Translations under genes and position numbers: made by a program | Shown here: positions 1-64,000 of the stretch, one piece after another | Numbering within the stretch: the first letter of the stretch is position 1 | Layout of the letters: each line of letters begins with the position of its first letter | DNA from: a virus | DNA length: 64,000 nt | IMG/VR virus record: IMGVR_UViG_3300021171_000008 | Location: 1 to 64,000 of that record | Reading direction: 5' to 3' (one strand) | Notes under the pieces: model-generated | Seen by the model: the letters and a program-made list of their open reading frames with translations, nothing else | Told to the model about the DNA's origin: nothing | Databases searched by the model: none

Positions 1-423
1 GACGCCGCCAACAAGACCTACGTCGACAACTTGATCGCCAATCTCCGGCTGTTCCTGGGGACGTGGCAAGTCGCGGCGAACACTCCTGACCTAACTGTCA
101 CGGCGGGATTGACGGCGGGCGATTACTTCATCGCGGTCACCGTCAACCCGACCGTGCCCGAGACGGCGCCAGCAGGCGTTCCTGGCATTGGCGGCCAGCT
201 GATCGCCAACGGCGATATTGTGATCTGGAACGCTGGACTGGCGCTATTCGAGATCATTCAGGGCTCCGGCCTGACGATGGCGGAAGCCGACGGGCTCTAT
301 GTCAGGCTGGACGGCGGCACGATGACCGGCGATCTGATTCTCGATGGAGACCCGACGAACAATTTGGGCGCCGCGACCAAACAGTATGTTGACAATGCGG
401 TGATCGACGCGGGAACTTTCTGA
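1..423 (+). CDS. 3' part of tail fibre/structural protein (5' end outside window)
   Basis: Open frame from window start; GGTMTGDL..AATKQYVD repeats typical of tail fibre shafts. Confidence 0.7.
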   Translation, partial: DAANKTYVDNLIANLRLFLGTWQVAANTPDLTVTAGLTAGDYFIAVTVNPTVPETAPAGVPGIGGQLIANGDIVIWNAGLALFEIIQGSGLTMAEADGLYVRLDGGTMTGDLILDGDPTNNLGAATKQYVDNAVIDAGTF

Positions 424-472
424 TGCACTAAGGGCCGGAACATTCCGGCTGCGACGCGAGGGCTAGATAGCC

Positions 473-1876
473 ATGGTGAACCGCGTTCAGACGCTTCGCT
501 CTTCGGTGCCGGGGACTGCCCCCGCCCCAGGCACGCGCCAGCCCGGAGAGCTGTACGTAAACTTCCCCGACAATGCGCTCGGCGTCATCGACCCGACGCA
601 AAATCCCGTCGACCTGATCCCAGTGCGCTATTTCTCGTCTTTGGCGAGCTACTTCACCGGGGACTGTGTTCTCCAGAACGGGAGGATCTACGTCGCCACG
701 GGCATTTTCGGACCGGGTCCATTCAACCCGGCCGATTGGAACGTCGTGACGATGGCGACGGACCTCGCCCTCTACATGCCCCTCTCGGGAGGGACGTTCA
801 CGGGCGTGGTGCGGTTCCCGGCGAACAACAGCGTCGTCATCAACGGAGCCGCCGCAAGTCAACGCGCAATCCTCGGTCAGACAGCTGGGTTGAACCGTTG
901 GCAGATGCAGCTGGGGGACTTCACCGCCGAGAGCGGCGCGAACGCGGGGTCCAACTTCGTCCTGACTTCGATGAGCGATGCCGGAGGCAATCTGGGCGTT
1001 CCTCTGTCGATCAGTCGCGCTAGCGGAATAACCACTCTGCAAGGGTTGTCGCTGCCAGGGGGCGCGGCTGGAGACGCACTGACCACAGATGGTGCGGGCA
1101 ACCTATCGTGGGCTGTGCCTGCTGGTGGCGGCCCATCGGGTCCTCCCGTCATAGTCAGCGATACTCCGCCTGCCAATCCGGTCGAGGGCGACCTGTGGTT
1201 TGATAGCATCAGCGCTCAGACCTTCCTTTGGTTTACGGATGCGACCTCAAGCCAGTGGGTAATCGCCAACAACGCGCAGGGCGTGGCGGGTCCGCCAGGG
1301 CCTGCCGGCCCAGCGGGCGCCCCCGGCGCGCCTGGAGCGCCTGGAGCCCCCGGCGTGGGCTTCCCCGACGCACCGACAGATGGCCAGATCTATGGGCGCC
1401 AGGACGTCGCTGGAACCATGAGCTGGACGGCCGCAGCGGGCATCATCGGCGTCATCAATGGCAGCGACGCCGCCGCCGGTCAGGTCGGCGAAGTCATATC
1501 CAGCGTTATTTCTTTTCTCAATCGGGTGAGCGTTCTGGCCAACGCAGTCACCGTTGTCACATCAATTGCGCTGACGCCGGGAGATTGGGACGTTTCTGGC
1601 AATGTTGCGTGTTATTTAAACGCCGAAGTTGCCACGGCGATAAGCGCTAATATTAGTAATTCTGCGACAGTCCTTTCTGCGAATGCGCTTAACGGTTCGA
1701 TGAATGCGCTTCGGCCAAATGGCGGCTTTGCTAGTGCTCAGACAAATTATCTTCCACTCAATACTTGTCGTGTTTCTGTATCGGTTCCGACGACTTATTA
1801 TCTTCTTTGTCAGGTCCAAACCGCGACAATGACTTCCAGTGCTAGCGGCTTTATTTGGGCGAGGCGAGCGCGATGA
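473..1876 (+). CDS. Tail fibre protein with short collagen-like repeat
   Basis: GELYVN N-terminus, LSGGTFTG, SDTPP..GDLWFD module, GPPGPAGPAGAPG repeat; lower-GC C-terminal region. Confidence 0.75.
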   Translation: MVNRVQTLRSSVPGTAPAPGTRQPGELYVNFPDNALGVIDPTQNPVDLIPVRYFSSLASYFTGDCVLQNGRIYVATGIFGPGPFNPADWNVVTMATDLALYMPLSGGTFTGVVRFPANNSVVINGAAASQRAILGQTAGLNRWQMQLGDFTAESGANAGSNFVLTSMSDAGGNLGVPLSISRASGITTLQGLSLPGGAAGDALTTDGAGNLSWAVPAGGGPSGPPVIVSDTPPANPVEGDLWFDSISAQTFLWFTDATSSQWVIANNAQGVAGPPGPAGPAGAPGAPGAPGAPGVGFPDAPTDGQIYGRQDVAGTMSWTAAAGIIGVINGSDAAAGQVGEVISSVISFLNRVSVLANAVTVVTSIALTPGDWDVSGNVACYLNAEVATAISANISNSATVLSANALNGSMNALRPNGGFASAQTNYLPLNTCRVSVSVPTTYYLLCQVQTATMTSSASGFIWARRAR

Positions 1877-3264
1877 TCGACTTCCCAGCCAGCCCCACCA
1901 TCGGCGATCAGTTCACATCAGGCGGAACCACTTGGGAGTGGGACGGGGCCAAGTGGACGATCGTCCCAGGAACCTCGGGGCCTCCCGTCATCATCAGCGA
2001 CACGCCGCCCGCCAGTCCAGTAGTCGGCGACTTGTGGTGGGATAGCATCGGCGGCCAGCTCTATTGCTGGTTCGTCGATCCGACCTCGTCGCAGTGGGTG
2101 GTGGCGACCAACAACAGCGCGGCGATGCAGGGCTACTTGCCTTTAACGGGCGGCGTACTCAGCGGTCCGCTGACGGGTCAGGCGGCGACCTTCAGCGGGA
2201 TGCTGACTGGAGTGAACGCCACGCTCACCGGCGCCCTGGTCGCCAGCGGCGGCGGCACGCTCGGCGGCGCGTGGACCTTCAGCAACAATGTGACAGTGAA
2301 CGGCGCGACGACGCTCGCCAGTCTCACGACGAACGCGGCGACGGCCAACAACGGCCTCACGGTCACGGGCGTTCTCCCCGGCGGGCCGTTCGCCACCTAC
2401 GGCCTAGCGGTCGATGGCGGCGCGGATGGGGGGTACATCGCGCTGAACGCTGCGACGGCTGCCGCCGGAACCGGCGTCTTTGGTTATGTCGGCGACTTAG
2501 CGCGTTGGGGAATCAATCTCGGCGATGGCGCGGCGGAAACCGGCGCCAATGCCGGGTCGAACTTTTCAATCACTTCTTACGACGACACGGGCGCTGCTCT
2601 CGACACGCCGCTCTCGATCAATCGCGCCACCAGCAGCGCGACGTTCAGTAGCAACGTCACCGCCATTGGCTTTTTTACGACTAGCCTTGCAAGTGGTGAG
2701 TCGGTGATCGAGGTCGGCGGCGGGATACCCCAAGCCGGTGGCGGCCCTTGGTGGTTTCACACTACTGGCGGCGACTGCTTCGTGACTTTTCTCATTGATG
2801 GTGCGTTCGGGACCAATTTCGGCCTCAACGCCAACGGCCACTTCTACCAGGGCGGCTGGTCTGACGGCCCTGTTTACACGCAGTTTTGGACGTCAGCCGA
2901 CTTCGCCAATCCGGCTTGCGACTACCGGATCAAGGCGGATGTCGCGCCGCTCGCCTCGACCTGGGATCACGTCAAAGCGCTCAAACCGATCCGCTATCGG
3001 CAGAAGGAATTTTCGTTTCAGGAGCTTCCGGCGCCGACGCAGAGACGCGAGACCAATGTACCGTTGATCGAGGCCGACGATCGAGAGCGCTGGGGCTTCA
3101 TCGCCCACGAGCTTCAGGAGACGCTGGGTGAAACCGCTGCGACCGTAAGCAAGGATCATCCTGATCGGCTTCAGTCTCCGAACTTGATGGCTTTGATCGC
3201 CGCGCTGACGCGCACGGTGCAGGAACTCCAGGCGCGCGTCGAAGAGCTGGAGGCGCGGCCATGA
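1873..3264 (+). CDS. Tail fibre/spike with C-terminal intramolecular chaperone (peptidase S74-like)
   Basis: ATGA overlap with upstream gene; CDYRIK..GFIAHELQE..ELQARVEELE C-terminus. Confidence 0.8.
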   Translation: MIDFPASPTIGDQFTSGGTTWEWDGAKWTIVPGTSGPPVIISDTPPASPVVGDLWWDSIGGQLYCWFVDPTSSQWVVATNNSAAMQGYLPLTGGVLSGPLTGQAATFSGMLTGVNATLTGALVASGGGTLGGAWTFSNNVTVNGATTLASLTTNAATANNGLTVTGVLPGGPFATYGLAVDGGADGGYIALNAATAAAGTGVFGYVGDLARWGINLGDGAAETGANAGSNFSITSYDDTGAALDTPLSINRATSSATFSSNVTAIGFFTTSLASGESVIEVGGGIPQAGGGPWWFHTTGGDCFVTFLIDGAFGTNFGLNANGHFYQGGWSDGPVYTQFWTSADFANPACDYRIKADVAPLASTWDHVKALKPIRYRQKEFSFQELPAPTQRRETNVPLIEADDRERWGFIAHELQETLGETAATVSKDHPDRLQSPNLMALIAALTRTVQELQARVEELEARP

Positions 3265-4520
3265 TCGACTTTCCAGCCTCCCCTACGGTAGGCCAAGAAT
3301 TTACTTTCGCAGGCGTTACTTGGACTTGGGACGGGACCAAGTGGCTGGCGGCTGGGACCAGCCCTGGCTTCCTGCCGCTGACCGGCGGAGTCCTGACCGG
3401 CAATCTCGGCGGCGTAACCGCTGATTTTAGTGGTCAGGTGAATGCTCAGACGTTGGCTGGCCCAACCGGCGTTACGCCTCCCGTGGCGGCGGCGTCCCCT
3501 CCAGTCGCCGACAACAGCCTCGATTTGGCGACCACGGCGTGGGCCAACGCCAACGTCAAGATGGGCGACAACAGGCTCATCAATGGCGACATGCGGGTCG
3601 ATCAGCGTGGCGTCGCCAGCGGCGCGGGCGGGACGGCGGCCGGTTATACTATTGATCGCTGGCAATATTCTGCGATACAGGCTGCCAAAGGGACATGGAC
3701 GCGAAGTGCTTCGTCTGCGCCTGGGTTCCCTTATGCCTTGATGTTCACATCGTCGTCGGCTTACGCCGTTGTGAACAACGATATCTTCCTCTTCCTCCAA
3801 AACATCGAAGCCGACATGATCAGCGACTTCGCGTGGGGAACACCCAATGCGCAGCCGGTCACCTTGTCGTTTTGGGCTTATTCCAGTCTGATCGGGACGT
3901 TCAGCGGTGGTATCCGCAATCTCGCTATCCAGCGTGCTTATCCATTCACCTATTCGATTCCGGCTGCGAACACCTGGACGAAGATCAGCGTCACCATTCC
4001 GGGTGACACGGGTGGCGCATGGCCGCTTTCCGGCAGTGGAATCGGCGCGACGCTGGGTTTTAGCCTGGGGGCTGGGACCGGGACTTATAGCGCCCCTGCC
4101 AATGTGTGGGGCTCGACTTATGCCCTTGCTGCCCCTGGCTCGGTTAGCGTCGTCGGGACCAACGGCGCGATTTTTCAGATCACCGGCGTCAAGTTGGAGA
4201 TTGGCCCCGCAGCAACGCCGTTTAATCGCCAGTCGCTGGCCAAGAGTTTGGCGGATTGTCAGAGGTATTATCAGGCAAGAACGAATATGATCCAAATCGT
4301 TTCTTACATTAACGCTGGGGCTGATTTATATCAAGTCAATGGACTCCCCGTAACCATGCGTGTTGCTCCAACTGTCAACTTCACTGCTGCTTCATACTCT
4401 AATTGCAGTGCCGCTACTCTTAATCAAATTAGCCAAGATTGGATTACTGCACAAGCATCAGCTACAGCGACGGGCACTGCCTTCTTTACCATAACTTACG
4501 AGGCATCAGCGGAGCTTTGA
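3261..4520 (+). CDS. Tail fibre/receptor-binding protein
   Basis: MIDFPASPT N-terminus shared with previous gene; NRLINGDMRVDQR...DRW...VKLEIG..ATPF...CQRYY carbohydrate-binding-type fibre motifs. Confidence 0.8.
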   Translation: MIDFPASPTVGQEFTFAGVTWTWDGTKWLAAGTSPGFLPLTGGVLTGNLGGVTADFSGQVNAQTLAGPTGVTPPVAAASPPVADNSLDLATTAWANANVKMGDNRLINGDMRVDQRGVASGAGGTAAGYTIDRWQYSAIQAAKGTWTRSASSAPGFPYALMFTSSSAYAVVNNDIFLFLQNIEADMISDFAWGTPNAQPVTLSFWAYSSLIGTFSGGIRNLAIQRAYPFTYSIPAANTWTKISVTIPGDTGGAWPLSGSGIGATLGFSLGAGTGTYSAPANVWGSTYALAAPGSVSVVGTNGAIFQITGVKLEIGPAATPFNRQSLAKSLADCQRYYQARTNMIQIVSYINAGADLYQVNGLPVTMRVAPTVNFTAASYSNCSAATLNQISQDWITAQASATATGTAFFTITYEASAEL

Positions 4521-4522
4521 CC

Positions 4523-4738
4523 ATGGCCTATACGCAAGTCTGGGATTCTACGCGCAACCAAGTCCACGACGGCATTATCCAGCGCGACGAGGACGGCGCG
4601 TTCATCCCGTTCGACCCCGCTAACCGCGACTATCAGGACTATTGGGCTTGGCTCAATGAGGGCAACCAGCCCGCTGCGCCAGCGCAGACGCCTGCCCCGC
4701 TGCCAGCTAGACCGCCGCAAAAATCAAGCCGCAAATGA
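4523..4738 (+). CDS. Small tail-fibre assembly-associated protein
   Basis: IPFDPANRDYQDYWAW motif, directly after fibre genes. Confidence 0.55.
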   Translation: MAYTQVWDSTRNQVHDGIIQRDEDGAFIPFDPANRDYQDYWAWLNEGNQPAAPAQTPAPLPARPPQKSSRK

Positions 4739-5535
4739 GCTACACCTACGCCCAGTTTCAGCTCGCGCTCGCGAGCGAAATGATCGTTCCGAACAACAAC
4801 GTGAACGAGCCGAATTTCGTGCTCATTCTGCCAACGATCATCGATTACGCCGAGCAGCGCTGCTACCGCGAGCTGGACTGCCTGCACGCCGAGGCGCGGC
4901 AATGGTTCCCGATGACCGCCTACCAGCGCGAGCAGAGTTTCCTGGCGAGCGCCGCGACTTCAGCGAACCCGTCCCCCGCGCAGCAGATCCTCATCCCCGA
5001 GCGCGTCATCATCCAGCCTGTCGGCGCCACGCCTCCGATTGCCGGCGTGCCGCCCACGATGGGAGGCGAGCCCGCCGTTCCGGTCACCGTCGATTATATC
5101 GACGCCATCTACAGTGGCCTGTTTCCCGATCCTGGCCCATTTGGTCGGCCGAAAGTCTTCGCGCCGCTCACCGACACGGTCCTCGCTTTCGGCCCGACGC
5201 CGGATCAGCCCTATTCCTTCCTGATCCATGGCAAGTGCCGGCCGGTCCCGCTCTACAACGCGCCGCCCGGAGACGGCACACAGACGACGTTCCTGACCCA
5301 GGTCTTGCCCGATCTGTTCCTCGCCGCCGCTATGGTTTCCGCGAGCGGCTATCGCCACAACTTCGGCGCCCAGTCCGACGATCCGCGCATGGCGGTGAGC
5401 TGGGAGGGCCAGTACAACGAGCTGCTCGGCAGCGCGAAGAACGAAGAGACCCGGAAGCGCTTCCTCGGGTGGAACCAGCTGTCGTCCTACAGCGCGACCC
5501 AGGCGGCGCAACCGCAACCGGCCCCAGCGGGATGA
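4735..5535 (+). CDS. Tail tubular protein A / head-tail adaptor
   Basis: IIDYAEQRCYREL, GPTPDQPY, LPDLFLAAAM motifs; synteny. Confidence 0.65.
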   Translation: MSYTYAQFQLALASEMIVPNNNVNEPNFVLILPTIIDYAEQRCYRELDCLHAEARQWFPMTAYQREQSFLASAATSANPSPAQQILIPERVIIQPVGATPPIAGVPPTMGGEPAVPVTVDYIDAIYSGLFPDPGPFGRPKVFAPLTDTVLAFGPTPDQPYSFLIHGKCRPVPLYNAPPGDGTQTTFLTQVLPDLFLAAAMVSASGYRHNFGAQSDDPRMAVSWEGQYNELLGSAKNEETRKRFLGWNQLSSYSATQAAQPQPAPAG

Positions 5536-5538
5536 TCG

Positions 5539-7752
5539 ATGCCTTTCTCCACGGTGAAATTGATGCCGGGAGTCAAGGCGGTCCAGACGCCGACGCTCCT
5601 CCAGGCGAATGTCGTCGCGTCTAATCTGATCCGCTGGAGAGGCGGCCTGCCGGAGAAGTACGGCGGGTGGATGAATTTCTTCTCCTCCATCTTGGGGCCT
5701 TCGGCCGGCGGCCCGTCGAACGTCGCGATCCCCGGCGTCACGCGCGAACTGTGCGCATGGGCTGACCTCAACCTCCAGAACCATCTCGCGGTCGCTGGCA
5801 CGGCAGGCCTAAGCGCCCTGACGCCGACCCAGAACGGCACGCCATTCACGCGGAACATCTCGCCGCAATATATGGTGAGCAATACGAGCCAGATCTTCGT
5901 GACTGCGGCGGGCTCGCCGGTCGTTCAGATCACTGACAACGGCGCGGCGGTCAATAATTACGGCTCGGTCCAAGTCCAATGCCATGTCGCGGTCGGCGGC
6001 ATCGTCGTCTTCGGTTCGTTCCCGGTCACGGCGATGCTGACGGCGTTGCAGTACACAATCATGCTGCCCTTCAATGCGGCCTCGGCGGCTACGGTAAGCG
6101 CGCCATGCGTCGCGACGTTCACCTCGGTCCCGAACAGCGAAGTGATCACCGTCAATCTGCCCAACCATGGGCTCGTGCAGGGCTCGACCTTCGCCCTCCC
6201 GATCCCGACCGTCGTCGGCGCGAATGGCGAGGTCTCGCTTCAGGGCTTCTTCACCGTCCAGCTCATCATCGACGCGAACAACTTCATCATCTTCGCGCCG
6301 TTCTCCGTCCCGACGGCGGCCACCGTTCCCGAGGGCAATTTCGCCGGCTATCCGCAGATCCTCTATTGGGTCACGCAGGCGCCGCTCCTCCCGAACTCAG
6401 GCTGGGGTGTGGGCGGCTGGGGCGTCGGCGGCTGGGGCTCCGGCGCGCAGCCTACCCCGATCGTCGCCAATGAGTTCCCGCCGAATCCTGGGACGCCGGG
6501 GTTCGGCAACATCTCCGAGGACAGTTGGTCGCTCGGCAACTGGGGCTCGCAGCTGATCGCGAACGCGACCAATGGTCCTTTGTTCTTCTGGGACCCGATC
6601 AGCGGCATTCAGAACGCTCAGATGATCGCCAACGGGCCGAGCAATTGCACCGGCTTTTTCATTGGCATGCCCGAGCAGCAGATCATCACCTACGGCGCGA
6701 GCACCGCCCAGGTGCAGGACCCGATGCTGGTCGCATGGTGCGACAACGCGAACTTCAACGCCTGGACTGCGAGCGTCTCCAATCAGGCGGGAACCTACCG
6801 CCTCACGCGCGGGAGCAAGATCGTCGGCGGCATCCAGGGGCCGCAGCAGGCGATGCTGTGGACCGACGTCGGGCTCTGGGCAATGGCGTACATCGGCTAC
6901 CCCGACGTGTTCGGATTCAACGAGGTGGCGCAAGGCTGTGGGCTGATCGGCAAGGACGCCATCGCTGTCTACGGCCCGCAAGTTTTCTGGATGTCGCGTG
7001 ACGCCTTCTGGATGTACTCCAACGGCGTCGTGCAAAGATTGCAGTGCGACGTCTGGGATGTGATCGTCAAGAACCTGAACAACGCGAGGGACAGCAGCGG
7101 AAATTATCTCTATTTCGCGCACATCCGGGGCGCGGCGAACAGCGGCTACGACGAGGTCATGTGGCACTTCCCCTCGCAGGCCTCGGTGAACGGCGAGAAC
7201 GATAGCTGGGTCAAATTCAACCCGGTCACGGGCGAGTGGGACTATTCGCTCTCGACCCCGCAGCAAGGCATGGTCGGCAATACGCCGATCAATGTGAGCG
7301 CGTGGATCGACAACAACATCTTCGGCCATCCGATCAGCTCGATGATCGCGGCCGGCGGCGCGACCTCCATCATCATGCAAATGGAGATGGGAAACGACGC
7401 CAACGGGAAGCCGATCAATTGGATGATCCAGACTGGCTTTTTCATGCTCTCCGACGGCGAGGACAAAGTCTTCGTCGACTTCCTGCTGCCGGACTTCCGC
7501 TGGCGGCGCTGGCAGCAGCCGCAGAGCGTCAGCGCCCAGGTCCAGATCACACTTTACACGGCCGAATATCCGGACGATCCGCAAGATCAATGGGTGGCCT
7601 ACGGTCCCTTTATTGTCACGAATGCCACGGGAGGGATTGAGCCCCGAGCAAGAGGGCGCTATTTCTTCGCCGAGATTCAGGGCAACGACCTCGGATCTTT
7701 CTGTAGGTTGGGCGGTATAAAATTCCGGTTCGCCGCAGACGGGCGAAACTGA
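5539..7752 (+). CDS. Tail tubular protein B / nozzle (P22 gp10-like)
   Basis: 737 aa beta-rich protein; LIRWRGGLPEKYGGW start, GCGLIG, RARGR..RLGGIKFRFAADGR end. Confidence 0.7.
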   Translation: MPFSTVKLMPGVKAVQTPTLLQANVVASNLIRWRGGLPEKYGGWMNFFSSILGPSAGGPSNVAIPGVTRELCAWADLNLQNHLAVAGTAGLSALTPTQNGTPFTRNISPQYMVSNTSQIFVTAAGSPVVQITDNGAAVNNYGSVQVQCHVAVGGIVVFGSFPVTAMLTALQYTIMLPFNAASAATVSAPCVATFTSVPNSEVITVNLPNHGLVQGSTFALPIPTVVGANGEVSLQGFFTVQLIIDANNFIIFAPFSVPTAATVPEGNFAGYPQILYWVTQAPLLPNSGWGVGGWGVGGWGSGAQPTPIVANEFPPNPGTPGFGNISEDSWSLGNWGSQLIANATNGPLFFWDPISGIQNAQMIANGPSNCTGFFIGMPEQQIITYGASTAQVQDPMLVAWCDNANFNAWTASVSNQAGTYRLTRGSKIVGGIQGPQQAMLWTDVGLWAMAYIGYPDVFGFNEVAQGCGLIGKDAIAVYGPQVFWMSRDAFWMYSNGVVQRLQCDVWDVIVKNLNNARDSSGNYLYFAHIRGAANSGYDEVMWHFPSQASVNGENDSWVKFNPVTGEWDYSLSTPQQGMVGNTPINVSAWIDNNIFGHPISSMIAAGGATSIIMQMEMGNDANGKPINWMIQTGFFMLSDGEDKVFVDFLLPDFRWRRWQQPQSVSAQVQITLYTAEYPDDPQDQWVAYGPFIVTNATGGIEPRARGRYFFAEIQGNDLGSFCRLGGIKFRFAADGRN

Positions 7753-7753
7753 A

Positions 7754-8044
7754 ATGGCGGGTCAGGTCAGCGGCGGCGAATTGCAGACGTTGATCTCAAC
7801 GCTGCAAAACGGAAACACGCAACTCGGCCATATTTTTCAGGCGCTAGGCGGCGTTGCCCCGCTGGCCACCGCGATCTCCGCGCTCGCTGCCACCTCCGCC
7901 GCCGTCCCGCAGATGGGCGAGGTCGTGTCGCGCACTGGCGGCGCTGGCCTCTCAGCGCCTCTGCCGGACGCCCCAGAGGGCTACGTCACCATCGACATTC
8001 CTGGCGTGGGGCCTCGGCTCATTCCTTACTATCCGGTGGGATAG
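7754..8044 (+). CDS. Hypothetical virion protein
   Basis: Tightly packed ORF in structural operon. Confidence 0.5.
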   Translation: MAGQVSGGELQTLISTLQNGNTQLGHIFQALGGVAPLATAISALAATSAAVPQMGEVVSRTGGAGLSAPLPDAPEGYVTIDIPGVGPRLIPYYPVG

Positions 8045-8048
8045 CGCC

Positions 8049-8768
8049 ATGAACGGCTCCGGCTACAACCCTTCGGCGATTCAGATCCGGCGGCAGCTCG
8101 GCGCCACGCGGCCGGTTCGCCCGCCGAGACTGCCGACGGCGAACGCGAACCCGAAGCTCGGCGGATCGCTCAACCTTCACTCGCTGATGCGGCCAGGGCG
8201 CGCGAGCGGCGGCGCAATCAACGACAGCCCCGAGACCCCGTTCACGGGCGGCATCATGTCGGTTGGAGCTGGTCGCGCCGATGACGTCCCGATGCACGTT
8301 CCTGACGGGGCTTATGTCGTGCCGGCGTGGGGGGTCAGCCACCTGGGCGAGGGGAACACGATGAGCGGCATGGCCATGCTCAAGGGCATGTTCGGGCAGC
8401 CGTGGGGCGCGGCGAAAGCGCCGTGGGGCGCGCCGCAGCCCAAGTCGATGTCGGGGGGAAAGGGCGTCCCGATCCCGAAGCCTCCGCCCATGCATTTTCA
8501 GCCGCCGAATTTCTATCCGCAGGGCATGTCAGCGGAGAACCCCGCGCTCGCGGACCCGAGGCAGAAGCACGGCGGCGCGGCGCGCGGCCCCGGTCCGGCA
8601 GTCCCGATTAACGCGAGCGGCGGCGAGTTCATTATCGCTCCAGATGAGGTCGCACGGATCGGGGACGGTAATATCGACAAAGGACACCTTGTCCTCGACA
8701 AGTGGATCACGCTTCTCAAGAAGGAAGCCGCGAAGACACTGATGAAGCTACCGGGACCAGCCAAATGA
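8049..8768 (+). CDS. Virion/internal protein with xAxGG motifs (GRADDVP..ASGGEFII)
   Basis: ORF in structural operon; 8607-8636 matches the decoded neighbouring array. Confidence 0.6.
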   Translation: MNGSGYNPSAIQIRRQLGATRPVRPPRLPTANANPKLGGSLNLHSLMRPGRASGGAINDSPETPFTGGIMSVGAGRADDVPMHVPDGAYVVPAWGVSHLGEGNTMSGMAMLKGMFGQPWGAAKAPWGAPQPKSMSGGKGVPIPKPPPMHFQPPNFYPQGMSAENPALADPRQKHGGAARGPGPAVPINASGGEFIIAPDEVARIGDGNIDKGHLVLDKWITLLKKEAAKTLMKLPGPAK

Positions 8769-8800
8769 ACTGGGAGGACGAGACGTGACCCTCATCCTCC

Positions 8801-8914
8801 CAGCCTTGGCGTGCCTGCCTGCCTTGCCTTGCCTCGCCATGCCACGCCAAGCCTCGCGCCGCCCCGCCGAGCCGCGCCTTGCCATGCCTCGCATGGCCAC
8901 CGCCATGCCCCGCC
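8801..8914 (-). ncRNA. Stand-alone GGY-NN pentamer array (putative guide RNA unit B)
   Basis: GGC-NN periodicity; upstream promoter-like TTGCAG..TATCT; 5' hairpin GCATGGC-GGTG-GCCATGC; 3' hairpin 8770-8803. Confidence 0.8.
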
Positions 8915-8954
8915 CAGATAACATGATTTGCACGAACTGCAAGGGCGCTCAGCC

Positions 8955-9521
8955 ATGAAAGATTTTAGCCGCGAGCACGAGAACGAGCTGCGCTCGACGC
9001 CACCGCGCATCCCGATCCGCTTAGCCGACGACGACGACGAGTTGGGCATCTTAGACATGTGCCGGTTGATGCACCGCGAGCAGCCCTATCACAGCTTAAA
9101 CATCGGCAAGGTCGCGGCGATGATTCGGCTAGCCATCCATCAAGGGCCGGAGCGGCGCGGCATCCTCGGCGTCATTGGCGAGCGCGATCATCTCAGGGCG
9201 GCCATCTTCCTGCTGATCGAGCCGATTTGGTACAGCGACGACTGGCAGTTGTTGGAATTTTTCAATTTCGTGCGGCCCGAATATCGGCGCCAAGCTTACG
9301 CCCAAGACCTCATCGCTTACGCCAAGCGCTGCTCCGATCAGATCGGCCTCGATCTCACCATCGGCGTGTTCTCGAACGTCCGGACCGCCGCGAAGATCCG
9401 GCTCTATCGCCGCTGGGTCCCGCAGTTCGGCGCGTTCTTCTGTTACGCGCCGCCGAACCGGAAACCGTTTATCGATCGCCTCGCTGAAATGACCCCCGCG
9501 AACAAAGTCGCTGCGGAGTAG
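8955..9521 (+). CDS. GNAT-fold acetyltransferase-like protein
   Basis: IRLADDDD start, FNFVRPEYRRQAYAQDLIAYAK motif A-like; usual position before podovirus ejection genes. Confidence 0.6.
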   Translation: MKDFSREHENELRSTPPRIPIRLADDDDELGILDMCRLMHREQPYHSLNIGKVAAMIRLAIHQGPERRGILGVIGERDHLRAAIFLLIEPIWYSDDWQLLEFFNFVRPEYRRQAYAQDLIAYAKRCSDQIGLDLTIGVFSNVRTAAKIRLYRRWVPQFGAFFCYAPPNRKPFIDRLAEMTPANKVAAE

Positions 9522-9523
9522 CC

Positions 9524-12500
9524 ATGGGCTCCAAGGGCGGGACCACTCAGCAAACGTCATCCTCTTCGGGGCCGCCTCCCCAGGTAATGGCTGAGTATCA
9601 GGGCTTAGTCGACCGCGCCACCAACGTCGCGAACCAGCCCTATCAACCCTACACGGGCGAACAGGTCGCCCCGCTGACCAGCCAGACGCAGGCAGGGCTC
9701 GGGGGAATCAGTCAGTACGCGGGCGCGGCGCAGCCCTATCTCGGTGCGGCGGGGGCGATGACGATGGGAGCGAGCGCTCCCGTCAATCCCGCGCAATTCC
9801 AAGGCATGGGTAGCCTTAGTCCTTTCATGAATCCGTACACGTCCTCGGTCGTCGACACGACCCAGGCCGAAATGAATAATCAGAACCAACAGCAAAGCCA
9901 ATTTTTAAACAGCGCCAACATCAGTTCTGGGGCGTTTGGCGGCGACCGCGCCGGCATCGGTCAATCGATCCTCGCCAACCAGCAGCAGCTCGCCGAAGCG
10001 CCGACGATCGCGGGCCTCAACCAAGCGAACTTCACCCAGGCGATGAGCGACTGGACGGGCCAGCAAGGCGTCAACCTCGCGGCGCAGCAAGCCAACCGGA
10101 GCGCCCAGCTCGCGGGCGGCGCCCAGCTCGGGCAGATCGGCTTGAGCGCGCAGAACGCGGGCATGCAGGGCGCACAGGCGGACATCCAGGCGGGCATGAT
10201 CCCGCAGCAGGAACAGCAGGCGATCGATACCGCCGCCCAGCAGATGTACCAGCAGGGCCAAGCCTATCCGTTCACGACGACGGGATGGCTCGGCAATATT
10301 ATCGAGGGCGTTGGCGGCCAATCAGGAGGCCAGAGCCAGACCACTTCGCCGGGACCGAACTCGATCACGCAGGGGCTCGGCGCGGCGTCGCAAGGCCTCG
10401 GCCTTCTCACCAGCCTCATCCCCGGCCTCTCGGACGTGCGCGCGAAGGAAAACGTGGAGGAGATCGGCAAGACCTACGACGGGCAGAACATCTACCGCTA
10501 CAATTTCAAGGGCGATCCGCGCACGCAGATCGGCTTAATCGCGCAGGAGGAGGCCTACCACGATCCTGGCAGCGTCCAGCGCGTTGGCATGGGCGATCTG
10601 CTCGGCATCGACTACGAGCGCGCGACGGAAGGCGCGGCCGAGCGCGGCCATTTCGCCGACGGCGGCGCGCCGGATCAAGGACCGCCTCCTGGCGGCATGA
10701 CGCAGGGCGTGACGCAGGGCGCCGGCCAGCCGCAGCAAAGACCGCAAGCGATGACGCCCGATCAGTCGCTCATGTACATGGGCGATCCCAGCGCGCGCGC
10801 GGGCATGGGCTCGTTCGCTCTCATGGGCGGGACCAATATGCATCCCCAGCCCGAGATGCCGATCGCGGGATCGCGAGGAGCGCCGCCGCCTCAAGTTCCA
10901 CTGGGTGGAGGTGGAGCTGGCCTGTCGCCTCTCGGCGCCCCCTTGGAGCCTATCTTCACAAGCCAACCCCAAGGCCAAGGGAGCGGCGGCGCGTGGCGCG
11001 GCGGGCGGCAGGGCTTCCAAGGCGGCGGCCAAGCCCCCGTCGCGGGTAACCCCGCGTTCGGCATGGCGACTCCTGGGTTCCAGCCTGGGGTCGATCCGCT
11101 GAATGATCTCGCGGGCGTTAACGAGGCCGTCTTCGGCGAGGAGACCGCCGGCTCCAAGAACCCCTACTACGGGCTCGATTTTGACCAGATCCAGGCGATC
11201 AGCGGCGGGCAGTGGATGCCGCCGCAGACCGGCGCGGTGCAGCCGGACTATGGGAACCTCCAGACCTCGCCCGAGTATGGCGCGGCCGAGTCTTCTCTCG
11301 CAGGGCAATTCGGAGGCGGCTACACGCCGGGATCGACGACGCTTGGACCCGGCGGCGCGGGCCCGACAGCTCCTGCCGCCAATGCTGGTGGCGGCAGCGG
11401 CTTCATGGGCGCCCCGGCGATGGGCGGGATTGTCGGCGGAGCGCGGAGTCCTGGCGCGATGGGCGCGGCCGGCGCGACGCAAGGCGGGCTGTCTCGGGGC
11501 CAGCTCTCCGATATCTTTAGCGAATATTTTGGCGGCGAGTCGCCTGCGCAGGCAGCGCCGCCGCAGGGGCCCCTCCCAGGTCACGCGGACGGTGGTCGCA
11601 TCGAGCGGCAGATGGGCGGTCCGACGTCGACTCTGGCGCTCCCCATCAATCAAGGGCCATGGGGCGTTCAGAGCGGCGGGAGCGGCGGCGGGACCCAGCC
11701 AGCGGCGAATAGTGGCGGCGGGGGCGGGCCATGGACGCAGATGATGGGCACCCCGAGCGCCATAAACCCGAGCGGCAACGCGCAAGTCGGCATGGCGAAC
11801 TGGGCCGGGTTCTCAGGCCCGCAAGGCATGATGGAAGCGGACGCGGAAGGCTTTAGGGCCGACGGAGGAGGAGTGAACATGAACGGTCGCTCTGGCTTCC
11901 AACGCGGAGGCAGCCCCTTCACCACGTACCAGCCCACGGCGAACCCGGCGCGCAATCCGCCGACCTACACCGCGCTCGACCTCTCGCACCTGTTCGGGGG
12001 CGGGCAGCCGCAGCAAGCGCCGCGCGCCATCCAGATCCAGCGTCAGCTCGGGCAGGCGCGCGCCAAGGCGGCGGTTCAGCGCGGCATGGTGCGCCCTCGC
12101 GTCATCGCGCCGGACCCGGTGACCGGCCAGCATCACGACATCACGCCGCAACCGGACCATCCTTCGACCGCGCGCTATCCCGGTTGGCCGACTCCTGGCC
12201 CTGGCTCTCCCGAAGGGCTGCCGATGTCGGCGCCACGATCGGTCGCGCCCGTGGGAGGTCAAGATCCCCAAGCCGCGAGGGGCCCGCTGCAGCTGAGTTC
12301 GCGCGGTCCTGGCATGGGCTATCCGGCCAGAGGCATAGTCCCGGCAGAGGCAGCAGGAACGCCTGAAGCAGGAACGCTGACCAATGCGGCGTTCCGGTAT
12401 CCCATGCCGAAGCAAGAGGTCCCTGCGAGATCTTCGCCGATTTATGAGGGCGGGCGCGGCCTCGCGACGGTCACGCCGCCGCTTGAGGCACGCAGGAGTG

Positions 12501-12769
12501 GAACAAGCCTTCGACCAGTGTCGAAGAGCCGATGGAGAGCCGCGAATTTTCAGAGGCTCCTACCGGGCGTCCGCTGGCCGCGCCGAGGCTCGTCGGCGCC
12601 GATCCGATGGGGCAAGGCCATAGCCTCTTGGCGCCGCACTCGATGCAGGCGCTCCCGCCGCCGTCGGGCGATGAAGCGCCCATGTGGACGAACGACAACG
12701 TCGACATCCCCGGCGTCTTCCGAGGCGCGGGCCGAGGGTTCACTGAGGCGCGCGGCGGTCGGGTCATGA
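9524..12769 (+). CDS. DNA ejection/internal virion protein with internal S74-like chaperone domain; probably continues into next ORF
   Basis: MGSKGGTTQQTS start, FMNPYT..SGAFGGDR, SDVRAKEN..IGLIAQE; last ~95 aa look out of frame. Confidence 0.65.
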   Translation: MGSKGGTTQQTSSSSGPPPQVMAEYQGLVDRATNVANQPYQPYTGEQVAPLTSQTQAGLGGISQYAGAAQPYLGAAGAMTMGASAPVNPAQFQGMGSLSPFMNPYTSSVVDTTQAEMNNQNQQQSQFLNSANISSGAFGGDRAGIGQSILANQQQLAEAPTIAGLNQANFTQAMSDWTGQQGVNLAAQQANRSAQLAGGAQLGQIGLSAQNAGMQGAQADIQAGMIPQQEQQAIDTAAQQMYQQGQAYPFTTTGWLGNIIEGVGGQSGGQSQTTSPGPNSITQGLGAASQGLGLLTSLIPGLSDVRAKENVEEIGKTYDGQNIYRYNFKGDPRTQIGLIAQEEAYHDPGSVQRVGMGDLLGIDYERATEGAAERGHFADGGAPDQGPPPGGMTQGVTQGAGQPQQRPQAMTPDQSLMYMGDPSARAGMGSFALMGGTNMHPQPEMPIAGSRGAPPPQVPLGGGGAGLSPLGAPLEPIFTSQPQGQGSGGAWRGGRQGFQGGGQAPVAGNPAFGMATPGFQPGVDPLNDLAGVNEAVFGEETAGSKNPYYGLDFDQIQAISGGQWMPPQTGAVQPDYGNLQTSPEYGAAESSLAGQFGGGYTPGSTTLGPGGAGPTAPAANAGGGSGFMGAPAMGGIVGGARSPGAMGAAGATQGGLSRGQLSDIFSEYFGGESPAQAAPPQGPLPGHADGGRIERQMGGPTSTLALPINQGPWGVQSGGSGGGTQPAANSGGGGGPWTQMMGTPSAINPSGNAQVGMANWAGFSGPQGMMEADAEGFRADGGGVNMNGRSGFQRGGSPFTTYQPTANPARNPPTYTALDLSHLFGGGQPQQAPRAIQIQRQLGQARAKAAVQRGMVRPRVIAPDPVTGQHHDITPQPDHPSTARYPGWPTPGPGSPEGLPMSAPRSVAPVGGQDPQAARGPLQLSSRGPGMGYPARGIVPAEAAGTPEAGTLTNAAFRYPMPKQEVPARSSPIYEGGRGLATVTPPLEARRSGTSLRPVSKSRWRAANFQRLLPGVRWPRRGSSAPIRWGKAIASWRRTRCRRSRRRRAMKRPCGRTTTSTSPASSEARAEGSLRRAAVGS

Positions 12770-15700
12770 GGCTGGCAGGAGGCCGGATCGGGTTCGCCGA
12801 TGGCGGCGATATCGACACGTCCTACGGCCCGCAACAGTCCGTAAGCGATCTGAGCGATGCGCAATTCGGGAGCGCGCTTCAGGATGAGATGAACCAAGCG
12901 GGCTCCGGCAACCTCGGCTGGATCGACCAGCTGGATACCTCGTCGATGGGTTCATCGCCCCGGCGCGCTCAGATCGATCCGCGAGCTGTCGCCCAAGCGC
13001 CTAGCTTCCAGGGCGCTGGCGGCGGCGGAGGCGGCGGTCCGCCCTTCACTCAAGTCTCAAACATGGGCGGGCCGCCGATCTCCGCGCTCGACCTTTCGGG
13101 CCACTACACGCCGACGACCGGCAACGCTCGGGGGGCGACCTACGTCCCTGGCTCTCCTGGGGCCGGCATCAGCCCGAACGCGCGCGCTCAAGCGCCGGAG
13201 CATCCTGCGATCAAGATGGCTCGGCATATCTACGCGGCGGGCCATGCGGCGGGGAGGAAAGCGGCGGCGGCGCCAAATATCGACACGTCCTACGGCCCGC
13301 AGCTCTCGGACAAGATCGATACGTCCTACGGACCGCAGCAGCCGCCTGCAGCCTATGGCCACAGCTCGATCTCGCCCAGCTTCCAAGGCGGCGGCGGCGT
13401 CATGGGCTCCTCGCCCGTGATGAACGCGGGCGGCTACACGCCACAGGGCGAGGGCGTGACCGGCCAGACCTCGCAGGGCCGAGGCATGGGTTTCGGCGAC
13501 CTGTTCGGAGGCGGCGATCGGGCTGGCTTCGCCAGCGGCGGGCTGTCTTCCACAGCCGATCCGTTCCTGGCTGAGATCACAGCTTCGATGCCGCAGGCGC
13601 AAGGTGGGGGCGGGCACGGGCCTCCTGCGCCGCCTCCACCGGCGCCCCCTCCGCCGGCCGGCCAAGATCCGACGAAGGGGCTCGGCGACAGCCTGGGCAA
13701 GCTCGGCACCGCCGCGAAGAAATTCATGGGCCAGGACGCCGGCAACCAGACGACGCCGCAGAATTTGTCGCCGGCTGATCAGGCCACCATGCCGAACTTC
13801 ACGCCGGCCGACACGTCGACGATAGACGCTGGGATGTCAGGCTCCGTCTTTGACGGGCTCCAAGACTCGGATCTCGGCTTTAAGACAGGAGGTGGCGTAG
13901 GGCTTGGCTCCCTGCGCGGTGGCTTTTCAGATGGGGGGACGCCCGATACGGCCGATGCGCCCTCTGGGTTCGATCTCGCCGTTACGGGCGCTGCGCCGGT
14001 AGCCGCTCCGACGGGCGGTGGCGCCGCTCCTGCGGTGCCGGACTTGATCAAGCAGAACTTCGGCAGTCGGGCTGGATACGCCTCGACCATCTCCTCGCTC
14101 GAAAGCGGTTATGGCAAGAACTATGTCGGCGATGACAGCTCGTCGTTCGGGCCATTCCAGCTGCATATGGGCGGGCTCAGCGAGAAATATCCCCACCCTG
14201 GCCTCGGCGATGAGTTCAAGAAACAGACTGGCCTCGATGCGCGCGATCCCAAGACCGTGCCGCAACAGATCGCCTTCGTTTCGGACTACACGGCCAAGCA
14301 CGGCTGGAACGACTGGTCGACGAAGGCTCAAGCAGACAAGATAGCGGGCGGAGCCGACGTCCCGAGCGCGAGCGCTCAGCCCGCCCAAGCGAGCACGGAA
14401 TCCTACGGCGGCGGCTTCCAGCTTCCTGGCCCAAGCCAGAGCGGTCCTCCACCGGGCCAGCTGGACCGATCGAATCTCCAGGCGCCCACCATGGGCGACG
14501 AGCTGAAGCACGATCCTGGCGGTTACCTGATGAGCGTCGGCGCGGCGATGATGGCCAGCCGCTCGCCCTGGCTGGGCGTCGGCATCGGCGAGGGCCTCGT
14601 GGCCGGCAACAAATATCTCCAAGAGCAAAAGGAGCTGGAGAAGAGCTGGGGCTCGACCCAGGCGCAAATCAACAACCTGTCGCAGGAAGCGCGCGACCAT
14701 GGCGCGGACGCGGATCTGAAGGCCCAGCAGATCCAGATGGGCGCGCTGAATATGAGGCTCTATATGGCGGTGCTGCGCCAGAAGGGCTTGCTCGGCGGGG
14801 GGAGCACTAGCGACGGATCGGCCCCGTCAGGGCCCACAGGAGGCCCAGCAGCGCCCTCGACGGGTCTCAAGCCCTTCACGGGCCTCGGCGACCAGACGGG
14901 CTCCAGCGCGGCTCCTGGCGGCCCTGGTGGGCCGTCTGGCGCGGCTCCTGCGGGCAGCATCCCTAGCCTCAACGATGACCCAGCCTATAAGGCGGGCGTC
15001 GCCCTGGAAGCGCAGGGCAATCAGCAAAACATCATCAGGCCGGGGATCGGCAACGATCTTATCACAAAAGGCAAGGCCCAGCAGGAAGCCGCGAAAGCAG
15101 CCTGGGATAAGAAGGCCGAGATCGCGGCCAAGGGGCAAGAGGCGGTAACGTCGGCGACGACCGAGGCGCAGAAGCCTGCCCTTCAGTCCTATATAGAGAA
15201 CAGGCAGAAATTCGAGCAGAACTACGACCAGACCCGGAGCGAAATCTCCGAGCTGTCGAACATCTACCAGCATTTCCAGGCCGGTCGTTCGACCGAGGCG
15301 CAAGCCGAGCTGGCGAGCTGGGCGAATGCTTTCGGCCTCAAGCTGCCCCAAGCGGCGGGCTTCGACGCCGGAATGAAGTCGGCGATTCAGCAGGCCTTCG
15401 CTGCTGTCGCCAACTCGGGGCTCCAGAAAGCGCCGCGCGCGGGATTGCGCGAGGCCACGATGATGGTCGCCTCGCCATCGCGCGACCCGGCCGCGTTGCG
15501 CAAGATCCTCACCGATCAGCTCGCGACGCTCGATTACAATCACGATCTCTACCAGAACGTCCCTGGCCACAATCTGAGTGTCAGCGATGACATCGAGGGC
15601 TTCACCAAGGCGCACAAGTACGAGGACTATCTGGGCAAGGCGCGGAAAGAGATTCCGCTGTTCAAGGGCATCACGCCCGAGACGCTGAAGACTACGACCG

Positions 15701-15825
15701 GCGAAGATTGGCCGGCACCGGCTTTGCCGAGCGGCCTCCCGGCTGGGACGAGGTGGAGTCCATCGCAAGAGAAGTGGTTCGACCCGTCGGGGAGGGCTTA
15801 CGACCAGACTGGGAAACCGATCTGA
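12532..15825 (+). CDS. Large internal virion/ejection protein with lysozyme-like segment
   Basis: ISSLESGYG..SSFGPFQL transglycosylase-like motif; many FAxGG motifs. Confidence 0.6.
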   Translation: MESREFSEAPTGRPLAAPRLVGADPMGQGHSLLAPHSMQALPPPSGDEAPMWTNDNVDIPGVFRGAGRGFTEARGGRVMRLAGGRIGFADGGDIDTSYGPQQSVSDLSDAQFGSALQDEMNQAGSGNLGWIDQLDTSSMGSSPRRAQIDPRAVAQAPSFQGAGGGGGGGPPFTQVSNMGGPPISALDLSGHYTPTTGNARGATYVPGSPGAGISPNARAQAPEHPAIKMARHIYAAGHAAGRKAAAAPNIDTSYGPQLSDKIDTSYGPQQPPAAYGHSSISPSFQGGGGVMGSSPVMNAGGYTPQGEGVTGQTSQGRGMGFGDLFGGGDRAGFASGGLSSTADPFLAEITASMPQAQGGGGHGPPAPPPPAPPPPAGQDPTKGLGDSLGKLGTAAKKFMGQDAGNQTTPQNLSPADQATMPNFTPADTSTIDAGMSGSVFDGLQDSDLGFKTGGGVGLGSLRGGFSDGGTPDTADAPSGFDLAVTGAAPVAAPTGGGAAPAVPDLIKQNFGSRAGYASTISSLESGYGKNYVGDDSSSFGPFQLHMGGLSEKYPHPGLGDEFKKQTGLDARDPKTVPQQIAFVSDYTAKHGWNDWSTKAQADKIAGGADVPSASAQPAQASTESYGGGFQLPGPSQSGPPPGQLDRSNLQAPTMGDELKHDPGGYLMSVGAAMMASRSPWLGVGIGEGLVAGNKYLQEQKELEKSWGSTQAQINNLSQEARDHGADADLKAQQIQMGALNMRLYMAVLRQKGLLGGGSTSDGSAPSGPTGGPAAPSTGLKPFTGLGDQTGSSAAPGGPGGPSGAAPAGSIPSLNDDPAYKAGVALEAQGNQQNIIRPGIGNDLITKGKAQQEAAKAAWDKKAEIAAKGQEAVTSATTEAQKPALQSYIENRQKFEQNYDQTRSEISELSNIYQHFQAGRSTEAQAELASWANAFGLKLPQAAGFDAGMKSAIQQAFAAVANSGLQKAPRAGLREATMMVASPSRDPAALRKILTDQLATLDYNHDLYQNVPGHNLSVSDDIEGFTKAHKYEDYLGKARKEIPLFKGITPETLKTTTGEDWPAPALPSGLPAGTRWSPSQEKWFDPSGRAYDQTGKPI

Positions 15826-17762
15826 TGGCCGCGCTCCCCGATGATCTGGTTGACCCGGCACCGCCGCCTTCTGCTGCGCCCGCTGCGCCCGCGCTCCCGA
15901 GTGATCTCGTCGATCCAGCTGGCGCAGCTCCAACTGCGGGAGCTGGCGATAGCGATAGCGCCGCAGGCGCCTTCGGTTACGGCGTGATCAAGGGCATTCC
16001 TGGCGGCTCAACTATCGCCTCGCATGGAGTTCCGATCGCCATGCGTATTGGCAACGCCCTGAACTGGCTGAAGGGCGGCCCCAACGCAGACCAAATAAAA
16101 GCCATGGGCGGGGTGCCCCAAGATGCTGACGCGGCAAGCGCGGCGCTGTCGTCCAAGGGCAAGGCAGCGGCTGAAGAACACCCATGGCTTTATACGGCGG
16201 GAACCGCGCTCCCGATGGCTTTGGCTCCTGGGAGCGGCTCAGTCGCGGGGGCGGCTGGCTACGGCGGAGCGCTTGGCGTCAGCGAGGGCGTCGATGAAGG
16301 CGACAGCTACGCCGGCATCGCCACCAAGGGGGTTCTTGGCGCGGCTGGAGGAGGTCTTGGAGCCGCCGCCATAAACAAGGTCGTTCCCGTTTTTGGAGAC
16401 GCCACGCGCAAGGCCGTTCTTGAAGCCGCACAGCGCTTGAACACGACCATGCCGCGCTTCGCGGCCTCGACGAGCCCGCTTGTTAAGCGTGCGGGCATGA
16501 TTGGCTTCAGCGTCCCTGGCATGTCGACGCCGATCGAGGAAGCAACCCACGCATCAGTGTCAGGAATGGGCGCTGCTGCGGAGCAGACGGCGGCTGGCGC
16601 GACGAAGCAAACCGCTGGCGAGGCGGCGAGCACCGGCCTCAAGGATTGGATCGGACCAACCTCACAAGGCGAAGTCGACGCCTACTACAACCGCGCCAAC
16701 GCCGCGATGAATCAGAGCGCCAAAACGCCGCTCTATACGACGCAGTCCATCGCCAGTCAGATCGCCCAACGCCGACAAGCCGCCGGCATCTCAGGCACCG
16801 GAGGCGCGGTCGACCACGTCATGGATGCGCTCCAGCGGCCCGGTGGGCTGACATACAACGGCATCAAAGATCTGCGGTCGAGCGTCGGCGAAATGATGAA
16901 CCAGAGCATCCTCCCGCAGGGGATGTCTGGGGCCGAGCTGAAACAAATCTACAGCGGCTTGAGCACCGATCTCGATCGCGCAGCGTATACGGCTGGTGGC
17001 CAGCAAGGATTGCAGCTGCACAACGCCGCGAACGCTTTCGCGAAACAAACCGCCGACCGCCGGGATCAGTTATCCGCGCTCTTGGGTGGTCCGAAGGCGG
17101 GTGCGTCGGATGAGGCGGTCTTTCAGGCGCTCAAGACCGCCGCTGGCAAAACAGGCGGAGCAGACATCGATCTCTTGAGGAAAGCGAGCACGGCCATTAC
17201 GCCGCAGAGCTGGGACCATGTCGCTCGTGGCATGGTTTCGACGCTGGGCCGAGACGCCGATGGCAACTTTAGCCCGCAGCGTTTCATAACCGATTACGGG
17301 AAAATCTCGGACGACGCGAAGGGCGTCCTGTTTGGGCAGAATCCCCAGCTGCGCCAGAACCTCGACGACCTCCACACTGTATCATCACAGTGGAAGAGCC
17401 TTTACAAATACGCGAACCCCTCGGGGACCGCCGGACATGGCGCGGGCATCGGCATGGCGATCGAGGGCTGGCGCCACCCGCTTAAAACGCTCGGGCTGTA
17501 TCTCACTGGATCAGGCGTTGGCAAACTCTTGGCGACCCCTGCGGGCGCAGGAGGAGCCGCAAATTTTGTGAGGGCAGTAGGCTCTGGGAATCTCAACGCG
17601 ATCCGAGACGCGGCGACGCGGGTTTCGGCGACCGCAGGGGCACAGTTTGGCGCGCGCGTCGATCCTATGGCGCTGGCCGCCTTGGCGATGGAGCGGCCTT
17701 GGGAAGGAGAAGGTGGAGAGCACGGCGCAGGGGATACAGGCGGCGGCGGGCAGCCTCAATGA
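15825..17762 (+). CDS. Ejection protein (P22 gp16/gp20-type position)
   Basis: TGATG overlap; Ala/Gly-rich; FSPQRFITDYGK..ANPSGTA motif. Confidence 0.6.
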   Translation: MAALPDDLVDPAPPPSAAPAAPALPSDLVDPAGAAPTAGAGDSDSAAGAFGYGVIKGIPGGSTIASHGVPIAMRIGNALNWLKGGPNADQIKAMGGVPQDADAASAALSSKGKAAAEEHPWLYTAGTALPMALAPGSGSVAGAAGYGGALGVSEGVDEGDSYAGIATKGVLGAAGGGLGAAAINKVVPVFGDATRKAVLEAAQRLNTTMPRFAASTSPLVKRAGMIGFSVPGMSTPIEEATHASVSGMGAAAEQTAAGATKQTAGEAASTGLKDWIGPTSQGEVDAYYNRANAAMNQSAKTPLYTTQSIASQIAQRRQAAGISGTGGAVDHVMDALQRPGGLTYNGIKDLRSSVGEMMNQSILPQGMSGAELKQIYSGLSTDLDRAAYTAGGQQGLQLHNAANAFAKQTADRRDQLSALLGGPKAGASDEAVFQALKTAAGKTGGADIDLLRKASTAITPQSWDHVARGMVSTLGRDADGNFSPQRFITDYGKISDDAKGVLFGQNPQLRQNLDDLHTVSSQWKSLYKYANPSGTAGHGAGIGMAIEGWRHPLKTLGLYLTGSGVGKLLATPAGAGGAANFVRAVGSGNLNAIRDAATRVSATAGAQFGARVDPMALAALAMERPWEGEGGEHGAGDTGGGGQPQ

Positions 17763-17964
17763 GAGCCGCGCGCGCCTCGCGCGTCTCGCGCGCATTGTAT
17801 TCCTCCAACGACTCCCCGCCTCGCGCCTTCTGCGCCCTCCAATATTCCTGCGCCCATTTTTCGCGCTCCTCGGTTTCCTTGCGGTCGTTAGAACCGCCGA
17901 AAAGCACTTCGGCGAGAAGGATAAGGATGAAGGTTGCGGGGGAAACAATCCAAATGACGGTCAC
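17665..17964 (-). CDS. Small membrane protein (moron-like, own promoter)
   Basis: GTG start after GGAGTCGAA RBS; CTTGCA-N16-CTATAT promoter; N-terminal hydrophobic helix. Confidence 0.5.
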   Translation of the reverse strand: MTVIWIVSPATFILILLAEVLFGGSNDRKETEEREKWAQEYWRAQKARGGESLEEYNARETREARAALIEAARRRLYPLRRALHLLLPKAAPSPRRPAP

Positions 17965-18093
17965 GGTTTCGACTCCTGTAGGCGACATAAATATAGCGTT
18001 ATTTGCACGATCTGCAAGTGCCGGTCAGGGCTCGCACACCTTGTCCGAAGCGGCAGTCGGTACCATGCTTCAGCGGACGCGATGGTCATCAGG

Positions 18094-18423
18094 TCAGGCC
18101 TCCCGGCGCCGCTGCGCTGCCGCTTCAAGATCTTCTGCTCGGCGAATGAGCCCTGCGGCTCTCGCCCTCAACTGCTCGGCGCGCCTGATCAGAAATTCTG
18201 GGGCGACCTCATTGGCCGTGAAGCGTTCGCCGTCGATGGCGAGTTCCAATTGATCGGATTCCAGCTCAGTTGCGATGATCTGTCGGAGGCGAGTCCGGCC
18301 CAGGCGCTCGCGGGTTTTTTCCGGCAGGCTTGCCCAGACTGCGTCTTCAAGCGTGGTGGAGCGGTGCTTGTCGGCAAGGGCGGCTTGGATACGGTCTGTG
18401 ATGGGGGTCTGGTCATCTTGCAT
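18094..18423 (-). CDS. Hypothetical protein
   Basis: ORF divergent from 18482. Confidence 0.4.
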   Translation of the reverse strand: MQDDQTPITDRIQAALADKHRSTTLEDAVWASLPEKTRERLGRTRLRQIIATELESDQLELAIDGERFTANEVAPEFLIRRAEQLRARAAGLIRRAEDLEAAAQRRREA

Positions 18424-18481
18424 CTGGCTGTCTCTCGCGTCACCCTTCCGATCCCCTACCATGACGTGAGAGACACCGAAA

Positions 18482-18787
18482 GTGGCGATTACAAGAGACA
18501 GAGAAGGACCCATTCAGCGGGTGATACTGGCGACGCTGACGCGGTTAAACAACCTCACTGTTCTCGATTTGACGGCGATAGGGCTCAAGATCGAGCGCGA
18601 GAAAGCGACAGACATCCACATCAGAAGCGTGAAGCGCGCGCTGAAGCGTCTAATCGAAACTGGGAAGGTCATCGAAACCCGCTTTCGCACAAAGAACGGG
18701 GAGAAACAATATTCGCTCGTAGGCGGAGCCCAAAGGAAGCGCGAGCGGAAACCGCCGCCGCGAAAACCGCTATCGGTCGTCAAATAG
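18482..18787 (+). CDS. Small basic putative winged-helix DNA-binding protein
   Basis: SVKRALKRLIETGKVIE wHTH-like segment. Confidence 0.4.
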   Translation: MAITRDREGPIQRVILATLTRLNNLTVLDLTAIGLKIEREKATDIHIRSVKRALKRLIETGKVIETRFRTKNGEKQYSLVGGAQRKRERKPPPRKPLSVVK

Positions 18788-18796
18788 GAGGCCGCC

Positions 18797-19798
18797 ACGG
18801 CTAGCACGTACACCCCCAACCTCGCCCTCGAAATTCCGGCCCACGGCGACTACGCGGCGACGGGTTGGGACAATCCGATGGACAACTCGCTCAATCAGCT
18901 CGACACGGGTTATGGCGGGTTTCTCTCCCTCTCGTGCACAGGCGGCAGCCTCTCCCTCACCGTCGCCCAGGCCTCGAACCCGGTCATCGAGCTGTACGGC
19001 ACGCTCTCCAGCGACCAGTACATCTCCTTCCCGCCGATCGCCGGCCGCCGCGTCATCATCCAGGCCATCAATCTCAATGGTTTCACGCTCTATGTGCGCG
19101 GCAACAACTTCAACGACCCGACCGGGATCTATTTCTTCACCAGCTTCGGCATTCCCTATCCGATCATCGTCACCCCGAGTCGGGTCTACTGGGATTACGG
19201 TCCCGTCGGGCCGGGGACGATCGCGGAGATGCCGACGACGTTCATTCACAATGGCTGGCTGCCGTGCGACGGCCGCTATGTGAGTCAGACGCAGCACGAT
19301 CTCCTGTACGACATCATTGGCGGGACCTGGGGGATCAGCGGCGCCTATTTCGCGCTTCCCGATTATCGCGGGTCGGTGACCGCGATGGCGGACAACATCG
19401 GCGCCGTCCCGGCCTCGGGGCCTTACTCCGTCAATGAGGGTAGCCGGGGCGTCCTGAACGGCTGGGGGGTGGTGACCTTCGCGGGCGAGGCGGCGCATCA
19501 GCTTCAGGTCGCCGAGCTGCCGGGGCACAATCACCCCGGCAGCGGGGACTCGGGGCACGCGCACGGCGTCTACGATCCTGGCCACGCGCATGGCGGGGTC
19601 GTCACCGGCTTGTCAGTGCCGGGACCGATAGCGGGCGGACAGGGCGGCAATCTCGCCATGGGCGTCTCCGCTGCGGCGGGAACCGGCATCGGCATCGAGG
19701 TCGGTTACGCCAACATCGTCGTCGCGGCGCAAGGCAGCTGGGTGGCCCACAACAACGTCCAACCGACGACATGCACAATGAAGATGATCAGGTGGTAG
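18797..19798 (+). CDS. Tail collar-domain tail protein (apparent ACG start)
   Basis: GWLPCDG..LYDIIGGTWG..FALPDYRG collar motif; ASTYTPNL N-terminus after AGGAGG. Confidence 0.75.
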   Translation, partial: TASTYTPNLALEIPAHGDYAATGWDNPMDNSLNQLDTGYGGFLSLSCTGGSLSLTVAQASNPVIELYGTLSSDQYISFPPIAGRRVIIQAINLNGFTLYVRGNNFNDPTGIYFFTSFGIPYPIIVTPSRVYWDYGPVGPGTIAEMPTTFIHNGWLPCDGRYVSQTQHDLLYDIIGGTWGISGAYFALPDYRGSVTAMADNIGAVPASGPYSVNEGSRGVLNGWGVVTFAGEAAHQLQVAELPGHNHPGSGDSGHAHGVYDPGHAHGGVVTGLSVPGPIAGGQGGNLAMGVSAAAGTGIGIEVGYANIVVAAQGSWVAHNNVQPTTCTMKMIRW

Positions 19799-19870
19799 CC
19801 CAACGGTCACGGAATCGTGTTATCGCCTGAGGGCTCGAAAGGGAGAGACCCCCCAAAAGGAGAAAAAGCA

Positions 19871-20626
19871 ATGGCACGAGGTCAACGTCAGCTAGTTTGG
19901 ATTACACCAGTTCATTTCGATCACTCGGGACGCCCCGTCGATCCCGACTATGGAATCGATGAAGGCGGACGCCCCGGACAGGGGCTTCCCGGTTGGGGCG
20001 GTCGTCCCGAAGGCGGGTGGGATCGTCCCGAGCGTCCCGAGCGCCCTGGTCACCTTCCGGGTTGGGGCGGTCGCCCTGTCGATCCGGGCTATGGCGTCGA
20101 GGGGCCTGAGGGCGGCGGCGGCGAGCCTCCCGTCTGGCCGGTCGATCCGGAATACCCGGATCAGGGCCTGCCTCCGTCTGTGCCTCCTGGCATTCCGGAG
20201 CTGCCTCCGGGCGCCATCTGGCCGCCGTTGCCTCCGAGCATTCCTCCCGGCAAGGCAGTTGCGATCATCTACATTTCCGGCGTCGGCTCGCGCTGGGCGG
20301 TGATCGATGTTCCGGAGCGCCCCGAGCGGCCCGAGCGGCCGGTCGATCCGGACTATGGCGTCGATGAAGGCGAGCAACCCGAAACCCAGCCGCCAGGACG
20401 GCCAGGACAGGGCTTGCCGCGCCCGCCGCAGGGTGGCCGTCCAGAGCGCCCCGGCCAAGGCTTGCCTCCGCAACGTCCGGGTATGCCCGAGCGCCCAGAG
20501 CGTCCCGAGCTTCCAGGCCAAGGCCTGCCCCCGACCCGCCCGACACCTCCCGCAGGCGGCGTCGGCGGCAGGCCTCCGCAGCGTCCAGGCCCAGCTCCGA
20601 TCCCGCCGCGTGAGCCGAAGCGGTAA
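19871..20626 (+). CDS. Pro/Gly-rich repeat protein
   Basis: Repeats PVDPDYG, PERPE, PGQGLP; GGAG RBS. Confidence 0.6.
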   Translation: MARGQRQLVWITPVHFDHSGRPVDPDYGIDEGGRPGQGLPGWGGRPEGGWDRPERPERPGHLPGWGGRPVDPGYGVEGPEGGGGEPPVWPVDPEYPDQGLPPSVPPGIPELPPGAIWPPLPPSIPPGKAVAIIYISGVGSRWAVIDVPERPERPERPVDPDYGVDEGEQPETQPPGRPGQGLPRPPQGGRPERPGQGLPPQRPGMPERPERPELPGQGLPPTRPTPPAGGVGGRPPQRPGPAPIPPREPKR

Positions 20627-20793
20627 AACAAATCGCCGAGTCTCTAGCGCGGGGACATAGGCGGTAAGGCAGCGGCGGCGCGTTCCTCCCACAGCGTCGC
20701 CGCAGCTGATTTTTTGCACAGCTTGCAAATTACGTGTTATGAATTTGTGGTCTTAGAGTCGTAAACCCAATCTCGAAAGCGGGGTACTTCGGA

Positions 20794-21516
20794 ATGAACA
20801 AGCTTCTATTGACCACAGCGCTGTTCGCGGCGATCGGCGCGAGTCCGGCCAAGGCGACGCTCCAGATCGCCTTCACTGACGGTTCGACCGTAGTCACTTG
20901 CGCCGACGGTCAGTCCTGCGATCTCGCTGGACCGGCGCACAACATCATCATCCTCAACGAAACGGTGGGCGCGTTCCACATTATCGGCACCGTGGCCGCG
21001 AGCGTCAGCGGCTCGGCCGAGGATAACCTCCAGTTCTCAACCTCGCTGATCTCGAACAGCGGATCGAGCGAAGGGCATTTGCGGATCGTGGTGGGCGACA
21101 CCAATTTCGTCGGCCCGGTCAATGCGGTGCGGGAGAGCGCATCCCTGACCTTCAACGATGCGCTCGGCAGCGGGCCTTCGACGCTCGGCTTCTTCGCCGA
21201 TCCGGCCAATGGCCAGCCAGCGGGCATCGGCCTCGCCACTCCCGGCCAGACCCTGTTTCAGGACAGCGGCTCGCCGTCGTCCAACCCGTTCTCGTTCGCG
21301 GGCTCCAACCTGTCGCCGTTCTTCGCTAATGGTCCGTTCAGCATGTCGGAAGCAGCTACGCTCGGATTGCGCGGCGGCGCGAGCATCACCGGCTTCAACG
21401 AGAGCATGGAATCGAACGCGATCCCCGAGCCCTCGACCTGGGCGATGATCTTGCTCGGCTTCGGCGTGCTGGGGCTCCTCGGGTTTCACAAGCGCAAGGC
21501 CCAGCTCGTGGTCTGA
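20794..21516 (+). CDS. PEP-CTERM (PEPxxWA-CTERM) exosortase-substrate surface protein
   Basis: Signal peptide MNKLLLTTALFAAIGASPAKA; C-terminal IPEPSTWAMILLGFGVLGLLGFHKRK. Confidence 0.9.
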   Translation: MNKLLLTTALFAAIGASPAKATLQIAFTDGSTVVTCADGQSCDLAGPAHNIIILNETVGAFHIIGTVAASVSGSAEDNLQFSTSLISNSGSSEGHLRIVVGDTNFVGPVNAVRESASLTFNDALGSGPSTLGFFADPANGQPAGIGLATPGQTLFQDSGSPSSNPFSFAGSNLSPFFANGPFSMSEAATLGLRGGASITGFNESMESNAIPEPSTWAMILLGFGVLGLLGFHKRKAQLVV

Positions 21517-21542
21517 CCGGCTTTCTCCAGTAGTCGGTTCTT

Positions 21543-21567
21543 GGGGCGGCTTCGGCCGCCCCTTTTT
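21543..21567 (+). terminator. Intrinsic terminator
   Basis: GGGGCGGC-TTCG-GCCGCCCC-TTTTT. Confidence 0.85.
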
Positions 21568-21654
21568 GTTGCGGGAACGAATCGAGATCGTTCGCGACCG
21601 CCGTGCGGATGTGGCATAACGATGGCGGGCTAGCCGTTCGGCATGGGGGAACCC

Positions 21655-22110
21655 ATGACCCAACTCACAGAACATTTCACGCTCTCGGAGTTCACCGACT
21701 CGCAGACGGCAGCTCGCCAGGGCATCCACAATGTGCCGCCGGCCAGCAGCCAGGAGCGCAAGAACATCCAGCGCACCGCAGAGGTGATGGAGAAGGTCCG
21801 CACCCTCCTCGGCGACAAGCCTATCTTGATCAGCTCGGGCTACCGCTGCCCACAGCTCAACGCAGCGGTGGGGGGCAGCAAATCGAGCGCCCACATGAGC
21901 GGGCTCGCGGTCGACTTCAGTTGCCCTGGCTATGGCACGCCGCTCCACATCTGCAAGCACTTGCACTCGCACATGAAGGAGCTGGGCATCGACCAGCTGA
22001 TCCACGAATATGACACTTGGGTGCATCTCGGGCTGCGCGCTACTGACATGACGCCGCGTCATCAGGCGCTGACCATCGACAGCAAGGGCACCCGCAGCGG
22101 GTTCGCATGA
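21655..22110 (+). CDS. Endolysin, peptidase M15 family
   Basis: LTEHFTLSEF, ISSGYRCPQLNAAVGG..SAHMSGLAVD, WVHLG. Confidence 0.9.
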   Translation: MTQLTEHFTLSEFTDSQTAARQGIHNVPPASSQERKNIQRTAEVMEKVRTLLGDKPILISSGYRCPQLNAAVGGSKSSAHMSGLAVDFSCPGYGTPLHICKHLHSHMKELGIDQLIHEYDTWVHLGLRATDMTPRHQALTIDSKGTRSGFA

Positions 22111-22418
22111 TGCTCGCCCAGCTTCCGCCGACGGCCTCCACAAAGATTGTCGATTACCCAGGAGTGGTTGCGTGCATTGGCATCGCCACCGTCACTGCGG
22201 GGCTTTTGTGGGTCATCAATCGATACGATGCGACGGGCGGCACGCTGACCATCTCACTGATTGTGGTGCTGGCGTTTGTCGCGGTCGTCGCGTTCTCTTT
22301 GCTCTACAATATCCCTTCAGACGATGAGGTGACGCCGGGAGTTGTTGGCGGCCTCGTCGCCGCGTTCGGCGCGGTCGTCGCGTTCTGGCTGGGGAGATCA
22401 AGGGAAGGTCCGAAATGA
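22107..22418 (+). CDS. Holin-like membrane protein
   Basis: Three hydrophobic helices; next to endolysin. Confidence 0.55.
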   Translation: MMLAQLPPTASTKIVDYPGVVACIGIATVTAGLLWVINRYDATGGTLTISLIVVLAFVAVVAFSLLYNIPSDDEVTPGVVGGLVAAFGAVVAFWLGRSREGPK

Positions 22419-22603
22419 GTCCGCTCGGAATCATCCTCCTCATCGTCCTGATCGTCATCTTGTTTGGAGGGATCAGCCCGCACTTCTATCAGGGCGCGCC
22501 TTGGGGACCGGGCTACGGCTGGGGCAACGGCGGGATCGGCCTCATCGGCATCCTCCTGATCGTCCTCCTCCTGCTGCTGGTCTCGGGGCACTTCCCGTAC
22601 TAA
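22415..22603 (+). CDS. Small two-TM membrane protein (DUF3309-like)
   Basis: LGIILLIVLIVILFGG..GYGWGNGGIGLIGILLIV. Confidence 0.6.
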   Translation: MSPLGIILLIVLIVILFGGISPHFYQGAPWGPGYGWGNGGIGLIGILLIVLLLLLVSGHFPY

Positions 22604-23711
22604 AGGGGAGGCCGCACTTCCGTAGGAGGTAAATCTAGGAGAAGGCGGCCTCCCAAGTCGCCCCCCGCAAGGGCGGTGCAAGGGGGGCTGACATGGCTAG
22701 GTTGTGGGACCCAGCCAATTCCACGCCTATAGCGCGGTCCACGGGGATTTGCACGTTCTGTTTTGCACCCCGTGCTAGGGATAACTACCTAGCGCGGGGG
22801 AAGTTCCTCACCGCTGGCCGCTCCAGCCATCTTCGATCCACGGGGCGTCTTCTTGCCGTCGCTGCGAGTGCTTGGCCCACGGCGGCTCCTCGGGAACCTT
22901 GGCCCGGTCTTGCCGTTGCAACTCTTTGATATTCGCGCGCAGCGTTGCGATGGCTTGTCTGGCTTCGTCCAGACCGGGCTCCCCGGCTTTCTCCAAGCGG
23001 GCAAAATCAGCCTCGCAGATATCAAGGATCTTCCAGTACGGCTCTAGGTCCAGCATATTCGACTCCGTTGACTGTCACGACAGCGCGATCAGCTGATCGG
23101 CGATGGCGTAGGCCGTGTCCGTGTCCTTCGTCGACCAGTCCGTGACCGGGTTCTGGCCGCGCCGCACGATCGCCAGCGAGACAGCGAGGATGGCGTCGCG
23201 CCGCGCCTCGGAGCGCTTGATCGCGTTGCCGTTAGCGGCGGCGGCGATGCCGAGATCCACATCGCCATGGATCTCCTTGTCGGACGGCGGGATGGAGCCG
23301 AGCATGCGCTTGAACGCAGGGGCTTCGCGCAGCGGCGCGCTCGCTGGAATGCCGACGCCAGGGCGAATGGCTTCGTGATCAGCAAGAGAAGATGTGGTGG
23401 CTTGGTAGGCGTCGTCACTCATTTGAGTTGTTCCTTCAGTTTATTGAGTCCCCTGGCCCGGTCGGGGTCTTGGACCGTCTCTGGCGCCGTGACCTCGATG
23501 CGCGGCTCGTCGAGGTTCCAAGTCGGAGGCAGCTTGGTGATCTCAACCGTCCAGTCGCGGTCTTGCTCACCGGCGCGATGCTGAAGCGCCTCTGGCGCAT
23601 AGGCGGTGTAGCAGCGTTGCGGCCACGGGTACTTCCAGATGGCGTGCTTGCGACATGCGGCGGCCGAGGGGGTCGCCAGTGTGATGGCGATCACAGCGAG
23701 CGCGGCCCGTT

Positions 23712-24242
23712 TCATGCGCCACTCAGAGCTTCAAGGACTTGGGCGAACGAATGATGATCCTCAAGGACATTGCCTTGCGCCTTCTCAAGCCACTCGCGGC
23801 TCTCCATCATGTATGGCGGGATCAGCACGAGCCCCTTCTCCCCGTCGAAGCGGACGAGCCCGACGAATCCGGTGCGCCGAATCAGCCATGCCCGCAGCTC
23901 GGGGTCCCGGTGGGCGTCAGGGTATTTCGGATCACACCAGATCTGGATGGCGGGGATTCGGACCTCGCCGAACTTGGGGTCCTGTGCCGTCACATAGTCC
24001 GGCATGATATCGATTACGTAATGGCTTCGATCCGGGCGGCGCAGATCGCTCGCGTCATCGCCCTGAAGCCAGACGCAATTCCACATGCCGCATTCCCAGG
24101 GAAAGCCTAGCTCCGGCTTGTGGTAGACGGCGCACCCCTTCCCGTGGCGTTGATGCTGGCAGCGCGTGTTCGAGGGCTTGTTGATGCCTTTGACGGGCAG
24201 CAAGCGGCAGCAAAGGGTACAGCTCCCGCATTCTCGACTCAT
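23712..24242 (-). CDS. Cys-cluster (YkgJ-like) protein
   Basis: CGSCTLCC..C..GCAVY..C..C. Confidence 0.6.
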   Translation of the reverse strand: MSRECGSCTLCCRLLPVKGINKPSNTRCQHQRHGKGCAVYHKPELGFPWECGMWNCVWLQGDDASDLRRPDRSHYVIDIMPDYVTAQDPKFGEVRIPAIQIWCDPKYPDAHRDPELRAWLIRRTGFVGLVRFDGEKGLVLIPPYMMESREWLEKAQGNVLEDHHSFAQVLEALSGA

Positions 24243-25281
24243 GTCATTCCCCTTGGGCCGCCGCACGGCCCCGTTGTTCAGAGCGTGTCGTCGCCCTGGA
24301 TGTCGATTGTGCCGAACATGGCCTCGTGGCGTCCCGGCGCGCAATTGCAGATGAAGGCGTCCATCCGCCGCATCGCGACTTGCAAACTATCCGAGATCAC
24401 GGGCATCAGCGGCGGCTCGCTCGGTGCTGGCGGCAGCGGCAAATGCCGAGGCGCTTGCGATCGATGGTCGCTGCTCCGGTAGCTCTCCAGCTGCGCTTGG
24501 CTCCTGATGTAGTCGCGTTCGAGCTGGAGGCGTGTGCGCTGTTCCTCCACGAACATGCGGAGGAGCGCATCGTGCGCCTGTCGGAGGCGCCGCAGCTCTT
24601 CGTTCTCCACCTCCGCGTGCGGCTGATATGGCGACGTGATCGTGCGCAGCTGGGCATCGCTTTGGTCGCGATCGGCGCGGGCCGCGTCGCGGGCCGCCTC
24701 GCAAATGCGCAGCTTCTCCTTCAGCTCGGCGATGTAGGTGAGCAGCGTCTTGTTCGGGTCCAGCTCGGGCCGCTTTGGCCGCGAGAGAATCGCGCTCCCA
24801 ACGAGCGACAGTATGAATGCGAGTGGTCCTGTCATGTGCTCTCCTCCTTCAGTAACCATTTCCTCGACTTGCTTCGACCCGACCATTCCCTTGCCCCTTT
24901 CTTTCCAGCGCCTCCAGCCGCGCCGTCATCCACTCCACCTCGCGCCGATAGACGATCAGCGCGGCTAGCGTGGCCTGGGTCGCTTTCTGTGTGCGCCATG
25001 CGTACCAAGCGCTCCCGGCGACCATGACCAGAATCCAGATTTGCAACGCGAGAGTCGTCCACTGGATCATTGGATCGACTCGATCCAGTCGATGACCTTC
25101 TCCCGGTCCTCGCTCATCGCGTGCATCGTCCCAGCCAAGACGAAGGCGTGGTGGATCTTCATATCGCGCCGCCGGTTGACCTCGACGCCGATCAGCTGAA
25201 CTGCATGCTGGAGATCCCCGGCGCGCGCCAGCTCCAGCGCCCGCGCTTTGAGATCGGCTAGCCATTCCTCCTTCGTCTTCA

Positions 25282-26559
25282 TTAAGCCCCCACCTTGTCA
25301 GCGACGACGCGCCATGCTTTCAACTGCGCCAACGAGATCCGAGCCATCTCGTCCGGGGGTAATTCGTTCACCCATTTCTCAAGTTCAGGGCGGCCCTTTT
25401 GGGCCATGTTCGCGCCGCGCATCTCGATCGACGGCGTCAGGAGATCGGAACGCTCGGTGCGTTTACGGGATGTCCCACCGGGAGCTTGCGAGGGGGTTTT
25501 CGCCGCTCCCGGTGGCGCTTGCGAACCGGATAATTGCGGCTGATCCGGCTCGGGCGTGACGACCGAAGAGCGGGGAGCCCCCTGGTCGCCAGCATCCGGA
25601 GCCGGGGGAATCTCGGCCCCAGATTCAGATAGTTGCGCGGCCCCCTCGGAAGCCCCGGCGCCTACTCCGGAAACATCGTCATGGGGGGCCGCGCGTTCCT
25701 CGGACGCAGGAGTCGCCACGTCGTCGGAAGCTGGAAATTCGCCGGTCTCGGGATCGACTCCTACGAGAAAGTCTAGGCGGTCTGACAGTACGCGCGGCGC
25801 CTGAACCCGGTCCGCGCGATCGCGGTCAACATCATATAGCTCATCATCCCGCGATAACAAACCAAGGATGTCGCTCGACATTGGGAGCTGCTTGGCATGA
25901 CGCCGCGCGACCGTTTTTTTCGCCATCTCGGCGAACGATCGCCGCCACGCGGGCGAGAACTCGCCCTTGCGGTTCTTCCGCGCATAGGTATCGCGAACCA
26001 GCTCGACCTCGGCGCGGGTCATGACGTCGCGCGACTTGTCCCCACCCTTTATCGTCGCGACGGAATAGACATGGGTGAGGACACCATGGTCGAGATGTTG
26101 ACGCAGGCGCTTGTTGAAAGCGGCCTCGTCTTCGTCCGTGCCACGCTCCAGCGTGGGGGCCATGTAGGGCTTGTGGCGGATGAACGGGGTATCGCCCAGC
26201 TCGTAGTCGAAGTGATCCTTGGAGAAGACTGCCGTCACATCCCATGAGGTGACGTCGCCCGACCGGCGGACCTTCTTTCTGACGCCGGCAACCATCGGCA
26301 TCCAAGTGACTTGACCGTCGAAGGCAACCAGGGCGCCGTCATGCCCGTCCGGCACCAGCCCGTCGCTCGCCGCCTTCATGGCCGCGTTCATCAGGCTGCG
26401 TCGGTTGGCGTTGAGCAGCTCCGGGTTGAGCGCGATCGCTGTCATGATGACGCGAACGAACTTTTTCGGGCTGATGCCGGACCCGGCCAGCGCCGCCTCG
26501 AACTGGCTTACGCGCTGGCCCAGCTCCTGCGCGATCGTGAGATCTCTAGACTCCGCCAT
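25282..26559 (-). CDS. recT: RecT-family single-strand annealing protein
   Basis: SLMNAAMKAASDGLVPDG, VMTRAEVELVR, AW..EMAKKTVARR. Confidence 0.9.
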   Translation of the reverse strand: MAESRDLTIAQELGQRVSQFEAALAGSGISPKKFVRVIMTAIALNPELLNANRRSLMNAAMKAASDGLVPDGHDGALVAFDGQVTWMPMVAGVRKKVRRSGDVTSWDVTAVFSKDHFDYELGDTPFIRHKPYMAPTLERGTDEDEAAFNKRLRQHLDHGVLTHVYSVATIKGGDKSRDVMTRAEVELVRDTYARKNRKGEFSPAWRRSFAEMAKKTVARRHAKQLPMSSDILGLLSRDDELYDVDRDRADRVQAPRVLSDRLDFLVGVDPETGEFPASDDVATPASEERAAPHDDVSGVGAGASEGAAQLSESGAEIPPAPDAGDQGAPRSSVVTPEPDQPQLSGSQAPPGAAKTPSQAPGGTSRKRTERSDLLTPSIEMRGANMAQKGRPELEKWVNELPPDEMARISLAQLKAWRVVADKVGA

Positions 26560-27490
26560 CATCGATTCCTTTGACCGAAACTTGCGGGTATTGCGTCGGC
26601 TTCACGGTGTAAGATTTCTTTTTAATTACTTTCACCGTCACCACGCGCGAACCGCAGCGCGCGCCAGGAGCATTGGCCAACTTCATCATGATCCGCGCGT
26701 CGAGGATCTTGCGCTGATCCGTCGCGTCCGCGCCCGCCTTTTCGACCTGCTTAAATTGGGCTCGATCGTTGAGGATGTCGCGAAACTCGCCATCGTCCGA
26801 CAGATCGATGATCGGCCCGGAGCCTTCCTCGTAGAGGTCGAAGACGGTCTTCCGATCTTTCCCGAAATCCGGGTCATAGGGCTCGTCCTCGGCCACGCGG
26901 CGCCAGAACTCGCCAACCAGATCCTCGATTCGGTGAATCAGGTGGGGCTTGAGCGGGATGTCGATGTAGAGCACCTCGATGCCGCCGTCGCCAAGCTTCA
27001 TCGCCGCCACGCCAGCCCAGGACGCGCCGATCAGATAGGCCTCGATCGAGGCCTGGACGGCCACCCAGGTAGGCACCGCGATGTCGCCGTGCTCATCGTG
27101 CCAGCGGCGCTTGAACGCGAACTGGCCGACCGTTTTGATCTGGACGGTCCCTCGGCCGTAATCGGTGGGCCGGGTGGCGTAGACGTCCGGCGTGGCGCCG
27201 ATCCGCGTCGAATCGTCCCAGTAATAGACGTTGGCTGGGCTAAGGTGCCAGTCGGGGTAATCCTCCTTTAAGATCTCGATGACGATTGGCTCGAACAGCC
27301 GTCCCCGCCGCAGGATCTTGCTGTCACCGGGCTCTGGGATCTTCTCGCACTTCAGCGCCCAGAGTTTGTAAGGCGTCAAAAACGGATGGATCTCCGGGCC
27401 GAACAGCGCCGCGATCTCGCTGGCGTTGACGTTCTGCTTTCGCCGCGCGAGCCATTCCTCGCGGGAAGACACTGGCCAGCTATGGATCAT
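26546..27490 (-). CDS. YqaJ-like (lambda Exo) exonuclease
   Basis: EWLARRK..ASEIAAL..TPYKLWALK, ATPD, QIKT. Confidence 0.85.
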   Translation of the reverse strand: MIHSWPVSSREEWLARRKQNVNASEIAALFGPEIHPFLTPYKLWALKCEKIPEPGDSKILRRGRLFEPIVIEILKEDYPDWHLSPANVYYWDDSTRIGATPDVYATRPTDYGRGTVQIKTVGQFAFKRRWHDEHGDIAVPTWVAVQASIEAYLIGASWAGVAAMKLGDGGIEVLYIDIPLKPHLIHRIEDLVGEFWRRVAEDEPYDPDFGKDRKTVFDLYEEGSGPIIDLSDDGEFRDILNDRAQFKQVEKAGADATDQRKILDARIMMKLANAPGARCGSRVVTVKVIKKKSYTVKPTQYPQVSVKGIDDGGV

Positions 27491-27915
27491 TCAGCCTTCA
27501 CCGCGCGCGTCTTCTGGTTAACGAGGTATTTGCGAACCATCGCCCGATGCCCGATTTCGGCGTCCTCCCAGCTGCTGTAGCGCTCACAATCGAGCGATGT
27601 CGGATAATAGATCCGCTCGCCATAGGCCCCCTCGAACCATTTGCCTTCCTCGATAAAGGCCATGGACTCGAACACGAGCGGCGGCCCGCCGCCCATGTGC
27701 CGGTGATCGAGGCCCAAGAAAACGGTGCTCACGTACTTGGTCTTGTTGCCGGTGAAGGCGACTTGACGATGCCCAACATCGTTGAGCCACTCGCCCCATT
27801 GGGTGAGCGAATAGCAGGGGATCGGCGTGCGCCCCTCTTCGCCGCCGAGGATGTACTGGCCCAGCCATGGCATGTCTGGAAAGTCATCCAGCATGCGCGG
27901 TTTGCGTCGGCCCAT
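27487..27915 (-). CDS. Conserved phage hypothetical protein
   Basis: VSTVFLGLDH..PLVFESM motif. Confidence 0.55.
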   Translation of the reverse strand: MGRRKPRMLDDFPDMPWLGQYILGGEEGRTPIPCYSLTQWGEWLNDVGHRQVAFTGNKTKYVSTVFLGLDHRHMGGGPPLVFESMAFIEEGKWFEGAYGERIYYPTSLDCERYSSWEDAEIGHRAMVRKYLVNQKTRAVKAE

Positions 27916-28306
27916 CGTTCAGACTCCAGAATCTGCCATCTCGGACGATCTTCCCCTGTTTTTGCCATTGCGAGATCAGGCTGTTCAGCGAGCTTTCGGA
28001 GAGCCCGCCCGCCGCAAGGGCCGTCCTTAGATCGCCCCAGCGTTTCGGTCCCGTCCGCAGCGCAGCCTCGACTACCTCTTGGCGCTTGCCAGGAACCGCA
28101 GCCCTACGCTTCGGCGTGGCGACCTTCTTGTAGAGGTTCTCGTCGATCATCTTGCGGGTGTGCGCGTAGCCTGACTCTTGCGGCGTTGGCTGAGACGCAG
28201 GCCAGAGCTTCAGCTCCGGATCGTAATCGAGCTTGCCGCCAAAGGCGGCTGCGACGACATCAGGCAGGCGGGTGGCGCTGACCAAAAATTGAACGCGATA
28301 TTTCAT
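27884..28306 (-). CDS. Hypothetical, possibly wHTH C-terminus
   Basis: GGAGTCGAAC RBS; first gene of leftward operon. Confidence 0.5.
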   Translation of the reverse strand: MKYRVQFLVSATRLPDVVAAAFGGKLDYDPELKLWPASQPTPQESGYAHTRKMIDENLYKKVATPKRRAAVPGKRQEVVEAALRTGPKRWGDLRTALAAGGLSESSLNSLISQWQKQGKIVRDGRFWSLNDGPTQTAHAG

Positions 28307-28533
28307 GTTCGACTCCCTGCGGGGGCGGCCCACATAAAGGCCGCCCCCGACCTCCCACGGACCGCTCAGCTCATTGGCGCGCGCCTAAGCGGCCACTTCG
28401 CTGCCGTTCCCGACGACCAGCGCATCGAATCGGCCGAACGAGCTGAACGATGGGCACGCCTATCTTGCCGGTTGCACCAACTGCAAGTCAATCGAATTTG
28501 CATTCGGCGCAAGAACGCCTATCTTTCGCCGCC

Positions 28534-28749
28534 ATGCGACTGAGCGTGTATCTCGCCAAGAATCAGCTGAACCCCGAGCAGTTCGCTGCGCGGGTAGGGG
28601 TCCACCCTACGACTATCTACCGGCTGCTATCCGGCGCGACGATTCCTAAGCGGCAAAATCTGAAGAAAATCTTGGCTGCGACCGAGGGCGAGGTCGACAT
28701 TAGCGATCTGATGTTCGCGGTCTCCCAGGTCGGCAAGGAGGCAGTATGA
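28534..28749 (+). CDS. Cro/XRE-family HTH regulator
   Basis: LNPEQFAARVGVHPTTIYRLLSG..P; at divergent promoter with two operator boxes. Confidence 0.8.
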   Translation: MRLSVYLAKNQLNPEQFAARVGVHPTTIYRLLSGATIPKRQNLKKILAATEGEVDISDLMFAVSQVGKEAV

Positions 28750-29189
28750 CCGATCGACCGAATGGGCCAACTCAAGAGGAAACCGAGGAAGTCGTCCAGG
28801 CGATCGAAGGCTATATGGCCGATCTCCTGTCGGAGAAAGCGCTCTACATGTCGCGCTGCAAACCCCTCCATGAGGCCATCAAGGACACGATCGAAGACGC
28901 CGTCAAAACCAAGGGTTTCGACAAGAAGGCGTTGAAGGTGGGCGTGAAGCAGCGCGAATACCTAAGAAAAATGGAGAAATTGGAGAACGAGCTGGACGAG
29001 GTCACGCAGACCGCGCTCGATCGCCTCCAGAGCCAACTCGGAACGTTCTCTGATTCGCCGCTCGGCAGGGCCGCCATGGACGCGGCGAAAGCTGGCACGG
29101 CGCGGCGCCCGCGCAAGAGGCGCGACCCCATCGATGAGCTGGTGCGCGAGGAAGACCAGCCGCCGGAAGACGCCGCCGCCGCCGAATAA
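28746..29189 (+). CDS. GapR/DUF2312-like DNA-binding protein
   Basis: IKDTIEDAVKTKGFDKKALK..KQR..LQSQLG. Confidence 0.55.
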   Translation: MTDRPNGPTQEETEEVVQAIEGYMADLLSEKALYMSRCKPLHEAIKDTIEDAVKTKGFDKKALKVGVKQREYLRKMEKLENELDEVTQTALDRLQSQLGTFSDSPLGRAAMDAAKAGTARRPRKRRDPIDELVREEDQPPEDAAAAE

Positions 29190-29200
29190 CCGGGGCGGCC

Positions 29201-29758
29201 ATGACCAAGATCCTGGCGATCGACTGCGCGACGCAATGCGGCCTCGCTTCCGGCGAGCCGGGAGAAACTCCACGACTCGAAACCGTTCACTTTGGGGATA
29301 ACGGGGACAACCATTTGCAGGTTGGCGCCCAGTGCTTGAAGTGGATCGCCTTTCGGCTGTCTGATGACCGTCCGGACGAGATCTGGATGGAGGAGCCGTT
29401 GGCGTTCAGTGGGAAGGAAGGCGAAACGAGCGCCGCGTCCCGCGTGCGGCTTAACGGCCTTTACATGATCATCGGCGCGGCGGCGCGCCTCAAGGGCGTG
29501 CCTGTGCATCCCGTCAAGATCACGACCGCCCGCAAGGGGTTTCTGGGCCATGGCGGGCTCAAGCGCGCTGTGGCGAAGAAGCGCTCTCGCGCGATGTGCC
29601 GGTTGCTCGGCTGGACCCCTCAGAACGACGACGAAGCGGACGCCGGCTGCATATTCTGGTTCGCCGGCCTCGCCCACGGCAAGCCCACGCCGATCTCCAA
29701 GCTCATGCAGAAGCAGATCGTCGAGGTTGTCCCGTTCCGGCGGCGGGTAGCCGCATGA
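29201..29758 (+). CDS. RuvC-like Holliday junction resolvase
   Basis: KILAID, MEEP, NDDEADA catalytic pattern. Confidence 0.75.
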   Translation: MTKILAIDCATQCGLASGEPGETPRLETVHFGDNGDNHLQVGAQCLKWIAFRLSDDRPDEIWMEEPLAFSGKEGETSAASRVRLNGLYMIIGAAARLKGVPVHPVKITTARKGFLGHGGLKRAVAKKRSRAMCRLLGWTPQNDDEADAGCIFWFAGLAHGKPTPISKLMQKQIVEVVPFRRRVAA

Positions 29759-30508
29759 CCGAGACGGAAGACTGGCACGCTCTGAATAAGCGCTATGTCG
29801 CGTTCATGATGACCGATCTGGGCAAGCTCTATCGCGCTTACGACAAGGCTCTGATCGACTATTGGCGGCATGAGCGAGACGACAACATCTCGCACAATAT
29901 GCGCAAGGAATTGGAGGAGTGCTGTCGGGAGGCGACTAACGCCTTTGTCGCTCAGCTGATGGAGCTGGCGAATGTCTGACACGAGCATCATCGATCGCAA
30001 GGCTGACGAGGCGGCCAAGGACGTCAAGCGCGAGCGCATGCTTGAGTTCATTCGCGACACGCTGATCGAGCGCGCCTACGGGCTGCGCACCGGCTTTGAG
30101 GCCAATTCATTCCTGTACTGCCAGAGCCCCGAAGGCAAAGAACACTTGAAGCGGCTGATCGCCATGGAGGCGGCGGCCGACGTTTTCACGCACCTCGTCG
30201 GCCAGTGGCAGAGCGCCGACGAGAGGCACCCGCGCCCGGAGTGGCTGAAGACGATCGCCCGACAGGCGATGGCCACCTTTATCGAGGCGTTTCAGTGACG
30301 CTGCCAAAGGAGGTTTGGGACCATGGACCGACGCTGACGCGAAAGCAGAGTGAGTTCTATCAGCCGCGCAAATCGCGCGAGGCCACCCAGGTCTACGATC
30401 GCGCAGCGGTGCAGGAATATCTCAGCGGGAAGATACCCCGCGAGGAGATGCTGAGACGAATAAGAAGACGTTGAACTTAGCGCCCAAATTCGGAAGGCGG
30501 ACCGAGAG

Positions 30509-31705
30509 ATGGCGCGTGCAAGTAGGGCAGAATGGGAGAACTGGATCGCGCTCGCCCGAACGCGGGACATCCATGATGTCGCGGTCGAATATGGCGCCCA
30601 TCTAAAGCGCGATGGCCATGAGTGGATCGGCCCCTGCCCCATCTGCGGCGGGCGAGACCGCTTCGCCGTCAACCAGCAGAAGCGCATCTTCAATTGCCGA
30701 GGCTCGGGCGAGGGCACGTATGGCGCCGGCGATTCCATCAACTTGGTCATGCACGTCGTCGGTTGCGATTTCATCGAGGCGGTCGAGCGCATCACCGGCA
30801 CGCCGCGACCGGACCGGACCCGCGACGAGAACGCGGACGAGCGCAAGAAGCGGGAGCTACGGCACCGCGCGCTGGCGACCGAATACGCCAAGCGCGAGGC
30901 GGACGAGCGGGCCGCCATGGAGCGCAAGGCGGCGCGGGACGAGGCGTCGATCGCCGACATCATCAAGCGCGCTAAGCCGCTCGACGGGACAACCCACGCT
31001 GACCACTACATGCGCGTTGCGCGCCACCTGAATCCGCCGCGTTGGCTTATCGGCGATCTGCGTTTCGTCGCAACCTTAGACTATTGGGGAGCGGGCGATA
31101 ACGGCAGTAACGAGCCTGTCCTTCTCGCCAGCGTACCGGCTCTGATCGCGATCATCCGCGACCAGCTCGGCGACGTCATCGGCATCTCGCAGACCTTTCT
31201 TGATCCCAACGAGCCCACAAAGTGGAAGCCAACCGGGAGCCCGCGAAACAGCCCGAAGAAAATTCGCGGGCGTAAACAAGGGGGCATGATCAGGCTGGGT
31301 CGCCCAGCTGAAACGATCGCGATAGCGGAGGGCTGGGAAAATGCTCTGGCGTGGCATGCGCTTGGGTTGGGGCCGGAAGAGGTCATGCTGGCCGCCGCCG
31401 TCGATCTCGGCAACCTAGCAGGCCGCGCGACCGGGCAGATCGCTCACAAAACGCTGGTCGATCCAGAAGGGCGACCTAGGCGAATGCCGAACGGTCTGCC
31501 GGACCCTAAGAGCCCCGGTGTGATCCTGCCAGATGGGATCAAAAACGTAATCATCATCGCGGATTCTGACTCCGAAAGCTACGCCACGGCGGCCCTTCTC
31601 GCGGTAGCGGTGCGGCGCTTCCAGGCGCAGGAACTCAACGTCGAGATCAGCTGGCCGCCGACAGGCAAGGATTATAACCAACTTTTGCTGGAGGAGAGTC
31701 GATGA
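30509..31705 (+). CDS. DNA primase (Zn finger + Toprim)
   Basis: GPCPICGGRDRF, IAEGWENALA, IIADSD. Confidence 0.85.
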   Translation: MARASRAEWENWIALARTRDIHDVAVEYGAHLKRDGHEWIGPCPICGGRDRFAVNQQKRIFNCRGSGEGTYGAGDSINLVMHVVGCDFIEAVERITGTPRPDRTRDENADERKKRELRHRALATEYAKREADERAAMERKAARDEASIADIIKRAKPLDGTTHADHYMRVARHLNPPRWLIGDLRFVATLDYWGAGDNGSNEPVLLASVPALIAIIRDQLGDVIGISQTFLDPNEPTKWKPTGSPRNSPKKIRGRKQGGMIRLGRPAETIAIAEGWENALAWHALGLGPEEVMLAAAVDLGNLAGRATGQIAHKTLVDPEGRPRRMPNGLPDPKSPGVILPDGIKNVIIIADSDSESYATAALLAVAVRRFQAQELNVEISWPPTGKDYNQLLLEESR

Positions 31706-31739
31706 CGCCACTTGCACCAACTGCAAATTTGGCTAGCCT

Positions 31740-33065
31740 ATGACCATCTACCCCGCCGTTCTGGAGCACCCAGTCGGGATCGAATCCGGTGCCGATTTCC
31801 TCAAGCGAATCGCTTTCATCTTCGACCAGCCGGTGAGGAGCAAATTTGGAGCACTTTACTTGGACGAATTGGACAACCCCGGACCCGAACACAACTGGCT
31901 CGTACAGGGCTGGTTGGCGGCCAACGAGGTGAGCGTCGTCGCCGGCGCCTCGCGCTCGGGCAAGAGTTTTCTCGCCCTGGAGACTGGGCTGTGCGTCGCC
32001 GAGGCGCGCCCGTTATTCGGGTTGAAAGTGAAGCATGGCGCCGTGGTCTATCAAGCGGGCGAGGGCGCGATAGGCGTCAAAAAGCGCTTGCGTGCTTGGC
32101 GCCAGCATCATGGCCGGGTCTGGACCCGAGAAACCCCGTTCGTCTTGTTGCAGCGGCCGATCGATATCTATCACTCCACCGAAGAGGTCGATTCGCTGAT
32201 CAGCGAGATCCTGGCGCACGCGAAAGTGTTCGAGGACCCGCTCCGGCTCGTCGTCATCGACACCTTAGCGACAGCAACCCCCGGAGCCGATGAAAATTCC
32301 GGCCGGGACATGTCGACGGTTCTCGGGAACGTCGCCAGGATCTGCGACAAGTGCCAGTGCCACGTCATGCTCGTGCATCACTTGAACGCGGCCGGGGGCA
32401 AACTGAGGGGCCACACAAGCGTCTACGCAAATGTTGGTCAGGTGATGCTGGTCGAGCGTGACGAAGACACCGGAATCAGGACGGTCAAGCTCGACAAGCA
32501 AAAAGACGACATTGATGGCAAGGAAATGAAATTCGAGTTGATGCAAGTTGTGATCGGCGTGGACGAGGACGGCGAGAAGATCACGTCCTGCATTTGCCTC
32601 CCCGTTGGCGAGAAGGACGCCGTCCGGCGCGAGGAAGAATTAAAGGGCTTCCGCCTCAATAAGACCCAAGAGGTCTTCATGCAGGCGTTCTTCGACGTCG
32701 AGCGCCGATACGGCCAGCCAGTCCCGCGCGAGGTTTCCTTGCCCGTCTACGTGCGTTCGCTGGCCCCATGGGAAGACGTCAAACGGGTGTATGGCGACAT
32801 GAGCCCGTCCGACGCCCTCACGCCAGATCAACAGACGACGGCCGAGGCGGAGATCGCGGACAAGCGCTGGCGCGAGACGATGAAAAAACGAATCCAAAGG
32901 ATGCGCGAGGATCTGGAAGCGCTCGGCATCCTGGGCGTCGTGCGCCACGAGGGGCGGACGTTTGTCTACTGGACCGGCAAGCCGCTCCGCGCGTTTCCCG
33001 AGACACAACCCCGCCCCAGGACCGAGAGCGAAGATTCGGAGCCTGTGGCTGACGTGGAATTTTGA
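31740..33065 (+). CDS. RepA/AAA_25 replicative helicase
   Basis: Walker A GASRSGKS, LVVIDT, DENS, LVHH, RGHT. Confidence 0.9.
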   Translation: MTIYPAVLEHPVGIESGADFLKRIAFIFDQPVRSKFGALYLDELDNPGPEHNWLVQGWLAANEVSVVAGASRSGKSFLALETGLCVAEARPLFGLKVKHGAVVYQAGEGAIGVKKRLRAWRQHHGRVWTRETPFVLLQRPIDIYHSTEEVDSLISEILAHAKVFEDPLRLVVIDTLATATPGADENSGRDMSTVLGNVARICDKCQCHVMLVHHLNAAGGKLRGHTSVYANVGQVMLVERDEDTGIRTVKLDKQKDDIDGKEMKFELMQVVIGVDEDGEKITSCICLPVGEKDAVRREEELKGFRLNKTQEVFMQAFFDVERRYGQPVPREVSLPVYVRSLAPWEDVKRVYGDMSPSDALTPDQQTTAEAEIADKRWRETMKKRIQRMREDLEALGILGVVRHEGRTFVYWTGKPLRAFPETQPRPRTESEDSEPVADVEF

Positions 33066-35234
33066 GCATGCGCAAACGTGACCGCAAGATCCCGGTGGCA
33101 GATTCGGTGCAGTGGATGGGCCTCTGCCCATGCGGCTGCGGCGCGTACAACGCTATCCTCCTCGATGAGCACGAGAAGGAGATCGGCATATTCGGCTGGG
33201 ATCGCGAGGGCTGGATCGCCTTCCTAGCGGGCGTGATGCGGCAAATTGACGGGGAGGAGTCGAGTGAAGGGCCTGTATGCGAACACCACACTGCACACTG
33301 AGTCGGCGTGCCTGAACTGCGGCAAGGGGCTCGATGCTTCCTCGGTGCATAGCATAGAGCAGCCTAGTCGCGGCCCTGGCGATGGCGACATCACGATCTG
33401 CATCTATTGCCGTCACGTCATGGCGTACCGCGCCGATCTCTCCCTGCGGCCTCTAACTGACGCAGAGATCGTCGATGTCGCTGGAGATCCGCGCTTGGTT
33501 TCGATGATCGATCTTGTTGGCGCCTACCAGAAGGACAAAGAACTTGCGGCCCGACGTCGAGAAGGTCGTCCACTCGCTGGCGACAAAGAAGCTAGCCGAC
33601 AAGTACATCGGCAGGCACGGCGAGCCGCCATCGCTTTTCTCACGGCAGCTCGCCGCGAGGCAGCAAGACCTAAACGATGACGACCGCAAACACCTCAAAT
33701 GGTGCCTGGGCGCAATTGAGCGCGGCATTGCAAGGGGGAAGATCGAACAATTTAAGGATGCGCAGGCCGCGCTCGACTTCATCACCGCGCTGCTTGAGCG
33801 TGACTACAACCTGTACCCAGAAAGGCAATTACATGGTGATCGATGAATTGATTGACCTGACCAAGCTGTTCGCCAAGACGCTGCGCGCGCCGATCAGCGC
33901 CCATGTCGAAAAGCATGGTCTCGTCATCGTCGGAAACGATCTCCTGATCGCCCACGATCCGCACACCGGCCGGATCGTCATCACGTTTGAGGTCGAGCAA
34001 GCGTTGCCGGTCAGGCAGGCGGCCGAATGACCATTGGGCCAGGAAAATACGACGACCTCGTCACCCCAATACAAGCCTCGACGCAAGCGCGCGGCGTGAT
34101 CTTGATCGTGGTCGGCGGCAATCGAGGCGAGGGCTTCTCCTGCCAAGCCACGCTGGAGGTGACCTTGGCCTTGCCAGCGATGTTGAGAAGCATCGCGGAT
34201 CAAATGGAGGCAGATATCCCGATTGTGAAAGGTGAAGCACAATGAATGACACCGCGCCCCCTACCCATCCCTTCCCGCGCTCGATCGAGGCGTTCGAGGA
34301 GATCCTGAAGCGCGCGCAGGATGCGCAGATCTCAGCCTTCGCCGTCATCACCGTCGATCCTAACGGGATTGTGGGGTGGCGTTGGCATTTCGGCAACCGG
34401 CCCCAAACGGATCTCATCGGGGGCATCGAGTGCATGAAATGGACGATCGTCACCAAAGCCATGCAGCCGATCGAGCAACCTCCAATTCCGGACCCGCCGA
34501 CTGATGTCCGACAGTGAGCTGAAGGCGTCGATCGCGGCGGTGCTCGCGGCGGCCGACGAGATCGAGGCCTACCTCGTGGATCTAAGGAGTCGAGATGGGG
34601 ATCGGGAAAATACTACTGGGCGGCTTCCCCGTGATGAAGCGCCAGTGCGAAACGTGCATTTACAGCAAGGCGTGGCAAGAGCTGGGCGGGACGCCGATCG
34701 CGGTCCTAGAAGATCAGGTCCGCGAAAAACATAAGGGCGCGACCGGCTTCAAGGGATCTCGGATCTGCCACTCGCAGGAAAAGGGCGGTAAGGCCACCTG
34801 TCGCGGTTTCTGGAACCGGCACAAGGATGAGTTTGCGGCGGGCCAGATCGCGCAGCGGTTCGACTGCGTCGAGTTTGTGGAGCCGACAAAATGATTTCGC
34901 TCCGGCGTCCCGGTGAGACACGCAACCTCGGGATGGGTCCCCAGGAGAAGGGATCGGCTGAACCGTTCCTTCCACGCCCTCGTCGGCGTTGGGACTTTGC
35001 AATTGGCTCAACGAAAGCACGGGCGGAACGGGGGAGGGCTAATGGCTCTCCCCTTGTCGCCTCGCCAGTTCAGCCTCGCACTCCGCCTTGTCCCGGCTGG
35101 CAAAGATCACGCCCAGGCCTTCGATGACCGCCCAGGCCTTGCCGAACGGCGCGACCTGCATCGGCCGGCTGGCCGCCGGGTTAGGCCCCGGCGGCAGCCG
35201 CGCTTCCGATTTCTTCGCGCGTTTTGAGGCGGCC

Positions 35235-35774
35235 ATGGGCAAGCGCTCCACGTTCGAGAGGGTTGAGAGAGATCTCTACAATACGCCTGCGGAGGCCGTC
35301 AGGCCGCTCCTGGGCTGGCTCCATCGGGGAACGCCCTTCATAGAGCCTTGCTACGGCGAAGGGGCGCTGGCGCGCTCCCTAATGGCCGCAGGGCACCGGC
35401 TGATGGCACGCCACGATCTGCCGACCGACGCGCGCGAGCATGACTACGGCGTGCTCCCCGGCGAGATCTTCATCACAAATCCCCCAGCATGGGGCCGGCC
35501 GAAAGATCTGCATCCCTTGATCGAGAACCTCTCGGATCAGGCGCCGACGTGGCTCCTGATGTCGAGCGACTGGCTGTTCAACCAGTCCTCCGGCGCGATC
35601 ATCGCCAAGCGGCTGCGCCGGATTGTCGCCGTCGGCCGCGTGCGGTGGATTCCCAATTCGCCCCATGTCGGTAAGGACAATTGTGCGTGGCTGCTATTTT
35701 ATCGCTACGGTCGCCGCGCAACCTTTATCGGCCGCGCCAATGGACAATCTCGCCAACGGACTCTCGTGTCGTGA
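35235..35774 (+). CDS. Small N6-adenine DNA methyltransferase-like protein
   Basis: DLYNTP, EPCYGEG (motif I), ITNPP (motif IV). Confidence 0.65.
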   Translation: MGKRSTFERVERDLYNTPAEAVRPLLGWLHRGTPFIEPCYGEGALARSLMAAGHRLMARHDLPTDAREHDYGVLPGEIFITNPPAWGRPKDLHPLIENLSDQAPTWLLMSSDWLFNQSSGAIIAKRLRRIVAVGRVRWIPNSPHVGKDNCAWLLFYRYGRRATFIGRANGQSRQRTLVS

Positions 35775-35970
35775 GCGCGAATGTCTCCTATGGATCGCTC
35801 GCGGCAAAACGTACCACGAGACGGCGACGATCACTGGCATCGCCTACGGGACGGTCAAAACCTATCTCGACAAAGCGCGCCACAAGCTCAATTGCGCCAC
35901 CCTGCCACAAGCGACCGCCCTCGCGGTCGCGCGGGGCATCCTCACGTCGATTGATCTGGAAGGGCGCTAG
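35740..35970 (+). CDS. LuxR-type HTH protein
   Basis: LSCRERECLLWIARGKTYHETA..GTVKTYLDKARHKL. Confidence 0.85.
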   Translation: MDNLANGLSCRERECLLWIARGKTYHETATITGIAYGTVKTYLDKARHKLNCATLPQATALAVARGILTSIDLEGR

Positions 35971-38288
35971 AGGCTTCTCGGCTCTATTCATCCCGAGAGC
36001 CTCCTGTCGTCGTCGGGCCACAGAGGGCCGTGCGGCAGGCTCCAGCGACCGTCGCGCGTGAGCACCTTGCGGATCTTGTACGGCAGAGCCTCGACTTGAT
36101 CCTCGTCGAGCGTGGCGAGGCCGCGATTGACCGCCTCGCGCAGCATCTCGAACTCGTTGTCTGTGAGGCGCAAGCGCCAACCTCGGCGCATGCGTGAGAC
36201 GTTCATCATTTTGACTCCTCAGAGTAAGTGAAGCTGAATAATAATTGGCGGGGATGGCGCAGAGAAGTGAACAATAGTAAGCATAATGCCTGCCCATGCC
36301 GCCGTCATGGTAAGCAAAGTGGCGATCGATTTGATTATTTCCCAGCGCTGTTCTTCGTCATTCATCGTCGTCACTGAGCTTGACGGTCGAGCCATCCTTG
36401 AAACGAAGCACGCGGTCCGAGAACCACGACCGCAACACAATGCCGGCCGTCATTCTCCGGGTTCCGTTGTTCCCGTCTCTCGGGATCGTATCCGGCGGAC
36501 AGTCGAGCGCCTCGACCAGGGCGACAAACTTCGCGAACGAAAATTCGCCGTCCTGGCCGCGCGACCGCTCGGTGAGGAAACGGTCGTAAGCGTCGCCTGA
36601 GTGTTTTGGGTATTGCCTGCGCCTAATCCGCGACACGGTTCACCTCGCGGACTTCGATCTTCAGCCTGTCGATGCTGTTTTGCAGCCGCGTGGTGAGCGC
36701 AACTTGAACGACGAATTGGTCGCGCAAGTCTGCGAGGTCATGCTCGATTCGGGTCAATTGCTGTTGGATCTTCTTAAGGACCGCGAGAGTTAGGCTTTCA
36801 GCCTCCGTCATCGGACACCTCCCCGGCGTGACAAATCACCTTGGTGATGCGCGCGCCCTCGTGCTCGCTAACCCATGGGAAGTCAGCGCTACGCGCCATG
36901 TCGAGCGCTTTCGCTTGCGCTTCGCCGAACCCCTCGGCCACGATTTCGATCGTCGCCTCTTGGCGCGGGTATCGTTGCAGCTCGACCGTGAAGCGCTGCT
37001 TCATGACGGCCTCCGCAACAGGAAGCCCAATAGCACTGCGGCGGCGCGATAATGGAACGCCTGGACCTTCTGCCACTCCGCCGCGTAATCGGGCATGCCC
37101 CGGCGCAGCGCGTCGACGGACTCAGCGTGAGCAAACGCCGCTGCGCCTTGATGCAGCGCGGCGCCGTGCTTCAGCTCCTCGTCGGTTAGAAAGGTCCATG
37201 TTTGAAAGGGCTGTGCGCTCAATTCGCCCTCCGTTTGTTGTCGAGAAGATTGTCGAAAACGCCGGTGAATCGGTCCTCGACCGCCGAGAGGGCGCGCAGC
37301 TCGGTGCATGTTCCATCGGCCGCGCGCACCGTCTGCAAGGTCTGGTAGCGATGCTCGCCGGCCTTGTTGGCGGCCATGGCGACGACGCACTCTTGCCGGT
37401 CCGGGCTCTCGCTCGGCATCGGCCCGGTGTACTCCTTGCTCGGATCTCCCTGGACGCGCAGCATCCAGGCCTCGGTCAGCATGCTGTACGCGGTGCACCG
37501 CCTCTCGCGCATGACGTCGCGCATGGTTTCGATCACGAGATGCTTCTCGCGATTGTTCCCCCACGGCGTGGCGTAGACCGTGACATCGTCCGGCTTGTCG
37601 CCCTTCTCGGTGACCAAGAGCCATATGGGCGTCAGCTCGTCCTTGGTGCCGACCATCACCCGGTTAGCTTGGTCCTTGGCCAGTTCCATCATTTTATCCA
37701 ATGTCATCGCTTAACCCTCCGAACCGCGCTCGTCCGCGTCCTCGACCGGCCAAAACCAGGGCTCCTTGCGCGCGAACATGTTGAAGTGAAGCTTCTGGGT
37801 GGGCTCGATCGCCTCGACGATCTCCCGAAGCTTGCTGATCAGCTCGCGCATTTCGCTCACGCTGAGATATTGCGCGCTCGCGTATGCGATCTCGCCGCGC
37901 AATTGCAGCGTCGCGCTTTCCGGGCTCGACTTGTACAGGCGGATCATAGGCGTGCGATCGACCTCATACCGGCGTGGGTAACGCCCCATTTCGATATGCT
38001 TCTTGATATTCAGCTCATTCATTTTTCGACTCCTTCCGGGGATTGCCCGCGACCGCGCCCCATCTCTGAGGCGCGCACGCTGGCAATCAGTCCAGCTGGT
38101 CGAGGAGATCCTCGATCGCCGCCTCTTGCGTCGGTCCGGTTCCGACCTTGCAGCCTAGATCGTAGTCGCCGACCGTCGCCGACCATCCAAAATGCGAATA
38201 GCGCGGCGCGTAATCGTCATAGGTCTTGATGTCTTCCAGGCGCAGGCCCCTAGCTGCACAGATGCGGTGCAGCCGCTCGTCGTTTTCG

Positions 38289-40286
38289 TTAGCCATTTGG
38301 TTTCGACTCCTTAATGATCGCCAGCAGATCGGCCGGAACCTGCCGCCCATACTTGATCGCGAGCTTCCGGCCGTACTGGGCTTGCTTCTGGCTCAGCGAT
38401 TCGCGGTGGGCCAAGCTGTGGCCAAAGTCAGTGTCCAATTTATTGAAGCCGCAGCCATCAAGGACTTGAGCGCCGTCACATAGCCCCGCGATGATCCTCA
38501 GAGCGTCGTGGACGGCTTGGACTTGCTGGCCGGTCAGATCATCCGCGCCAGGAGCCGGAGGGGCCTGGACGGGCTTCTCTGGGGCTCGGACGGGCTCATC
38601 GAGAGGCTTGGGCGCCGGGAGCGCGGCCCCAGGCTTGTCGAGCGCCGCGTCGGCAATCGCCGCCTTGTCCACGTTCACCTGCGCAATGTGCGCGTCCAGC
38701 GAACCGTCAAGCACGACATACTGGATGAGAACCGACTCGCGCTGACCAATGCGGTGGGCCCGATCCTCGGCCTGTTGGTTCCAACCTGGGGTCCAATCTT
38801 GCTCGGCGAAGACAACGTGAGTCGCCGCCGTCAATGTGATGCCAACGCCGGCGGCCTTGATCGAACCGACAAACACGCGGCAGCTCGGATCAGATTGGAA
38901 ACGGTCAATCCGCGCCTGCTTATCGGCCGCGCTATCGCCGCCCATAAGCTTGACGGCGCCGACATCGGAAAACTCTTTCGTCAGGGCTTCGACGACGTCC
39001 CGGTGATGGGCGAAAAGTAAAATTTTACCTTCGCTGCCGTCCAGCGCATCGCGAACGTGCTCGATCACTTGCGGGAGCTTGGCGAGGGCGATTTCATGCC
39101 GCAGCGCGCTCATCTCCTCGAAAGCGGCCCCAGAGGCGTCCTCTAGGGCCGCCACAGCCGCCTCGAACGCTTTGGGGTCTTCTGAGGCCTTCGACGCCTG
39201 GAGGGCTTCCTTGGCCTGCGTGACGCGCTCTGCGAGGGCGTTCTGCCGCTCGATCAGGGCGCGCGCCTTCTTGCTCGGCTCAAGCACGATTACCTGCCGA
39301 CGCTTGGGGGGCAGCTCGGTCAGAACCTCGCTCTTCAACCGGCGGATCATGAACGCAGCGCGGAGCTTGCTGTTCAGCTCAGGGAGGTTCGACGCGCCGT
39401 CGATGTCCCAGCCATATTCGGTCTGATGACCGGCACAGTAGCGGACGTGGAAGCCCCGCCAATTGGCGCCCAGCCCCTGCCGGTCGAGCGCGTGAACGAT
39501 CGTCCACAGCTCTTTCGGGCGGTTTAAGATGGGCGTGCCGGTCAAGAACAGGCGGCGCGCAGCGCGGATCGGCGCGACCTTCCAGGCCTTCGCGGCAGCG
39601 TCCCACTTGCCGAATATCGCCTGGGTGCGCTGCGCCTTGCCGTTCTTGACGTAGTGGCACTCGTCGAAGATCGCGAGATCCCAGTCCACCGCCTTGATCT
39701 CGGCGTCGAACTTGCGCAGCACGTCATAATTGACGATCACCACGTCAGTCGCCGGCCAGCCGCCGTTGGCGACGCCAATGCTGAGCGGACGCACCAGCCA
39801 CTTTCGCAGCTCCCGCTCCCAATTGATTTTGAGGCTCGCAGGGCAGACGACCAGAACCTTGCGGATCGACGGCGTGGCATTGATGACGCCCGCAGCCTGG
39901 ATCGTCTTGCCCAGGCCCATTTCATCGCCGATCAGGGTATTGGTGCGCGCCGCCGCATAAGCGATCCCGGCCCGCTGGTAGGGGAGGTAGTTGAGCCCTA
40001 ACTTGCGGCAGACGTCGGACAAGGGAAGGTCGATCGCGGCATCGGTCGCGTGCGAGGCGACAATGGAGGCCTCGCGAGCCTGATGCTGCGCCTGCCGCTC
40101 GGCGTTAATGCGGGCGACGAGGTCCGCGTTGTCGCCGTCGATCTTCGCCGCGATCTCCGGCTTGTCGGTCCACCAGACTTTGCGATCGGGGTTCCACCGG
40201 AACCCGGCCGCCTTCACGATATCCTTGTCCGCGTAGTCGGACCGCGCGATCCAAATGCGGCCCTCTTGCACAACTTTGATTGCCAT
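38289..40286 (-). CDS. SNF2/HARP-like helicase
   Basis: DEMGLGKTIQ, DECH, LTGTPILNRP, GVGITLT, QAEDRAHRIGQ. Confidence 0.92.
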   Translation of the reverse strand: MAIKVVQEGRIWIARSDYADKDIVKAAGFRWNPDRKVWWTDKPEIAAKIDGDNADLVARINAERQAQHQAREASIVASHATDAAIDLPLSDVCRKLGLNYLPYQRAGIAYAAARTNTLIGDEMGLGKTIQAAGVINATPSIRKVLVVCPASLKINWERELRKWLVRPLSIGVANGGWPATDVVIVNYDVLRKFDAEIKAVDWDLAIFDECHYVKNGKAQRTQAIFGKWDAAAKAWKVAPIRAARRLFLTGTPILNRPKELWTIVHALDRQGLGANWRGFHVRYCAGHQTEYGWDIDGASNLPELNSKLRAAFMIRRLKSEVLTELPPKRRQVIVLEPSKKARALIERQNALAERVTQAKEALQASKASEDPKAFEAAVAALEDASGAAFEEMSALRHEIALAKLPQVIEHVRDALDGSEGKILLFAHHRDVVEALTKEFSDVGAVKLMGGDSAADKQARIDRFQSDPSCRVFVGSIKAAGVGITLTAATHVVFAEQDWTPGWNQQAEDRAHRIGQRESVLIQYVVLDGSLDAHIAQVNVDKAAIADAALDKPGAALPAPKPLDEPVRAPEKPVQAPPAPGADDLTGQQVQAVHDALRIIAGLCDGAQVLDGCGFNKLDTDFGHSLAHRESLSQKQAQYGRKLAIKYGRQVPADLLAIIKESKPNG

Positions 40287-40337
40287 TGAACTCGACTCCA
40301 AAAAAGAAAACCGGGCGGTAGGCGCCGCCCGGTCCTG

Positions 40338-40366
40338 ATATGGCATGCTCTGCAAAAACCGTCAAG
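40338..40366 (-). promoter_or_regulatory. Sigma70-type promoter
   Basis: CTTGAC-N17-CCATAT. Confidence 0.7.
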
Positions 40367-41304
40367 ATGACGCCAGTTTTTATCTCGCCGCATAAGCCTT
40401 GCGGGCGTAACTCAGCGCGCAGCGGAGCGTGCAGAACGGGTCATAGCCGCCCGTCCACGATTCGCCGTCCCACACTTCCCGGTAGGCGTGCAGGGTGGGC
40501 GTGTCGGTGTAGAAGCGCGGGTCCGGCTCTTCCCTCTTGCGCGCGAGGCCGCCAGCCCATGAGGTTCGTTTTTGCTGATCGGCCAGGAACTCCGCTTTGA
40601 GCCCCAGCCGGCTCGGCTCGCTCGTCTTCCAGACGACGCCGTTGCCGGTATAGCTCGGCATCGGCTCGCCCTCGGGCCAGCGCACGTCCTCCTGATGCGT
40701 ATGGCGCTGGCCATACTTGGCGCCACAGTGGACGCAAACCGGGCGGCTGGACCTCGCCATGCTGTGAGGCCGGGTCACAGCTCCACCTGATTGCGGACCC
40801 AGCTATAGCGCAGGCTCATCGCAGCCCCCTATGGGTTGGCCCATAAGGCAAAGCGCGGCCTAAACAATTGTTCATTTCCTGCGCCATATCGCGGCGCGCA
40901 TCGGCTGTCCGCAGCTCGGGTTTGTCGTTGCTCTCAAAAAGCTTAGTCATGATGCGACAAAGCCGGATGTAATCGTCGCGATCGAGGAGGTAGTGCTCCG
41001 CGTCTCGCGCGCTTTGGTGTTCCATGGGTTCGACTCCTTCTCGGTTTCGATCGATCGATCGTCCGGTCATGCGCGCCGCCTAGACGCGCATGGCCTCACG
41101 TTCGCTCAACCCATCGCGGCGAGCTGGAGGGCGTCGCACATATGCTCGAACGCCTTCCACTCGTTGTCATCGCGAGTGATCCGCGATTGCTCGCTTCTGA
41201 GGCGGCCCAGCGCGTAGCCAACCTCCTCCGCCGAATAGAGTCCGGCGAGCGCGAGGGCGCGCAACGCCACGCGATACAGTTCAACGGCGTCTTCGCTTGG
41301 GGCA

Positions 41305-41592
41305 TCAATCATGGTTCGACTCCTTCAATCGACCGAGGGCGCGTGCCGCCTCTGCTTGTCGTTTCTCTTGAGCGGCGGCGCCCCTAACCTCGTTCCAATG
41401 AGCGCGCAGCTCACGATCCAAACAGCCACAAGACTTTGTGTGGCCCCTGCGCAGATTGTTGCTGCGCGCGATCGAGGTCGCGCCGCAGTCGCATGAACAA
41501 TTCCAAAATGTGTGCTTGCCAGCTCGCGCGGCGAGTCGGACGGCAATGAGCCGCCCGAAACGGATTCCGCTCAGATCGACGATGGCGGGCAT
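41305..41592 (-). CDS. N-terminal remnant of HNH/AP2-type homing endonuclease
   Basis: DLSGIRFGRL..WNCSCDCG..LRRGHTKSCGC; no nuclease domain follows. Confidence 0.6.
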   Translation of the reverse strand: MPAIVDLSGIRFGRLIAVRLAARAGKHTFWNCSCDCGATSIARSNNLRRGHTKSCGCLDRELRAHWNEVRGAAAQEKRQAEAARALGRLKESNHD

Positions 41593-42506
41593 TAGGCGGC
41601 CTCCAGAGCGGGTTCCTCCTCGTCCGCCTCCTCTGCACTCACCTTGCCGCGTAACCAGTCTACGGCCTTGCTGGCCGCACTGGCGGCGGTCACGATCGCC
41701 GTCTCTTTCTGGGACAGGAGCGAAACCCAGTGGTCGATGTAGGCGGCCGGAGCCTCGCCCATGTCGATGCCCCACTCGGCGCAGACGAAAGCCGCCGTTA
41801 GCTCGGCGATCAGCTCCTCGGCCGCATATTCGCGGTCCCCAAACTTGCCCTTCAGCTCGCGGCCCAGGCGCGAGGGATGCCCGGTCGCGTGGCCCATCTC
41901 ATGAAAGAGCGTGCTGTAGAAGGCATGGGCGCCGACAAAGGCCTCAAACGCGGGCATCTGGATGCGATCGAGCGAGGGCGCATACTGGGCGCGCGCGCCT
42001 CGGCCTTCCTCGATGCGGATCTCGGTCGCGGCGACGAAGGCGTCGAGATCAGCGTCGCGCCCGTCAGGATTGACCGGGGCATGCTGGCGAGGCTCGCCCA
42101 GGCCCATGACCGAATCCGGCAGCCCCTCGCACTGCGCCACGTTGAAAACCGTGTAGCTGCGCAAGAAACCAATGGTCTTTTTCTCGCCAGGATTCTTATC
42201 GTCCTTTACGAGCATGCGCTTGACGAAGATCACGGCGACGCCGTGCTCGTGTTTCTTGACGTTGCCGCCTGCCGCCTTGGCCTGCTTGAAGGTCAGCCAG
42301 CGCGGCGTGCTGTAGCCCTCGACCTCGGCCACGCCCCAGAGCAACAGGACGTTAGCGCCGCTGTAGAAGCGGCCGGTGACCGCATTGCGCGGCATCACGC
42401 TGCCATGCGCGCCAACGCGCTCGGACCAGGGCTTGCGCCAGGGCGCAACGCCAGTTTTCAGCTGGGCGAGAATCTTGTCGGTGATCTCGCGGTGCATGTC
42501 TCGCAT
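41592..42506 (-). CDS. ardC: ArdC-like ssDNA-binding antirestriction protein
   Basis: PWRKPW, YSGANVLLL, WLTFKQA, VFNVAQ, HEMGHATGH, YAAEELIAE. Confidence 0.88.
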   Translation of the reverse strand: MRDMHREITDKILAQLKTGVAPWRKPWSERVGAHGSVMPRNAVTGRFYSGANVLLLWGVAEVEGYSTPRWLTFKQAKAAGGNVKKHEHGVAVIFVKRMLVKDDKNPGEKKTIGFLRSYTVFNVAQCEGLPDSVMGLGEPRQHAPVNPDGRDADLDAFVAATEIRIEEGRGARAQYAPSLDRIQMPAFEAFVGAHAFYSTLFHEMGHATGHPSRLGRELKGKFGDREYAAEELIAELTAAFVCAEWGIDMGEAPAAYIDHWVSLLSQKETAIVTAASAASKAVDWLRGKVSAEEADEEEPALEAA

Positions 42507-42557
42507 TGGGTTCGACTCCAAAAAGTTAAAGGGCGCGGGTAGGCCTGCGCCCCTCTC

Positions 42558-42586
42558 AGATAGCGTTAGATGCAAAAACTGTCAAG
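42558..42586 (-). promoter_or_regulatory. Sigma70-type promoter
   Basis: CTTGAC-N17-CTATCT. Confidence 0.75.
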
Positions 42587-42956
42587 ATGGCGACGATTTT
42601 GGATTGCGGGCGCGCCGCTCGGCCTCGGCCCTGGCCGCCGCCTTTTCCTTGGTGCAGTGGCGAATATGCGCCGCCTTCCCCAGCGCATTGTTGGTGATAC
42701 GATCGCCGCAGATCGGGCAGACGACACGCCGCCAGCGAATTTTGCGGGTCATCAGCGCAGCTCCTTCCGCCGCGAATCCAGCTCGGCGCGGATGGCCTGA
42801 AGGTGAAGCTCCAGCACGCTCATCGCCAAACCGCACCGGGTTGAATCGCCGCTCTTGATGGCCTCTTCCGCGCGGCGCGCCTCGCGACGAATCTCGCGGC
42901 AGCGCGTAATGATGTTTACGCAGTCCATTTCTCGACTCCTTCAGATTGCTGTGAGT

Positions 42957-43022
42957 AGGCTCATCAGGCGGCGCCTTACGCCGCGACACAGAGGCCCCAG
43001 GACGGGCCTCCGCGTTTCGCCC
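42957..43022 (-). ncRNA. Hammerhead ribozyme, type II
   Basis: GGGC-GAAAC-[GCGGAGGCCC/GGGCCUCUGU]-GUC-[GCGGCG/CGCCGC]-CUGAUGA-GCCU. Confidence 0.9.
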
Positions 43023-43411
43023 TGGTTCAGAGTCCCGCTCGCGTTCCTCAGACGTAGACTTTCCCGCTGCCGCCCTCTTCGATGTCGATCGGGTCATATT
43101 CGCCCGTGACCGCGCCGAACTCGTCAGGCTGCAACAGATATTCGCGGACATGTTCCCAGCCGCGATCTGCGGTGCGAGGCACGATGCGCAAAAGATGCTC
43201 CGGCGGGAACCCAAAGGACTCGTCCTCAAAATCAACGCGCACGCAGTCCGCCGTCTCGCGCTCGCTTCCAGTGACAGTCGCCAACTCGCAAGCGACCAGC
43301 CGTCCGTCCCAGTCGGCAATGTCATCGCCCTCAAGGTCCACTCGGTCGCCAATGCGAATATCGGCGGCCTTCACTTCGATCATGCATTCCATGGTCTTCG
43401 ACTCCGTTGGT

Positions 43412-43467
43412 AGGCTCATCAGTGGCGGCCAAACCGCCAGACGCGCGCCAGAGCGCGCGTTTCGCCT
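43412..43467 (-). ncRNA. Hammerhead ribozyme, type II
   Basis: AGGC-GAAAC-[GCGCGC/GCGCGC]-GUC-[UGGCGG/CCGCCA]-CUGAUGA-GCCU. Confidence 0.92.
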
Positions 43468-43646
43468 TCAGAACTTGACCGGGATCATGGTGACGCAATT
43501 GTCCTCTGTCTTTTCCAGGCGGACATGGCGCCACATATGGAGTTCGCGATCCCGGCGGATGCGCGCGAACTGTTTAGCCTCGGACTCATTGTCGAAGGCG
43601 CGGATCAGGTCTTGAGTGATACCGGGGTAGGTCACGATCCACTTGG

Positions 43647-44039
43647 TCATGCTGCCCTCCCGAGCGGGAACCGCACCGGCAGAGCCTCGCGGGCAAGACG
43701 ATCGCGCTTGGCCGCCATGGCCGCCTTGTAGGCCTCGACAATGCCCCCGTGCATGCCGACGCGGTCGAGGGAGAGTTTGCCGGTCGCCCAGGCGGCGCGA
43801 TCGGCGTTAGCCTGCGCCGCGAACTCAGCGCGAATCTTCGCGCGGTGTTTGGCGTCGTCGACGTGCGCCGTCTTCTGCCCGCTCGGGGCATTAGTCGGCC
43901 AAGTGTCGACCGCGACCTTGCGGCCGGGTTTCGCTGGCTTGGTGTAAATTGGCCCCCAGGACTCGGGCTCGACGCGCTTGCCGTCGCGATAGGGCAAGTC
44001 CTCGAACGAAAACGGGCGCAGATCAGATTCGCGTGACAT
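43647..44039 (-). CDS. Hypothetical early protein
   Basis: Follows promoter 44084-44112 and GGAGTCGAACCC RBS. Confidence 0.55.
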   Translation of the reverse strand: MSRESDLRPFSFEDLPYRDGKRVEPESWGPIYTKPAKPGRKVAVDTWPTNAPSGQKTAHVDDAKHRAKIRAEFAAQANADRAAWATGKLSLDRVGMHGGIVEAYKAAMAAKRDRLAREALPVRFPLGRAA

Positions 44040-44083
44040 GGGTTCGACTCCAGTTTGGGCGCCGTAGGCGGCGCCTGTCCCTC

Positions 44084-44112
44084 AAATAGGGGGTTACGGT
44101 ACGCCGGTCAAG
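44084..44112 (-). promoter_or_regulatory. Sigma70-type promoter of early operon
   Basis: CTTGAC-N17-CTATTT. Confidence 0.75.
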
Positions 44113-44443
44113 CTATTTTCGTCGTCATCGTGACGATTTTCTCGAGCCGGAACGGACTCCTTATTACATTGTCCCCAGCCAGTCCCCTTCCCAGGCTCGA
44201 GGAACAGCCAGTTTGTCCCGCGCTTGTCCCCAGCTCGGACATGTCCTCGTTTGTCCCTCGCAGCTGTCCCTTTTCGGTCCCTCAAGCCACAAAACGCGAT
44301 AGGCGATTAAACGGCCAGAAACGGTCGCTGAGACGCCCCTTTTTGCAGTCGATGCAGATCCCCTAGATTGCAGAGCGCCCGTCAGCGCCCTGTTTAAAGC
44401 CCAGCAAAGGGCTAAAGGTGTTACAACCTAAGCGTCAGTTGTG

Positions 44444-44746
44444 TTAGGTCGGTTTCAGGTTTTTGAGGTAATTTTCCGAAATTTGCGCGCTAAGCCTTTG
44501 GCGACCTTCAGTGTACCAAGCTGGGGTTCTTTCCCTCGCAAGCGGATTCGGCGGCTTAGGCGGGACATGCAGGCTCAATCCCCGACGCCGTTGACCGAGG
44601 GCATAGATCTGCCGGACCCGCTCGCGCGACAAGCCAAACTCATCGCCGACCGATCGCAGCGTTCGCCCCGATAGGACCGCAAGCCTTATTGCCTCATCGC
44701 GTTCCGGCGTCCTCGTCCAATTGCCTTCAGCGATCCCGTACAGCAT
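44444..44746 (-). CDS. Sigma70 region-4-like HTH protein
   Basis: GRTLRSVGDEFGLSRERVRQI. Confidence 0.7.
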   Translation of the reverse strand: MLYGIAEGNWTRTPERDEAIRLAVLSGRTLRSVGDEFGLSRERVRQIYALGQRRRGLSLHVPPKPPNPLARERTPAWYTEGRQRLSAQISENYLKNLKPT

Positions 44747-46120
44747 GGTTCGACTCCTCACTCCACTTGCAGATCATGCAAATGGACGCCAGGAATGGAT
44801 CGCGGTCAAGAGCGCTTCAGTGGATCTCGTCGTCGACGTCGAAGTCTCGCTTGGGCGATGGCTCACGGTCGTCGATCGCTTGCCAGTTGCGCTCGGTCTT
44901 TTGAGCGCGAATTTTCGCCAGCTCTTTGTCCGTGAGCGTGCCGAACCGATCGACCAGCTCAAGCTTGCCGCCGTTGTACCAAGCCGCGCCTTTGGTCGGA
45001 TTGATGAGCCGACGCCAGACGTCGCCGTGCTCGGCCTGGAAGCGCAACCGTCGATCGCGGACGAAAGCGCTGTCCGCAATGATCTCCACCGTGTCAGGGA
45101 TCTCGCCACGCCGCAGATAGGGCCACAGGCGCGCAGCGATGATCCACTCGCGGCAATTGGGCTTGCGGAACGCCTCATGCGCCCAACGCCCGCAGTGGGC
45201 TAATTCGCCGCTATCGCGAATCCAGGCCAAATCGCCATAACGCCGCTCGGTCAGTACGCGCGCCGTCAAAGTGCGGTCCGAGCGTTTCGCGGCCGGTCCA
45301 GGGCGCCGAATGGAACAGGTGATCAGCACCGCGCGCGTGGCTCGATTGATCACCGCCCAAGGCTCAAACAACGCCAGAACCTCATCAGCGCTCGCCAGGG
45401 TTGGACTTCCCCGCCTCGCAATTTCAATCATTTGCGCCTCCGCTACCAAAACCTGTCAAGCGAAATCGCCACTCCAAAAACCCCAATCTTATCAAAGCCA
45501 AAACCCTAAGCCCTTGACATCCTTCAACTGTCCCTGCTATCCCCTCGCGCGCGAATCCCTAACAAATTACAGCAGCCCACTGGGCCTAGGCGTCGCTAGG
45601 CCCCCTGTGGGGATGCGACTGCAAATGATCAACCATAAAAAACCTTCGATCTTAGGGCTTCTAGGGGACGTTAGCGTCCCTATCTCCTCCCTTTCTGCAC
45701 CTTCTGCAAGCGCTTCTAAGCGCTTCGCGCCTTACGGCGAAGCTTAGAAGCTCTCTCCTATAAAAAGACAGCACAGAGCCTCTACCTTCGTTCCCCTTCA
45801 CCCGCTGGTCCCTTCCTCGGAGACTGAAACGAGTGTCGTTTTGTCCTGTCCCTGGCCGGTTCTGCGCCGGTTGCGCGTCGAGCGCTGCGAGCGGGCTCAA
45901 ACAGGGGCTAAGTGCTTGATGTTGCTGAGTGCTGTGCGTGTATCTGAAGATTGTGAGACACGCAATAAACGCATACCACTTCCGGGGCGTGCATCGTGCC
46001 AAATCAGTGCCAATAGAGGGCCGCTGCGGCGGCAGGAGGGTGGGGGGGGGACCGCCCATCTTGAACTTTTAGGCTTGTAGCGTTGAGGTAAAAATCTGGT
46101 TGGTTTGGCGGAGATTGAAC

Positions 46121-46699
46121 ATGGCAGATCCGGGAAAGCCAAGGGCACGGAAGAGCAGGGCGCTGACGAGTGAGGAATTGGCGGAGCGGGAGAAGCAGGC
46201 GAAGGAGATGGAGGGTTCGATTGAGCAGATGTCGGCGAATGGTCTGACGCCTCAGGAGATCAGTTTGCTGACGGGGTTGAGCGCGGATCGGCTGTACAGG
46301 AAGTACAAGGGGCAGATGATGAAGGGCGGGGCGAGGCGGACGAACGAGGTTGCGCAGGCGGCGTATTTGATGGCGACGGGGGGACCGGAGAAGAACTGGC
46401 GACAGGCTGACGCGAGTATGAACAAATTTTGGTTAGAGCGTCGTGGTGGGCCGATCTGGGCGCCGCCGAAGCCGGATCAGGAAGCGGGGCCGGACTTGAC
46501 GCGGTTGAGTGTTCCGCAATTGATTGAGTTGGAGCGGGCGTTGCGGCCGCTAGCGAGACATCCGGTGCTGATTGATGCCGAGGTCGAATCTACCGAGCCA
46601 CGAGGCGGTGGTGGCGGAGTTGATGAAAAGGGAGCTGGGGATTTCGTCGATGGAGGCGTCGGCGAGCGTGTCGACGGTTCGGGAGCGGTGCCGGAATAG
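46121..46699 (+). CDS. Terminase small subunit (putative)
   Basis: HTH-like N-half, KFWLERRGG; directly upstream of and overlapping TerL. Confidence 0.65.
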   Translation: MADPGKPRARKSRALTSEELAEREKQAKEMEGSIEQMSANGLTPQEISLLTGLSADRLYRKYKGQMMKGGARRTNEVAQAAYLMATGGPEKNWRQADASMNKFWLERRGGPIWAPPKPDQEAGPDLTRLSVPQLIELERALRPLARHPVLIDAEVESTEPRGGGGGVDEKGAGDFVDGGVGERVDGSGAVPE

Positions 46700-48233
46700 T
46701 TTGGTGAATTTTGTTGAGGAGGCGTGGCCGATTTTGGAGCCCCGGATGGTGTTTGTGAAGGGGCCTTTGGTCGAGGCGATCTGCGAGCATTTGGAAGCGG
46801 TTTCGGCGGGGCTGATTACGCGGCTGTTGATCAATGTTCCGCCTGGGTCGGCGAAGTCGCTTTTGGTCAGTGTGCTTTGGCCGAGCTGGGAATGGGGCCC
46901 TCGGGGTCTGACGTCGTATCGGTACATCAGCTCCAGTTTTGCGGAGAGCGCGTGCGTTCGGGACGTTCGCAAGATGCGGATGTTGGTGACCAGCGACTGG
47001 TATCAGCGTCACTGGCCGCATGTTGAGTTGACGCGCGGTGGGGAGCTGTCGTTTGAAAATTCGATGACGGGGACGCGGGACGGGGTTGCGTTCTCCAGTC
47101 TGACTAGCCGGCGCGGTGACAGATTGATTCTGGATGACCCGCACAGTGTGGAGAAGGCGGAGAGCCCGAACGATCGGGAGAAGGCGACGCGGCGGTTTCG
47201 GGAGAGCGCGGTGAACCGTCTGAACGATCAGGCGCGCTCGGCGATCGTTGTGGTGATGCAGCGGCTGCACGAGGCGGACATCAGCGGGGTGATCATGGAG
47301 TACATGCCCGATTATTGTTTGTTGGTTTTGCCGATGGAGTACGAATCGTCGCGGCATTGCGAAACGAGCATTGGATTTAGCGACTGGCGGCGCAGCGAGG
47401 GGGAGCTTTTGTTTCCGGCGCGGTGGGGCCGGCAGGAGGTTGAGAACCTCAAGCGGGACATGGACAAATTTGCGTGGGCTGGCCAGTACCAGCAGCGGCC
47501 GGCGCCGCGAGGCGGGGGGCTGTTTCCGTATGGCGGCTGGGAATATTGGCATCGCGGGATTGCGCTGACGTTCGGCAGGAACGAATCGCAATATCCGGAC
47601 ATGGACGTGATCCTGGGCTCGCTGGACCCGGCTTACGGCGAGAAGCAGGAAGCCGATTTTTCGGCCTTCATCGTGCTCGGGCTCTGGACGAACCATCGCG
47701 GGGTGCAACAGGCGATGTTGATGGCTTGCTGGCAGAAGCGGCTGGCGTTGAACGATCTGGTCGAGGAGGTGATCAAATCGTGCAGAAAATTGAAGGTCGA
47801 TCGGCTCTTAATCGAGCTGAAAGCGTCAGGGATCTCGGTCGCGCAGGAGATTTCGCGGCTGACGCGGGACGAGGAATTTGCGGTCCAGCGGATCGATCCG
47901 GGTAATATGGACAAGGTTTCGCGCGCGAACGCGCTGTCGCATTTGTGGGGCGAGGAGCAGGCGGATGGCAGTGTGCGCAAGGGCGTCATCTGGTGCCCAG
48001 CTCAGACGCAGAGTAACGGGGCGGTTTGGCCTCGGGATTGGGCCGAGCTGTGCATGAGCCAGTGCGCGAGCTTCCCGAAAGGGAAATTCGACGACATCGT
48101 TGACGCCTTGTGTCAGGCGCTGAAGTGGTGCCGCGATCGGGGCTTGCTGAAGAAGTCGACCGAGGTCCAGGCGGAGGAATACGCGGAGCTGATGGCGTCG
48201 CCGCTTCCCCCGCAGCCGCTGTACCCGATTTGA
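46575..48233 (+). CDS. terL: Terminase large subunit
   Basis: LLINVPPGSAKS, LILDDPH, VVMQRLHE, QYQQRP, IELKASG, FPKGKFDDIVDA. Confidence 0.95.
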   Translation: MPRSNLPSHEAVVAELMKRELGISSMEASASVSTVRERCRNSLVNFVEEAWPILEPRMVFVKGPLVEAICEHLEAVSAGLITRLLINVPPGSAKSLLVSVLWPSWEWGPRGLTSYRYISSSFAESACVRDVRKMRMLVTSDWYQRHWPHVELTRGGELSFENSMTGTRDGVAFSSLTSRRGDRLILDDPHSVEKAESPNDREKATRRFRESAVNRLNDQARSAIVVVMQRLHEADISGVIMEYMPDYCLLVLPMEYESSRHCETSIGFSDWRRSEGELLFPARWGRQEVENLKRDMDKFAWAGQYQQRPAPRGGGLFPYGGWEYWHRGIALTFGRNESQYPDMDVILGSLDPAYGEKQEADFSAFIVLGLWTNHRGVQQAMLMACWQKRLALNDLVEEVIKSCRKLKVDRLLIELKASGISVAQEISRLTRDEEFAVQRIDPGNMDKVSRANALSHLWGEEQADGSVRKGVIWCPAQTQSNGAVWPRDWAELCMSQCASFPKGKFDDIVDALCQALKWCRDRGLLKKSTEVQAEEYAELMASPLPPQPLYPI

Positions 48234-48781
48234 CCTAAACGGCCACGGCGGCTATATTCGCCATTATGACCACAGATGAGGCCGTGACCATTTTGGACAA
48301 CATTCCGGGGAATGTGGTCGTTCCGGCCGCTAAGGTCGTTCAGATGTTGCGCGCATGGAAAGGCGTCGATGCAAACGAGGTCATCGACGTGCTGGAGCAG
48401 TTGAGGCCGTCTGAGGTGCTTGAAGTCGTCGCGTTCGCCGAGCGCAAAATCGCCCGCCGGAATCGGCCGCGCTAGGAGCGTTGGAAGATGACGCGGGCGG
48501 AGGCGATCAGGGCGATGGATCGGCGGATGAGGGTCCGAGTCGGTGCGTTCCGTAATCCGGACAGCTGGGGTTATTGCGAGGGAGTGATCACGCACATCTG
48601 CCGCTGCGGCGTGGTTGGCGTCGAGGACGATGGCGGGACGACCTATTTCCGGCCGCAGCGGACTGTGCGGGCGGTGGGACCGGCCCCAGCGCCGGAACCG
48701 GCCCCTTCAGTCCATCCGTGAGGCGCGTTGGCGGACCGAACCTCCGGACTGTACACCTCCATCCTGGGAGGAAAAAGCGAC

Positions 48782-49606
48782 ATGACGCTGATCCGGGTGT
48801 TTCCACGCAAGACGAAGGCGACGCCGGACGACGAGCTGGCCTATTTCGGACCCCCTGATTTGTTCGCGCGCGCCGACGAGGTGCATGTTTCGGTGGCGTT
48901 CACCTACGACAAGCCGAAGGCGGAATGGCTGGCCGAGCAATGGCGGCATGTTGCGCCGGTCAAGGTCGGCGGCGTCGCTTATGGCGATCGCGGTGATGAG
49001 TTTGTTCCTGGCCGCTACATCAAGCCAGGGTACGTCTTCACCAGCCGGGGGTGCCCTCGGCGTTGCTGGTTCTGTTCGGTCTGGAAACGCGACCCGGTTC
49101 CGAGGTTGTTGCCGGTCATCGACGGCTGGAACATTCTCGATGACAATCTTCTCGCCTGCCCGCGCGAGCATGTCGAGGCGGTGTTTGCGATGCTGCGGGG
49201 GCAGAAGCGGCGGGTGGAGTTCACTGGGGGTCTGGAGGCGCTGGCCTTGGAGGATTATCAGGTCGATCTCTTGGCGGGTCTCACGCCTCGACCGAACATG
49301 TTCTTCGCCTACGATCCCGGCGACGAGTTCGAGACGCTGCGCTCGGCGGCGCGGCGGCTTTTGGATGCCGGGTTCACTGCCGAATCGCATCGGATGCGGG
49401 TCTATGTGCTGATTGGCTATCCCAAGGATACGATCAGCGCCGCCGTAGAGCGGTTGCGCGCTATGGAGGGAATTGGGTTCACGCCGATGGCGATGCTGTG
49501 GCGCCCGGAGACGCTGAGTCAGGAGAAATGGACGCCGGATTGGCGCTGGCGCGGGTTTCAGCGGCGGTGGGCGCGGCCAGCGCTGATTCATGCGCGTGCG
49601 GTGTAA
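48782..49606 (+). CDS. Radical SAM protein
   Basis: TSRGCPRRCWFC (CxxxCxxC), LDDNLLA, YVLIGY. Confidence 0.85.
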   Translation: MTLIRVFPRKTKATPDDELAYFGPPDLFARADEVHVSVAFTYDKPKAEWLAEQWRHVAPVKVGGVAYGDRGDEFVPGRYIKPGYVFTSRGCPRRCWFCSVWKRDPVPRLLPVIDGWNILDDNLLACPREHVEAVFAMLRGQKRRVEFTGGLEALALEDYQVDLLAGLTPRPNMFFAYDPGDEFETLRSAARRLLDAGFTAESHRMRVYVLIGYPKDTISAAVERLRAMEGIGFTPMAMLWRPETLSQEKWTPDWRWRGFQRRWARPALIHARAV

Positions 49607-50273
49607 CCCCGATGGGCATCTGGGCGTTGATCGTGATGTGGTGGCGGGCGCGGCAGCGGGACGTCGACATGGAGATCCTGTGGCCGATCTGCCTGCGGGA
49701 GGCGGGCGATCTCGACCGGGCGAAAGCAGCATTTGCATTTCATGCTATGAACGACCCCGCGTGGTTGTGCCTGGGCGAGGAGCGGTTGCTCGCCTTCATC
49801 GACCGCCTGGAGGCCTATGACTGATGCCGACGAGCCGCCGTCTCTATGGAAACGCGGTTGATCAGATTGCCGATCGACTGACGGAGTCGCGCAAGCTCCT
49901 GCTTGAGGCGTTCAAAGCGATGGTGGATGAGCGCCCTGGCGAGGCGCAGACGTTGCTCGAACAGGCTGAGATGACGATTAGCGGCGCGGCGACGTTGGCC
50001 AAGTGGGCGACGACGCTCGTGAAGGAGGCGCGATGAGGATCGCGATTGTGCTTTTGGCCAATGCGCTCGTTTGGACGGCGCTTTGGCAGCTGGCGTCAGC
50101 GATGGCGCAATTCCGATGACCTCGCCAGCGCGGCAGCGGTTGTTGGACTTGGCGCAGAAGCTGGAGGATAGAGTTCCTCTGACGCCGAAGGAAAAGGCCT
50201 TTCTCGTGAGCGCCCTGTTAGCGATCAGCTTGGGCGTGGACGCCAATGAGGCGCTGTGGCTTAAGGACCGCAA

Positions 50274-50350
50274 GCCCAGGTAGCTCAGTTCGGTAGAGCG
50301 CTGCGTTGAAGGCGCAGGCGTCGGAGGTTCGATTCCTTCCTTGGGCACCA
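50274..50350 (+). tRNA. trnF: tRNA-Phe(GAA) with encoded CCA
   Basis: Full cloverleaf: GCCCAGG/CTTGGGC acceptor, CTGCG-TTGAAGG-CGCAG anticodon arm, GGAGG-TTCGATT-CCTTC T arm. Confidence 0.9.
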
Positions 50351-50820
50351 ACCAACATGCCAGATTCATCGAGCGCTTGCGCGGCTCGAAACCGGGCGTG
50401 TTCGCTTTCGCCTATTGGCTCAACTCGCGCGGCTACTGGGTCGAGATTGCGCCGACCAGGGAAGCGCCGTGCGCGGCCGAGCACCCGCAGTACATCGACG
50501 GCGGCGACCTATTCGCCTGGAAGGATGGCCCGAGGCTGCGAATCGAGGTCAAGACGCTTGGCGTCACCTTTCGCGGCCGAAACGATTGGCCCTATCCCAA
50601 TGTTTTCGTCGCTAGCGCGATGTCGGTCGATCGCGCGATCGGCGAGGTCTATGCCTGGGTGAGCGTGAGCCATGACCTCGCCGCCGCCGTGATGATGGAG
50701 GCGACGACGTTCGGGACGTGGACCCGCACAACGAAGACCGCCAGCAATACCGGGAATGACGAGATCTTCTACGCGGCCCCGATGGAGGGGGTGAAATTCA
50801 TCAAATTGGCTCAGAGTTGA
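50341..50820 (+). CDS. PD-(D/E)XK nuclease-like protein
   Basis: DGGDLF..RIEVK; start uncertain (TTG inside tRNA). Confidence 0.5.
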   Translation: MGTNQHARFIERLRGSKPGVFAFAYWLNSRGYWVEIAPTREAPCAAEHPQYIDGGDLFAWKDGPRLRIEVKTLGVTFRGRNDWPYPNVFVASAMSVDRAIGEVYAWVSVSHDLAAAVMMEATTFGTWTRTTKTASNTGNDEIFYAAPMEGVKFIKLAQS

Positions 50821-51185
50821 CACTAGTTGACACCATCTTGACGGTTTCTGCGGTTGGTGCAAGATGGCGGTCGCCAACCTTAAAGGGAGGCGCGTCACAG
50901 GAGTAAGCGGATGGCCACTACAGACACGTATAAGTCGATCAACGATCCGGGTTATCGGATCGATGAGGTCGATCAGGCGAAGGAGCGCATTGCGGGGCGG
51001 TTTCGGCGCAAGATCGAGCTGGTTCAGCAGATCAATCGGGCTAAGGGCGAACTCTATGCCATGGAGATGGAGGACGCCGCCGATCGGTATCTCATCAAGG
51101 AGCTGAACAAGTCGCCGTACAGCTCGCTGAAGAGCTACTTCAAGGTTGAGGCCCGCAACCAGCCTGAGTTGCGGAACTAAGGGGG

Positions 51186-51209
51186 AAGGGCCGCTTCGGC
51201 GGCCCTTTT
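51186..51209 (+). terminator. Intrinsic terminator upstream of RAMP operon
   Basis: AAGGGCCGC-TTCG-GCGGCCCTT-TT. Confidence 0.8.
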
Positions 51210-51295
51210 CATTTCTGGGCCTTGACGTTTCGCAGATCGTGCAAATATGGGCGAAACCACGGCCTACCGTTGGCTATTACAGCAAAGGAGTCGAA

Positions 51296-52111
51296 ATGAA
51301 GTCCCCGAGGGTGACGGCTAAGAAAGAATCCGTCGAAATCAAACCGATTGAGATGCGCAAATTCGTCGTCCATCTGGTCGGCGAGAATCTTCTCATGCAC
51401 CGCTTCGCGCAAAAAGCGTGGCAAGAACTGCTTTTGCCCGCCTCGAAAGGGAAGGCGGCCGAAGGCGCGCCGCTCAAGCATGATCCTCTGAGCGAGTTTC
51501 GCGATTCGCTCTATCGCTGCCGCGACGTCCAGGCGCCAACCCTGTTTCACTTGCCGAACGGCATCGTGAGCAAGGCCATGGCGGCGGCGGCGCTCGACAT
51601 GGGCGGGGCGTTCAAGACACAAATCCAGCGGCTGACCATGGTTCTGACGCCGACGCTGCATTTGTACGGCGTGCCGGAGCTGCGCATGGACATGGTGCGC
51701 AACTCCGATATGGCCAGGACGCCGGATGTGCGGACGCGGCCGATCTTTAAGCGCTGGGCGCTCCCCAATGTGGTGATCCAGTACAAGGTCGCGCCGCTCA
51801 ACGACAGCCAGATGCTGAATCTGCTCGCGGGCGCCGGCCAGATCGTCGGTTTCGGTGATGGTCGCCAGCAAAAGGGCGGTGGCCCGGAGGGCGGCCCGTT
51901 CGGCTGCTTCCGCATCGTCAGCGATCACAATGATCCGGAGCTGAAGGAGATCATGGCGACCGGCGGGCGGGCCGCACAGCAGGCCGCGTGGACCGATCCG
52001 GAGATGTTCGACGAGAACACCGCCGAATTGATGGACTGGTTCAACGTTGAGATCGATCGCCGCCACAAGCCTCGTCGGGGCGATGGCGCCGCCGTGCAAG
52101 TGGGAGCTTGA
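51296..52111 (+). CDS. Cas7/RAMP-like RNA-binding protein, putative effector of the GGY-NN arrays
   Basis: VHLVGENLLMH first strand, HLPNGIVSKAMAAAA helix, C-terminal Gly-rich loop AGQIVGFGDGRQQKGGG..FGCFRI; own promoter CTTGAC-N17-AATATG at 51221-51249. Confidence 0.75.
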   Translation: MKSPRVTAKKESVEIKPIEMRKFVVHLVGENLLMHRFAQKAWQELLLPASKGKAAEGAPLKHDPLSEFRDSLYRCRDVQAPTLFHLPNGIVSKAMAAAALDMGGAFKTQIQRLTMVLTPTLHLYGVPELRMDMVRNSDMARTPDVRTRPIFKRWALPNVVIQYKVAPLNDSQMLNLLAGAGQIVGFGDGRQQKGGGPEGGPFGCFRIVSDHNDPELKEIMATGGRAAQQAAWTDPEMFDENTAELMDWFNVEIDRRHKPRRGDGAAVQVGA

Positions 52112-52112
52112 A

Positions 52113-52604
52113 ATGGAGCAAGAACGACGAGAGCTTTTGTGGCAGGCGTTGGTCGCCAGCGCTGTTGACGGTCTCATCACGGCCGATAGCGTGGTCGAAG
52201 CCGCGAAGGACCCCGCGAACGTCCTGCACGGCGAGTTCGAGTGGCGGGACGATGTCGCCGCTCACCGATACAGGCTGCAACAGGCGCGGCAGCTGATCCG
52301 GATCTATTCCCCGCGAGTGGATTACATCTCGATCAAGGACGAGGCGCCGGTCGAGCGCGACATCGTCTACTTGCACGATCCGCGCGTCGGCCCGCGTGTC
52401 CAGGCCTACGTGTCGTCGGCCACTCTCGCGGACGATGGCGACGCTTCGCTCACGGCGGTCTTGCTCGAACTCAGGTCCGTCAGCGCGGCGGTGACGCGGC
52501 TCGCGCGCGTCGCTCATGCTCTGGGAGTCGAGTGCCCGACTGGGGATCTGGAGGCCGCCGTCCAGGCGTTGGCTGAGCGTCTCCAGGGGCGGAATGCAGC
52601 GTAA
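52113..52604 (+). CDS. Partner protein in RAMP operon
   Basis: VVEAAKDPANVLHGEFEWRDDVAAHRYRLQQARQLIR; lies between RAMP gene and array. Confidence 0.7.
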   Translation: MEQERRELLWQALVASAVDGLITADSVVEAAKDPANVLHGEFEWRDDVAAHRYRLQQARQLIRIYSPRVDYISIKDEAPVERDIVYLHDPRVGPRVQAYVSSATLADDGDASLTAVLLELRSVSAAVTRLARVAHALGVECPTGDLEAAVQALAERLQGRNAA

Positions 52605-52614
52605 GTGCGTATCA

Positions 52615-52884
52615 GGCAAGGCAGGCACGGTTAGGTGGGGCCGGGTAAGGCGAGGCAGGGTCAGGTTAGGTCCGGTGAGGCAGAGCAAGGCAGGCGCGGC
52701 TGGGCTGGGCAAGCCTTGGGCGGCATGGCTGGGCGCGCTTTGGTATGGCTCGGCAGGGCTCGGCAGGCACGGCGTGGCAAGGCGCGGCGAGGCTTGTCAA
52801 GGCATGGCTGGGCTAGGCGAGGCAGGCGAGGCAAGGCGAGGCTCGGTCTGGTGCGGCCGGGTCAGGCGAGGCAGGCCATGGCAC
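52615..52884 (+). ncRNA. Main GGY-NN pentamer array (four units separated by GGCA), putative guide RNAs
   Basis: About 50 GGY-NN units starting 10 nt after the partner gene stop and ending at a terminator. Confidence 0.85.
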
Positions 52885-52889
52885 GGGGG

Positions 52890-52915
52890 AGGGGGCGGCT
52901 TCGGCCGCCCCCTTT
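52890..52915 (+). terminator. Intrinsic terminator after array
   Basis: AGGGGGCGGC-TTCG-GCCGCCCCCT-TT. Confidence 0.8.
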
Positions 52916-53566
52916 CTATTTGTCGACCATCCTCGACACGACCGATCGCGTGAACGGGCGGCCGGACGAGCTGACAAAGCCCTGGTTCGCCAGCGCTGCG
53001 CGCACCGCGTTGAGCGATGCGCCTGCCTGACGCAGCTGCTTTGCGATCTTGGTCATCTTCGGGTCCATTTCGGCCCAGGATTTTCTGCCCTCGCACTTGC
53101 CGGTCGTGGCCTTCTTGCGGTCGCGCGCCGCCTTGAGCTTGGCGACCGTCAATGCCCGGTCGAACTCAGCGACCGCGCCCAGGATCTGCCGGACCAGGGA
53201 CGCCGTCGGCGTGTCCTCGACGAAGCTCCCAGGCGAATCGACGGCGACCAACTCGACGCCGAGATCTTGAAGCATCTTCCAGCCGGTTTCCTGCACCATG
53301 AGATCGCGGGCGAAGCGGTTGGCGGTCTCGACGAGGATCGTTCTCACGCCATTCCCGGCGATCCGCTGGAGCATGAGGCCGAAGCCCTCCCGCTGGGTGA
53401 CCGGATCGGCGCCGGAGACGGCGGCGTCGTAATATTCGGCGACGATCGAGATATCGTTTCGCTCGGCGAACTGGCGGACGGCCCGCTCTTGGCGGCCGAG
53501 GCTGTCCTTGTCGACGCCGACGTTGGTGGCGGACGAGGTTCGGAAGTAGGCGACGGCTTTTTTCAC
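52916..53566 (-). CDS. Serine recombinase (resolvase family) with C-terminal HTH
   Basis: AVAYFRTSS, SLGRQ, DAAVSG, NRFARD, ILGAVAEFDR. Confidence 0.9.
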   Translation of the reverse strand: MKKAVAYFRTSSATNVGVDKDSLGRQERAVRQFAERNDISIVAEYYDAAVSGADPVTQREGFGLMLQRIAGNGVRTILVETANRFARDLMVQETGWKMLQDLGVELVAVDSPGSFVEDTPTASLVRQILGAVAEFDRALTVAKLKAARDRKKATTGKCEGRKSWAEMDPKMTKIAKQLRQAGASLNAVRAALANQGFVSSSGRPFTRSVVSRMVDK

Positions 53567-54287
53567 TGCTAAACTCCTGTTGGCGACCGAGTCGCCTTTC
53601 TCCTGTTGATGACGGGGGCCGCCGCGAATCCGCAGGCGCGGCGGCCTTTCTCGTTAGCTGGCGGCGGATCACGAGCACCCCAGGTTTAGTCCCCAGGAGC
53701 GGCAAGCCGATGCCGTGTCCGCCTGTTTCTCATATAGCGCATTGCGAGACAGGTTGCAAGTTCTGCAAATCGACGTATCGTGCAAATCAGCGGAGACTCT
53801 TGTCCCGCTCGGGCGGTTCGCGAGCGAAACCCGCCCCCCGGATATCGCGATGGGGCCGCCCGTCCTTTTGGAGGAAACCAAGTGAGCGAAACGAAGGAAA
53901 TTGTTGAACGATTGAACCGTCTGTTGAAGACGGTCAGCCGGGTGATCGGGCTCGATATCGAGGTCGAGGAATCCGGCGATCACCTGATTTTCATCGACGC
54001 GGACGGCGAGCCGATCACGAATGACGGCGAAGAAATTATCGCCGCGACGCCGCAAGAGCTTGAGGCGAAGACGTTCCTCGTCGACTTCCCGGTTCGGGCG
54101 TTCCGGGCGGGCATGATGGCCAAGTATCAGGACATCTCCAGGGCGAGGTCAGAGCCATGAGCGTCTTTCTGGACGAGCTGGACGAGCTGATCGAGTCGAC
54201 GATCGAGGATGGCTCCATGACGAAGGACGCGATCATCGCCGATCTGGAGCTGAAGGTGGCGATGCTCAAGGAGGAGAAGGGCGACTC

Positions 54288-54644
54288 ATGATCGAGATCG
54301 GACGACGCGGATTCATCACTGGGCTTGCCGCTCTCGTCGCCGCTCCGGCGATCATTCGCGTCGCGCCGCTCATGCCGATCTCGACGCGGCTCACCCCGCT
54401 CTATGTGCCGATCGATTGGCTCGCGGATGCGATCATCGACATGGGGAATCGGGTTGAGAGGACCGGGTTGGGGAAGCTTGAGAGGATCGAGTTGGAGAGG
54501 CTTGAGAGGATCGAGTTGGAGAAGCATGCGTGGTCGAGGCCGCTGGCGGACAACTGGATCAATCTCCGCGATTACGATCCTGACTTCGTCCGGCAATGGA
54601 CCGGCAATGGCGAACTCACGAGTCCGGAGTACTGGCTGTCATGA
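54288..54644 (+). CDS. Small protein with twin-arginine-like leader
   Basis: IGRRGFITGLAALVAAPA; internal LERIE duplication. Confidence 0.5.
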   Translation: MIEIGRRGFITGLAALVAAPAIIRVAPLMPISTRLTPLYVPIDWLADAIIDMGNRVERTGLGKLERIELERLERIELEKHAWSRPLADNWINLRDYDPDFVRQWTGNGELTSPEYWLS

Positions 54645-55569
54645 GCGACGACTTAAATGGCGTGCCGGACAATCAACTCTTGAATCGCGCCGCGCGACTC
54701 AACGCCGAGTTACGTCGAGGGCGTAGACTGGTGAAAGAGGGTGAGGGGATCATCAGGGCAACCATTGGGGAATTTGTCGCCCATCAGAACGAACTCCAGT
54801 CTCGGGCGTCCCAACGCCTCGAACAAGAGACAGACAGGTTGGAGACGGTATGAGCGAGCATCAGCTCCGCCAGCAGGCTAAGATCCGCAGCGCTTTCGAG
54901 GTGCGGCCCATCCTCGACAGGATCGCGGGCAAGATCGGCGAGTTCCACGGCGTCGTGCTCGGCGTCGGTCATACGCCCGAGGGGCTGTTCTTCATCAACC
55001 AGCTCGGCGAGATCGTGCGCGACGGCCCGGTGCACCTGATCGCTTGCAGCGAAGAGGAGATCGGGAGCGGCGAATTTTTGAAATTTTTCACGCCGAGATG
55101 CTTCTATGCCGCGCTGTGCGAGGCCTTCGCCCAGGACTATGTCCGGAGGCAGATGGGCGGCATCAATTGACCTTCACGAATCGAGAGCTGGAAAAGTGCG
55201 CGGCGCGCGAAGTGGCGATGCGCAAGAACGTGTTCGGCAAACGGGGCATCGGCCCGAAAGAGGAGCGCGAGATCGCCCTGATGGAGGCAATCGCCGCGCA
55301 TTTCAAAAAGCTTGCCGACCAAGCGCTGGCCGACCAAGCGCTGGCCGGACCGACGGGCGACTTCCCGCACGGCAAGCTCAGCCCTGATGATGAGGGCGGA
55401 ATCAACGTCGCGCTCAGCCACTTTAACGCTCCGGACGGCACTCGCATGGTGCGGCTAGACTACGGCAAAGAGGTCGCGTGGCTGGCGTTGCAGCGCGAGG
55501 AAGCGGTTGCGTTTGCGTCTCTCATCCTGCGACATGCCGGAGTGGGAATCGAGATCGGAGCCATGGGCG

Positions 55570-55812
55570 ATGCCGGCGATCCTAGAGAAGGCGGTCAAAG
55601 CCATTAAGAAATCGAGCCCTGGCGTGAACCCGTGGGCTGTGGCGACGAGTACGCTGCAAAAGGCGGGCGAGCTGAAGAAGGGCACGAATCAGCCGACTAA
55701 GCTTGGCGTGAAGCGCGGCAAGATGTCGCGCGCAGAGCGGCACGCGAAGCCGCTCGCGATCGGCGGCGCGGCGAAGGCGCCCTCACTCGGGAGAACTGGG
55801 CGCCATGGCTGA
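55570..55812 (+). CDS. Small basic protein
   Basis: Ends GGAAKAPSLGRTGR, shared with ORF 62867. Confidence 0.55.
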   Translation: MPAILEKAVKAIKKSSPGVNPWAVATSTLQKAGELKKGTNQPTKLGVKRGKMSRAERHAKPLAIGGAAKAPSLGRTGRHG

Positions 55813-56451
55813 CGAGATCGAACCGACTCAGCCGCCGCCGCCCAAGGCTGCTCCGGCAGTGGACGAAGGGCTTTCCGCCTGGGCGAATCTAGTCCGCGAC
55901 CATCTTACGGCGCAGAGCGGCGTCGAGATCGTTGGAAAGGACGGTGGATCGGTCCATTTCAAGTTTCGCGGCCAGGAGTTCTCGATGTACATCCAGCGGG
56001 TCCGCTAGCCTGCCTCTTGACGAGTCGCCCAGTCGCTGCGCGAAATCCTCGCCCGCAAGTAGGCGAGGAACCCCATGGCCCAATCTCCCCAACGTCCGGC
56101 GTCGCCCAGTCGGTCCGCGCCGCCCACCCGAGAACCGCCCCCGCGCCATCCCGCGCAGCCGCCGGCCGCCCGTCCTGGCGTTGCCCAGCGCGATCAGCAG
56201 CCCCAGCCGGAACCAGAGCCAGAGAAGGAAGAGAGAGCTGTCAATCCGGCCGAGGCCGGTGCGCTCTTCCGCGCTGGTCACCGCCTCAAGAGACGGGGCG
56301 ATCCACCGGACAAATGGTTCGCGGCGTTCCGACTGCACAACACTCTGGTGATCTGCTACCCGATCGATGACGAGATCGAGAAGCAAGTGCTGGATCAGGA
56401 TCTGGTCCTTGCGGACGAACCGCCTACCCAGTGACGTGACGGAGGTCCGCT

Positions 56452-59208
56452 GTGGCTGGACTCGGTGGACTTGGCGCAATCAGGCTGCCTCCGAGTCCGA
56501 TCGACGGCAGTCTCGATGACCCGGACGACTTAGCGACTCGGTTCGCGCCGAAGGACATCGACCTCGACGCGGACGACGGCGATATCGACTACGACAAGGC
56601 GACCAAGATTGAGACCGAAGACGGCGGCGTTGTCGTTTTTGTCGGTCCCAGGCGCATCGCGAAAGAGGATACGGAGTTCGGCGACAACCTCGCCGAATCG
56701 CTCCCCGAGACCCAGCTCAACTCGATCGCCGACGAGCTGATCCGGCTCATCGAACAGGACAACGAATCCCGCCGCGAGTGGCTCGACACGCGCGCTCGCG
56801 GCATGGAGCTAATGGGGCTGCGCATCGAGGCCATGCGCTCGAACGGCAGTGATGGCAGTGCGCCGCTGGAGGGCCAGTCGCAGATCCGGGCGACGCTACT
56901 GGCGGAAGCGGTAATCCGATTCGGCGCCAACGCCTTCGCCGAGTTGTGCCCCAGCGATGGGCCAGCCAAAGTCTCCGAAGACACATCGGGCTCGACTGAA
57001 GATCTCGACGTGCTTTCCAGTGCGTTGGAGCACGATCTCAATCACTACTTGACCACCACCGACAAGGTTTGGGTTCCCGACACGGACCAGATGCTCCTCA
57101 GAGTGGGTCTCGATGGGTGTGTCTTCAAGAAAATATACCATGACCCGATCCTTAGAAGGCCGGTAAGTCGTGCGGTATTCGGCGATGATCTGATCGTCAA
57201 CAATTCCTCTACTTCGATCTATGACGCGGGCCGAATCACCCACCGGGTTTTCATGCGGCCCAGCATGATACGTCGGATGCAGCTCTGCGGAGCTTATCGC
57301 GACTGCGATCTGAGCGAACCTGGGTACATCGAGAAGACGCCGACCGAGATGCAATCGGAGCAGATCTCAGGCATCCGCAAATATGATTCCTGGGAACAGG
57401 ACGATCGTGATCATGAGATCCTCGAAACCTATTGTGAACTCGATCTGGAGGGGTTCGAGCACGAGACCGACGGCGAGCCGGATGGCTTGGCGGTCCCCTA
57501 CAAAGTGGCGATCCACAAGGAGACAAGAACAATCCTCGATATGCGGAGGAATTGGAACGAAGACGACGAGATGTGTTTGCCGAAAACGTATTTCGTACAG
57601 TTTCCGTTCATCCGTGGCTTCGGATTTTATGCTATTGGCCTCTCGCATCTACTTGGCAATATTACGAACGGCATCACGGCTGCTTGGCGAGAGATCGTCG
57701 ACGCCGGCATGTTCGCCAACTTTCCTGGCCTTCTAGTTGCAAAAGGCGCGGCTAGACAGAATAACAACATATTCAGGATTCCGCCAGGGGGCTCGGCTGA
57801 AGTCGAGACTGGGGGTTTGCCCATCCAACAAGTTGCGATGGGCATGCCGTACAAATCCCCGGACGCGGTCTGGACGAGCTTCGTCCAGCAGCTCAACCAA
57901 GAGGGCAAGAGCCTCGGCGGCACGGCTGAGATCATGGTCGGCGAGGGCCGCCAGGACGCGCCGGTTGGCACCACGCTGGCGTTGATCGAACAGGCGATTA
58001 AACCGCTCATGGCGACGCACAAGCGGTTGTGCGCGGCCCAGTCCGACGAGCTTCAGCTCCTGTGCGAGCGCTTCAAGGAGGACCCCGAGGCGTTTTGGCG
58101 CGCGAACAAGCGGATGGCCTGGGATTGGGACTCGCAAGTCTTCCTCCTGGCGCTCGAACGGAGCGAAATTGTCACCCGCGCGGACCCGAATACGGCCTCG
58201 CACCTCCAGAGGATGCTGCGCAACGCGGCCCTCTATCAGATGGCGAAGGACGAACCGGGCGCCTTCAACGTCACCGTGATCCGCCGCATGTGCATTCGCG
58301 GCATCGGCTTCTCGAACCCGGACCAGTTCATCAATCCGATGCCGCAAGGGCCGCCGCCGGACCCGAAAGCGCAGGCTGCGATGCTGACGGGCCAAGCGGC
58401 GATGCTCGACGCGAACACGCGAGCCGGCCAGCTCCAGTTCGACAAGCAGAACGCGCCGCTTGAGGCGCAGCGGCAACAGGTCGAGAGCCAGACCAAGATC
58501 GAGACGTCGAAGATGGCGCTGCAAAAGCAGCAGCTCGCGACCAAGACCGCTGGTTTCCAGGCTCAGAATGAGGCCCGCAAGCCGCAAATGGAGCAAGCGA
58601 AGCAGGTTCACGAGAGCCAGGAGGCTCAAGCCGATCGCGCGCACGACACGGCGAAGCAATTGCGCGATCAGGCGCACGAAATGAACCTGGAGAGGGGCGG
58701 CTGGGCGCACGAAGACCAGCTCCACGCGCGCGATCAGCAGCATGAGACCCAGATGGGCGTCCGCGATCAGATGCACGAGCGGGTGATGGGCGCGCAACAG
58801 CAGCAATTCGAGGCTCATCAGGGCGCGCAGGACCGCCAAATGGACGCCGCGAACGCGCAGCAGGACCGCGTGCACGAAGATCGGATGGGTCAGCGCGAGC
58901 AAGCGGTCGAATCGCAGCGCGAAGAGCGCGGCATGCAGCATGAAGAGCACATGAGCGAGCGCTCGCAGCAGCATGAGCGCGTCATGGGCCAGCAACAGGC
59001 TCGTGCAAAGATCCAAGAGGTGAAAGCGCGGCCTCAACCGCAGCGATCGAGCAGCTCGGGCTCAGATCGGCAGAAACGGGCGAGCGGCGGCTCGGTCCAT
59101 CATCAGATTGACACGCCCTACGGCATGGCGCGGCGGGCTCCTGACGGTGAATTTTACGTCCAGCATCCTCACACCGGGCAATATTTCAGGATTCGGAGGC
59201 GAGCATGA
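56452..59208 (+). CDS. Portal protein with Gln/His-rich C-terminal extension
   Basis: DNESRREW, FKKIYHD, YFVQFPFIRGFGFYAIGL..LG, APVGTTLALIE; downstream of terminase. Confidence 0.85.
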   Translation: MAGLGGLGAIRLPPSPIDGSLDDPDDLATRFAPKDIDLDADDGDIDYDKATKIETEDGGVVVFVGPRRIAKEDTEFGDNLAESLPETQLNSIADELIRLIEQDNESRREWLDTRARGMELMGLRIEAMRSNGSDGSAPLEGQSQIRATLLAEAVIRFGANAFAELCPSDGPAKVSEDTSGSTEDLDVLSSALEHDLNHYLTTTDKVWVPDTDQMLLRVGLDGCVFKKIYHDPILRRPVSRAVFGDDLIVNNSSTSIYDAGRITHRVFMRPSMIRRMQLCGAYRDCDLSEPGYIEKTPTEMQSEQISGIRKYDSWEQDDRDHEILETYCELDLEGFEHETDGEPDGLAVPYKVAIHKETRTILDMRRNWNEDDEMCLPKTYFVQFPFIRGFGFYAIGLSHLLGNITNGITAAWREIVDAGMFANFPGLLVAKGAARQNNNIFRIPPGGSAEVETGGLPIQQVAMGMPYKSPDAVWTSFVQQLNQEGKSLGGTAEIMVGEGRQDAPVGTTLALIEQAIKPLMATHKRLCAAQSDELQLLCERFKEDPEAFWRANKRMAWDWDSQVFLLALERSEIVTRADPNTASHLQRMLRNAALYQMAKDEPGAFNVTVIRRMCIRGIGFSNPDQFINPMPQGPPPDPKAQAAMLTGQAAMLDANTRAGQLQFDKQNAPLEAQRQQVESQTKIETSKMALQKQQLATKTAGFQAQNEARKPQMEQAKQVHESQEAQADRAHDTAKQLRDQAHEMNLERGGWAHEDQLHARDQQHETQMGVRDQMHERVMGAQQQQFEAHQGAQDRQMDAANAQQDRVHEDRMGQREQAVESQREERGMQHEEHMSERSQQHERVMGQQQARAKIQEVKARPQPQRSSSSGSDRQKRASGGSVHHQIDTPYGMARRAPDGEFYVQHPHTGQYFRIRRRA

Positions 59209-59466
59209 GCCAAGCACTCGATCCCCAGGAAGCGGCCACCCTGTTTTACTCGGGCTCGGTGATGGCTTTTGTTGGCGCGCCCACAGAGAGCTTCGTTTGC
59301 GGTCAATGGCAGGGCCAGCGCGCCATGGTCTTCCCGATTCCGTTCGATGACCCGGTCGCCTACTTCACCGCTCACCCAGTTATGCTTTTCAACCCGGACG
59401 CGCCTGGAATGACGGCGACGATCACGGTCGGAACTCCCTACACGCCGGCTCACAAGGAGAGGAAAC

Positions 59467-59907
59467 ATGGTCGAACTTAACACTGGACAATCTGTCGATC
59501 TGACCGTCGCCTACACCGATGCTCAGGGCGCACCCGCCCACCCGCCTGGGCCGGTCAATTGGACCTCGTCTTCCCCCTCGATCGCGACCGTCTCGGCCGG
59601 GGACGATGACACCCAGGCGACCGTGGTTTCGGTTGCCGATGGACCCGCGACCATCACCGCCGAGTCGAACGGGATCACTTGCGCCATCGATCTGATGGTT
59701 GGCGGAGGCGAGGCCGGGGCGAGTGAGGGGGAAATCACGGCCGGCGAGCCCTACGACACGACGGGGACGCCGGTACAGCCTCTGCCGGATCAGCCGCCCC
59801 CAGGCCCTGGTTGGCTACCGGGTCAGCGGCCAGGGGTGCAGCGGCCGGGTCAGCCGGCCCCGCGACCGGGTCAGCCGGTGGTGCGGACAACGACGATTCG
59901 CAGGTAA
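59467..59907 (+). CDS. Ig-like (Big_2) domain virion protein
   Basis: VNWTSSSPSIATV..GPATITAESNG. Confidence 0.7.
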   Translation: MVELNTGQSVDLTVAYTDAQGAPAHPPGPVNWTSSSPSIATVSAGDDDTQATVVSVADGPATITAESNGITCAIDLMVGGGEAGASEGEITAGEPYDTTGTPVQPLPDQPPPGPGWLPGQRPGVQRPGQPAPRPGQPVVRTTTIRR

Positions 59908-62232
59908 ATGGTCGACGATCTCGGCGACTATGATGTCACCCCTGTCGAGGGAAACCCCTTCGGCTCGATGGCGTCGTCGCCGAACGACTACGACGTCTCG
60001 CCGGTCGATCACGATCCTTTCGCTGGCGCTGGCGAAAACCCGGCGCCAGACCAATTTGAGCTAGCCTCGCGGCAGCCCGAGGCCACGCCGTCGAGCGCAG
60101 GCAGGCCACCGCTCGATCCTGGCGATCGCGATCTCCTCATCAAAACGGTTTTCGGCGAGGCGAGCGGCGAGCCGCCGCTTGGTCAGGCTGGCATCGCCCA
60201 CGCCATCCTGAACCGGGTCCGCGCTGGCGACTATGGCTCGGGGATCGCGGGCGTCGTGAAGGCTCCGGCTGCCGGCTTGAACCCGCGCCTTGGCTACCAT
60301 GAGTTTTCGCCCTGGAACACGGGGCGCGCCACCGAGGGCAATCCCACCGCGCAGCACCTCTCGCCAGACAATCCGAATCCGGTTCTGGCCAGGGCCTACC
60401 GCAACATCGGCGACGTCGTCGACAAGGCCTATTCGGGTCTCATACCCGATCCGACCGGCGGCGCGACCCACTATTACGGGCGTATGCGCGGTCACCCGTC
60501 TTGGTCGCCGCCGCTCGCCGCGCAGAATCAGGTCCGGATCGGGGGCACGACGTTCGTCGGCCGCGAGCACGGCCCAGGCGAAATAGCGAGCCAGACGGCC
60601 AGCGGCTACGCTGGCGGCGGTCCAGTGCAGCTCAACGCAGACTTGCGGCGCCGCCTCTCGATGATCACGCGGCCTCGCTTCGCCGAGGGCGGCGCGCCGG
60701 ACGATGATCCACTGGGCTCCAGTGTCACCATGGCGTCTGACCAAACCGCCGACGCGCCCATTGCCTACACGCCTGAAGACATCGACCAACCGGGGCCGAT
60801 GACGGAAACGCTGGCCCATTACGCAGGGAACCCGGCGCACGCGATGCCGATGCGGGTCGGCGCCGCGATCGGCGAGGAGGCCAAGCGCATGGGGCAGGGG
60901 CTCTGGAGCGCGGCCACGGTCCCTGGCGACGTCGCTACCGGCAAAGCCTCGATGGCGGACCCGGAAACACAGCAGCGGGTCACGAGCCTCGCCGCGTCGT
61001 TGCCAGGAGGGGGGCCGGAGGCGGCGCTCGGCGCGCGCGGGCCGGTTGGCGCGGCGGCCAAGGCGGTCAAGGGCGCTCCGGCGACGCGCGAGCTTAATGT
61101 CTGGAATCCGACGACCGGCCTGTGGGAGGGCCCGAAGCCGACGCTGAACCCGCCGGAGGGCGTGCATTACGATCCGATGTTCAATTTCGATCCGGCTTTG
61201 ATGAACAAGGTGCCGGACGTGCCGCAGTTTGAATTGCAGCGCTATGACCCGCCGCGTGGCGTCTCGGACCGCATGCGCGATCTGGTGACCAACTCGGACG
61301 TCCGCGCTCAGATGATCGGCATCGTCCGCAACGGCATGCAAACGGTGGGGCTGAGCTGGTACAATACCGGCCAGCTTCGCGCGATGTTCTTAAAGGAGCT
61401 TGGCGACGACGCCGGCCAGCAGGCGTTCGAGAAGTATATGAACCTCGTGTCGGCCACGAGCCCCGAGAATAAAATCCCGCAGAACATCCGGACTGCCAGC
61501 TATTTCTATGAGCGCGACGCCGCAGGCGTGCCGCCGCCGGAAAGAGGGGACCCGATCGCGCAGCCTTACGGCTCGAAAGCGCAGAAGCTGCATCAGCAAA
61601 ACGTGGGCAACGTCCTGACCGAGGGCTACGACGTCCTCAAGAACCCGAAGCCGCCGTCCTTCGTTCAGAATTTGATGGGCAATTACGCCCCCGGCACGAT
61701 GGACCGGCACGCCTTCAAGTTGCCAGCGATTCTCTCGCGTGATCCGCGTTTCTTGGAGACGTCGTTCACGCCGGAAAAGGGCGTGGAGCCGGTGCGCCCA
61801 CAACGGATGTTCCAAAACGGTGAACTGTCGATAGACGACGCCGTCAATCAGCCGACGATGTGGGCTGGCATGCCGAACAAGAACGAGTATGCCGCGCTTG
61901 AGGGCTGGTACAAGTCGATCGGCGACGAGCTGGGGATCACGCCTGCCCAGGTGCAGGCGTCGGCCTGGGTTGGCGGGGGACATATCACGGGTCTGGCCTC
62001 GGCCGCCGACGAGACCTTCCTGCATTCCTTCCAGGGACGGGTGTTCAATACCGCTCACCACACCGGCCAAACGCCCTCAGAGGTGGTCAAGCGGATGATC
62101 AGGGGCGAGCAGCCTTTGCTTTCCGGCGGGCCGGGGATGGCTCCGACAGCAGCTCAAACTTCGACGGCTGGGGCGGGAGGTTCGCCTCCGCCACCATCTG
62201 ATCAAGCAGAGCCCGGACATCCGTTTTATTGA
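59908..62232 (+). CDS. Multidomain virion protein: SleB/Hydrolase_2 cell-wall hydrolase plus uncharacterised C-terminal domain
   Basis: TVFGEASGEP..ILNRV..EFSPWN..DPTGGATHYY; C-terminal SATSP..FVQNLMG..MDRHA..TPAQVQASAW. Confidence 0.7.
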   Translation: MVDDLGDYDVTPVEGNPFGSMASSPNDYDVSPVDHDPFAGAGENPAPDQFELASRQPEATPSSAGRPPLDPGDRDLLIKTVFGEASGEPPLGQAGIAHAILNRVRAGDYGSGIAGVVKAPAAGLNPRLGYHEFSPWNTGRATEGNPTAQHLSPDNPNPVLARAYRNIGDVVDKAYSGLIPDPTGGATHYYGRMRGHPSWSPPLAAQNQVRIGGTTFVGREHGPGEIASQTASGYAGGGPVQLNADLRRRLSMITRPRFAEGGAPDDDPLGSSVTMASDQTADAPIAYTPEDIDQPGPMTETLAHYAGNPAHAMPMRVGAAIGEEAKRMGQGLWSAATVPGDVATGKASMADPETQQRVTSLAASLPGGGPEAALGARGPVGAAAKAVKGAPATRELNVWNPTTGLWEGPKPTLNPPEGVHYDPMFNFDPALMNKVPDVPQFELQRYDPPRGVSDRMRDLVTNSDVRAQMIGIVRNGMQTVGLSWYNTGQLRAMFLKELGDDAGQQAFEKYMNLVSATSPENKIPQNIRTASYFYERDAAGVPPPERGDPIAQPYGSKAQKLHQQNVGNVLTEGYDVLKNPKPPSFVQNLMGNYAPGTMDRHAFKLPAILSRDPRFLETSFTPEKGVEPVRPQRMFQNGELSIDDAVNQPTMWAGMPNKNEYAALEGWYKSIGDELGITPAQVQASAWVGGGHITGLASAADETFLHSFQGRVFNTAHHTGQTPSEVVKRMIRGEQPLLSGGPGMAPTAAQTSTAGAGGSPPPPSDQAEPGHPFY

Positions 62233-62684
62233 GAAGCTCGTTGAGCGGCAGCCGCTCAAGCACGGTTCCGCCGTCCTCGCCGAAGACTTCCAGCTCCCAG
62301 CGGCCACCTAAGCTGCCGTGCTCCCGCCAGAGCGGCCAAGCTTTGTAAGCGCTCATCGTCGACTCTCTTTAAGCGCCGGGGCCTTCAGCGGCCTAGTCCC
62401 CGGCAGTCCGTTCTCACCCGCTAGCTTAGGCGTCCGCGAACCTGTATCCCTACTATTTCCGCGCCGTTGGGTCTTTCGGCAACGCGGCGATCAAGCGTTG
62501 GTGGCGCTCATATTCGGCGAGGCCGACGGCGAGGTCGGGGTGCTTTCCGGCATGGATGCTTTGCATCTTGGAGGCAAACCGAACCGGGCCATTGGTCTTG
62601 CCATGTTTGTCGATGTCCTGCGTAAGCGTGCTCATTCGACTCTCCTATTTGCATGACTGGGGCGGGACCCACGGCCCCGCCCCC

Positions 62685-62762
62685 TGCCTGCCTCGCCGCG
62701 CCTTGCCTTGCGCCGCCCTGCCACGCCTCGCCAAGCCTTGCCTTGACAGGCCTTGCCTCGCC
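62685..62762 (-). ncRNA. Stand-alone GGY-NN pentamer array (putative guide RNA unit C)
   Basis: 14 pentamers plus 2 GGCA; promoter TTGCAA-N17-TATCTT (62813-62785); 5' and 3' hairpins. Confidence 0.82.
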
Positions 62763-62866
62763 TCGGTGCATTTGCACCAACTGCAAGATAAGGGCCCTTT
62801 CGCGCAATTGCAATCGGCGCTAGGAATTGCCGCGTTGAAAGGCTGGACCCCAAAGAGGGTTCCGCC

Positions 62867-63757
62867 ATGGGCGAACACAGTCAAAAGAGCTTCACGGCCG
62901 ACAAACTCCGAAAGTTTGAGGTCTCGGGCAAAAACGGCGGCTCCGGAAACGGAGACAAGGGCGCTTCGGCAGACGATTTCGGGCGGAAAGCCGCCCGCAC
63001 GAGCGATTCTTCCGCGTTCGCCGCTGGCGGCGCCGCGAAGGCGCCCTCGCTTGGTCGCGCCGGCCGCGCGAAAGGCGGACGCATCAATCGCCCTGCGGTG
63101 GCTTCGGCTGACTTTAAGCCGTCGAAGACCGGCGGCAATTATCCCGGCAAGATTCCAGACAACGAGGGCGGCAAGGCCCGCAATCTTTCTATGCTCACCG
63201 ATGGCGGTCCGCGATCCTATGGCGATCGGCCGTTGATCATTGGCCATGGCGACCAAAACGCCATGCGCGCTAGAGGCGGCAAGGTTTCGCGCGCCAGGGG
63301 CGGCCGAACCGAAATTAGTGATCTGAGGGACGACAAGACTTCGCTCGCCAGAGGCGGGCGGGTCGGCCGCGCGCACGGCGGCAAGGCCAAGGGCGCGAAG
63401 GGCAAAACCGTCGTCAATGTCATCGTGGGCGGCAAAGGCGATCAGCAGCAGCCGCCTCCGACGCCTCCGATCATGCCGCACCCGATGGTGCCTCCTCCAC
63501 CTCCTCCGCCGCCGCCGCAGGGGATGCCTCCTGGTGGGATGCCGCCGGGGATGCCTCCTGGCGCTGGTATGCCGCCTCCGCCGCCGCCGAGACCGCCTAT
63601 GCCGCCTCCGGGTGGCATGCCGCCGGGAATGCCTCCTCCGGGCATGGGCCGCGCGCACGGCGGGCGGATCTCCGAGAAGTTCGGCGCGGGCTCCGGCCGA
63701 GGCCGGATGGAGAAGACCAAGCGCCAGGGCCACGGGAAGGTGAAGCTAGCCGAATGA
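62867..63757 (+). CDS. Basic Gly/Pro-rich virion protein with repeated RAxGG motifs
   Basis: RAKGG, RARGG, RAHGG repeats; 62900-62935 matches the decoded adjacent array. Confidence 0.65.
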   Translation: MGEHSQKSFTADKLRKFEVSGKNGGSGNGDKGASADDFGRKAARTSDSSAFAAGGAAKAPSLGRAGRAKGGRINRPAVASADFKPSKTGGNYPGKIPDNEGGKARNLSMLTDGGPRSYGDRPLIIGHGDQNAMRARGGKVSRARGGRTEISDLRDDKTSLARGGRVGRAHGGKAKGAKGKTVVNVIVGGKGDQQQPPPTPPIMPHPMVPPPPPPPPPQGMPPGGMPPGMPPGAGMPPPPPPRPPMPPPGGMPPGMPPPGMGRAHGGRISEKFGAGSGRGRMEKTKRQGHGKVKLAE

Positions 63758-63993
63758 GCCATGTCGTGAACGTGAACAGCGAGAGCGATGAGCGCGTCGT
63801 CAACAACGACGTGCGCCACCAGTACCGCGTGCTCTCCGATCCGGAGAAGGCGGCGATGGTGCGCCTCAAGGATCTCGGGCTGGAGTTCCTCAAGGCGATC
63901 GATGATTGCGTGCCGGTGGGGCGCGAGCGCTCGCTCGCCCGCACCAAGGTTGATGAGGCCGTCATGTGGGCGGTTCGCGGACTGACGCAATGA
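63754..63993 (+). CDS. Acb2/Tad1-like anti-defence sponge protein
   Basis: QYRVLSDPEKAAMVRLKDLG..F..GRERSLARTKVDEAVMWAVRG. Confidence 0.65.
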   Translation: MSHVVNVNSESDERVVNNDVRHQYRVLSDPEKAAMVRLKDLGLEFLKAIDDCVPVGRERSLARTKVDEAVMWAVRGLTQ

Positions 63994-64000
63994 GCGAGCT

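What the first reader, a model, noticed from the sequence alone, without database searches (positions are those of the whole stretch)
8607..8942. Array B decodes to a motif of the upstream virion gene
Minus-strand NNs at 8888-8839: AT AA GC TC GG GG GA TT GT AT (= I N A S G G E F V I). Own codons at 8607-8636: ATt AAc GCg AGc GGc GGc GAg TTc ATt ATc (INASGGEFII). 8 of 10 match; the differences are a synonymous Ser swap (AGC vs TCN) and Ile vs Val. The array forms an antisense mini-transcription unit inserted in the structural operon, directly beside the allele it would not match. Inference: a linked guide plus resistant allele could spread together by recombination, like a gene drive or homing cassette.
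Basis: partly seen in the sequence, partly recalled or inferred. Interest (0 to 1): 0.9.

Follow-up and report, generated by a model that had tools for sequence, protein, structure and literature searches.

The report
Phage VIPR guide beside resistant allele
This five-base repeat is a stand-alone guide-RNA gene of the phage's VIPR gene-silencing system (a CRISPR relative first described in 2026); its code spells a virion-gene motif exactly as rival sister phages carry it, while the phage's own copy next door is changed at three of the eleven positions read.

Summary
Array B (cassette 8770-8954, minus strand) is a stand-alone guide-RNA (vrRNA) gene of a VIPR system (bioRxiv 10.64898/2026.04.26.720920). 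In VIPR, GGY-NN pentamers pair through their NN with DNA while every third target base, usually the codon wobble, is skipped.

The window also holds the Cas7-like Vipr gene (51296-52111), an accessory gene and a main array.

Guide B's 11-unit core matches:
- the phage's own virion-module gene at 8/11 units;
- eleven of twelve IMG/VR relatives at 10/11;
- one soil-metagenome relative at 11/11.

The own gene's only two family-unique codon changes (Val to Ile, Asp/Glu to Ala) both lie inside the footprint (2/11 codons against 0/268 elsewhere). The 185-bp cassette is absent from all 11 relatives whose junction could be read.

Three other guides of this phage match sister phages perfectly and their own copies imperfectly. 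Five of six such guides lie within about 650 bp of the own copy. This looks like a weapon against sibling phages kept beside a resistant allele.

The Ser codon swap is not the discriminator here. The gene-drive idea is untested, and expression could not be checked. This scan has noted the same layout in several other phages.

The parts
8770..8954 (-). Solo vrRNA cassette B, inserted between the p304 stop codon and the GNAT-like gene start
   Evidence: Alignment with relatives L124, L125 and L184. Relatives have either nothing here (overlapping stop/start) or a ~100-aa small ORF.
8915..8942 (-). Promoter-like TTGCAG-N16-TATCTG overlapping the palindrome TTGCA-N5-TGCAA (8928-8942)
   Evidence: Read from the sequence. 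The palindrome occurs 8 times in the window against 0.04 expected. The strict sigma-70 scan does not call it, so the promoter assignment is inferred.
8891..8908 (-). 5' hairpin (7-bp stem, 4-nt loop) directly before the guide
   Evidence: Centroid fold. Cassette C and its G004 homologue have a hairpin in the same place.
8834..8888 (-). Guide core: 11 GGY-NN units (AT AA GC TC GG GG GA TT GT AT GA)
   Evidence: Matches 11/11 in metagenome contig L184, 10/11 in eleven IMG/VR relatives, and 8/11 in the own gene.
8811..8833 (-). Two further units (AA AA) that match no allele, then GGCA-GGCA-GGCAC punctuation
   Evidence: The last two units before GGCA-GGC never match in guides A1, B, C or G004-D.
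8770..8803 (-). Terminator hairpin followed on the minus strand by a U-rich run (8761-8769)
   Evidence: Fold of 8762-8918 minus: -83.8 kcal/mol, z = -4.4. There is no T-run after the hairpin on the plus strand.
8607..8639 (+). Own near-target site in p304 (codons 252-262), 8/11 units
   Evidence: The only two codons of the gene whose first two bases are unique to this phage lie here (Fisher p = 0.0014).
7854..8768 (+). p304, a conserved gene of the virion module, function unknown
   Evidence: No Pfam family. It lies between a virion structural protein (phrog_3287) and a DNA-ejection protein (phrog_4287).
51296..52111 (+). vipr: lone Cas7/RAMP-like protein, 271 aa
   Evidence: AlphaFold model with pLDDT 84.7. 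All best Foldseek PDB hits are Csm3/Cas7, gRAMP or Cas7-11. Carries a G-loop GxGDxR and matches phrog_4652.
52113..52604 (+). Candidate vap (accessory gene), 163 aa
   Evidence: Start overlaps the vipr stop. Matches phrog_15946, unknown function. Nearest atlas clusters are viral hypothetical proteins with no nuclease family.
52609..52894 (+). Main vrRNA array A: at least 4 guides separated by GGCA one-base phase shifts, then a terminator at 52897-52917
62673..62790 (-). Solo vrRNA cassette C with the same operator box
   Evidence: Its guide matches G001 at 12/12 and the own gene (62900-62935) at 10/12.
47568..47600 (+). Own TerL near-target of guide A1 (8/11; relative G005 11/11)
53486..53512 (-). 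Own serine-recombinase near-target of guide A4 (7/9; G001, G003 and G005 9/9)

Best explanation
Array B is a stand-alone vrRNA gene of this phage's VIPR system.

Inferred: it is transcribed from the minus strand as an RNA of about 150 nt, made of a 5' hairpin, 13 GGY-NN units, GGCA-GGCA punctuation and a terminator hairpin.

Known from the VIPR papers: Vipr protomers, here encoded at 51296-52111, polymerise along the GGY triplets and present the NN dinucleotides. These pair with one strand of double-stranded DNA while every third target base is skipped, forming a stable R-loop filament that blocks transcription.

Shown here: the 11-unit core spells codon positions 1-2 of the motif I-N-A-S-G-G-E-F-V-I-D/E in a conserved virion-module gene. 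It matches one related soil phage perfectly, eleven others at 10/11, and the phage's own copy 200 bp away at only 8/11. The own copy carries two substitutions found in no relative, plus the other Ser codon box.

Inferred: the guide silences or roadblocks the late operon of competing sibling phages, superinfecting or resident, while the carrier's own allele escapes. Keeping the guide beside the escaping allele ensures the two are inherited together.
For: - GGCNN arrays are widespread in phage contigs and are the published vrRNAs.
- The neighbouring 271-aa protein folds as a Cas7/Csm3-type RAMP with a conserved G-loop.
- Guide against alleles: own 8/11, eleven relatives 10/11, one relative 9/11, and a metagenome relative 11/11 with TCT Ser, GTG Val and GAC Asp.
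- Shuffled guides never exceed 18/22 bases, against 20-22 for relatives.
- Own-unique NN changes: 2/11 footprint codons against 0/268 elsewhere in the gene, p = 0.0014.
- The cassette is absent from 11 relatives.
- The same logic holds for guides A1, A4 and C, which match relatives perfectly at 11/11, 9/9 and 12/12 and their own copies at 8/11, 7/9 and 10/12. It also holds for two solo guides of relative G004.
- The skipped base is the wobble position in every case.
Against:
- How many mismatches VIPR tolerates is not known. On a per-base count the own core scores 18/22 = 0.82, right at the 0.8 cut-off the papers use to call targets, so self-binding is not excluded.
- No conserved 3' tail is shared by cassettes A, B and C, unlike the SUSP1 clade.
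- In a mixed infection the carrier's own proteins could complement a silenced sibling gene, so the benefit of silencing a structural gene is not obvious.
- Host and lifestyle are unknown; the recombinase is a small resolvase type.
- Only one perfect target was found in all the collections scanned.
Confidence: 0.85

Rival explanations
1. Self-regulation. The guide is a partial-match regulator of the phage's own neighbouring gene or late operon, for example to time it, and relatives match better only because the own gene has drifted.
For: Five of six guides with family targets lie within about 650 bp of the own copy, which a cis-regulatory role would also explain. The own core identity is 0.82 per base.
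Against: A regulator of self should be kept matched to self. Instead, the only two family-unique codon changes in the 279 scorable codons of the gene (those aligned to at least three relatives) fall in the footprint and reduce the match. Three other guides match relatives perfectly but not self.
Confidence: 0.06
2. Inert relic. The cassette is a decayed or silent copy of a vrRNA gene with no present function.
For: No expression data. The promoter hexamers are weak. One unit has CGC instead of GGC.
Against: The guide is still perfect against a living allele. The hairpins are intact. The operator palindrome is exact. The own allele shows escape-type changes, which implies past or present activity.
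Confidence: 0.05
3. Decoy or hijack guide. The solo vrRNA is made to load a competitor's Vipr protein, as satellite solo vrRNAs do, rather than the phage's own.
For: Solo vrRNAs that redirect a foreign VIPR are documented. Cassette B shares no tail with the main array.
Against: This genome keeps its own vipr. Of five related genomes only one has a VIPR system, and its Vipr is very divergent. The target is a sibling's essential-module gene, not a decoy repeat.
Confidence: 0.03
4. Chance resemblance between a simple repeat and a nearby gene.
For: The self-match alone is no better than the best shuffled-guide hit.
Against: Relatives score 20-22 of 22 at the homologous, in-frame, wobble-aligned site. 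A 22-base gapped pattern hit exactly one metagenome record, and that hit is the same gene. Four guides show the same behaviour.
Confidence: 0.01

Closest known systems
VIPR systems, type II exemplars of Escherichia phage SUSP1 and a Pseudomonas fulva prophage (bioRxiv 10.64898/2026.04.26.720920; structures 10.64898/2026.04.26.720927)
   Same: A lone Cas7-like Vipr gene with a small accessory gene. vrRNAs of 9-16 GGY/NN pentamers. Target read by the 1-nt skip rule with the skipped base at the wobble position. Targets lie in competing mobile elements, on either strand, with no PAM.
   Different: The Vipr is far from anything in GenBank phages, and its clade lacks the G-loop Trp. The main array is punctuated by GGCA one-base shifts (staggered-like) rather than by tails. 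There is no shared pseudoknot tail. Targets are core genes (terminase, recombinase, virion genes) of close sibling phages rather than satellites or lysogeny regulators. The published surveys found no self hits of 80% or more, whereas here near-self hits are the rule.
Solo (orphan) vrRNAs of F5 satellites and VIPR-null SUSP1-like phages (bioRxiv 10.64898/2026.10.15.759431)
   Same: A stand-alone vrRNA gene away from the vipr operon. Self-match scores are lower than non-self scores, which is read as avoidance of autoimmunity.
   Different: The carrier keeps its own vipr. The target is a structural-module gene, not vipr, another vrRNA or host REP elements. The guide sits directly beside the carrier's own mismatched copy of the target, a layout not mentioned in the three preprints read.
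Free-standing homing endonucleases of T-even phages (seg/mob genes, localized marker exclusion; from general knowledge, not tested here)
   Same: A weapon gene inserted between conserved genes, right next to the carrier's own resistant allele of the sequence it attacks in relatives.
   Different: There is no nuclease: the cassette is non-coding and the accessory gene shows no nuclease family. Known type II VIPR systems silence rather than cut. No gene conversion has been shown.
Class 1 CRISPR backbone proteins (Csm3/Cas7) with crRNA
   Same: The RAMP fold of the protein and a protein filament on a guide RNA with periodic flipped bases.
   Different: No repeat-spacer array. The guide is 5-nt periodic with only 2 of 5 bases pairing, and the target is gapped.

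Membership tests
VIPR system | Lone RAMP/Cas7-like Vipr protein encoded next to the repeat RNA | tested here: met
   The 271-aa ORF at 51296-52111 lies 500 bp upstream of main array A. Its model has pLDDT 84.7 and pTM 0.82. The top 40 or more Foldseek PDB hits are all Csm3/Cas7, gRAMP or Cas7-11, with E down to 7e-5 and probability 1.0. G-loop residues GxGD.R are invariant in 61 homologues.
VIPR system | vrRNA made of about 9-16 tandem GGY/NN (YNNGG) pentamers | tested here: met
   Array B has 13 in-phase units, 12 with GGC and one with CGC. Arrays A and C are built alike.
VIPR system | NN dinucleotides match targets under the 1-nt skip rule, wobble-aligned, at 80% or more in other mobile elements | tested here: met
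   B matches 22/22 bases in L184 and 20-21/22 in eleven relatives. A1 matches 11/11, A4 9/9 and C 12/12 in relatives. All are in frame with the skip at codon position 3.
VIPR system | Adjacent accessory gene (vap1-6) | tested here: inconclusive
   A 163-aa ORF overlaps the vipr stop. It belongs to phrog_15946 (unknown function) and resembles viral hypothetical clusters only. No vap reference sequences were on hand for comparison.
VIPR system | Conserved structured 3' tail after the repeats | tested here: inconclusive
   Each RNA ends in GGCA-GGC plus a GC-rich hairpin, but the hairpins of A, B and C are unrelated in sequence. No pseudoknot search was possible with one sequence each.
VIPR system | vrRNA is expressed, binds Vipr and represses matching DNA | not testable with these tools
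CRISPR-Cas | Array of 20-50-nt direct repeats separated by unique spacers | tested here: not met
   Tandem repeat search of the window finds only the pentamer arrays and short coding repeats.
Homing-endonuclease cassette (works-like comparison only) | Encodes a site-specific nuclease that cuts the sensitive allele | tested here: not met
   The cassette is 185 bp and non-coding. The vap candidate and Vipr show no nuclease family.

The most novel reading that the evidence does not exclude
Guide cassette and adjacent resistant allele form one co-inherited selfish module: an RNA-guided, nuclease-free analogue of homing-endonuclease marker exclusion.

In mixed infections the VIPR filament would disable sibling genomes at the target site. 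This could work in cis as well, as a roadblock to transcription, replication or packaging. Sibling genomes would be rescued only by recombination that imports the resistant allele, and with it the guide 130-200 bp away. The cassette would therefore spread through the phage family.

The evidence does not exclude this. It fits three observations:
- five of six guides lie within about 650 bp of the own copy, in genomes of about 75 kb;
- the own-unique substitutions are confined to the footprint;
- the cassette is inserted precisely between genes.
Probability: 0.3. Interest if true: 0.75.

Novelty: new member of a known kind. Interest (0 to 1): 0.45.

Why it matters
This is an independent natural confirmation of the gapped VIPR code in an uncultured soil phage lineage far from the E. 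coli and Pseudomonas models.

It also adds points that are absent from the three VIPR preprints I read:
- Guides can be aimed at core genes of close sibling phages.
- The carrier's own copies escape through changes confined to the footprint. These include switches between the two Ser or Arg codon boxes, the only synonymous route past a wobble-skipping guide.
- Solo guide genes sit right beside the escaping allele.

This gives a concrete, testable case for two open questions: how VIPR phages avoid autoimmunity, and how guides spread.

Tried and rejected
- **Chance.** Rejected by shuffled-guide tests in the window and across relatives.
- **Coding repeat or known RNA family.** No Rfam family covers the arrays. 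The ORFs across the array are by-products of the 5-nt period.
- **General self-matching of such arrays.** In 294 array segments from 120 other viral loci, the decoded guides showed no excess of matches to their own flanks. Near-self matches are therefore special to this kind of solo-guide layout, or their targets lie outside the fetched flanks.
- **Exact gapped search for the 10-unit core in IMG/VR.** No hit.
- **Search with the Ser codon left free.** Only the ten already known relatives, all with AGY Ser.
- **Search for the own resistant allele in IMG/VR.** No hit.
- **Genome-contig scan.** Three hits in unrelated MAGs that do not encode the homologous gene, about the number expected by chance. 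No host was identified.
- **Close relatives of this Vipr in IMG/VR.** Only 36-37% identical proteins. GenBank phages gave one weak hit. Sequence search of the PDB gave none.
- **Targets of main-array guides A2 and A3.** None found in this genome, the five relatives or IMG/VR.
- **Main-array guides of relative G004.** No convincing hits in the six genomes.
- **Tools unavailable.** No read-level or expression check was made, and read laying could not be used.

Full report
**What is in the sequence**

Between the stop codon of a 304-aa gene (7854-8768, here called p304) and the start of a GNAT-like gene (8955-9521) lies a 185-bp non-coding stretch. On the minus strand it reads as a run of GGC-NN pentamers. 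The own codons at 8607-8636 translate to INASGGEFII. Eight of ten units agree.

The window has two more arrays of the same kind:
- a long one at 52609-52894 on the plus strand;
- a short one at 62673-62777 on the minus strand.

The whole record is a 78.4-kb IMG/VR virus contig that CheckV rates complete.

**Is the match more than chance?**

Taken alone, the self-match of array B is borderline. Shuffling the order of the units and searching the whole window gives an equal dinucleotide score in 34 of 300 trials. At the amino-acid level it does so in 1 of 300.

- guide A1 to the large terminase;
- guide A4 to the serine recombinase;
- guide C to the gene at 62867-63757.

Each of these reached the score in 0 of 300 shuffles at the amino-acid level. 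The phenomenon is therefore real even though B's own-gene match is the weakest of the four.

**What it is**

An exact scan of IMG/VR for seven GGC triplets at 5-nt spacing returned more than 120 phage loci with such arrays. A literature search then showed that these are the vrRNAs of VIPR systems, described in 2026.

In a VIPR system a lone Cas7-like protein, Vipr, polymerises on the GGY triplets. The NN dinucleotides pair with one strand of double-stranded DNA while every third target base is skipped. The skipped base usually falls on the codon wobble. Targets are competing phages, satellites or other VIPR systems, and the outcome is transcriptional silencing.

The window meets the family's defining features:
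- The 271-aa ORF at 51296-52111, just upstream of the main array, gives a confident model (pLDDT 84.7). Its best PDB matches are all Csm3/Cas7-type RAMPs.
- Its 61 aligned homologues keep an invariant G-loop GxGD.R, although this clade lacks the usual Trp.
- A 163-aa ORF overlaps its stop codon and is the candidate accessory gene. Its family is unknown and shows no nuclease signature.

**Anatomy of cassette B (minus strand)**

- A promoter-like TTGCAG-N16-TATCTG lies at 8942-8915. It overlaps an exact palindrome, TTGCA-N5-TGCAA, that occurs eight times in the window against 0.04 expected. The palindrome also marks cassette C.
- A 7-bp hairpin lies at 8908-8891.
- Thirteen in-phase units run from 8888 to 8824.
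- GGCA-GGCA-GGCAC punctuation follows.
- A long hairpin lies at 8803-8770, followed by a U-rich run.

The strict sigma-70 scan does not call the promoter, so transcription is inferred from orientation and architecture, not shown. In cassettes B and C the matching part of the guide starts at the first unit after the 5' hairpin. In guides A1, B, C and G004-D, the last two units before GGCA-GGC match no allele.

**The real target**

Twelve related IMG/VR contigs encode p304 homologues. Eleven of the twelve read I-N-A-S-G-G-E-F-V at the site, followed by I or V and then D or E. The twelfth has Ser where the others have D or E. Only this phage reads F-I-I-A.

At the codon level the 11-unit core of guide B scores:
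- 8/11 on the own gene;
- 10/11 on eleven relatives;
- 9/11 on one relative.

The usual mismatch is the Ser codon, which is AGC in most relatives. One relative has TCA. A gapped scan of the metagenome collection for the full 11-unit pattern hit a single record. That record is the same gene in a related soil phage, with TCT Ser, GTG Val and GAC Asp: a perfect 11/11 match.

Per base, relatives score 20-22 of 22. Shuffled guides never exceed 18, which is also what the own site scores.

**The own allele looks selected to escape**

I aligned 12 p304 homologues by codon. The first two bases are unique to this phage at exactly two codons, and both lie in the 11-codon footprint: Val to Ile and Asp/Glu to Ala. 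That is 2/11 against 0/268 elsewhere (Fisher p = 0.0014).

For the other guides, own-specific box switches do occur:
- Arg AGG against CGC in the terminase;
- Ser AGC against TCN in the recombinase, shared with the other VIPR-bearing relative.

Pooled over the four genes the enrichment is modest (p = 0.019).

**The cassette is an insertion**

In eight relatives the junction was read directly. There the p304 stop either overlaps the next gene's start or is followed by a small ORF of about 100 aa, never by an array. Three further relatives have either no arrays at all or arrays only elsewhere in the genome.

Cassette C is likewise inserted. It sits between the operator palindrome and the ribosome-binding site of a small leftward gene. 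Relative G004 has a homologous cassette with a different guide, aimed at the start-codon region of the same neighbouring gene on the other strand.

**Pattern across guides**

| Guide | Best match in relatives | Match to own copy |
|---|---|---|
| A1 | G005 terminase, 11/11 | 8/11 |
| A4 | recombinases of G001, G003 and G005, 9/9 | 7/9 |
| C | G001, 12/12 | 10/12 |

(All.)

G004's solo guide D matches this window perfectly over its eight core units at 23097-23120, and matches its own copy at 7/8. The rivalry is therefore reciprocal.

Of the six guides with family targets, five lie within about 60-650 bp of the carrier's own copy. With genomes of about 75 kb this is very unlikely by chance. My estimate is about 0.017 per guide; this is an inference, not a tool result.

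In contrast, 294 array segments from 120 unrelated phage loci show no excess of matches to their own flanks.

**Mechanism and its limits**

Shown here:
- membership of the VIPR family by protein fold, repeat form and code;
- a better match to siblings than to self;
- own-unique changes confined to the footprint;
- the insertion.

Taken from the papers:
- filament formation;
- gapped R-loop binding;
- silencing.

Inferred:
- that this RNA is made and loaded;
- that three mismatched units are enough to spare the own gene;
- that the benefit is exclusion of sibling phages.

A weakness of the simple silencing story is that a co-infecting carrier could supply the silenced protein in trans. A cis-acting roadblock on the sibling genome, or action from or against a prophage, would avoid this problem, but neither is shown. 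Host and lifestyle remain unknown.

**Novelty**

The system and its code are known. This is a new member from an uncultured soil lineage.

The three preprints I read do not describe solo guides placed beside an escaping own allele, nor the targeting of sibling core genes. One of them does report lower self scores than non-self scores for vrRNA-targeting guides.

Earlier notes of this same scan describe the same layout in several other phages. Those are unchecked AI notes and I do not count them as evidence.

The gene-drive reading remains an attractive hypothesis. I rate it at about 0.3.

Noticed in passing
window 8928, 18003, 20714, 28472, 31712, 44767, 53754, 62772 (15 bp each): The exact palindrome TTGCA-N5-TGCAA occurs 8 times against 0.04 expected. 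It sits at the promoters of cassettes B and C and upstream of the recombinase. A one-mismatch copy lies in the vipr promoter (51212-51250). It is probably the operator or promoter element of an unidentified phage regulator that co-controls the VIPR parts.
   Followed up: partly
window 23097-23120: The solo guide D of the related phage G004 (its 50242-50274) matches this window perfectly over its eight core units, at the 3' end of a 115-aa gene of unknown function (23075-23422, minus). G004's own copy has one mismatch. The two VIPR-bearing siblings therefore target each other.
   Followed up: partly
window 62640-62790 and relatives G001-G004: Cassette C is inserted between the operator palindrome and the ribosome-binding site of a leftward 60-aa gene, so it sits in that gene's 5' leader. 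The heptamer ATTTGCA is present on both sides of the insert. Array-less relatives have the operator directly next to the ribosome-binding site.
   Followed up: partly
window 43406-43467 (-): Rfam type II hammerhead ribozyme hit just above threshold (39.3 against 37 bits). Some VIPR types have hammerhead-interspersed arrays, but this one is 9 kb from the nearest array.
   Followed up: no
window 52693-52825: Main-array guides A2 and A3 have no detectable target in this genome, in five relatives or in IMG/VR. A2 also contains an irregular 7-nt unit.
   Followed up: partly
L167 (G004) 3360-4049 and 4053-4500: Relative G004 has a very divergent Vipr (phrog_4652; only 31% identity over 64 aa to this one). 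It lies in the same genomic neighbourhood, between terminase and recombinase, next to ParB-like and HNH genes. Its near-twin G003 lacks the whole 3.6-kb locus.
   Followed up: partly
window 51296-52111: In this Vipr clade the G-loop Trp is replaced by Gly/Ser/Ala and a 6-residue insert follows. In SUSP1 Vipr that Trp stacks on the second G of GGY.
   Followed up: no
L185 3681-3712: A 43-kb contig binned as Campylobacterales, but with 58% G+C, encodes I-N-A-V-G-G-D-F-V-I-D-D. This is a possible distant homologue of the p304 motif, in what may be a mis-binned phage contig.
   Followed up: no

Follow-up and report, generated by a model that had tools for sequence, protein, structure and literature searches.

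VIPR has already been described in three 2026 bioRxiv preprints (10.64898/2026.04.26.720920, 10.64898/2026.04.26.720927 and 10.64898/2026.10.15.759431). The system consists of a Cas7-like Vipr protein and guide RNAs built from GGY/NN pentamers; Vipr subunits grip each GGY triplet and leave the NN pairs exposed, the two exposed bases pair with one strand of the DNA, passing over every third (wobble) base, and genes bound in this way are silenced (10.64898/2026.04.26.720920, 10.64898/2026.04.26.720927). Silencing works from either strand and without a PAM, and targets occur on both strands (10.64898/2026.04.26.720920). A cut-off of 0.8 nucleotide identity is used in the preprints, and the first of them reported that self was not hit at an NN match of ≥80% in the clades searched, namely SUSP1, P. 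fulva and types III and V. Lower match scores against self than against rivals have been read as autoimmunity avoidance, and wobble skipping is argued to leave no silent escape, such that an amino-acid change is needed (10.64898/2026.10.15.759431).

The system presented here lies in a soil phage with a genome of 78,422 bp; the window, i.e. the whole stretch of DNA that was analysed, comprises its first 64,000 nt. It is a new phage member of VIPR, with near-targets in its own genes that differ from the guides by silent codon-family switches. With the characterised type II exemplars, from Escherichia phage SUSP1 and a Pseudomonas fulva prophage, it shares the GGY/NN pentamers, the one-base wobble skip, a RAMP gene beside the arrays, carriage by a phage, targeting of rivals and pairing with one DNA strand (10.64898/2026.04.26.720920, 10.64898/2026.04.26.720927). 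It differs from them in that Vipr is 271 aa long here and approximately 20 kDa in the exemplars, and in that the guides abut via GGCAGGC junctions, like the 'staggered array' of fig. S18, whereas each type II exemplar guide has a pseudoknot tail. Moreover, the guides are directed at homologous core genes in sibling phages (terminase, recombinase and virion genes), not at a satellite or at lysogeny regulators. Stand-alone guides located away from vipr, with self-match scores that are also lower, have been reported as solo (orphan) vrRNAs; their carriers are VIPR-null phages or satellites, and their targets vipr, other vrRNAs or host REP decoys (10.64898/2026.10.15.759431), whereas the solo guides described here sit in a VIPR-positive phage, beside the phage's own putative resistant allele of the targeted gene.

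Class 1 CRISPR backbones (Cas7/Csm3 filaments) have the same RAMP fold and likewise form a filament that displays a guide with periodic unpaired bases. Unlike Class 1 CRISPR, the locus lacks CRISPR repeats and spacers as well as any further cas genes or adaptation module, and its guide repeats every 5 nt (two read, three held), the target every 3. A further parallel is offered by T-even phages, with their homing endonuclease genes and marker exclusion, where a weapon against a sibling allele lies next to the resistant, often silently recoded, own allele and the two are inherited together. Homing endonucleases cut, however, whereas characterised type II VIPR silences, and no nuclease was identified here. 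It is considered probable (roughly 70%) that this 78-kb soil phage bears a VIPR system whose guides target the genes of sibling phages, and that the phage's own copies of those genes differ at the letters that the guides read.

The vipr operon and its guide arrays

The operon consists of two genes only, and these, with the staggered array (A) and the free-standing guide genes B and C, would form the system:

51296..52111, plus strand: vipr gene, 271 aa, Cas7-like RAMP with the glycine-rich loop GFGDGRQQKGGG (assigned from AF2 model, Foldseek and homologues)
52113..52604, plus strand: candidate vap accessory gene, 163 aa, downstream of vipr
52622..52691, plus strand: guide A1 of array A, 13 NN (AC TA GG CG AA GA AG CA TA CC GA AG AA)
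52692..52763, plus strand: guide A2, the degenerate middle part of array A
52764..52823, plus strand: guide A3 of array A, 11 NN
52823..52882, plus strand: guide A4 of array A, 11 NN (GA AA GA TC CT GC CG CA GA AG AT)
52883..52915, plus strand: GC-rich hairpin and, after it, a T run at the end of array A (direct reading of the sequence)
8803..8900, minus strand: solo array B, 16 NN, with the 3' end GGCAGGCA and then a hairpin
62690..62764, minus strand: solo array C, 15 NN, flanked by a 5' hairpin and, on its 3' side, a GC hairpin

An AF2 model of Vipr, built from a 33-sequence alignment, reached a pLDDT of 82.5, and its top PDB hits in Foldseek were all Csm3/Cas7 chains with a probability of approximately 1.0; the predicted fold identifies the 271-aa protein beside array A as the putative Vipr RAMP. 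The closest homologues share 84% and 75% identity with it, and GGY/NN arrays were present at 30 of 66 Vipr-homologue loci (64 metagenomic and 2 viral) and invariably shared the strand of the gene. For the 163-aa candidate vap, no Pfam hit was obtained, the search for relatives returned four proteins (one being the window's own), and the AF2 model was poor (pLDDT 61), too poor for a fold search. No CRISPR array was found by repeat scan, tandem-repeat scan or Rfam, and the locus is not a member of CRISPR-Cas (type III-like).

The three NN+GGY pentamer arrays (A, 52622-52882 on the plus strand; B, 8900-8803, and C, 62764-62690, both on the minus strand) are built of 9-16-unit blocks in which at least 80% of the units have GGC or GGT, as in VIPR guides, and a GC-rich hairpin follows the terminal GGCAGGC(A) of each array. 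The array B insertion is missing in the sibling genome G001, where the corresponding gap measures 14 nt, and no arrays were found in contigs L021-L032; the remaining 14 kb of the phage genome held no further array or self match. Scans for consensus promoters and terminators around the arrays called nothing, the hairpin and T run of array A included, and no RNA run was among the listed holders of this stretch. Translation of the arrays was considered and rejected, since the open frames running across them are a trivial effect of the 5-nt period. Reading the units as NNG codons was also rejected, since D, N, F, I, Y and S, all among the matched residues, do not fit such codons.

Guide matches in the phage's own genes

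The array dinucleotides, taken at period 5, were scanned against the dinucleotides of the window at period 3, in every frame of either strand. The scan, run at thresholds of 7/9, 8/10, 8/11 and 9/12, returned exactly four sites in the window:

47568-47600, plus strand: A1 self-site in the phage's own large terminase (TerL), TFGRNESQYPD, 8/11
53512-53486, minus strand: A4 self-site in its own serine recombinase, DKDSLGRQE, 7/9
8607-8636, plus strand: B self-site in gene 7854-8768, INASGGEFII, 8/10 (8/11 over 8607..8639)
62900-62935, plus strand: C self-site in gene 62867-63757, DKLRKFEVSGKN, 10/12

The recombinase at the A4 site matches Pfam Resolvase (E 1e-25), and the genes facing guides B and C are virion-module genes. 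All four matches keep the reading frame: the base skipped is the third of the codon, and the NNs are those of the coding strand. Each contains one serine whose codon family differs between guide and self (AG versus TCG at A1, TC versus AGC at A4, TC versus AGC at B and AG versus TCG at C). The A1 site has an additional arginine mismatch (guide CG versus AGG), the B site an isoleucine where the guide spells valine, and the C site an Arg CGA where the guide has AA. Silent family switches account for five of the nine guide-self mismatches, compared with approximately 10% of read-letter differences genome-wide.

The first-pass annotation had described four sites, each with a TCN/AGY serine mismatch and one with an arginine swap as well, all with a skipped third codon base and coding-strand NNs; the unbiased scan recovered precisely this arrangement. 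The proposal that the guides read codon positions 1-2 on the template DNA strand agrees with the published mechanism (10.64898/2026.04.26.720920, 10.64898/2026.04.26.720927). The statement that all guides are mRNA-sense holds for the four matching guides, but with n = 4 and preprint targets on both strands it does not extend to a rule.

Significance was assessed with 500 shuffles of NN order and a calibrated minimum p, which gave values of <0.002 for A1 and for C, 0.008 for B and a marginal 0.056 for A4. Spacings other than 3, compared at 9 NN, stayed at chance level, in line with the one-base skip. With so large a search space, some of the matches could have arisen by chance: at nine dinucleotides, 7/9 matches also appeared in 1-13% of the shuffles and with the wrong spacing of 6, and A4 on its own would fit such an origin. 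The longer matches, however, beat all or nearly all of the shuffles, no out-of-frame or antisense hits occurred in the window at the same thresholds, and homologous sites in sibling phages are matched perfectly over 10-12 NN, which leaves chance with a negligible probability as the explanation.

Targets in sibling phages

The four guides correspond to conserved segments of the large terminase, the serine recombinase and the two virion-module genes in the form that these have in cassette-free siblings. The core of A1 is matched at 11/11 dinucleotides in TerL of L007-L011 (self 8/11) and that of C at 12/12 in G001 (self 10/12). For A4, the match is 10/10 in G001 and L007 and 9/10 in L009 and L011 (self 7/10), and for B it is 10/11 in L022, G001 and others (self 8/11). 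Over the full guides, nucleotide identity to self was 0.62-0.77, and the best siblings reached 0.92, 0.91, 0.87 and 0.72; core identity to self was 0.80-0.83, at the published cut-off of 0.8. The sibling sites are in frame as well, with the one-nucleotide skip at codon position 3 that defines the wobble alignment of VIPR.

Both the cassette and the arrays are absent from G001, L007, L009 and L011, and a cassette-free contig that joins position 51251 to 52968 comes from the same soil metagenomes as the cassette contigs. Competing elements are targeted and a strong self-target is lacking, as in published VIPR, with the best matches in siblings without the cassette. The phage-versus-phage targeting proposed in the first reading is borne out by these perfect or near-perfect sites, and the cassette-free sibling phages are the predicted targets of the guides. 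No perfect target for guide B and no exact match for A3 was found in IMG/VR or GTDB genomes, and A2 and A3 had no target in self, G001 or the sibling loci.

Guides B, C and A4 lie only 167, 136 and 604 nt, respectively, from the own allele that they nearly match. The imperfect sites might consequently serve as weak own targets, through which the guides would tune the phage's late genes, terminase and recombinase, especially in the case of B and C beside their genes. A core identity at the cut-off, and the ability of VIPR to silence either strand without a PAM (10.64898/2026.04.26.720920), are compatible with such attenuated self-regulation. The own target should, however, be the best match of a regulator, whereas better and often perfect sites are found in siblings without the system, and the own TerL allele has moved away from the guide via silent changes. 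Self-regulation is therefore regarded as improbable, and targeting of sibling genes is the preferred reading.

Divergence of the own alleles

Between each guide and the own copy of its target, two or three of the dinucleotides read are different, and the serine family is always among the differences. A change between TCN and AGY alters both read letters and leaves the protein unchanged, and TerL adds an arginine family switch; such differences may protect the phage from its own guides. In the own TerL, three self-private read-letter changes fall in the A1 site (Y>F, Arg CGC>AGG and Ser AGC>TCG), and at the A4 site the own recombinase differs from four siblings by Ser TCG>AGC and Ala>Gly. The guide-matching state at these two sites is common to all 4-6 siblings, the own allele being uniquely derived. 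TerL has 552 codons, of which 24 carry self-private changes at the read letters; the A1 footprint accounts for three of these, and only 23 of 542 eleven-codon windows contain at least three self-private codons. Elsewhere, the putatively resistant TerL allele turned up in just two contigs, which are 96-98% identical and belong to the same lineage; one of them (L101) has a divergent vipr at the same locus, with the array position beyond the contig end.

For B and C it is the phage that has the majority serine family and the guide that has the minority one, which was seen in G001 only for C and in L022 only for B. Self-recoding is therefore only partly supported: the recoding of the own allele that the suggested self-immunity would call for is seen in the derived TerL and recombinase alleles but not at the sites at which the phage has the majority family.

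Serine codon switching

Some 31-55% of the conserved serines are switched in TerL and the recombinase, compared with ~1-5% in controls and a codon-model expectation of <0.1% to 1.4%. In TerL, 13-21 of 42-45 conserved serines are switched, even at 94-96% protein identity, and in the recombinase the proportion ranges from 3/12 to 6/11. Against G001, the two genes together had 27/55 switched serines and the rest 96/591 (Fisher p 1e-7), and a Rhizobium phage pair without arrays had 11/691. The background in gene 7854-8768 was 1/76 against five close relatives, and here self and L022 differ by a sole serine family switch, located at 8616, exactly at the guide-B serine. Clustering of read-letter changes along TerL was not significant (pairwise tests, p 0.14-0.55). 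Mosaic import was rejected as a cause of the switching, as the local rise in wobble changes near switches was modest and confined to some pairs, and switches also occurred in low-divergence segments.

Serine switching is so common in TerL and the recombinase that the switches at the guide sites there are individually unremarkable.

The near-matches in self could accordingly be no more than an echo of homology, i.e. ordinary divergence between siblings in which the serine differences are incidental. Such a reading is favoured by the frequency of switching throughout TerL and the recombinase, by the common allele that self carries at B and C, and by the absence of self hits at ≥80% NN match in the clades of the first VIPR preprint. 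It also accords with other Vipr loci, where near-self matches were not enriched among 105 guides (2 at p ≤ 0.02 against 2.1 expected, in a search that extended over no more than 20 kb around each locus). Incidental differences would, however, have to strike a serine at all four sites, with a joint chance estimated at ~0.008 from local backgrounds of ~0.33, 0.5, 0.36 and 0.14, or at 0.0013 from a genome-wide background of 0.19. The excess of silent family switches among the mismatches (5/9), the gathering of three self-private changes in the A1 footprint and the placement of the single self/L022 switch of gene B on its guide site also argue against it, and the background switching itself, 10- to 100-fold above model and controls, needs a cause. 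A homology echo is for these reasons considered unlikely, and guides directed at sibling genes, with own copies that differ at the read letters, are preferred as the explanation. Guides from other loci (90 guides of 10 NN or longer) gave nothing above shuffles when compared with this phage family.

Implications

Serine, arginine and leucine codons allow both read letters to be changed silently, which is a loophole in the preprints' argument that silent escape does not exist. As far as checked, the point is absent from published VIPR work: a search by term found no mention of silent codon-family switches in 10.64898/2026.04.26.720920 and 10.64898/2026.10.15.759431. In the present phage, such switches separate its own genes from the sibling genes matched by the guides. 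For VIPR engineering, a silent family switch may be an easy means of rendering a gene copy guide-resistant.

The serine switching may be driven by VIPR pressure. If so, this would explain why serine switching is as frequent as synonymous change in TerL and the recombinase, and it would provide a sequence-only signature for VIPR-targeted genes. The position of guides beside the putative resistant allele may keep weapon and antidote together, and suggests a selfish, drive-like logic. More tentatively, and at somewhat less than even odds, wobble-blind guides may leave a footprint in codon choice, with silent Ser, Arg and Leu switches as the route both of escape and of self-immunity that drives switching to 30-50%. 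Guides and resistant alleles would then constitute poison-antidote haplotypes, which may spread together by recombination during co-infection.

A VIPR locus with stand-alone guide arrays

Three arrays were found in the window, built from a 5-nt unit in which a variable dinucleotide (NN) is followed by GGC or GGT:

51296-52111: vipr ORF, 271 aa, directly followed by a 163-aa ORF
52622-52882, + strand: array A, GGC/GGT+NN units
8900-8803, - strand: array B, GGC/GGT+NN units
62764-62690, - strand: array C, GGC/GGT+NN units

Neighbouring guides of array A are joined by a GGCAGGC junction, and all three arrays close with GGCAGGC(A) and then a GC-rich hairpin. The source record is a single-contig virus of 78,422 bp, of which the window covers the first 64 kb; beyond it, to 78,422 bp, no additional array or guide match was found. 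Sequence near-identical to the window is present in many soil metagenomes, and no RNA run is among the listed datasets that contain it.

The predicted fold of the vipr product (pLDDT 82.5) gave top structural matches that were all Csm3/Cas7. The 163-aa ORF, a candidate vap gene, has no Pfam hit. The locus fits the published description of VIPR (Viral Interference Programmable Repeat), a system type described in 2026 (bioRxiv preprints 10.64898/2026.04.26.720920, 10.64898/2026.04.26.720927, 10.64898/2026.10.15.759431), and the system is a further member of it. VIPR comprises the RAMP protein Vipr, the accessory gene vap and guide RNAs (vrRNAs) of 9-16 GGY/NN repeats, whose NNs recognise double-stranded DNA in competing phages while skipping one base, mostly the wobble base; natural targets lie on both strands, and silencing is achieved from either (bioRxiv 10.64898/2026.04.26.720920). 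Cryo-EM has shown that Vipr protomers grip the GGY and that, in an R-loop triplex, the NNs are paired to the target strand (bioRxiv 10.64898/2026.04.26.720927). Solo vrRNAs have also been described, as have guides against other vrRNAs that score lower on their own locus, and target escape has been argued to be impossible without amino-acid change (bioRxiv 10.64898/2026.10.15.759431). Vipr homologues are abundant in metagenomes, with GGY/NN arrays flanking 30 of the 66 fetched loci, every time on the strand of the gene.

In Mycobacterium phage Donkeykong (NC_051648, 2413-3512), gp48, annotated as 'hypothetical protein', is a GGCNN array of about 360 nt with GGCAGGC junctions, and the adjacent gp49 (248 aa) is homologous to the Vipr of the window (hhalign probability 98.6%, E 8e-16). 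The gp48 array is shared by about 27 mycobacteriophage records among the search matches.

Other features of the window include a tRNA gene at 50274-50347 (+; Rfam 60.8 bits), approximately 1 kb upstream of the vipr cassette, and a 24-nt tandem repeat at 54454-54525 (3 copies, 89% match). The GC skew changes abruptly from -0.10 to +0.31 at about 44000-48000, just upstream of the terminase gene, which may be a replication or packaging landmark. A Type II hammerhead ribozyme (RF02276; 39.3 bits, gathering score 37) lies at 43406-43467 (-), a stretch 95% conserved in the sibling contig L007. No GGY/NN units lie alongside it, array A being 9 kb away; ribozyme-interspersed arrays occur in other VIPR types according to the VIPR preprint.

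Guide matches in the own genome

Array dinucleotides at period 5 were compared with window dinucleotides at period 3, covering all frames of either strand (thresholds 7/9, 8/10, 8/11 and 9/12), and scores were calibrated against 500 NN-order shuffles. The scan returned exactly the four sites that the first-pass annotation had reported, and no others:

47568-47600: guide A1 in the own large terminase (TerL), 8/11 NN, p < 0.002
53512-53486: guide A4 in the own serine recombinase, 7/9 NN, p 0.056
8607-8636: guide B in the own gene 7854-8768 (gene B), 8/10 NN, p 0.008
62900-62935: guide C in the own gene 62867-63757 (gene C), 10/12 NN, p < 0.002

Guides A2 and A3 gave no match in the same shuffle-calibrated scan. 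A score of 7/9 is near chance when only nine dinucleotides are compared, and the weight therefore rests on the longer matches and on comparative data. As had been read from the sequence, all four sites are in frame, with codon position 3 as the skipped base and NNs equal to the coding strand, and each includes one serine family mismatch to its guide (TCN vs AGY), with an additional arginine family mismatch at A1. Core nucleotide identity between guides and self sites was 0.80-0.83. Because each guide carries the letters of the coding strand, pairing would be with the template strand, as proposed; the mRNA-sense orientation describes these guides, but four cases make no rule, and the preprint has targets on both strands.

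The distance from a guide to the own homologue of its target is 167 nt for B, 136 nt for C and 604 nt for A4, and the probability of a random site that close is 0.004, 0.004 and 0.015, respectively. Both B and C are insertions; neither array occurs in the sibling contig G001 or in about 20 further sibling loci. By analogy, the arrangement resembles a weapon placed beside its antidote allele.

Targets in sibling phages

An exact search of IMG/VR for the guide C core (12 NN) returned one contig of 78,058 bp (G001), a collinear sibling phage with 65-88% nucleotide identity, in which guide C matches 12/12 (GAC AAA CTG AAA AAG TTT GAG GTC AGT GGC AAA AAC). G001 contains no arrays, its insertion sites for B and C are empty, and the position of the vipr cassette is taken by other genes, two larger ORFs. 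The 11-NN core of guide A1 is perfect in five contigs, L007-L011 (ACC TAT GGC CGC AAC GAG AGC CAA TAT CCG GAC). G001 and L007 each match the core of guide A4 at 10/10, L009 and L011 at 9/10. For guide B no perfect target was found in IMG/VR and GTDB genomes; it matches most siblings 10/11, with the serine as the sole mismatch, and L022 carries the TCN serine of the guide together with one different mismatch. Over the full guides, nucleotide identity was 0.62-0.77 to self, compared to 0.92 (A1), 0.91 (A4), 0.87 (C) and 0.72 (B) to the best sibling.

In four soil runs, cassette-bearing contigs occurred in the same samples as one contig joining 51251 to 52968 without the cassette. A 97%-identical sibling contig (L101) has the self-type, putatively resistant TerL allele and, in the same slot, a vipr only 34% identical; the contig stops before any array. 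The slot (51251-52968), which in the window houses vipr, the candidate vap and array A, is swappable; in L009 an ORF of 237 aa with an HNH-like motif sits there.

Which allele changed

At the A1 site the guide-matching state is common to all six siblings, and self alone has changed (Tyr>Phe, Arg CGC>AGG, Ser AGC>TCG). In TerL, 24 of 552 codons are self-private at codon positions 1-2, the read letters; three fall within the 11-codon A1 footprint, and 23 of the 542 possible 11-codon windows hold at least three such codons. At A4, TCG and GCC are found in four siblings, against AGC and GGC in self. At sites B and C the polarity is reversed: self and most siblings have the same serine family and the guide has the rare one, represented by TCA in L022 only (B) and AGT in G001 only (C). 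Self has private changes of its own here, Val>Ile at site B and Lys>Arg at site C. This polarity supports the proposed self-recoding at two of the four sites, A1 and A4, where the self allele is the odd one out, but not at B and C; guides B and C seem tuned to a switched variant.

Elsewhere in TerL, codons 403-407 (47778-47792) form a silent patch with self-private Ser AGC>TCG and Arg CGC>AGA and with Leu CTG>TTG shared with L007. No amino acid is changed and no guide of the own genome matches, so the patch may be the footprint of another phage's guide. Of the remaining TerL regions, only a second self-private cluster, at codons 249-260 (47316-47351; V>C, Q>L, Leu CT>TT, Ser AG>TC, G>S), reaches three or more private changes per 11 codons, and no guide was found to match it.

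Background of serine family switching

Self-immunity by codon-family switching, as proposed, would not fit serine switching that is equally common genome-wide. Counted as switches per conserved serine, self and G001 differ at 123/646 (19%) over the whole genome, at 21/43 in TerL and 6/12 in the recombinase, and at 96/591 (16%) outside these two genes, a rate that differs from that of the two taken together with a Fisher p of 1e-7. TerL sibling pairs (94-96% protein identity, 26-32% four-fold difference) differ at 13-14 of 44, and across five phages 27 of 41 conserved-serine columns are polymorphic in family, with many conflicting patterns. Gene B, compared with five close relatives, gave 1/76, and gene C, also against close relatives, 0-1 of 6-16. 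A Rhizobium phage pair without arrays gave 11/691 overall, 0/20 in TerL and 3/57 at 38% four-fold difference, and a single-step codon model at the divergence of the TerL sibling pairs puts switching below 0.1% for an omega of 0.2 or less and at 1.4% for an omega of 1. These counts and the model show that the rate is not uniform: it is near normal in genes B and C, but far above expectation throughout TerL and the recombinase, and also in an acetyltransferase-like gene (8928-9521, +).

In the latter gene, which lies immediately downstream of array B, 3-4 of 4-5 conserved serines belong to the other family compared to siblings (about 90% protein identity), and across the clade both families occur in each of the five serine columns.

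The sole serine switch in gene B between self and L022 falls on the guide-B serine. A guide-self difference at every one of the four serines would have a chance of about 0.008 under local backgrounds and of 0.0013 under the genome-wide rate. Among guides of other Vipr loci, none was found against this phage family; 105 guides from Vipr loci that are more distant showed no enrichment of near-self matches (context 20 kb or less), and along TerL the read-letter changes were not spatially clustered in pairwise tests. The silent Ser/Arg/Leu escape route, excess serine switching in targeted genes and the layout of a guide beside a resistant allele find no mention by term in bioRxiv 10.64898/2026.04.26.720920 and 10.64898/2026.10.15.759431. 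We infer VIPR pressure as the simplest explanation for the excess serine switching.

Follow-up and report, generated by a model that had tools for sequence, protein, structure and literature searches.

Among the systems described so far, the clustered hammerhead ribozymes of prophages are among the closest to the locus reported here. According to Perreault et al. 2011 (PMC3088659), such clusters flank single prophage genes, are found as sets of three in Agrobacterium tumefaciens (around ardA), Azorhizobium caulinodans and Clostridium scindens, and cleave both in vitro and in E. coli, the triple set around ardA included. The same work proposed that long phage transcripts are cut down to mRNAs of gene length, and it reported type II cleavage at 0.5 mM Mg to be slower by 20- to more than 100-fold once the pseudoknot is lost. 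This pairing of loop I with the tail is present in most type II hammerheads but is not obligatory. In vivo cleavage was later confirmed for type II hammerheads near phage-like genes in Desulfovibrio vulgaris, and hammerhead chemistry leaves 5'-OH and 2',3'-cyclic phosphate ends (PMC8782182). A 2019 review nevertheless described the purpose or benefit of bacterial or phage hammerhead cleavage as still undefined (PMC6765202).

The two predicted ribozymes described here, HH-A and HH-B, share with type II hammerheads (Rfam RF02276; PMC3088659) the core, the permuted topology and the AGGCGAAAC...CUGAUGAGC frame, and HH-A can form the consensus pseudoknot as well. Like the prophage clusters, they are neighbours that bracket a short gene without known function near an antirestriction gene, and processing of a polycistronic transcript, the role considered below, is the role proposed for those clusters (PMC3088659). 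The differences are that the antirestriction gene is here of the ArdC type and lies behind the next promoter, not between ribozymes, and that the DNA analysed has two copies, whereas related contigs have up to about 10. A second comparison is with HHphage of the haloviruses HF1 and HF2, where the mapped 5' end of the transcript is no more than 3 nt away from the cleavage site (PMC3088659). HHphage is a core variant from an archaeal virus that may need high salt, and it precedes the first ORF of its transcript; HH-A and HH-B, by contrast, have canonical cores and are internal to an operon. Finally, RiboJ and similar synthetic insulators yield identical 5' ends and raise mRNA and protein levels (PMC6206723). 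In these, as proposed here, a hammerhead before the RBS removes upstream RNA and leaves a standard 5' end led by a hairpin, but RiboJ was engineered from the sTRSV ribozyme with an added hairpin and is placed behind promoters, while HH-A and HH-B are natural, of type II, and situated between cistrons. The likeness is one of functional analogy, not of membership.

The element class, the type II pseudoknot and the gene-flanking prophage clusters have been known since 2011, and HH-A and HH-B are new examples of them. The match between ribozyme-born and promoter-born leaders was not found in the accessible part of PMC3088659, and leader equivalence, the abutting of stop codons as a rule, the hairpin between core and tail, and arrays of about 10 copies were not found in the accessible parts of the hammerhead literature (PMC3088659, PMC8782182, PMC6765202).

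The locus and its two hammerheads

The window, i.e. the whole stretch of DNA analysed, covers the first 64,000 bases of a viral record that is 78,422 bases long and rated complete. The phage genome encodes tail fibre, portal, DNA-ejection, RecT and primase/helicase genes; as to relatives among cultured phages, just weak ArdC matches to Caulobacter and Brevundimonas phages were found. A tRNA gene is located at 50274-50347 on the plus strand (Rfam tRNA, 60.8 bits). At ~52620-52880, also on the plus strand, GGY followed by two variable bases is repeated with a period of 5 nt; this long array ends in a terminator-like hairpin and resembles the GGY/NN vrRNA arrays of the VIPR systems named in a preprint (10.64898/2026.04.26.720920). 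HH-A and HH-B are part of an operon of five small genes (130, 60, 114, 58 and 56 aa) on the minus strand, which runs from the promoter-like site P1 at ~44111. Its features are given below in the order of transcription, with L numbers denoting loci in other viral contigs.

43647..44039, minus strand: 130-aa gene (p130), operon gene 1; 93-96% kept in L003 and L005, 58% in L004
43468..43650, minus strand: 60-aa gene, operon gene 2; its TGA (43470-43468) abuts HH-A, and its protein is identical in L005
43412..43467, minus strand: HH-A, type II hammerhead with core CUGAUGA + GAAA, by Rfam RF02276, family model and descriptor
43439..43440, minus strand: predicted scissile bond of HH-A, 3' of C17 of the GUC at 43442-43440, read from the sequence
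43407..43410, minus strand: CCAA tail of HH-A; 4-bp pseudoknot possible with UUGG of loop I (43432-43429)
43048..43392, minus strand: 114-aa orphan gene between HH-A and HH-B; identical in L003, with an unrelated gene in its place in L005
42957..43022, minus strand: HH-B, type II hammerhead by descriptor and family model (64.1 bits); 17.5 bits in Rfam
42984..42985, minus strand: predicted scissile bond of HH-B, 3' of C17 of the GUC at 42987-42985, read from the sequence
42949..42967, minus strand: predicted rival hairpin CUG(A)UGAG-CCUA-CUCACAG, pairing the catalytic core of HH-B with its 3' tail
42752..42928, minus strand: 58-aa gene downstream of HH-B; 70% identical protein behind the syntenic hammerhead in L005
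42582..42752, minus strand: 56-aa Cys/His-rich gene (CPxC...HxxHC), an unlisted ORF with a 1-nt overlap with the stop of the 58-aa gene (TGATG)
42506-41592, minus strand: ArdC-type antirestriction gene, preceded by the promoter-like site P2

The five small genes gave no Pfam or PHROG match. The Atlas provided no lead for the 114-aa protein, its matches being below lead level, and the zinc-binding matches of the 56-aa protein were weak and all sub-threshold. The stop of the 56-aa gene falls within the -35 hexamer of P2. The 114-aa gene has two in-frame TGA codons seven codons apart (43050-43027, minus strand), the second at 43029-43027; this one is separated from HH-B by 4 nt, as is typical of the family described below, which suggests that the stop of this gene has moved upstream.

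The first base of HH-A directly follows the TGA of the 60-aa gene, and the next ATG is at 43392. Stem I (UGGCGG/CCGCCA, 6 bp) is closed by the loop UUUGG and followed by CUGAUGA; stem II is AGGC/GCCU (4 bp) with GAAA next to it; and stem III has 8 bp, namely A15.1-U16.1 and seven G-C pairs, with the loop UCUG. The predicted 3' product begins at U43439, with a flush stem I hairpin. HH-A matches Rfam RF02276 (Hammerhead_II) over its full length, model positions 1-66, with 39.3 bits against a gathering threshold of 37. The possible pseudoknot agrees in loop and tail alike with the consensus of both Rfam and Perreault et al. (PMC3088659). Furthermore, the lowest-energy fold of HH-A is the hammerhead fold, and the type II topology is reproduced in it.

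HH-B is built in the same way, with a stem I of 6 bp (GCGGCG/CGCCGC) closed by the loop UAAGG and followed by CUGAUGA, a stem II of GGGC/GCCU that includes one G-U pair, and a stem III of 12 bp, two of them G-U. The first stop of the 114-aa gene is 25 nt upstream, and the next start codon (GGAG...ATG) is at 42928. HH-B differs from RF02276 in its long stem III, its lack of a pseudoknot (loop and tail can form 2 bp at most), its core-complementary tail and its score. A reading of the sequence alone had proposed the Rfam hammerhead models as a check; HH-A passes it, while HH-B reaches 17.5 bits in a 141-nt scan (E = 0.2), short of the threshold of 37 that Rfam sets for members, and is absent from the Rfam reports of the 7-kb and whole-genome scans. 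We attribute this low score to the long stem III insert and to the non-consensus loop I and tail. Given that HH-B is sub-threshold in Rfam, a descriptor evaluated against shuffled sequences and a family-specific covariance model were used.

The descriptor specifies CUGAUGA, GAAA, A15.1-U16.1 and UH, together with two hairpin stems (I and III) that have 4 bp or more each and an open stem II that has 3 bp or more. In the 128 kb formed by both strands of the window it matches exactly HH-A and HH-B, both in the permuted type II topology with stems I and III capped and stem II open; in 300 dinucleotide-preserving shuffles it has 0 matches. Perreault et al. specify C3 U4 G5 A6 N7 G8 A9, G12 A13 A14, A15.1-U16.1 and an H17 that is not G, and they disallow multiple stem mispairs and any mispair adjacent to the core, i.e. 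at 10.1-11.1, 1.1-2.1 or 15.1-16.1 (PMC3088659). Both ribozymes have CUGAUGA, GAAA and a GUC with C17. The three core-adjacent pairs are, in this order, G-C, U-A and A-U in HH-A and G-C, G-C and A-U in HH-B, and all stems are contiguous in both, with three G-U wobbles in total in HH-B. What the sequence-only reading had stated about a complete core, type II architecture and different, fully paired stems is therefore borne out for both, as are its predicted cuts at 43440/43439 and 42985/42984 on the minus strand.

The frame GGCGAAAC...GTC...CTGATGAGCCTAC is present in 22 viral-contig loci. It also occurs in six assemblies of bacteria or archaea whose phyla are unrelated, and none of these six genomes is related to the phage. 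A covariance model of the family, R1, was built from 21 distinct viral copies; since HH-A and HH-B are among these training sequences, their scores of 77.2 and 64.1 bits are partly so by construction, and the E-values of 1e-15 to 1e-18 from this home-made model are rough. With filters off, R1 has HH-A and HH-B as its sole matches in the 78-kb phage genome, and over the viral-contig loci it finds 41 hammerheads, 40 of them distinct, including the two in the window. In the alignment of the 40 distinct sequences, which was fitted to the model and so somewhat favours the structure, 97.9% of cells are paired (65% for shuffles, 33-46% for slid partners), 16 of 18 pairs have two-sided changes, and the covariation score is 0.77 as compared with 0.17 for shuffles and 0.05-0.13 for slid partners; these family statistics ignore relatedness among the copies. 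Relatives keep the complementarity of loop I and tail with different bases (UUGGU:ACCAA, UGGG:CCCA, UGAG:CUCA, GGCCG:CGGCU); the family-wide enrichment of this pseudoknot is weak (P = 0.14 for at least 4 bp, P = 0.04 for at least 5 bp). In HH-A, the pairing of the UUUGG loop with the downstream CCAA, likewise put forward earlier, is possible as UUGG with CCAA.

High-GC DNA is rich in spurious ORFs, and the plus strand has a 177-aa ORF (43082-43615) that overlaps this locus, so that the motifs might in principle be chance look-alikes or a by-product of coding sequence on the opposite strand. This explanation is effectively refuted by the lack of descriptor matches in the shuffles, the E-values of the family model, the score of HH-A above the Rfam threshold, and the position of both elements between conserved genes that have SD sites and are encoded on the same strand as the ribozymes. 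Taken together, the comparisons support HH-A and HH-B as genuine type II hammerheads of a covarying viral intergenic family.

The position of the ribozymes is as characteristic as their structure. As had been pointed out from the sequence, each ribozyme has a stop codon before it and the next RBS after it (the GGAG...ATG starts are at 43392 and 42928), with HH-A right after the TGA. In 30 of the 40 distinct hammerheads the stop of the upstream ORF is found -1 to +7 nt from the first base of the ribozyme, and an SD with a start codon follows 15-37 nt after stem II, again in 30/40; by these distances, the slot between stop and SD is a rule of the family. HH-B, with its stop 25 nt upstream, seems to depart from this rule, but its second in-frame TGA is at the typical distance. 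The two cut sites are 455 nt apart and bracket the 114-aa gene, a layout that also occurs in L003, L004, L005, L009 and L012. Type II arrays in one orientation with short genes between them comprise about 10 hammerheads within 5.6 kb of L012 (IMGVR_UViG_3300047317_000073, array at 1650-7250); the number is four for L004, and L009 and L003 have three apiece.

Sequence alignments also place the ribozymes at the junctions of cassettes. Between the window and L005, homology passes HH-A, stops inside the region of the 114-aa gene, whose counterpart there is unrelated, and resumes exactly at the GUC of HH-B (42987). Between the window and L003, 99.6% identity starts at 43427, a position within the stem I/core part of HH-A, with the gene and stems upstream being different; L003 also has an extra gene, hammerhead and leader behind the same promoter, and flanked genes are inconstant according to Perreault et al. 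(PMC3088659). The ribozymes might then be mainly module junctions, their invariant cores and leaders serving as homology patches for cassette swaps and any effect on expression being secondary or neutral. We find this unlikely as the main role: homology for recombination alone would not keep compensation in three stems, an intact 11-nt core and a fixed slot in 30 of 40 copies, and homologues in other prophages are catalytically active (PMC3088659). It should also be noted that junction and catalytic roles are compatible.

A predicted hairpin between the core and tail of HH-B

The lowest-energy fold of HH-B is not the hammerhead. It contains the rival hairpin, in which the tail CUCACAG pairs with the CUGAUGAG core, and at -52.6 kcal/mol it is 4.2 better than the fold with the hammerhead pairs enforced (-48.4 kcal/mol). 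The same hairpin appears in the predicted fold of the HH-B 3' product. Core-tail complementarity of at least 5 bp is found in 14 of 38 family copies, compared with 6.5 +/- 2.2 when tails are shuffled (P about 0.0015, with relatedness among copies uncorrected), and the free core position N7 covaries with its partner in the tail (CUGAC:GUCAG versus CUGAU:AUCAG). For HH-B by itself, however, shuffled tails often fold equally well (fraction 0.3). On these models the core-tail hairpin might hold cleavage back, or it might serve the RNA once cleaved as a second hairpin that protects it.

Given its sub-threshold score, its lack of a pseudoknot and a fold that hides the core, HH-B may be slower or conditional. 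In the strongest form of this explanation, HH-A alone would be efficient and constitutive, whereas HH-B would be slow, decaying or conditional, with most transcripts left uncut at this site unless a ribosome, a protein or high Mg opens the hairpin; in an alternative version, the hairpin would arise only after cleavage, as a second 5' hairpin. Several observations speak against a defective HH-B. Its core and adjacent pairs are all as Perreault et al. specify, it scores 64 bits in the family model, and energy models ignore tertiary contacts. HH-B is identical in L003. The copy at the syntenic position in L005 differs in stem III, opens stem I with U-A where HH-B has G-C, and has A-U in stem II where HH-B has G-U; at the level of sequence, these changes are direct compensatory support for stems I, II and III. 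The UAAGG loop fits the common pentaloop of the family, U-NNN-G, and recurs on different stems in L006, L012 and L025. Hence, HH-B looks like a maintained element and not a wreck, and we hold the division into one efficient and one slow ribozyme to be possible but doubtful.

A further helix in the lowest-energy fold of uncut HH-B, GACUCU:GGAGUC, masks the SD and suggested that cleavage unmasks the RBS. We set it aside as probably fortuitous, since GACUCU is absent in L005, L006 and L017, which have the same leader.

Leaders shared with promoter-like sites

Downstream of each ribozyme, the RNA would continue with the leader GCCUAC...GGAGUCGA, in which GGAGUCGA is the Shine-Dalgarno region. The same leader is found behind candidate sigma-70-type promoters of the phage. 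In the window, GGAGTCGA occurs 18 times compared with 3.5 expected, and GCCTAC with GGAG within 30 nt occurs 11 times compared with 2.2 expected. The other intergenic leaders, at 44069, 42544, 40323 and 17983 on the minus strand and 51262 on the plus strand, follow promoter-like sites of the form TTGAC-N17-TAT. At four of these five sites (not at 17983) GCCUAC is located in the loop of a hairpin that begins at about the predicted transcription start. The following features belong to these sites.

44058..44111, minus strand: P1, promoter-like; TTGACC 44111-44106, TATTTG 44088-44083, hairpin GGCGCC-GCCUAC-GGCGCC 44075-44058
42528..42585, minus strand: P2, promoter-like; TTGACA 42585-42580, TATCTG 42562-42557, GCCUAC-loop hairpin 42555-42528 with a U-rich run next to it
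40336-40307, minus strand, and about 51257-51273, plus strand: further GCCUAC hairpins directly behind promoter-like sites

A strict E. coli-type promoter scan of 40000-46000 called no promoter, P1 included. Our promoter calls rest on TTGAC and TAT hexamers that are conserved across seven contigs, and these hexamers appear to resemble the alphaproteobacterial consensus. The -35 and -10 hexamers and the hairpin of P1 are kept in L003, L004, L005, L009, L015 and L017, with a variable spacer. GCCUAC-loop hairpins recur in the same six loci and in L006, where the stems covary and the loop is invariant. Counted over all 172 occurrences, GCCTAC is in a hairpin loop in 34 and is not top among its base permutations; the case for the hairpins is thus one of position and conservation, not of loop count. 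They are possible 5' stabilisers, attenuators or protein-binding sites. The hairpins at 42555-42528 and 40336-40307 are followed by U-runs and have the look of intrinsic terminators, yet they are situated between promoter and RBS. In addition, at least 8 copies of GGGACA(A) lie upstream of P1 at 44110-44400 (minus strand), with one more between the -10 and the leader hairpin; the copies, which L003 and L005 have conserved, resemble an array of iterons or operators. Hammerhead scars were sought at four promoter leaders, but the model matches there are weak (7-12 bits, E 0.3-9) and individually not significant.

The sequence-only reading held that cleavage would leave the same leader as on promoter-born transcripts. 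This is correct for the sequence, the SD and the spacer. It is not correct for the position of GCCUAC, which is in the hairpin loop in promoter-born RNA and after stem I in ribozyme-born RNA; in the class to which HH-B belongs, it becomes the loop of the core-tail hairpin. Importantly, the two kinds of 5' end are interchanged before one gene: in the window and L005, p130 follows a promoter hairpin, in L004 and L003 it follows a hammerhead, and it keeps the same GGAGUCGAACCCAUG (SD and spacer) in either case. L003 retains the promoter and leader of p130, but there they feed the extra gene, followed by hammerhead and leader. Given the shared SD, spacer and leader and the interchange at p130, the idea of equivalent leaders holds, amended for the position of GCCUAC. 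A novel reading, milder than that of a circular RNA given below and similarly regarded as unlikely, is that a factor of the phage or the host might recognise the GCCUAC hairpin loop common to both leader types.

Predicted processing of the operon transcript

In the mechanism that we propose, host RNA polymerase probably transcribes the five-gene operon, which lies just upstream of the ArdC gene, from P1 at ~44111; we infer that expression is early. HH-A and HH-B would act in cis, fold once transcribed and cut themselves 3' of GUC, at 43440/43439 and 42985/42984. Three RNAs would result. The first would encode the 130- and 60-aa proteins and have the stem III hairpin at its 3' end, which would bear a 2',3'-cyclic phosphate; the second, of 455 nt (43439-42985), would carry the 114-aa gene only; and the third would carry the 58- and 56-aa genes. 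The expectation that cleavage releases monocistronic mRNAs is thus fitting for the middle product and not for the other two, which have two genes each. The halves should separate after the cut, because in the type II topology just the 4-bp stem II joins them. Each downstream RNA would then start with a 5'-OH on the flush stem I hairpin, behind which come the GCCUAC leader and the GGAGUCGA SD region.

Promoter-born and ribozyme-born RNAs alike would begin with a flush 5'-terminal hairpin, which is a classical protection against 5'-end-dependent decay. Since the layout of the ribozyme-born RNAs is that of a promoter-born first cistron, the ribozymes would be natural insulators of the RiboJ type: internal cistrons would each gain a 5' end that is both defined and protected, and their stability and translation would be uncoupled from those of their neighbours. 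We conclude, with a probability of roughly 75%, that HH-A and HH-B are both cis-acting intercistronic type II ribozymes that split the operon mRNA into three in an insulator-like manner. Cleavage, the end chemistry in vivo, and the effects on stability and translation are predictions drawn from sequence in this account.

A different fate can be conceived for the 455-nt RNA, which comprises the SD and the 114-aa ORF. HH-A and HH-B share the same stem II, so that the 5' part of HH-A (stem I, CUGAUGA, GCCU) and the 3' part of HH-B (GGGC, GAAA, stem III, GUC) could assemble into a chimeric hammerhead. This would juxtapose the 5'-OH and the cyclic phosphate for ligation, catalysed by the ribozyme or by RtcB, and the RNA would close into a circular, exonuclease-proof phage mRNA. 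We consider such a circle highly improbable.

The locus is a compact test case for the role of bacterial and phage hammerheads, with two canonical-core ribozymes and one small gene between them. It offers a contrast within one operon, HH-A having a potential pseudoknot and HH-B a tail that potentially masks the core. The relatives in which p130 is behind either a promoter hairpin or a ribozyme make the idea of a standard 5' end directly testable. If this idea is true, the ribozymes would give internal cistrons promoter-like, protected 5' ends and would be a natural counterpart of RiboJ.

What the first reader, a model, noticed from the sequence alone, without database searches (positions are those of the whole stretch)
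47568..47600. Main-array unit 1 decodes to a terminase large subunit segment
U1 AC TA GG CG AA GA AG CA TA CC GA (= T Y G R N E S Q Y P D) versus own TerL ACg TTc GGc AGg AAc GAa TCg CAa TAt CCg GAc (TFGRNESQYPD). 8 of 11 dinucleotides match (18/22 nt). The mismatches are Phe/Tyr, synonymous Arg (AGG vs CGN) and synonymous Ser (TCG vs AGY). Inference: this guide targets the essential packaging gene of a close relative.
Basis: partly seen in the sequence, partly recalled or inferred. Interest (0 to 1): 0.9.

Follow-up and report, generated by a model that had tools for sequence, protein, structure and literature searches.

The report
Phage VIPR guide targeting rivals' terminase
A soil phage carries a recently described kind of RNA-guided weapon (VIPR): one guide reads two of every three bases and matches the terminase gene of related phages perfectly, but its own copy only 8 of 11 times.

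Summary
Window 47568-47600 lies in frame in terL and matches 8 of 11 variable dinucleotides of unit 1 (52627-52678) of a (NN-GGY)n tract. Its own refutation test came out in its favour: five related IMG/VR contigs carry terL with the predicted TAY/CGN/AGY variant, an 11/11 match, while 200 shuffled guides never exceeded 8/11.

The system is not new. Three 2026 bioRxiv preprints describe VIPR, in which a minimal RAMP protein (Vipr) polymerises on vrRNAs made of GGY/NN repeats and reads double-stranded DNA while skipping every third base. The scan's sibling notes on this same window proposed the same reading.

Membership tests are met:
- The 271-aa ORF beside the array hits SUSP1 Vipr (profile E=3e-7) and folds as a Csm3-like RAMP.
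- The array is of the "staggered" type.
- Targets are aligned to the wobble position and lie in VIPR-less relatives.

Guides U4 (recombinase, 9/9) and solo array C (12/12) behave the same way.

Verdict: a new member of a known kind.

One extra observation may be new. Own-copy mismatches are largely Ser/Arg codon-box swaps, and 35-49% of conserved terL serines are box-switched between relatives, against 0/76 in control phages. This hints at synonymous escape from VIPR.

The parts
51296..52111 (+). vipr: 271-aa minimal RAMP protein, the presumed effector that polymerises on vrRNA
   Evidence: A profile of 41 homologues searched against PDB sequences gives SUSP1 Vipr (36pp) at E=3.1e-7, with the next hit at 0.37. 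AlphaFold model: pLDDT 83, pTM 0.80. Foldseek top hits are Csm3, Cmr4 and Cas7-11 RAMPs, prob 1.0. No Pfam or PADLOC hit; PHROG 4652, unknown function.
52113..52604 (+). Candidate vap (vipr-accessory) gene, 163 aa, mostly helical, function unresolved
   Evidence: It sits between vipr and the array, as in published VIPR loci. Only 3 homologues were found. The fold has pLDDT 61 and was not interpreted. No nuclease or helicase domain in Pfam.
52614..52876 (+). Main vrRNA array, staggered type: four guide units (U1 52627-52688, U2 52696-52761, U3 52769-52820, U4 52828-52869), each bounded by a GGC-A-GGC one-base slip
   Evidence: Tokenised sequence. GGCAGGC junctions at 52620, 52689, 52762, 52821 and 52870. 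The array starts 10 nt after the vap stop codon. The paper describes staggered arrays with 1-nt overlaps.
52627..52678 (+). Unit 1 guide core: 11 NN dinucleotides AC TA GG CG AA GA AG CA TA CC GA (the two following 3' units, AG and AA, do not match any target found)
52877..52912 (+). 3' tail and GC hairpin with T-run (GGGGGCGGC-TTCG-GCCGCCCCC-TTT), the end of the array transcript
   Evidence: Sequence. RNAfold -33.8 kcal/mol for 52860-52915.
47568..47600 (+). Own terL footprint of unit 1 (codons 333-343, TFGRNESQYPD): 8/11 NN match, the mismatched 'self' copy of the site that is a perfect target in relatives
53486..53512 (-). Own serine-recombinase footprint of unit 4 (DKDSLGRQE): 7/9. Eight relatives without arrays have 9/9.
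   Evidence: Resolvase domain.
62657..62765 (-). Solo vrRNA 'C' with 3' hairpin, a ~135-bp insertion flanked by duplicated ATTTGCA. The guide matches 12/12 to the homologue of gene 62867 in L062 and 10/12 to the window's own gene at 62900-62935.
8775..8905 (-). Solo vrRNA 'B' with 3' hairpin. Best match is the window's own upstream gene at 8607-8636 (8/10); four relatives match 9/10; no perfect target found.

Best explanation
Unit 1 is one guide (vrRNA) of a phage-encoded VIPR system. The operon 51296-52912 encodes a minimal RAMP protein (Vipr), a small accessory protein and a staggered array of four vrRNAs. Two further solo vrRNAs lie elsewhere in the genome.

By analogy with the experimentally studied SUSP1 system, Vipr protomers would bind each GGY triplet and present the adjacent NN. 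The NN would pair with positions 1-2 of successive target triplets in double-stranded DNA, and the third (wobble) base would be flipped out. The resulting filament would block transcription.

Unit 1's natural target is the terL gene of closely related phages that lack VIPR, where it matches 11/11. The carrier's own terL differs at three units (Phe for Tyr, Arg AGG for CGN, Ser TCG for AGY). That leaves 73% NN match, below the 80% level used in the literature to call targets, so the carrier is presumably spared.

The likely role is to exclude or handicap co-infecting relatives by silencing their packaging gene.

Shown here: the anatomy, homology and fold of Vipr, the code, and the perfect targets in relatives. 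Inferred: expression, RNP assembly, silencing, and the mismatch tolerance that spares self.
For: - (1) Code and target: 11/11 in five relatives at the orthologous in-frame terL site, 10/11 in about 14 more, and 8/11 in self and its 99% twins. Shuffled-guide maximum is 8/11 in 200 permutations.
- (2) Same behaviour in sibling guides: U4 is 9/9 in eight relatives' recombinase, and C is 12/12 in L062.
- (3) Effector: profile hit to SUSP1 Vipr at E=3e-7; RAMP fold.
- (4) Architecture matches published VIPR loci: vipr, then vap, then a GGY/NN array with a 3' structured end, of the staggered type.
- (5) Distribution: the near-complete relatives G001-G003, which carry the perfect targets, have no GGY-NN tract and no vipr. 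Array-bearing relatives carry mismatching alleles: a perfect U4 target occurs in 8/9 array-less loci against 0/6 array-bearing, Fisher P=0.0014, not corrected for relatedness.
- (6) The array is identical in independent soil-metagenome assemblies.
- (7) Mechanism and biology of VIPR come from bioRxiv 10.64898/2026.04.26.720920...720927 and 10.64898/2026.10.15.759431.
Against: - No expression, processing or binding data exist for this system, and no RNA run is listed.
- This Vipr is only distantly related to the tested SUSP1 protein: sequence similarity is confined to the G-loop region, and it is 271 aa against 202 aa.
- The accessory protein could not be classified, so silencing versus cleavage is open.
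- Units U2 and U3 and solo B have no perfect target in IMG/VR.
- Solo guide C matches the carrier's own gene at 10/12 (83%) and B at 8/10 (80%). Both are at or above the 80% threshold that the paper reports is never reached by self hits, so the self-sparing argument is not uniformly clean.
- The last two units of U1 match nothing.
Confidence: 0.88

Rival explanations
1. Autoregulation: unit 1 acts on the carrier's own terL through the partial 8/11 match, for example to delay late-gene expression, and the perfect matches in relatives simply reflect shared ancestry of the site.
For: The own-genome match is the best hit in the window and is in frame. Solo guides B and C lie within 150-250 nt of their own-genome best matches, at 80-83% NN identity. 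VIPR is a transcriptional silencer.
Against: A guide evolved for its own gene should match it best, yet all three guides with known targets match relatives perfectly and self imperfectly. The published self-hit analysis finds no self targets at 80% or above. The mismatches are spread across the footprint.
Confidence: 0.06
2. Coincidence: the tract is a low-complexity 5-nt repeat (a slippage product, a G-rich structural or protein-sponge RNA, or a translated Ala/Arg/Gly-rich peptide), and the terL resemblance is chance found by extensive looking.
For: With a mismatch penalty of -1 the self match is not significant (P=0.49). The tract is open in two frames. Relatives' arrays contain SD-like GAGGATATTTTATTGATT motifs. 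Quico's arrays show no own-genome match.
Against: 11/11, 9/9 and 12/12 matches at orthologous in-frame sites in relatives, against a shuffled maximum of 8/11, 8/9 and 9/12. A Vipr homologue is adjacent. The published code is identical.
Confidence: 0.02
3. Decoy or anti-VIPR role: the guides do not attack relatives but redirect or titrate a competitor's Vipr, as satellite-encoded solo vrRNAs do.
For: The third preprint shows solo vrRNAs acting as decoys. Two of the window's vrRNAs are solo and lie far from vipr.
Against: Unit 1 lies in the array directly downstream of the carrier's own vipr-vap operon. Its targets are essential or key genes of VIPR-null relatives, not multi-copy decoy sites.
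Confidence: 0.04

Closest known systems
VIPR systems (Viral Interference Programmable Repeat), e.g. type II of Escherichia phage SUSP1 and a Pseudomonas fulva prophage (bioRxiv 10.64898/2026.04.26.720920; structures in 10.64898/2026.04.26.720927)
   Same: - A minimal RAMP protein next to a small accessory gene.
- Guides of 9-16 YNNGG units with a structured 3' end.
- Target read as NNx, with the skipped base on the codon wobble position.
- Targets in competing phages, with no perfect self-target.
- Solo vrRNAs elsewhere in the genome.
- A recombinase among the targets.
   Different: - Soil phage lineage known only from metagenomes.
- Vipr is 271 aa and shares only the G-loop region with SUSP1 Vipr by sequence.
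- The array is of the staggered kind (GGC-A-GGC junctions), not separate tailed vrRNAs.
- The 3' end is a plain GC hairpin or terminator, not the SUSP1 pseudoknot.
- The target is terL of sibling phages, not a satellite or a lysogeny regulator.
- VIPR type (I-VII) could not be assigned.
Class 1 CRISPR-Cas effector backbones (Cas7/Csm3/Cmr4 on crRNA)
   Same: RAMP fold with G-loop and thumb (Foldseek prob 1.0 to Csm3/Cmr4). A protein filament on the guide RNA. Periodic flipped bases.
   Different: No repeat-spacer array and no other recognisable RAMP/cas gene in the operon. The guide is noncontiguous (2 of every 5 nt used) and the target is read 2 of every 3 nt, whereas CRISPR reads 5 of every 6 on both.
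Phage-encoded CRISPR arrays / mini-arrays used in inter-phage competition
   Same: A virus carries guides that match essential genes of related viruses and spare its own genome.
   Different: Different guide architecture, effector and code. No acquisition machinery is evident.

Membership tests
VIPR | A Vipr protein (minimal RAMP: RRM core, G-loop, thumb) encoded next to the RNA tract | tested here: met
   ORF 51296-52111. HMM profile against PDB sequences gives SUSP1 Vipr 36pp at E=3.1e-7 as the only significant hit. Model pLDDT 83. Foldseek: Csm3, Cmr4 and Cas7-11, prob 1.0.
VIPR | vrRNA made of tandem YNNGG units (conserved GGY, hypervariable NN), typically 9-16 per guide | tested here: met
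   Units of 13, 5+8, 11 and 9 repeats in the main array, and 14-15 in the solo tracts. NN differs completely between homologous arrays of relatives.
VIPR | Invariable, structured 3' tail capping each vrRNA | tested here: inconclusive
   Every tract ends in GGC-A-GGC followed by a stable GC hairpin (-31 to -34 kcal/mol). The hairpin sequences differ between the three tracts, internal units share only the junction (staggered type), and no covariation test was done.
VIPR | 1-nt-skip code: natural targets at 80% NN match or above, mostly in coding sequence with the skip on the wobble base | tested here: met
   U1 11/11, U4 9/9 and C 12/12, all in frame with codon positions 1-2. Shuffled-guide maxima are 8/11, 8/9 and 9/12.
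VIPR | Targets lie in competing mobile elements; no self hit at 80% NN match or above | tested here: met
   For unit 1, self is 8/11 = 73%, and the perfect targets lie in VIPR-null relatives G002 and others. Caveat: solo guide C is 10/12 = 83% and B is 8/10 = 80% on self.
VIPR | vap accessory gene of one of the six described families | tested here: inconclusive
   A 163-aa ORF sits in the expected place. There is no Pfam or PADLOC hit, the fold has low confidence, and no reference vap sequences were available.
VIPR | vrRNAs are expressed, co-purify with Vipr, and the RNP binds dsDNA and represses transcription | not testable with these tools
   No RNA run holds the stretch. This needs sRNA-seq, pull-down and reporter assays.
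CRISPR-Cas | Array of identical direct repeats separated by contiguous spacers, with cas genes | tested here: not met
   No such repeats were found by TRF. No Rfam CRISPR family. Only one RAMP gene is present.

The most novel reading that the evidence does not exclude
VIPR targeting can be escaped synonymously, and such escape leaves a measurable footprint.

Ser, Arg and Leu each have two codon boxes that differ at positions 1-2. A target can therefore break NN pairing without changing the protein. In this lineage the carrier's own copies of all four guide footprints differ from the guide at a Ser codon by a TCN/AGY swap, and in terL also by an Arg CGN/AGR swap.

Between relatives, 35-49% of conserved terL serines have switched box, against about 18% in other genes, 0-3% in some large genes, and 0/76 in three control phage pairs.

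If this is driven by VIPR, it contradicts the published view that the noncontiguous code prevents mutational escape. It would also give a sequence-only signature for finding genes under VIPR attack.
Probability: 0.4. Interest if true: 0.75.

Novelty: new member of a known kind. Interest (0 to 1): 0.55.

Why it matters
**Independent confirmation.** Working from raw sequence in an uncultured soil phage lineage, this analysis recovers the very recently described VIPR noncontiguous code.

**New targets.** It extends VIPR's natural targets to the large terminase, a virion gene and the recombinase of sibling phages.

**A natural experiment.** Dozens of related genomes carry either the weapon with mismatching alleles, or no weapon with perfectly matching alleles. 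That allele series (AGC, ACG and TCG at one Ser codon, for example) is ready-made material for measuring mismatch tolerance and the escape routes of a noncontiguous guide.

**A possible challenge to current claims.** The codon-box-switching signal, if it holds, would qualify the claim that wobble-skipping makes the system escape-proof.

Tried and rejected
- **Translated tract.** I considered that the 5-nt tract is translated into an Ala/Arg/Gly-rich 5-aa-period peptide. It is open in two frames, and relatives' arrays have SD-like GAGGATATTTTATTGATT separators. I set this aside once the NN strings matched relatives' genes perfectly.
- **Other non-guide roles.** A protein-sponge, TRAP-like ring-binding RNA, a G-quadruplex or an R-loop origin were considered from the sequence alone and were superseded by the same evidence.
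- **Rfam.** No family covers the tract. The simple terminator scan missed the terminal hairpin.
- **Other guides.** There is no exact 1-nt-skip target in IMG/VR for U3 or B, and none within 3 mismatches for U3 in five relatives' genomes. U2b's 34 exact hits of a 16-base pattern look like chance and were not followed up.
- **Quico.** The arrays of mycobacteriophage Quico have no own-genome match above permutation nulls and no exact IMG/VR target for one guide. Quico gp56 is not Vipr-like.
- **vap-like ORF.** Only 3 homologues were found and the fold has pLDDT 61, so no fold search was run.
- **Profile libraries.** Pfam and PADLOC gave nothing for vipr or vap.
- **Public runs.** No RNA holder is listed, so there is no evidence on expression either way.
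- **Hammerhead ribozyme.** The Hammerhead_II at 43406-43467 is not adjacent to any GGY-NN tract.
- **Ser swap at the U1 footprint.** It is not exceptional within terL, where about 35% of Ser codons are switched. I therefore do not claim site-specific enrichment, only gene-level and lineage-level elevation.

Full report
**What is at the coordinates.** Window 47568-47600 lies inside a 553-codon ORF (46572-48233, +) that is a large terminase by tblastn: 40% identity to annotated TerL of cultured phages, and 60-99% to many IMG/VR contigs. It reads ACG TTC GGC AGG AAC GAA TCG CAA TAT CCG GAC, in frame, at codons 333-343.

The 'main-array unit 1' of the finding lies 5 kb away, at 52627-52678 (+). 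It is part of a 270-nt intergenic tract with a strict 5-nt period, in which a constant GGY triplet alternates with a variable dinucleotide. The tract begins 10 nt after the stop codon of a + strand gene. One-base slips (GGC-A-GGC at 52620, 52689, 52762, 52821 and 52870) cut it into four units. It ends in a GC hairpin with a T-run. Two shorter tracts of the same kind lie on the minus strand at about 8798-8905 and 62680-62765.

**Is the match real?** The arithmetic is right: 8 of 11 dinucleotides, or 18 of 22 nt, and the hit is in frame with terL. The 11-unit length was not cherry-picked, because it is the longest strictly in-register run in any of the tracts. It is the only hit of 7 or more in the window.

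Random or permuted 11-unit queries reach 8/11 somewhere in the window in only 0.2-0.5% of trials. The significance depends on scoring, however: P=0.012 by local score with mismatch -0.5, and P=0.49 with mismatch -1. Taken alone, the self-match is suggestive only.

**Sibling claims.** The scan's earlier notes showed that the same reader had made three sibling claims: unit 4 to the recombinase, array B to a gene at 8607, and array C to a gene at 62900. I tested all of them together.

In histograms of match counts over the 78-kb genome, each claimed hit is an isolated outlier beyond a smoothly decaying tail. The strongest is array C at 10/12, with nothing at 7-9 and no permutation out of 1000 reaching it.

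**The decisive test: relatives.** The window is the first 64 kb of a 78.4-kb IMG/VR virus record. The search for related loci returned 48 terL relatives and 17 relatives of the gene at 59908. I scanned the guides' NN strings against these 681 kb at codon spacing:

- **Unit 1:** 11/11 on terL of L011, L012, L013, L016 and L017 (ACC TAT GGS CGC AAC GAG AGC CAR TAY CCS GAC). It matches 10/11 in about 14 others and 8/11 only in the window and its 99% twins.
- **Unit 4:** 9/9 on the serine recombinase of eight relatives.
- **Array C:** 12/12 on L062.

200 shuffled guides never exceeded 8/11, 8/9 and 9/12 respectively. Its prediction is confirmed.

**What it is.** A literature search found three 2026 bioRxiv preprints that describe exactly this system: VIPR, Viral Interference Programmable Repeat.

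- According to 10.64898/2026.04.26.720920, VIPR loci encode a minimal RAMP protein (Vipr), usually one accessory protein (Vap), and vrRNAs of 9-16 YNNGG repeats with a structured 3' tail.
- The NN dinucleotides specify a double-stranded DNA target under a '1-nt skip rule', and the skipped base mostly falls on the codon wobble position.
- Binding represses transcription, natural targets are competing phages and satellites, and no PAM is needed.
- Array architectures include 'staggered' arrays whose vrRNAs overlap by 1 nt.
- According to 10.64898/2026.04.26.720927, Vipr protomers form a helical filament on the vrRNA. Each thumb displaces the three GGY bases of the guide and one base of the target.
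- 10.64898/2026.10.15.759431 adds solo vrRNAs and the targeting of a satellite recombinase.

**Membership tests.**

- **Effector.** The 271-aa ORF 51296-52111, two genes upstream of the array, has no Pfam or PADLOC hit. A profile of 41 homologues finds SUSP1 Vipr (PDB 36pp) at E=3.1e-7 as the only significant hit among 177,635 PDB sequences. Its AlphaFold model (pLDDT 83) matches Csm3, Cmr4 and Cas7-11 RAMPs with probability 1.0.
- **Guides.** Met, as described above.
- **Code and targets.** Met.
- **Self-sparing.** Unit 1 is at 73% NN identity on self, below the 80% used in the paper. Solo guides C (83%) and B (80%) sit at or above that line on self, a wrinkle worth noting.
- **3' tail.** Each tract ends in GGC-A-GGC plus a stable hairpin, but I did not show conservation.
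- **vap.** The 163-aa ORF is in the right place but could not be classified.
- **Expression and activity.** Not testable here, and no RNA run is listed.

**Who carries what.** The near-complete relatives G001, G002 and G003 have no GGY-NN tract and no vipr homologue. They carry the perfect targets: U1 and U4 in G002, U4 in G001, and C and U4 in G003.

G004 and the L018/L022/L024 group are VIPR-positive. They have a divergent, shorter Vipr (hhalign probability 97.8%) at the same position next to the recombinase, much larger arrays, and mismatching alleles at the U1 and U4 sites. A perfect U4 target is present in 8 of 9 array-less loci and 0 of 6 array-bearing ones (P=0.0014, not corrected for relatedness).

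Relatives' guides in turn hit the recombinase and the 5' end of the 62867-type gene of other relatives. Solo array C with its hairpin is a ~135-bp insertion flanked by duplicated ATTTGCA inside an operator-like palindrome. It is absent from eight relatives that share the flanks.

Contigs from four independent soil-metagenome studies reproduce the array with 0-1 differences, so it is not an assembly artefact.

**How it most likely works.** Inferred from the distant SUSP1 system, the operon is transcribed from a promoter after the upstream terminator. The array transcript is cut or defined at the GGC-A-GGC junctions. Vipr polymerises on each unit. The unit 1 filament binds the template strand of a co-infecting relative's terL at codons 333-343 and blocks its transcription, which cripples the rival's packaging.

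From general knowledge of TerL architecture, this site lies just upstream of the LGSLDPA strand that begins the nuclease domain. That is an inference and was not tested. The carrier's three mismatched units would spare its own gene.

**An observation beyond the papers.** The carrier's own copies differ from the guides largely by Ser TCN/AGY swaps (all four guides) and Arg CGN/AGR swaps. I asked whether that is unusual.

Within terL it is not site-specific: 14-21 of about 44 conserved serines are box-switched between the window and relatives of 86-93% aa identity. That rate is itself extraordinary, for three reasons:

- Three control phage pairs show 0/27, 0/19 and 0/30. One of them has the same 4-fold-site identity of 0.65 (P=0.0005).
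- Within this lineage, terL (35-49%) exceeds the pooled other genes (18%, P=0.0016).
- Some large genes are at 0-3%.

Part of the difference between the window and its 99% twin is a recombination patch at codons 6-121 that is rich in box switches.

A plausible reading is selection by NN-reading guides for synonymous escape through six-fold-degenerate codons. Text searches of the two preprints that I searched for such terms found no mention of this. The controls are few and relatedness is uncorrected, so I give it a probability of 0.4.

**Verdict.** The system is a new member of a known, very recently described kind, not a new kind. Its value lies in the natural allele series and in the possible escape signature.

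Noticed in passing
L005:2420-2790 (Mycobacterium phage Donkeykong) and L006:2490-2750 (phage Quico): Cheoctovirus (Che8-like) mycobacteriophages carry 270-370-nt (NN-GGC)n tracts with the same GGC-A-GGC slips, just after cro/ant in the early region. The tract is annotated as a hypothetical protein or not at all. The upstream ORF (Quico gp56) is not Vipr-like, and no own-genome or exact IMG/VR target was found. Text searches of two of the VIPR preprints for 'Mycobacter' found nothing. These may be solo vrRNA arrays in actinophages.
   Followed up: partly
window 46572-48233 versus relatives; whole genome versus G001-G003: 35-49% of conserved Ser codons in terL have switched between TCN and AGY among relatives of about 90% aa identity. 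The figure is about 18% in other genes and 0/76 in three control phage pairs. The recombinase is also high; the 774-aa gene at 59908 is at 1/35.
   Followed up: partly
window 62657-62790: Solo vrRNA C plus its hairpin is a ~135-bp insertion flanked by duplicated ATTTGCA inside a TTGCAC-N4-TGCAA palindrome upstream of gene 62867. Eight relatives have the uninterrupted site, and L063 has a different guide at the same place. This suggests that vrRNA cassettes are mobile or are exchanged at this site.
   Followed up: partly
L018:4503-5441, L022:4052-4812, L024:7901-8365: Relatives' arrays reach about 1 kb. They are cut into modules by a conserved GAGGATATTTTATTGATT motif that is absent from the window's array. 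This may be a different vrRNA tail or processing signal belonging to their shorter (197-aa) Vipr.
   Followed up: no
window 43406-43467 (-): A type II hammerhead ribozyme (Rfam, 39.3 bits) lies between two minus-strand genes. It is not adjacent to any GGY-NN tract, although ribozyme-interspersed vrRNA arrays are described for other VIPR types.
   Followed up: partly
window 62867-63757 (+): The gene targeted by solo guides of this phage and of L063 encodes a 296-aa low-complexity protein. It has repeated R-A-(R/H)-G-G-(R/K) motifs and a long Pro/Gly/Met-rich stretch, and no Pfam hit.
   Followed up: no
window 46587-46934 (terL codons 6-121) versus L010: 40 of the 44 codon differences from the 99%-identical twin contig cluster in the first 121 codons, which indicates a recombination patch from a more divergent terL allele.
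   Followed up: partly
window 50274-50350 (+): The phage encodes a tRNA-Phe (GAA), about 1 kb upstream of the VIPR operon.
   Followed up: no
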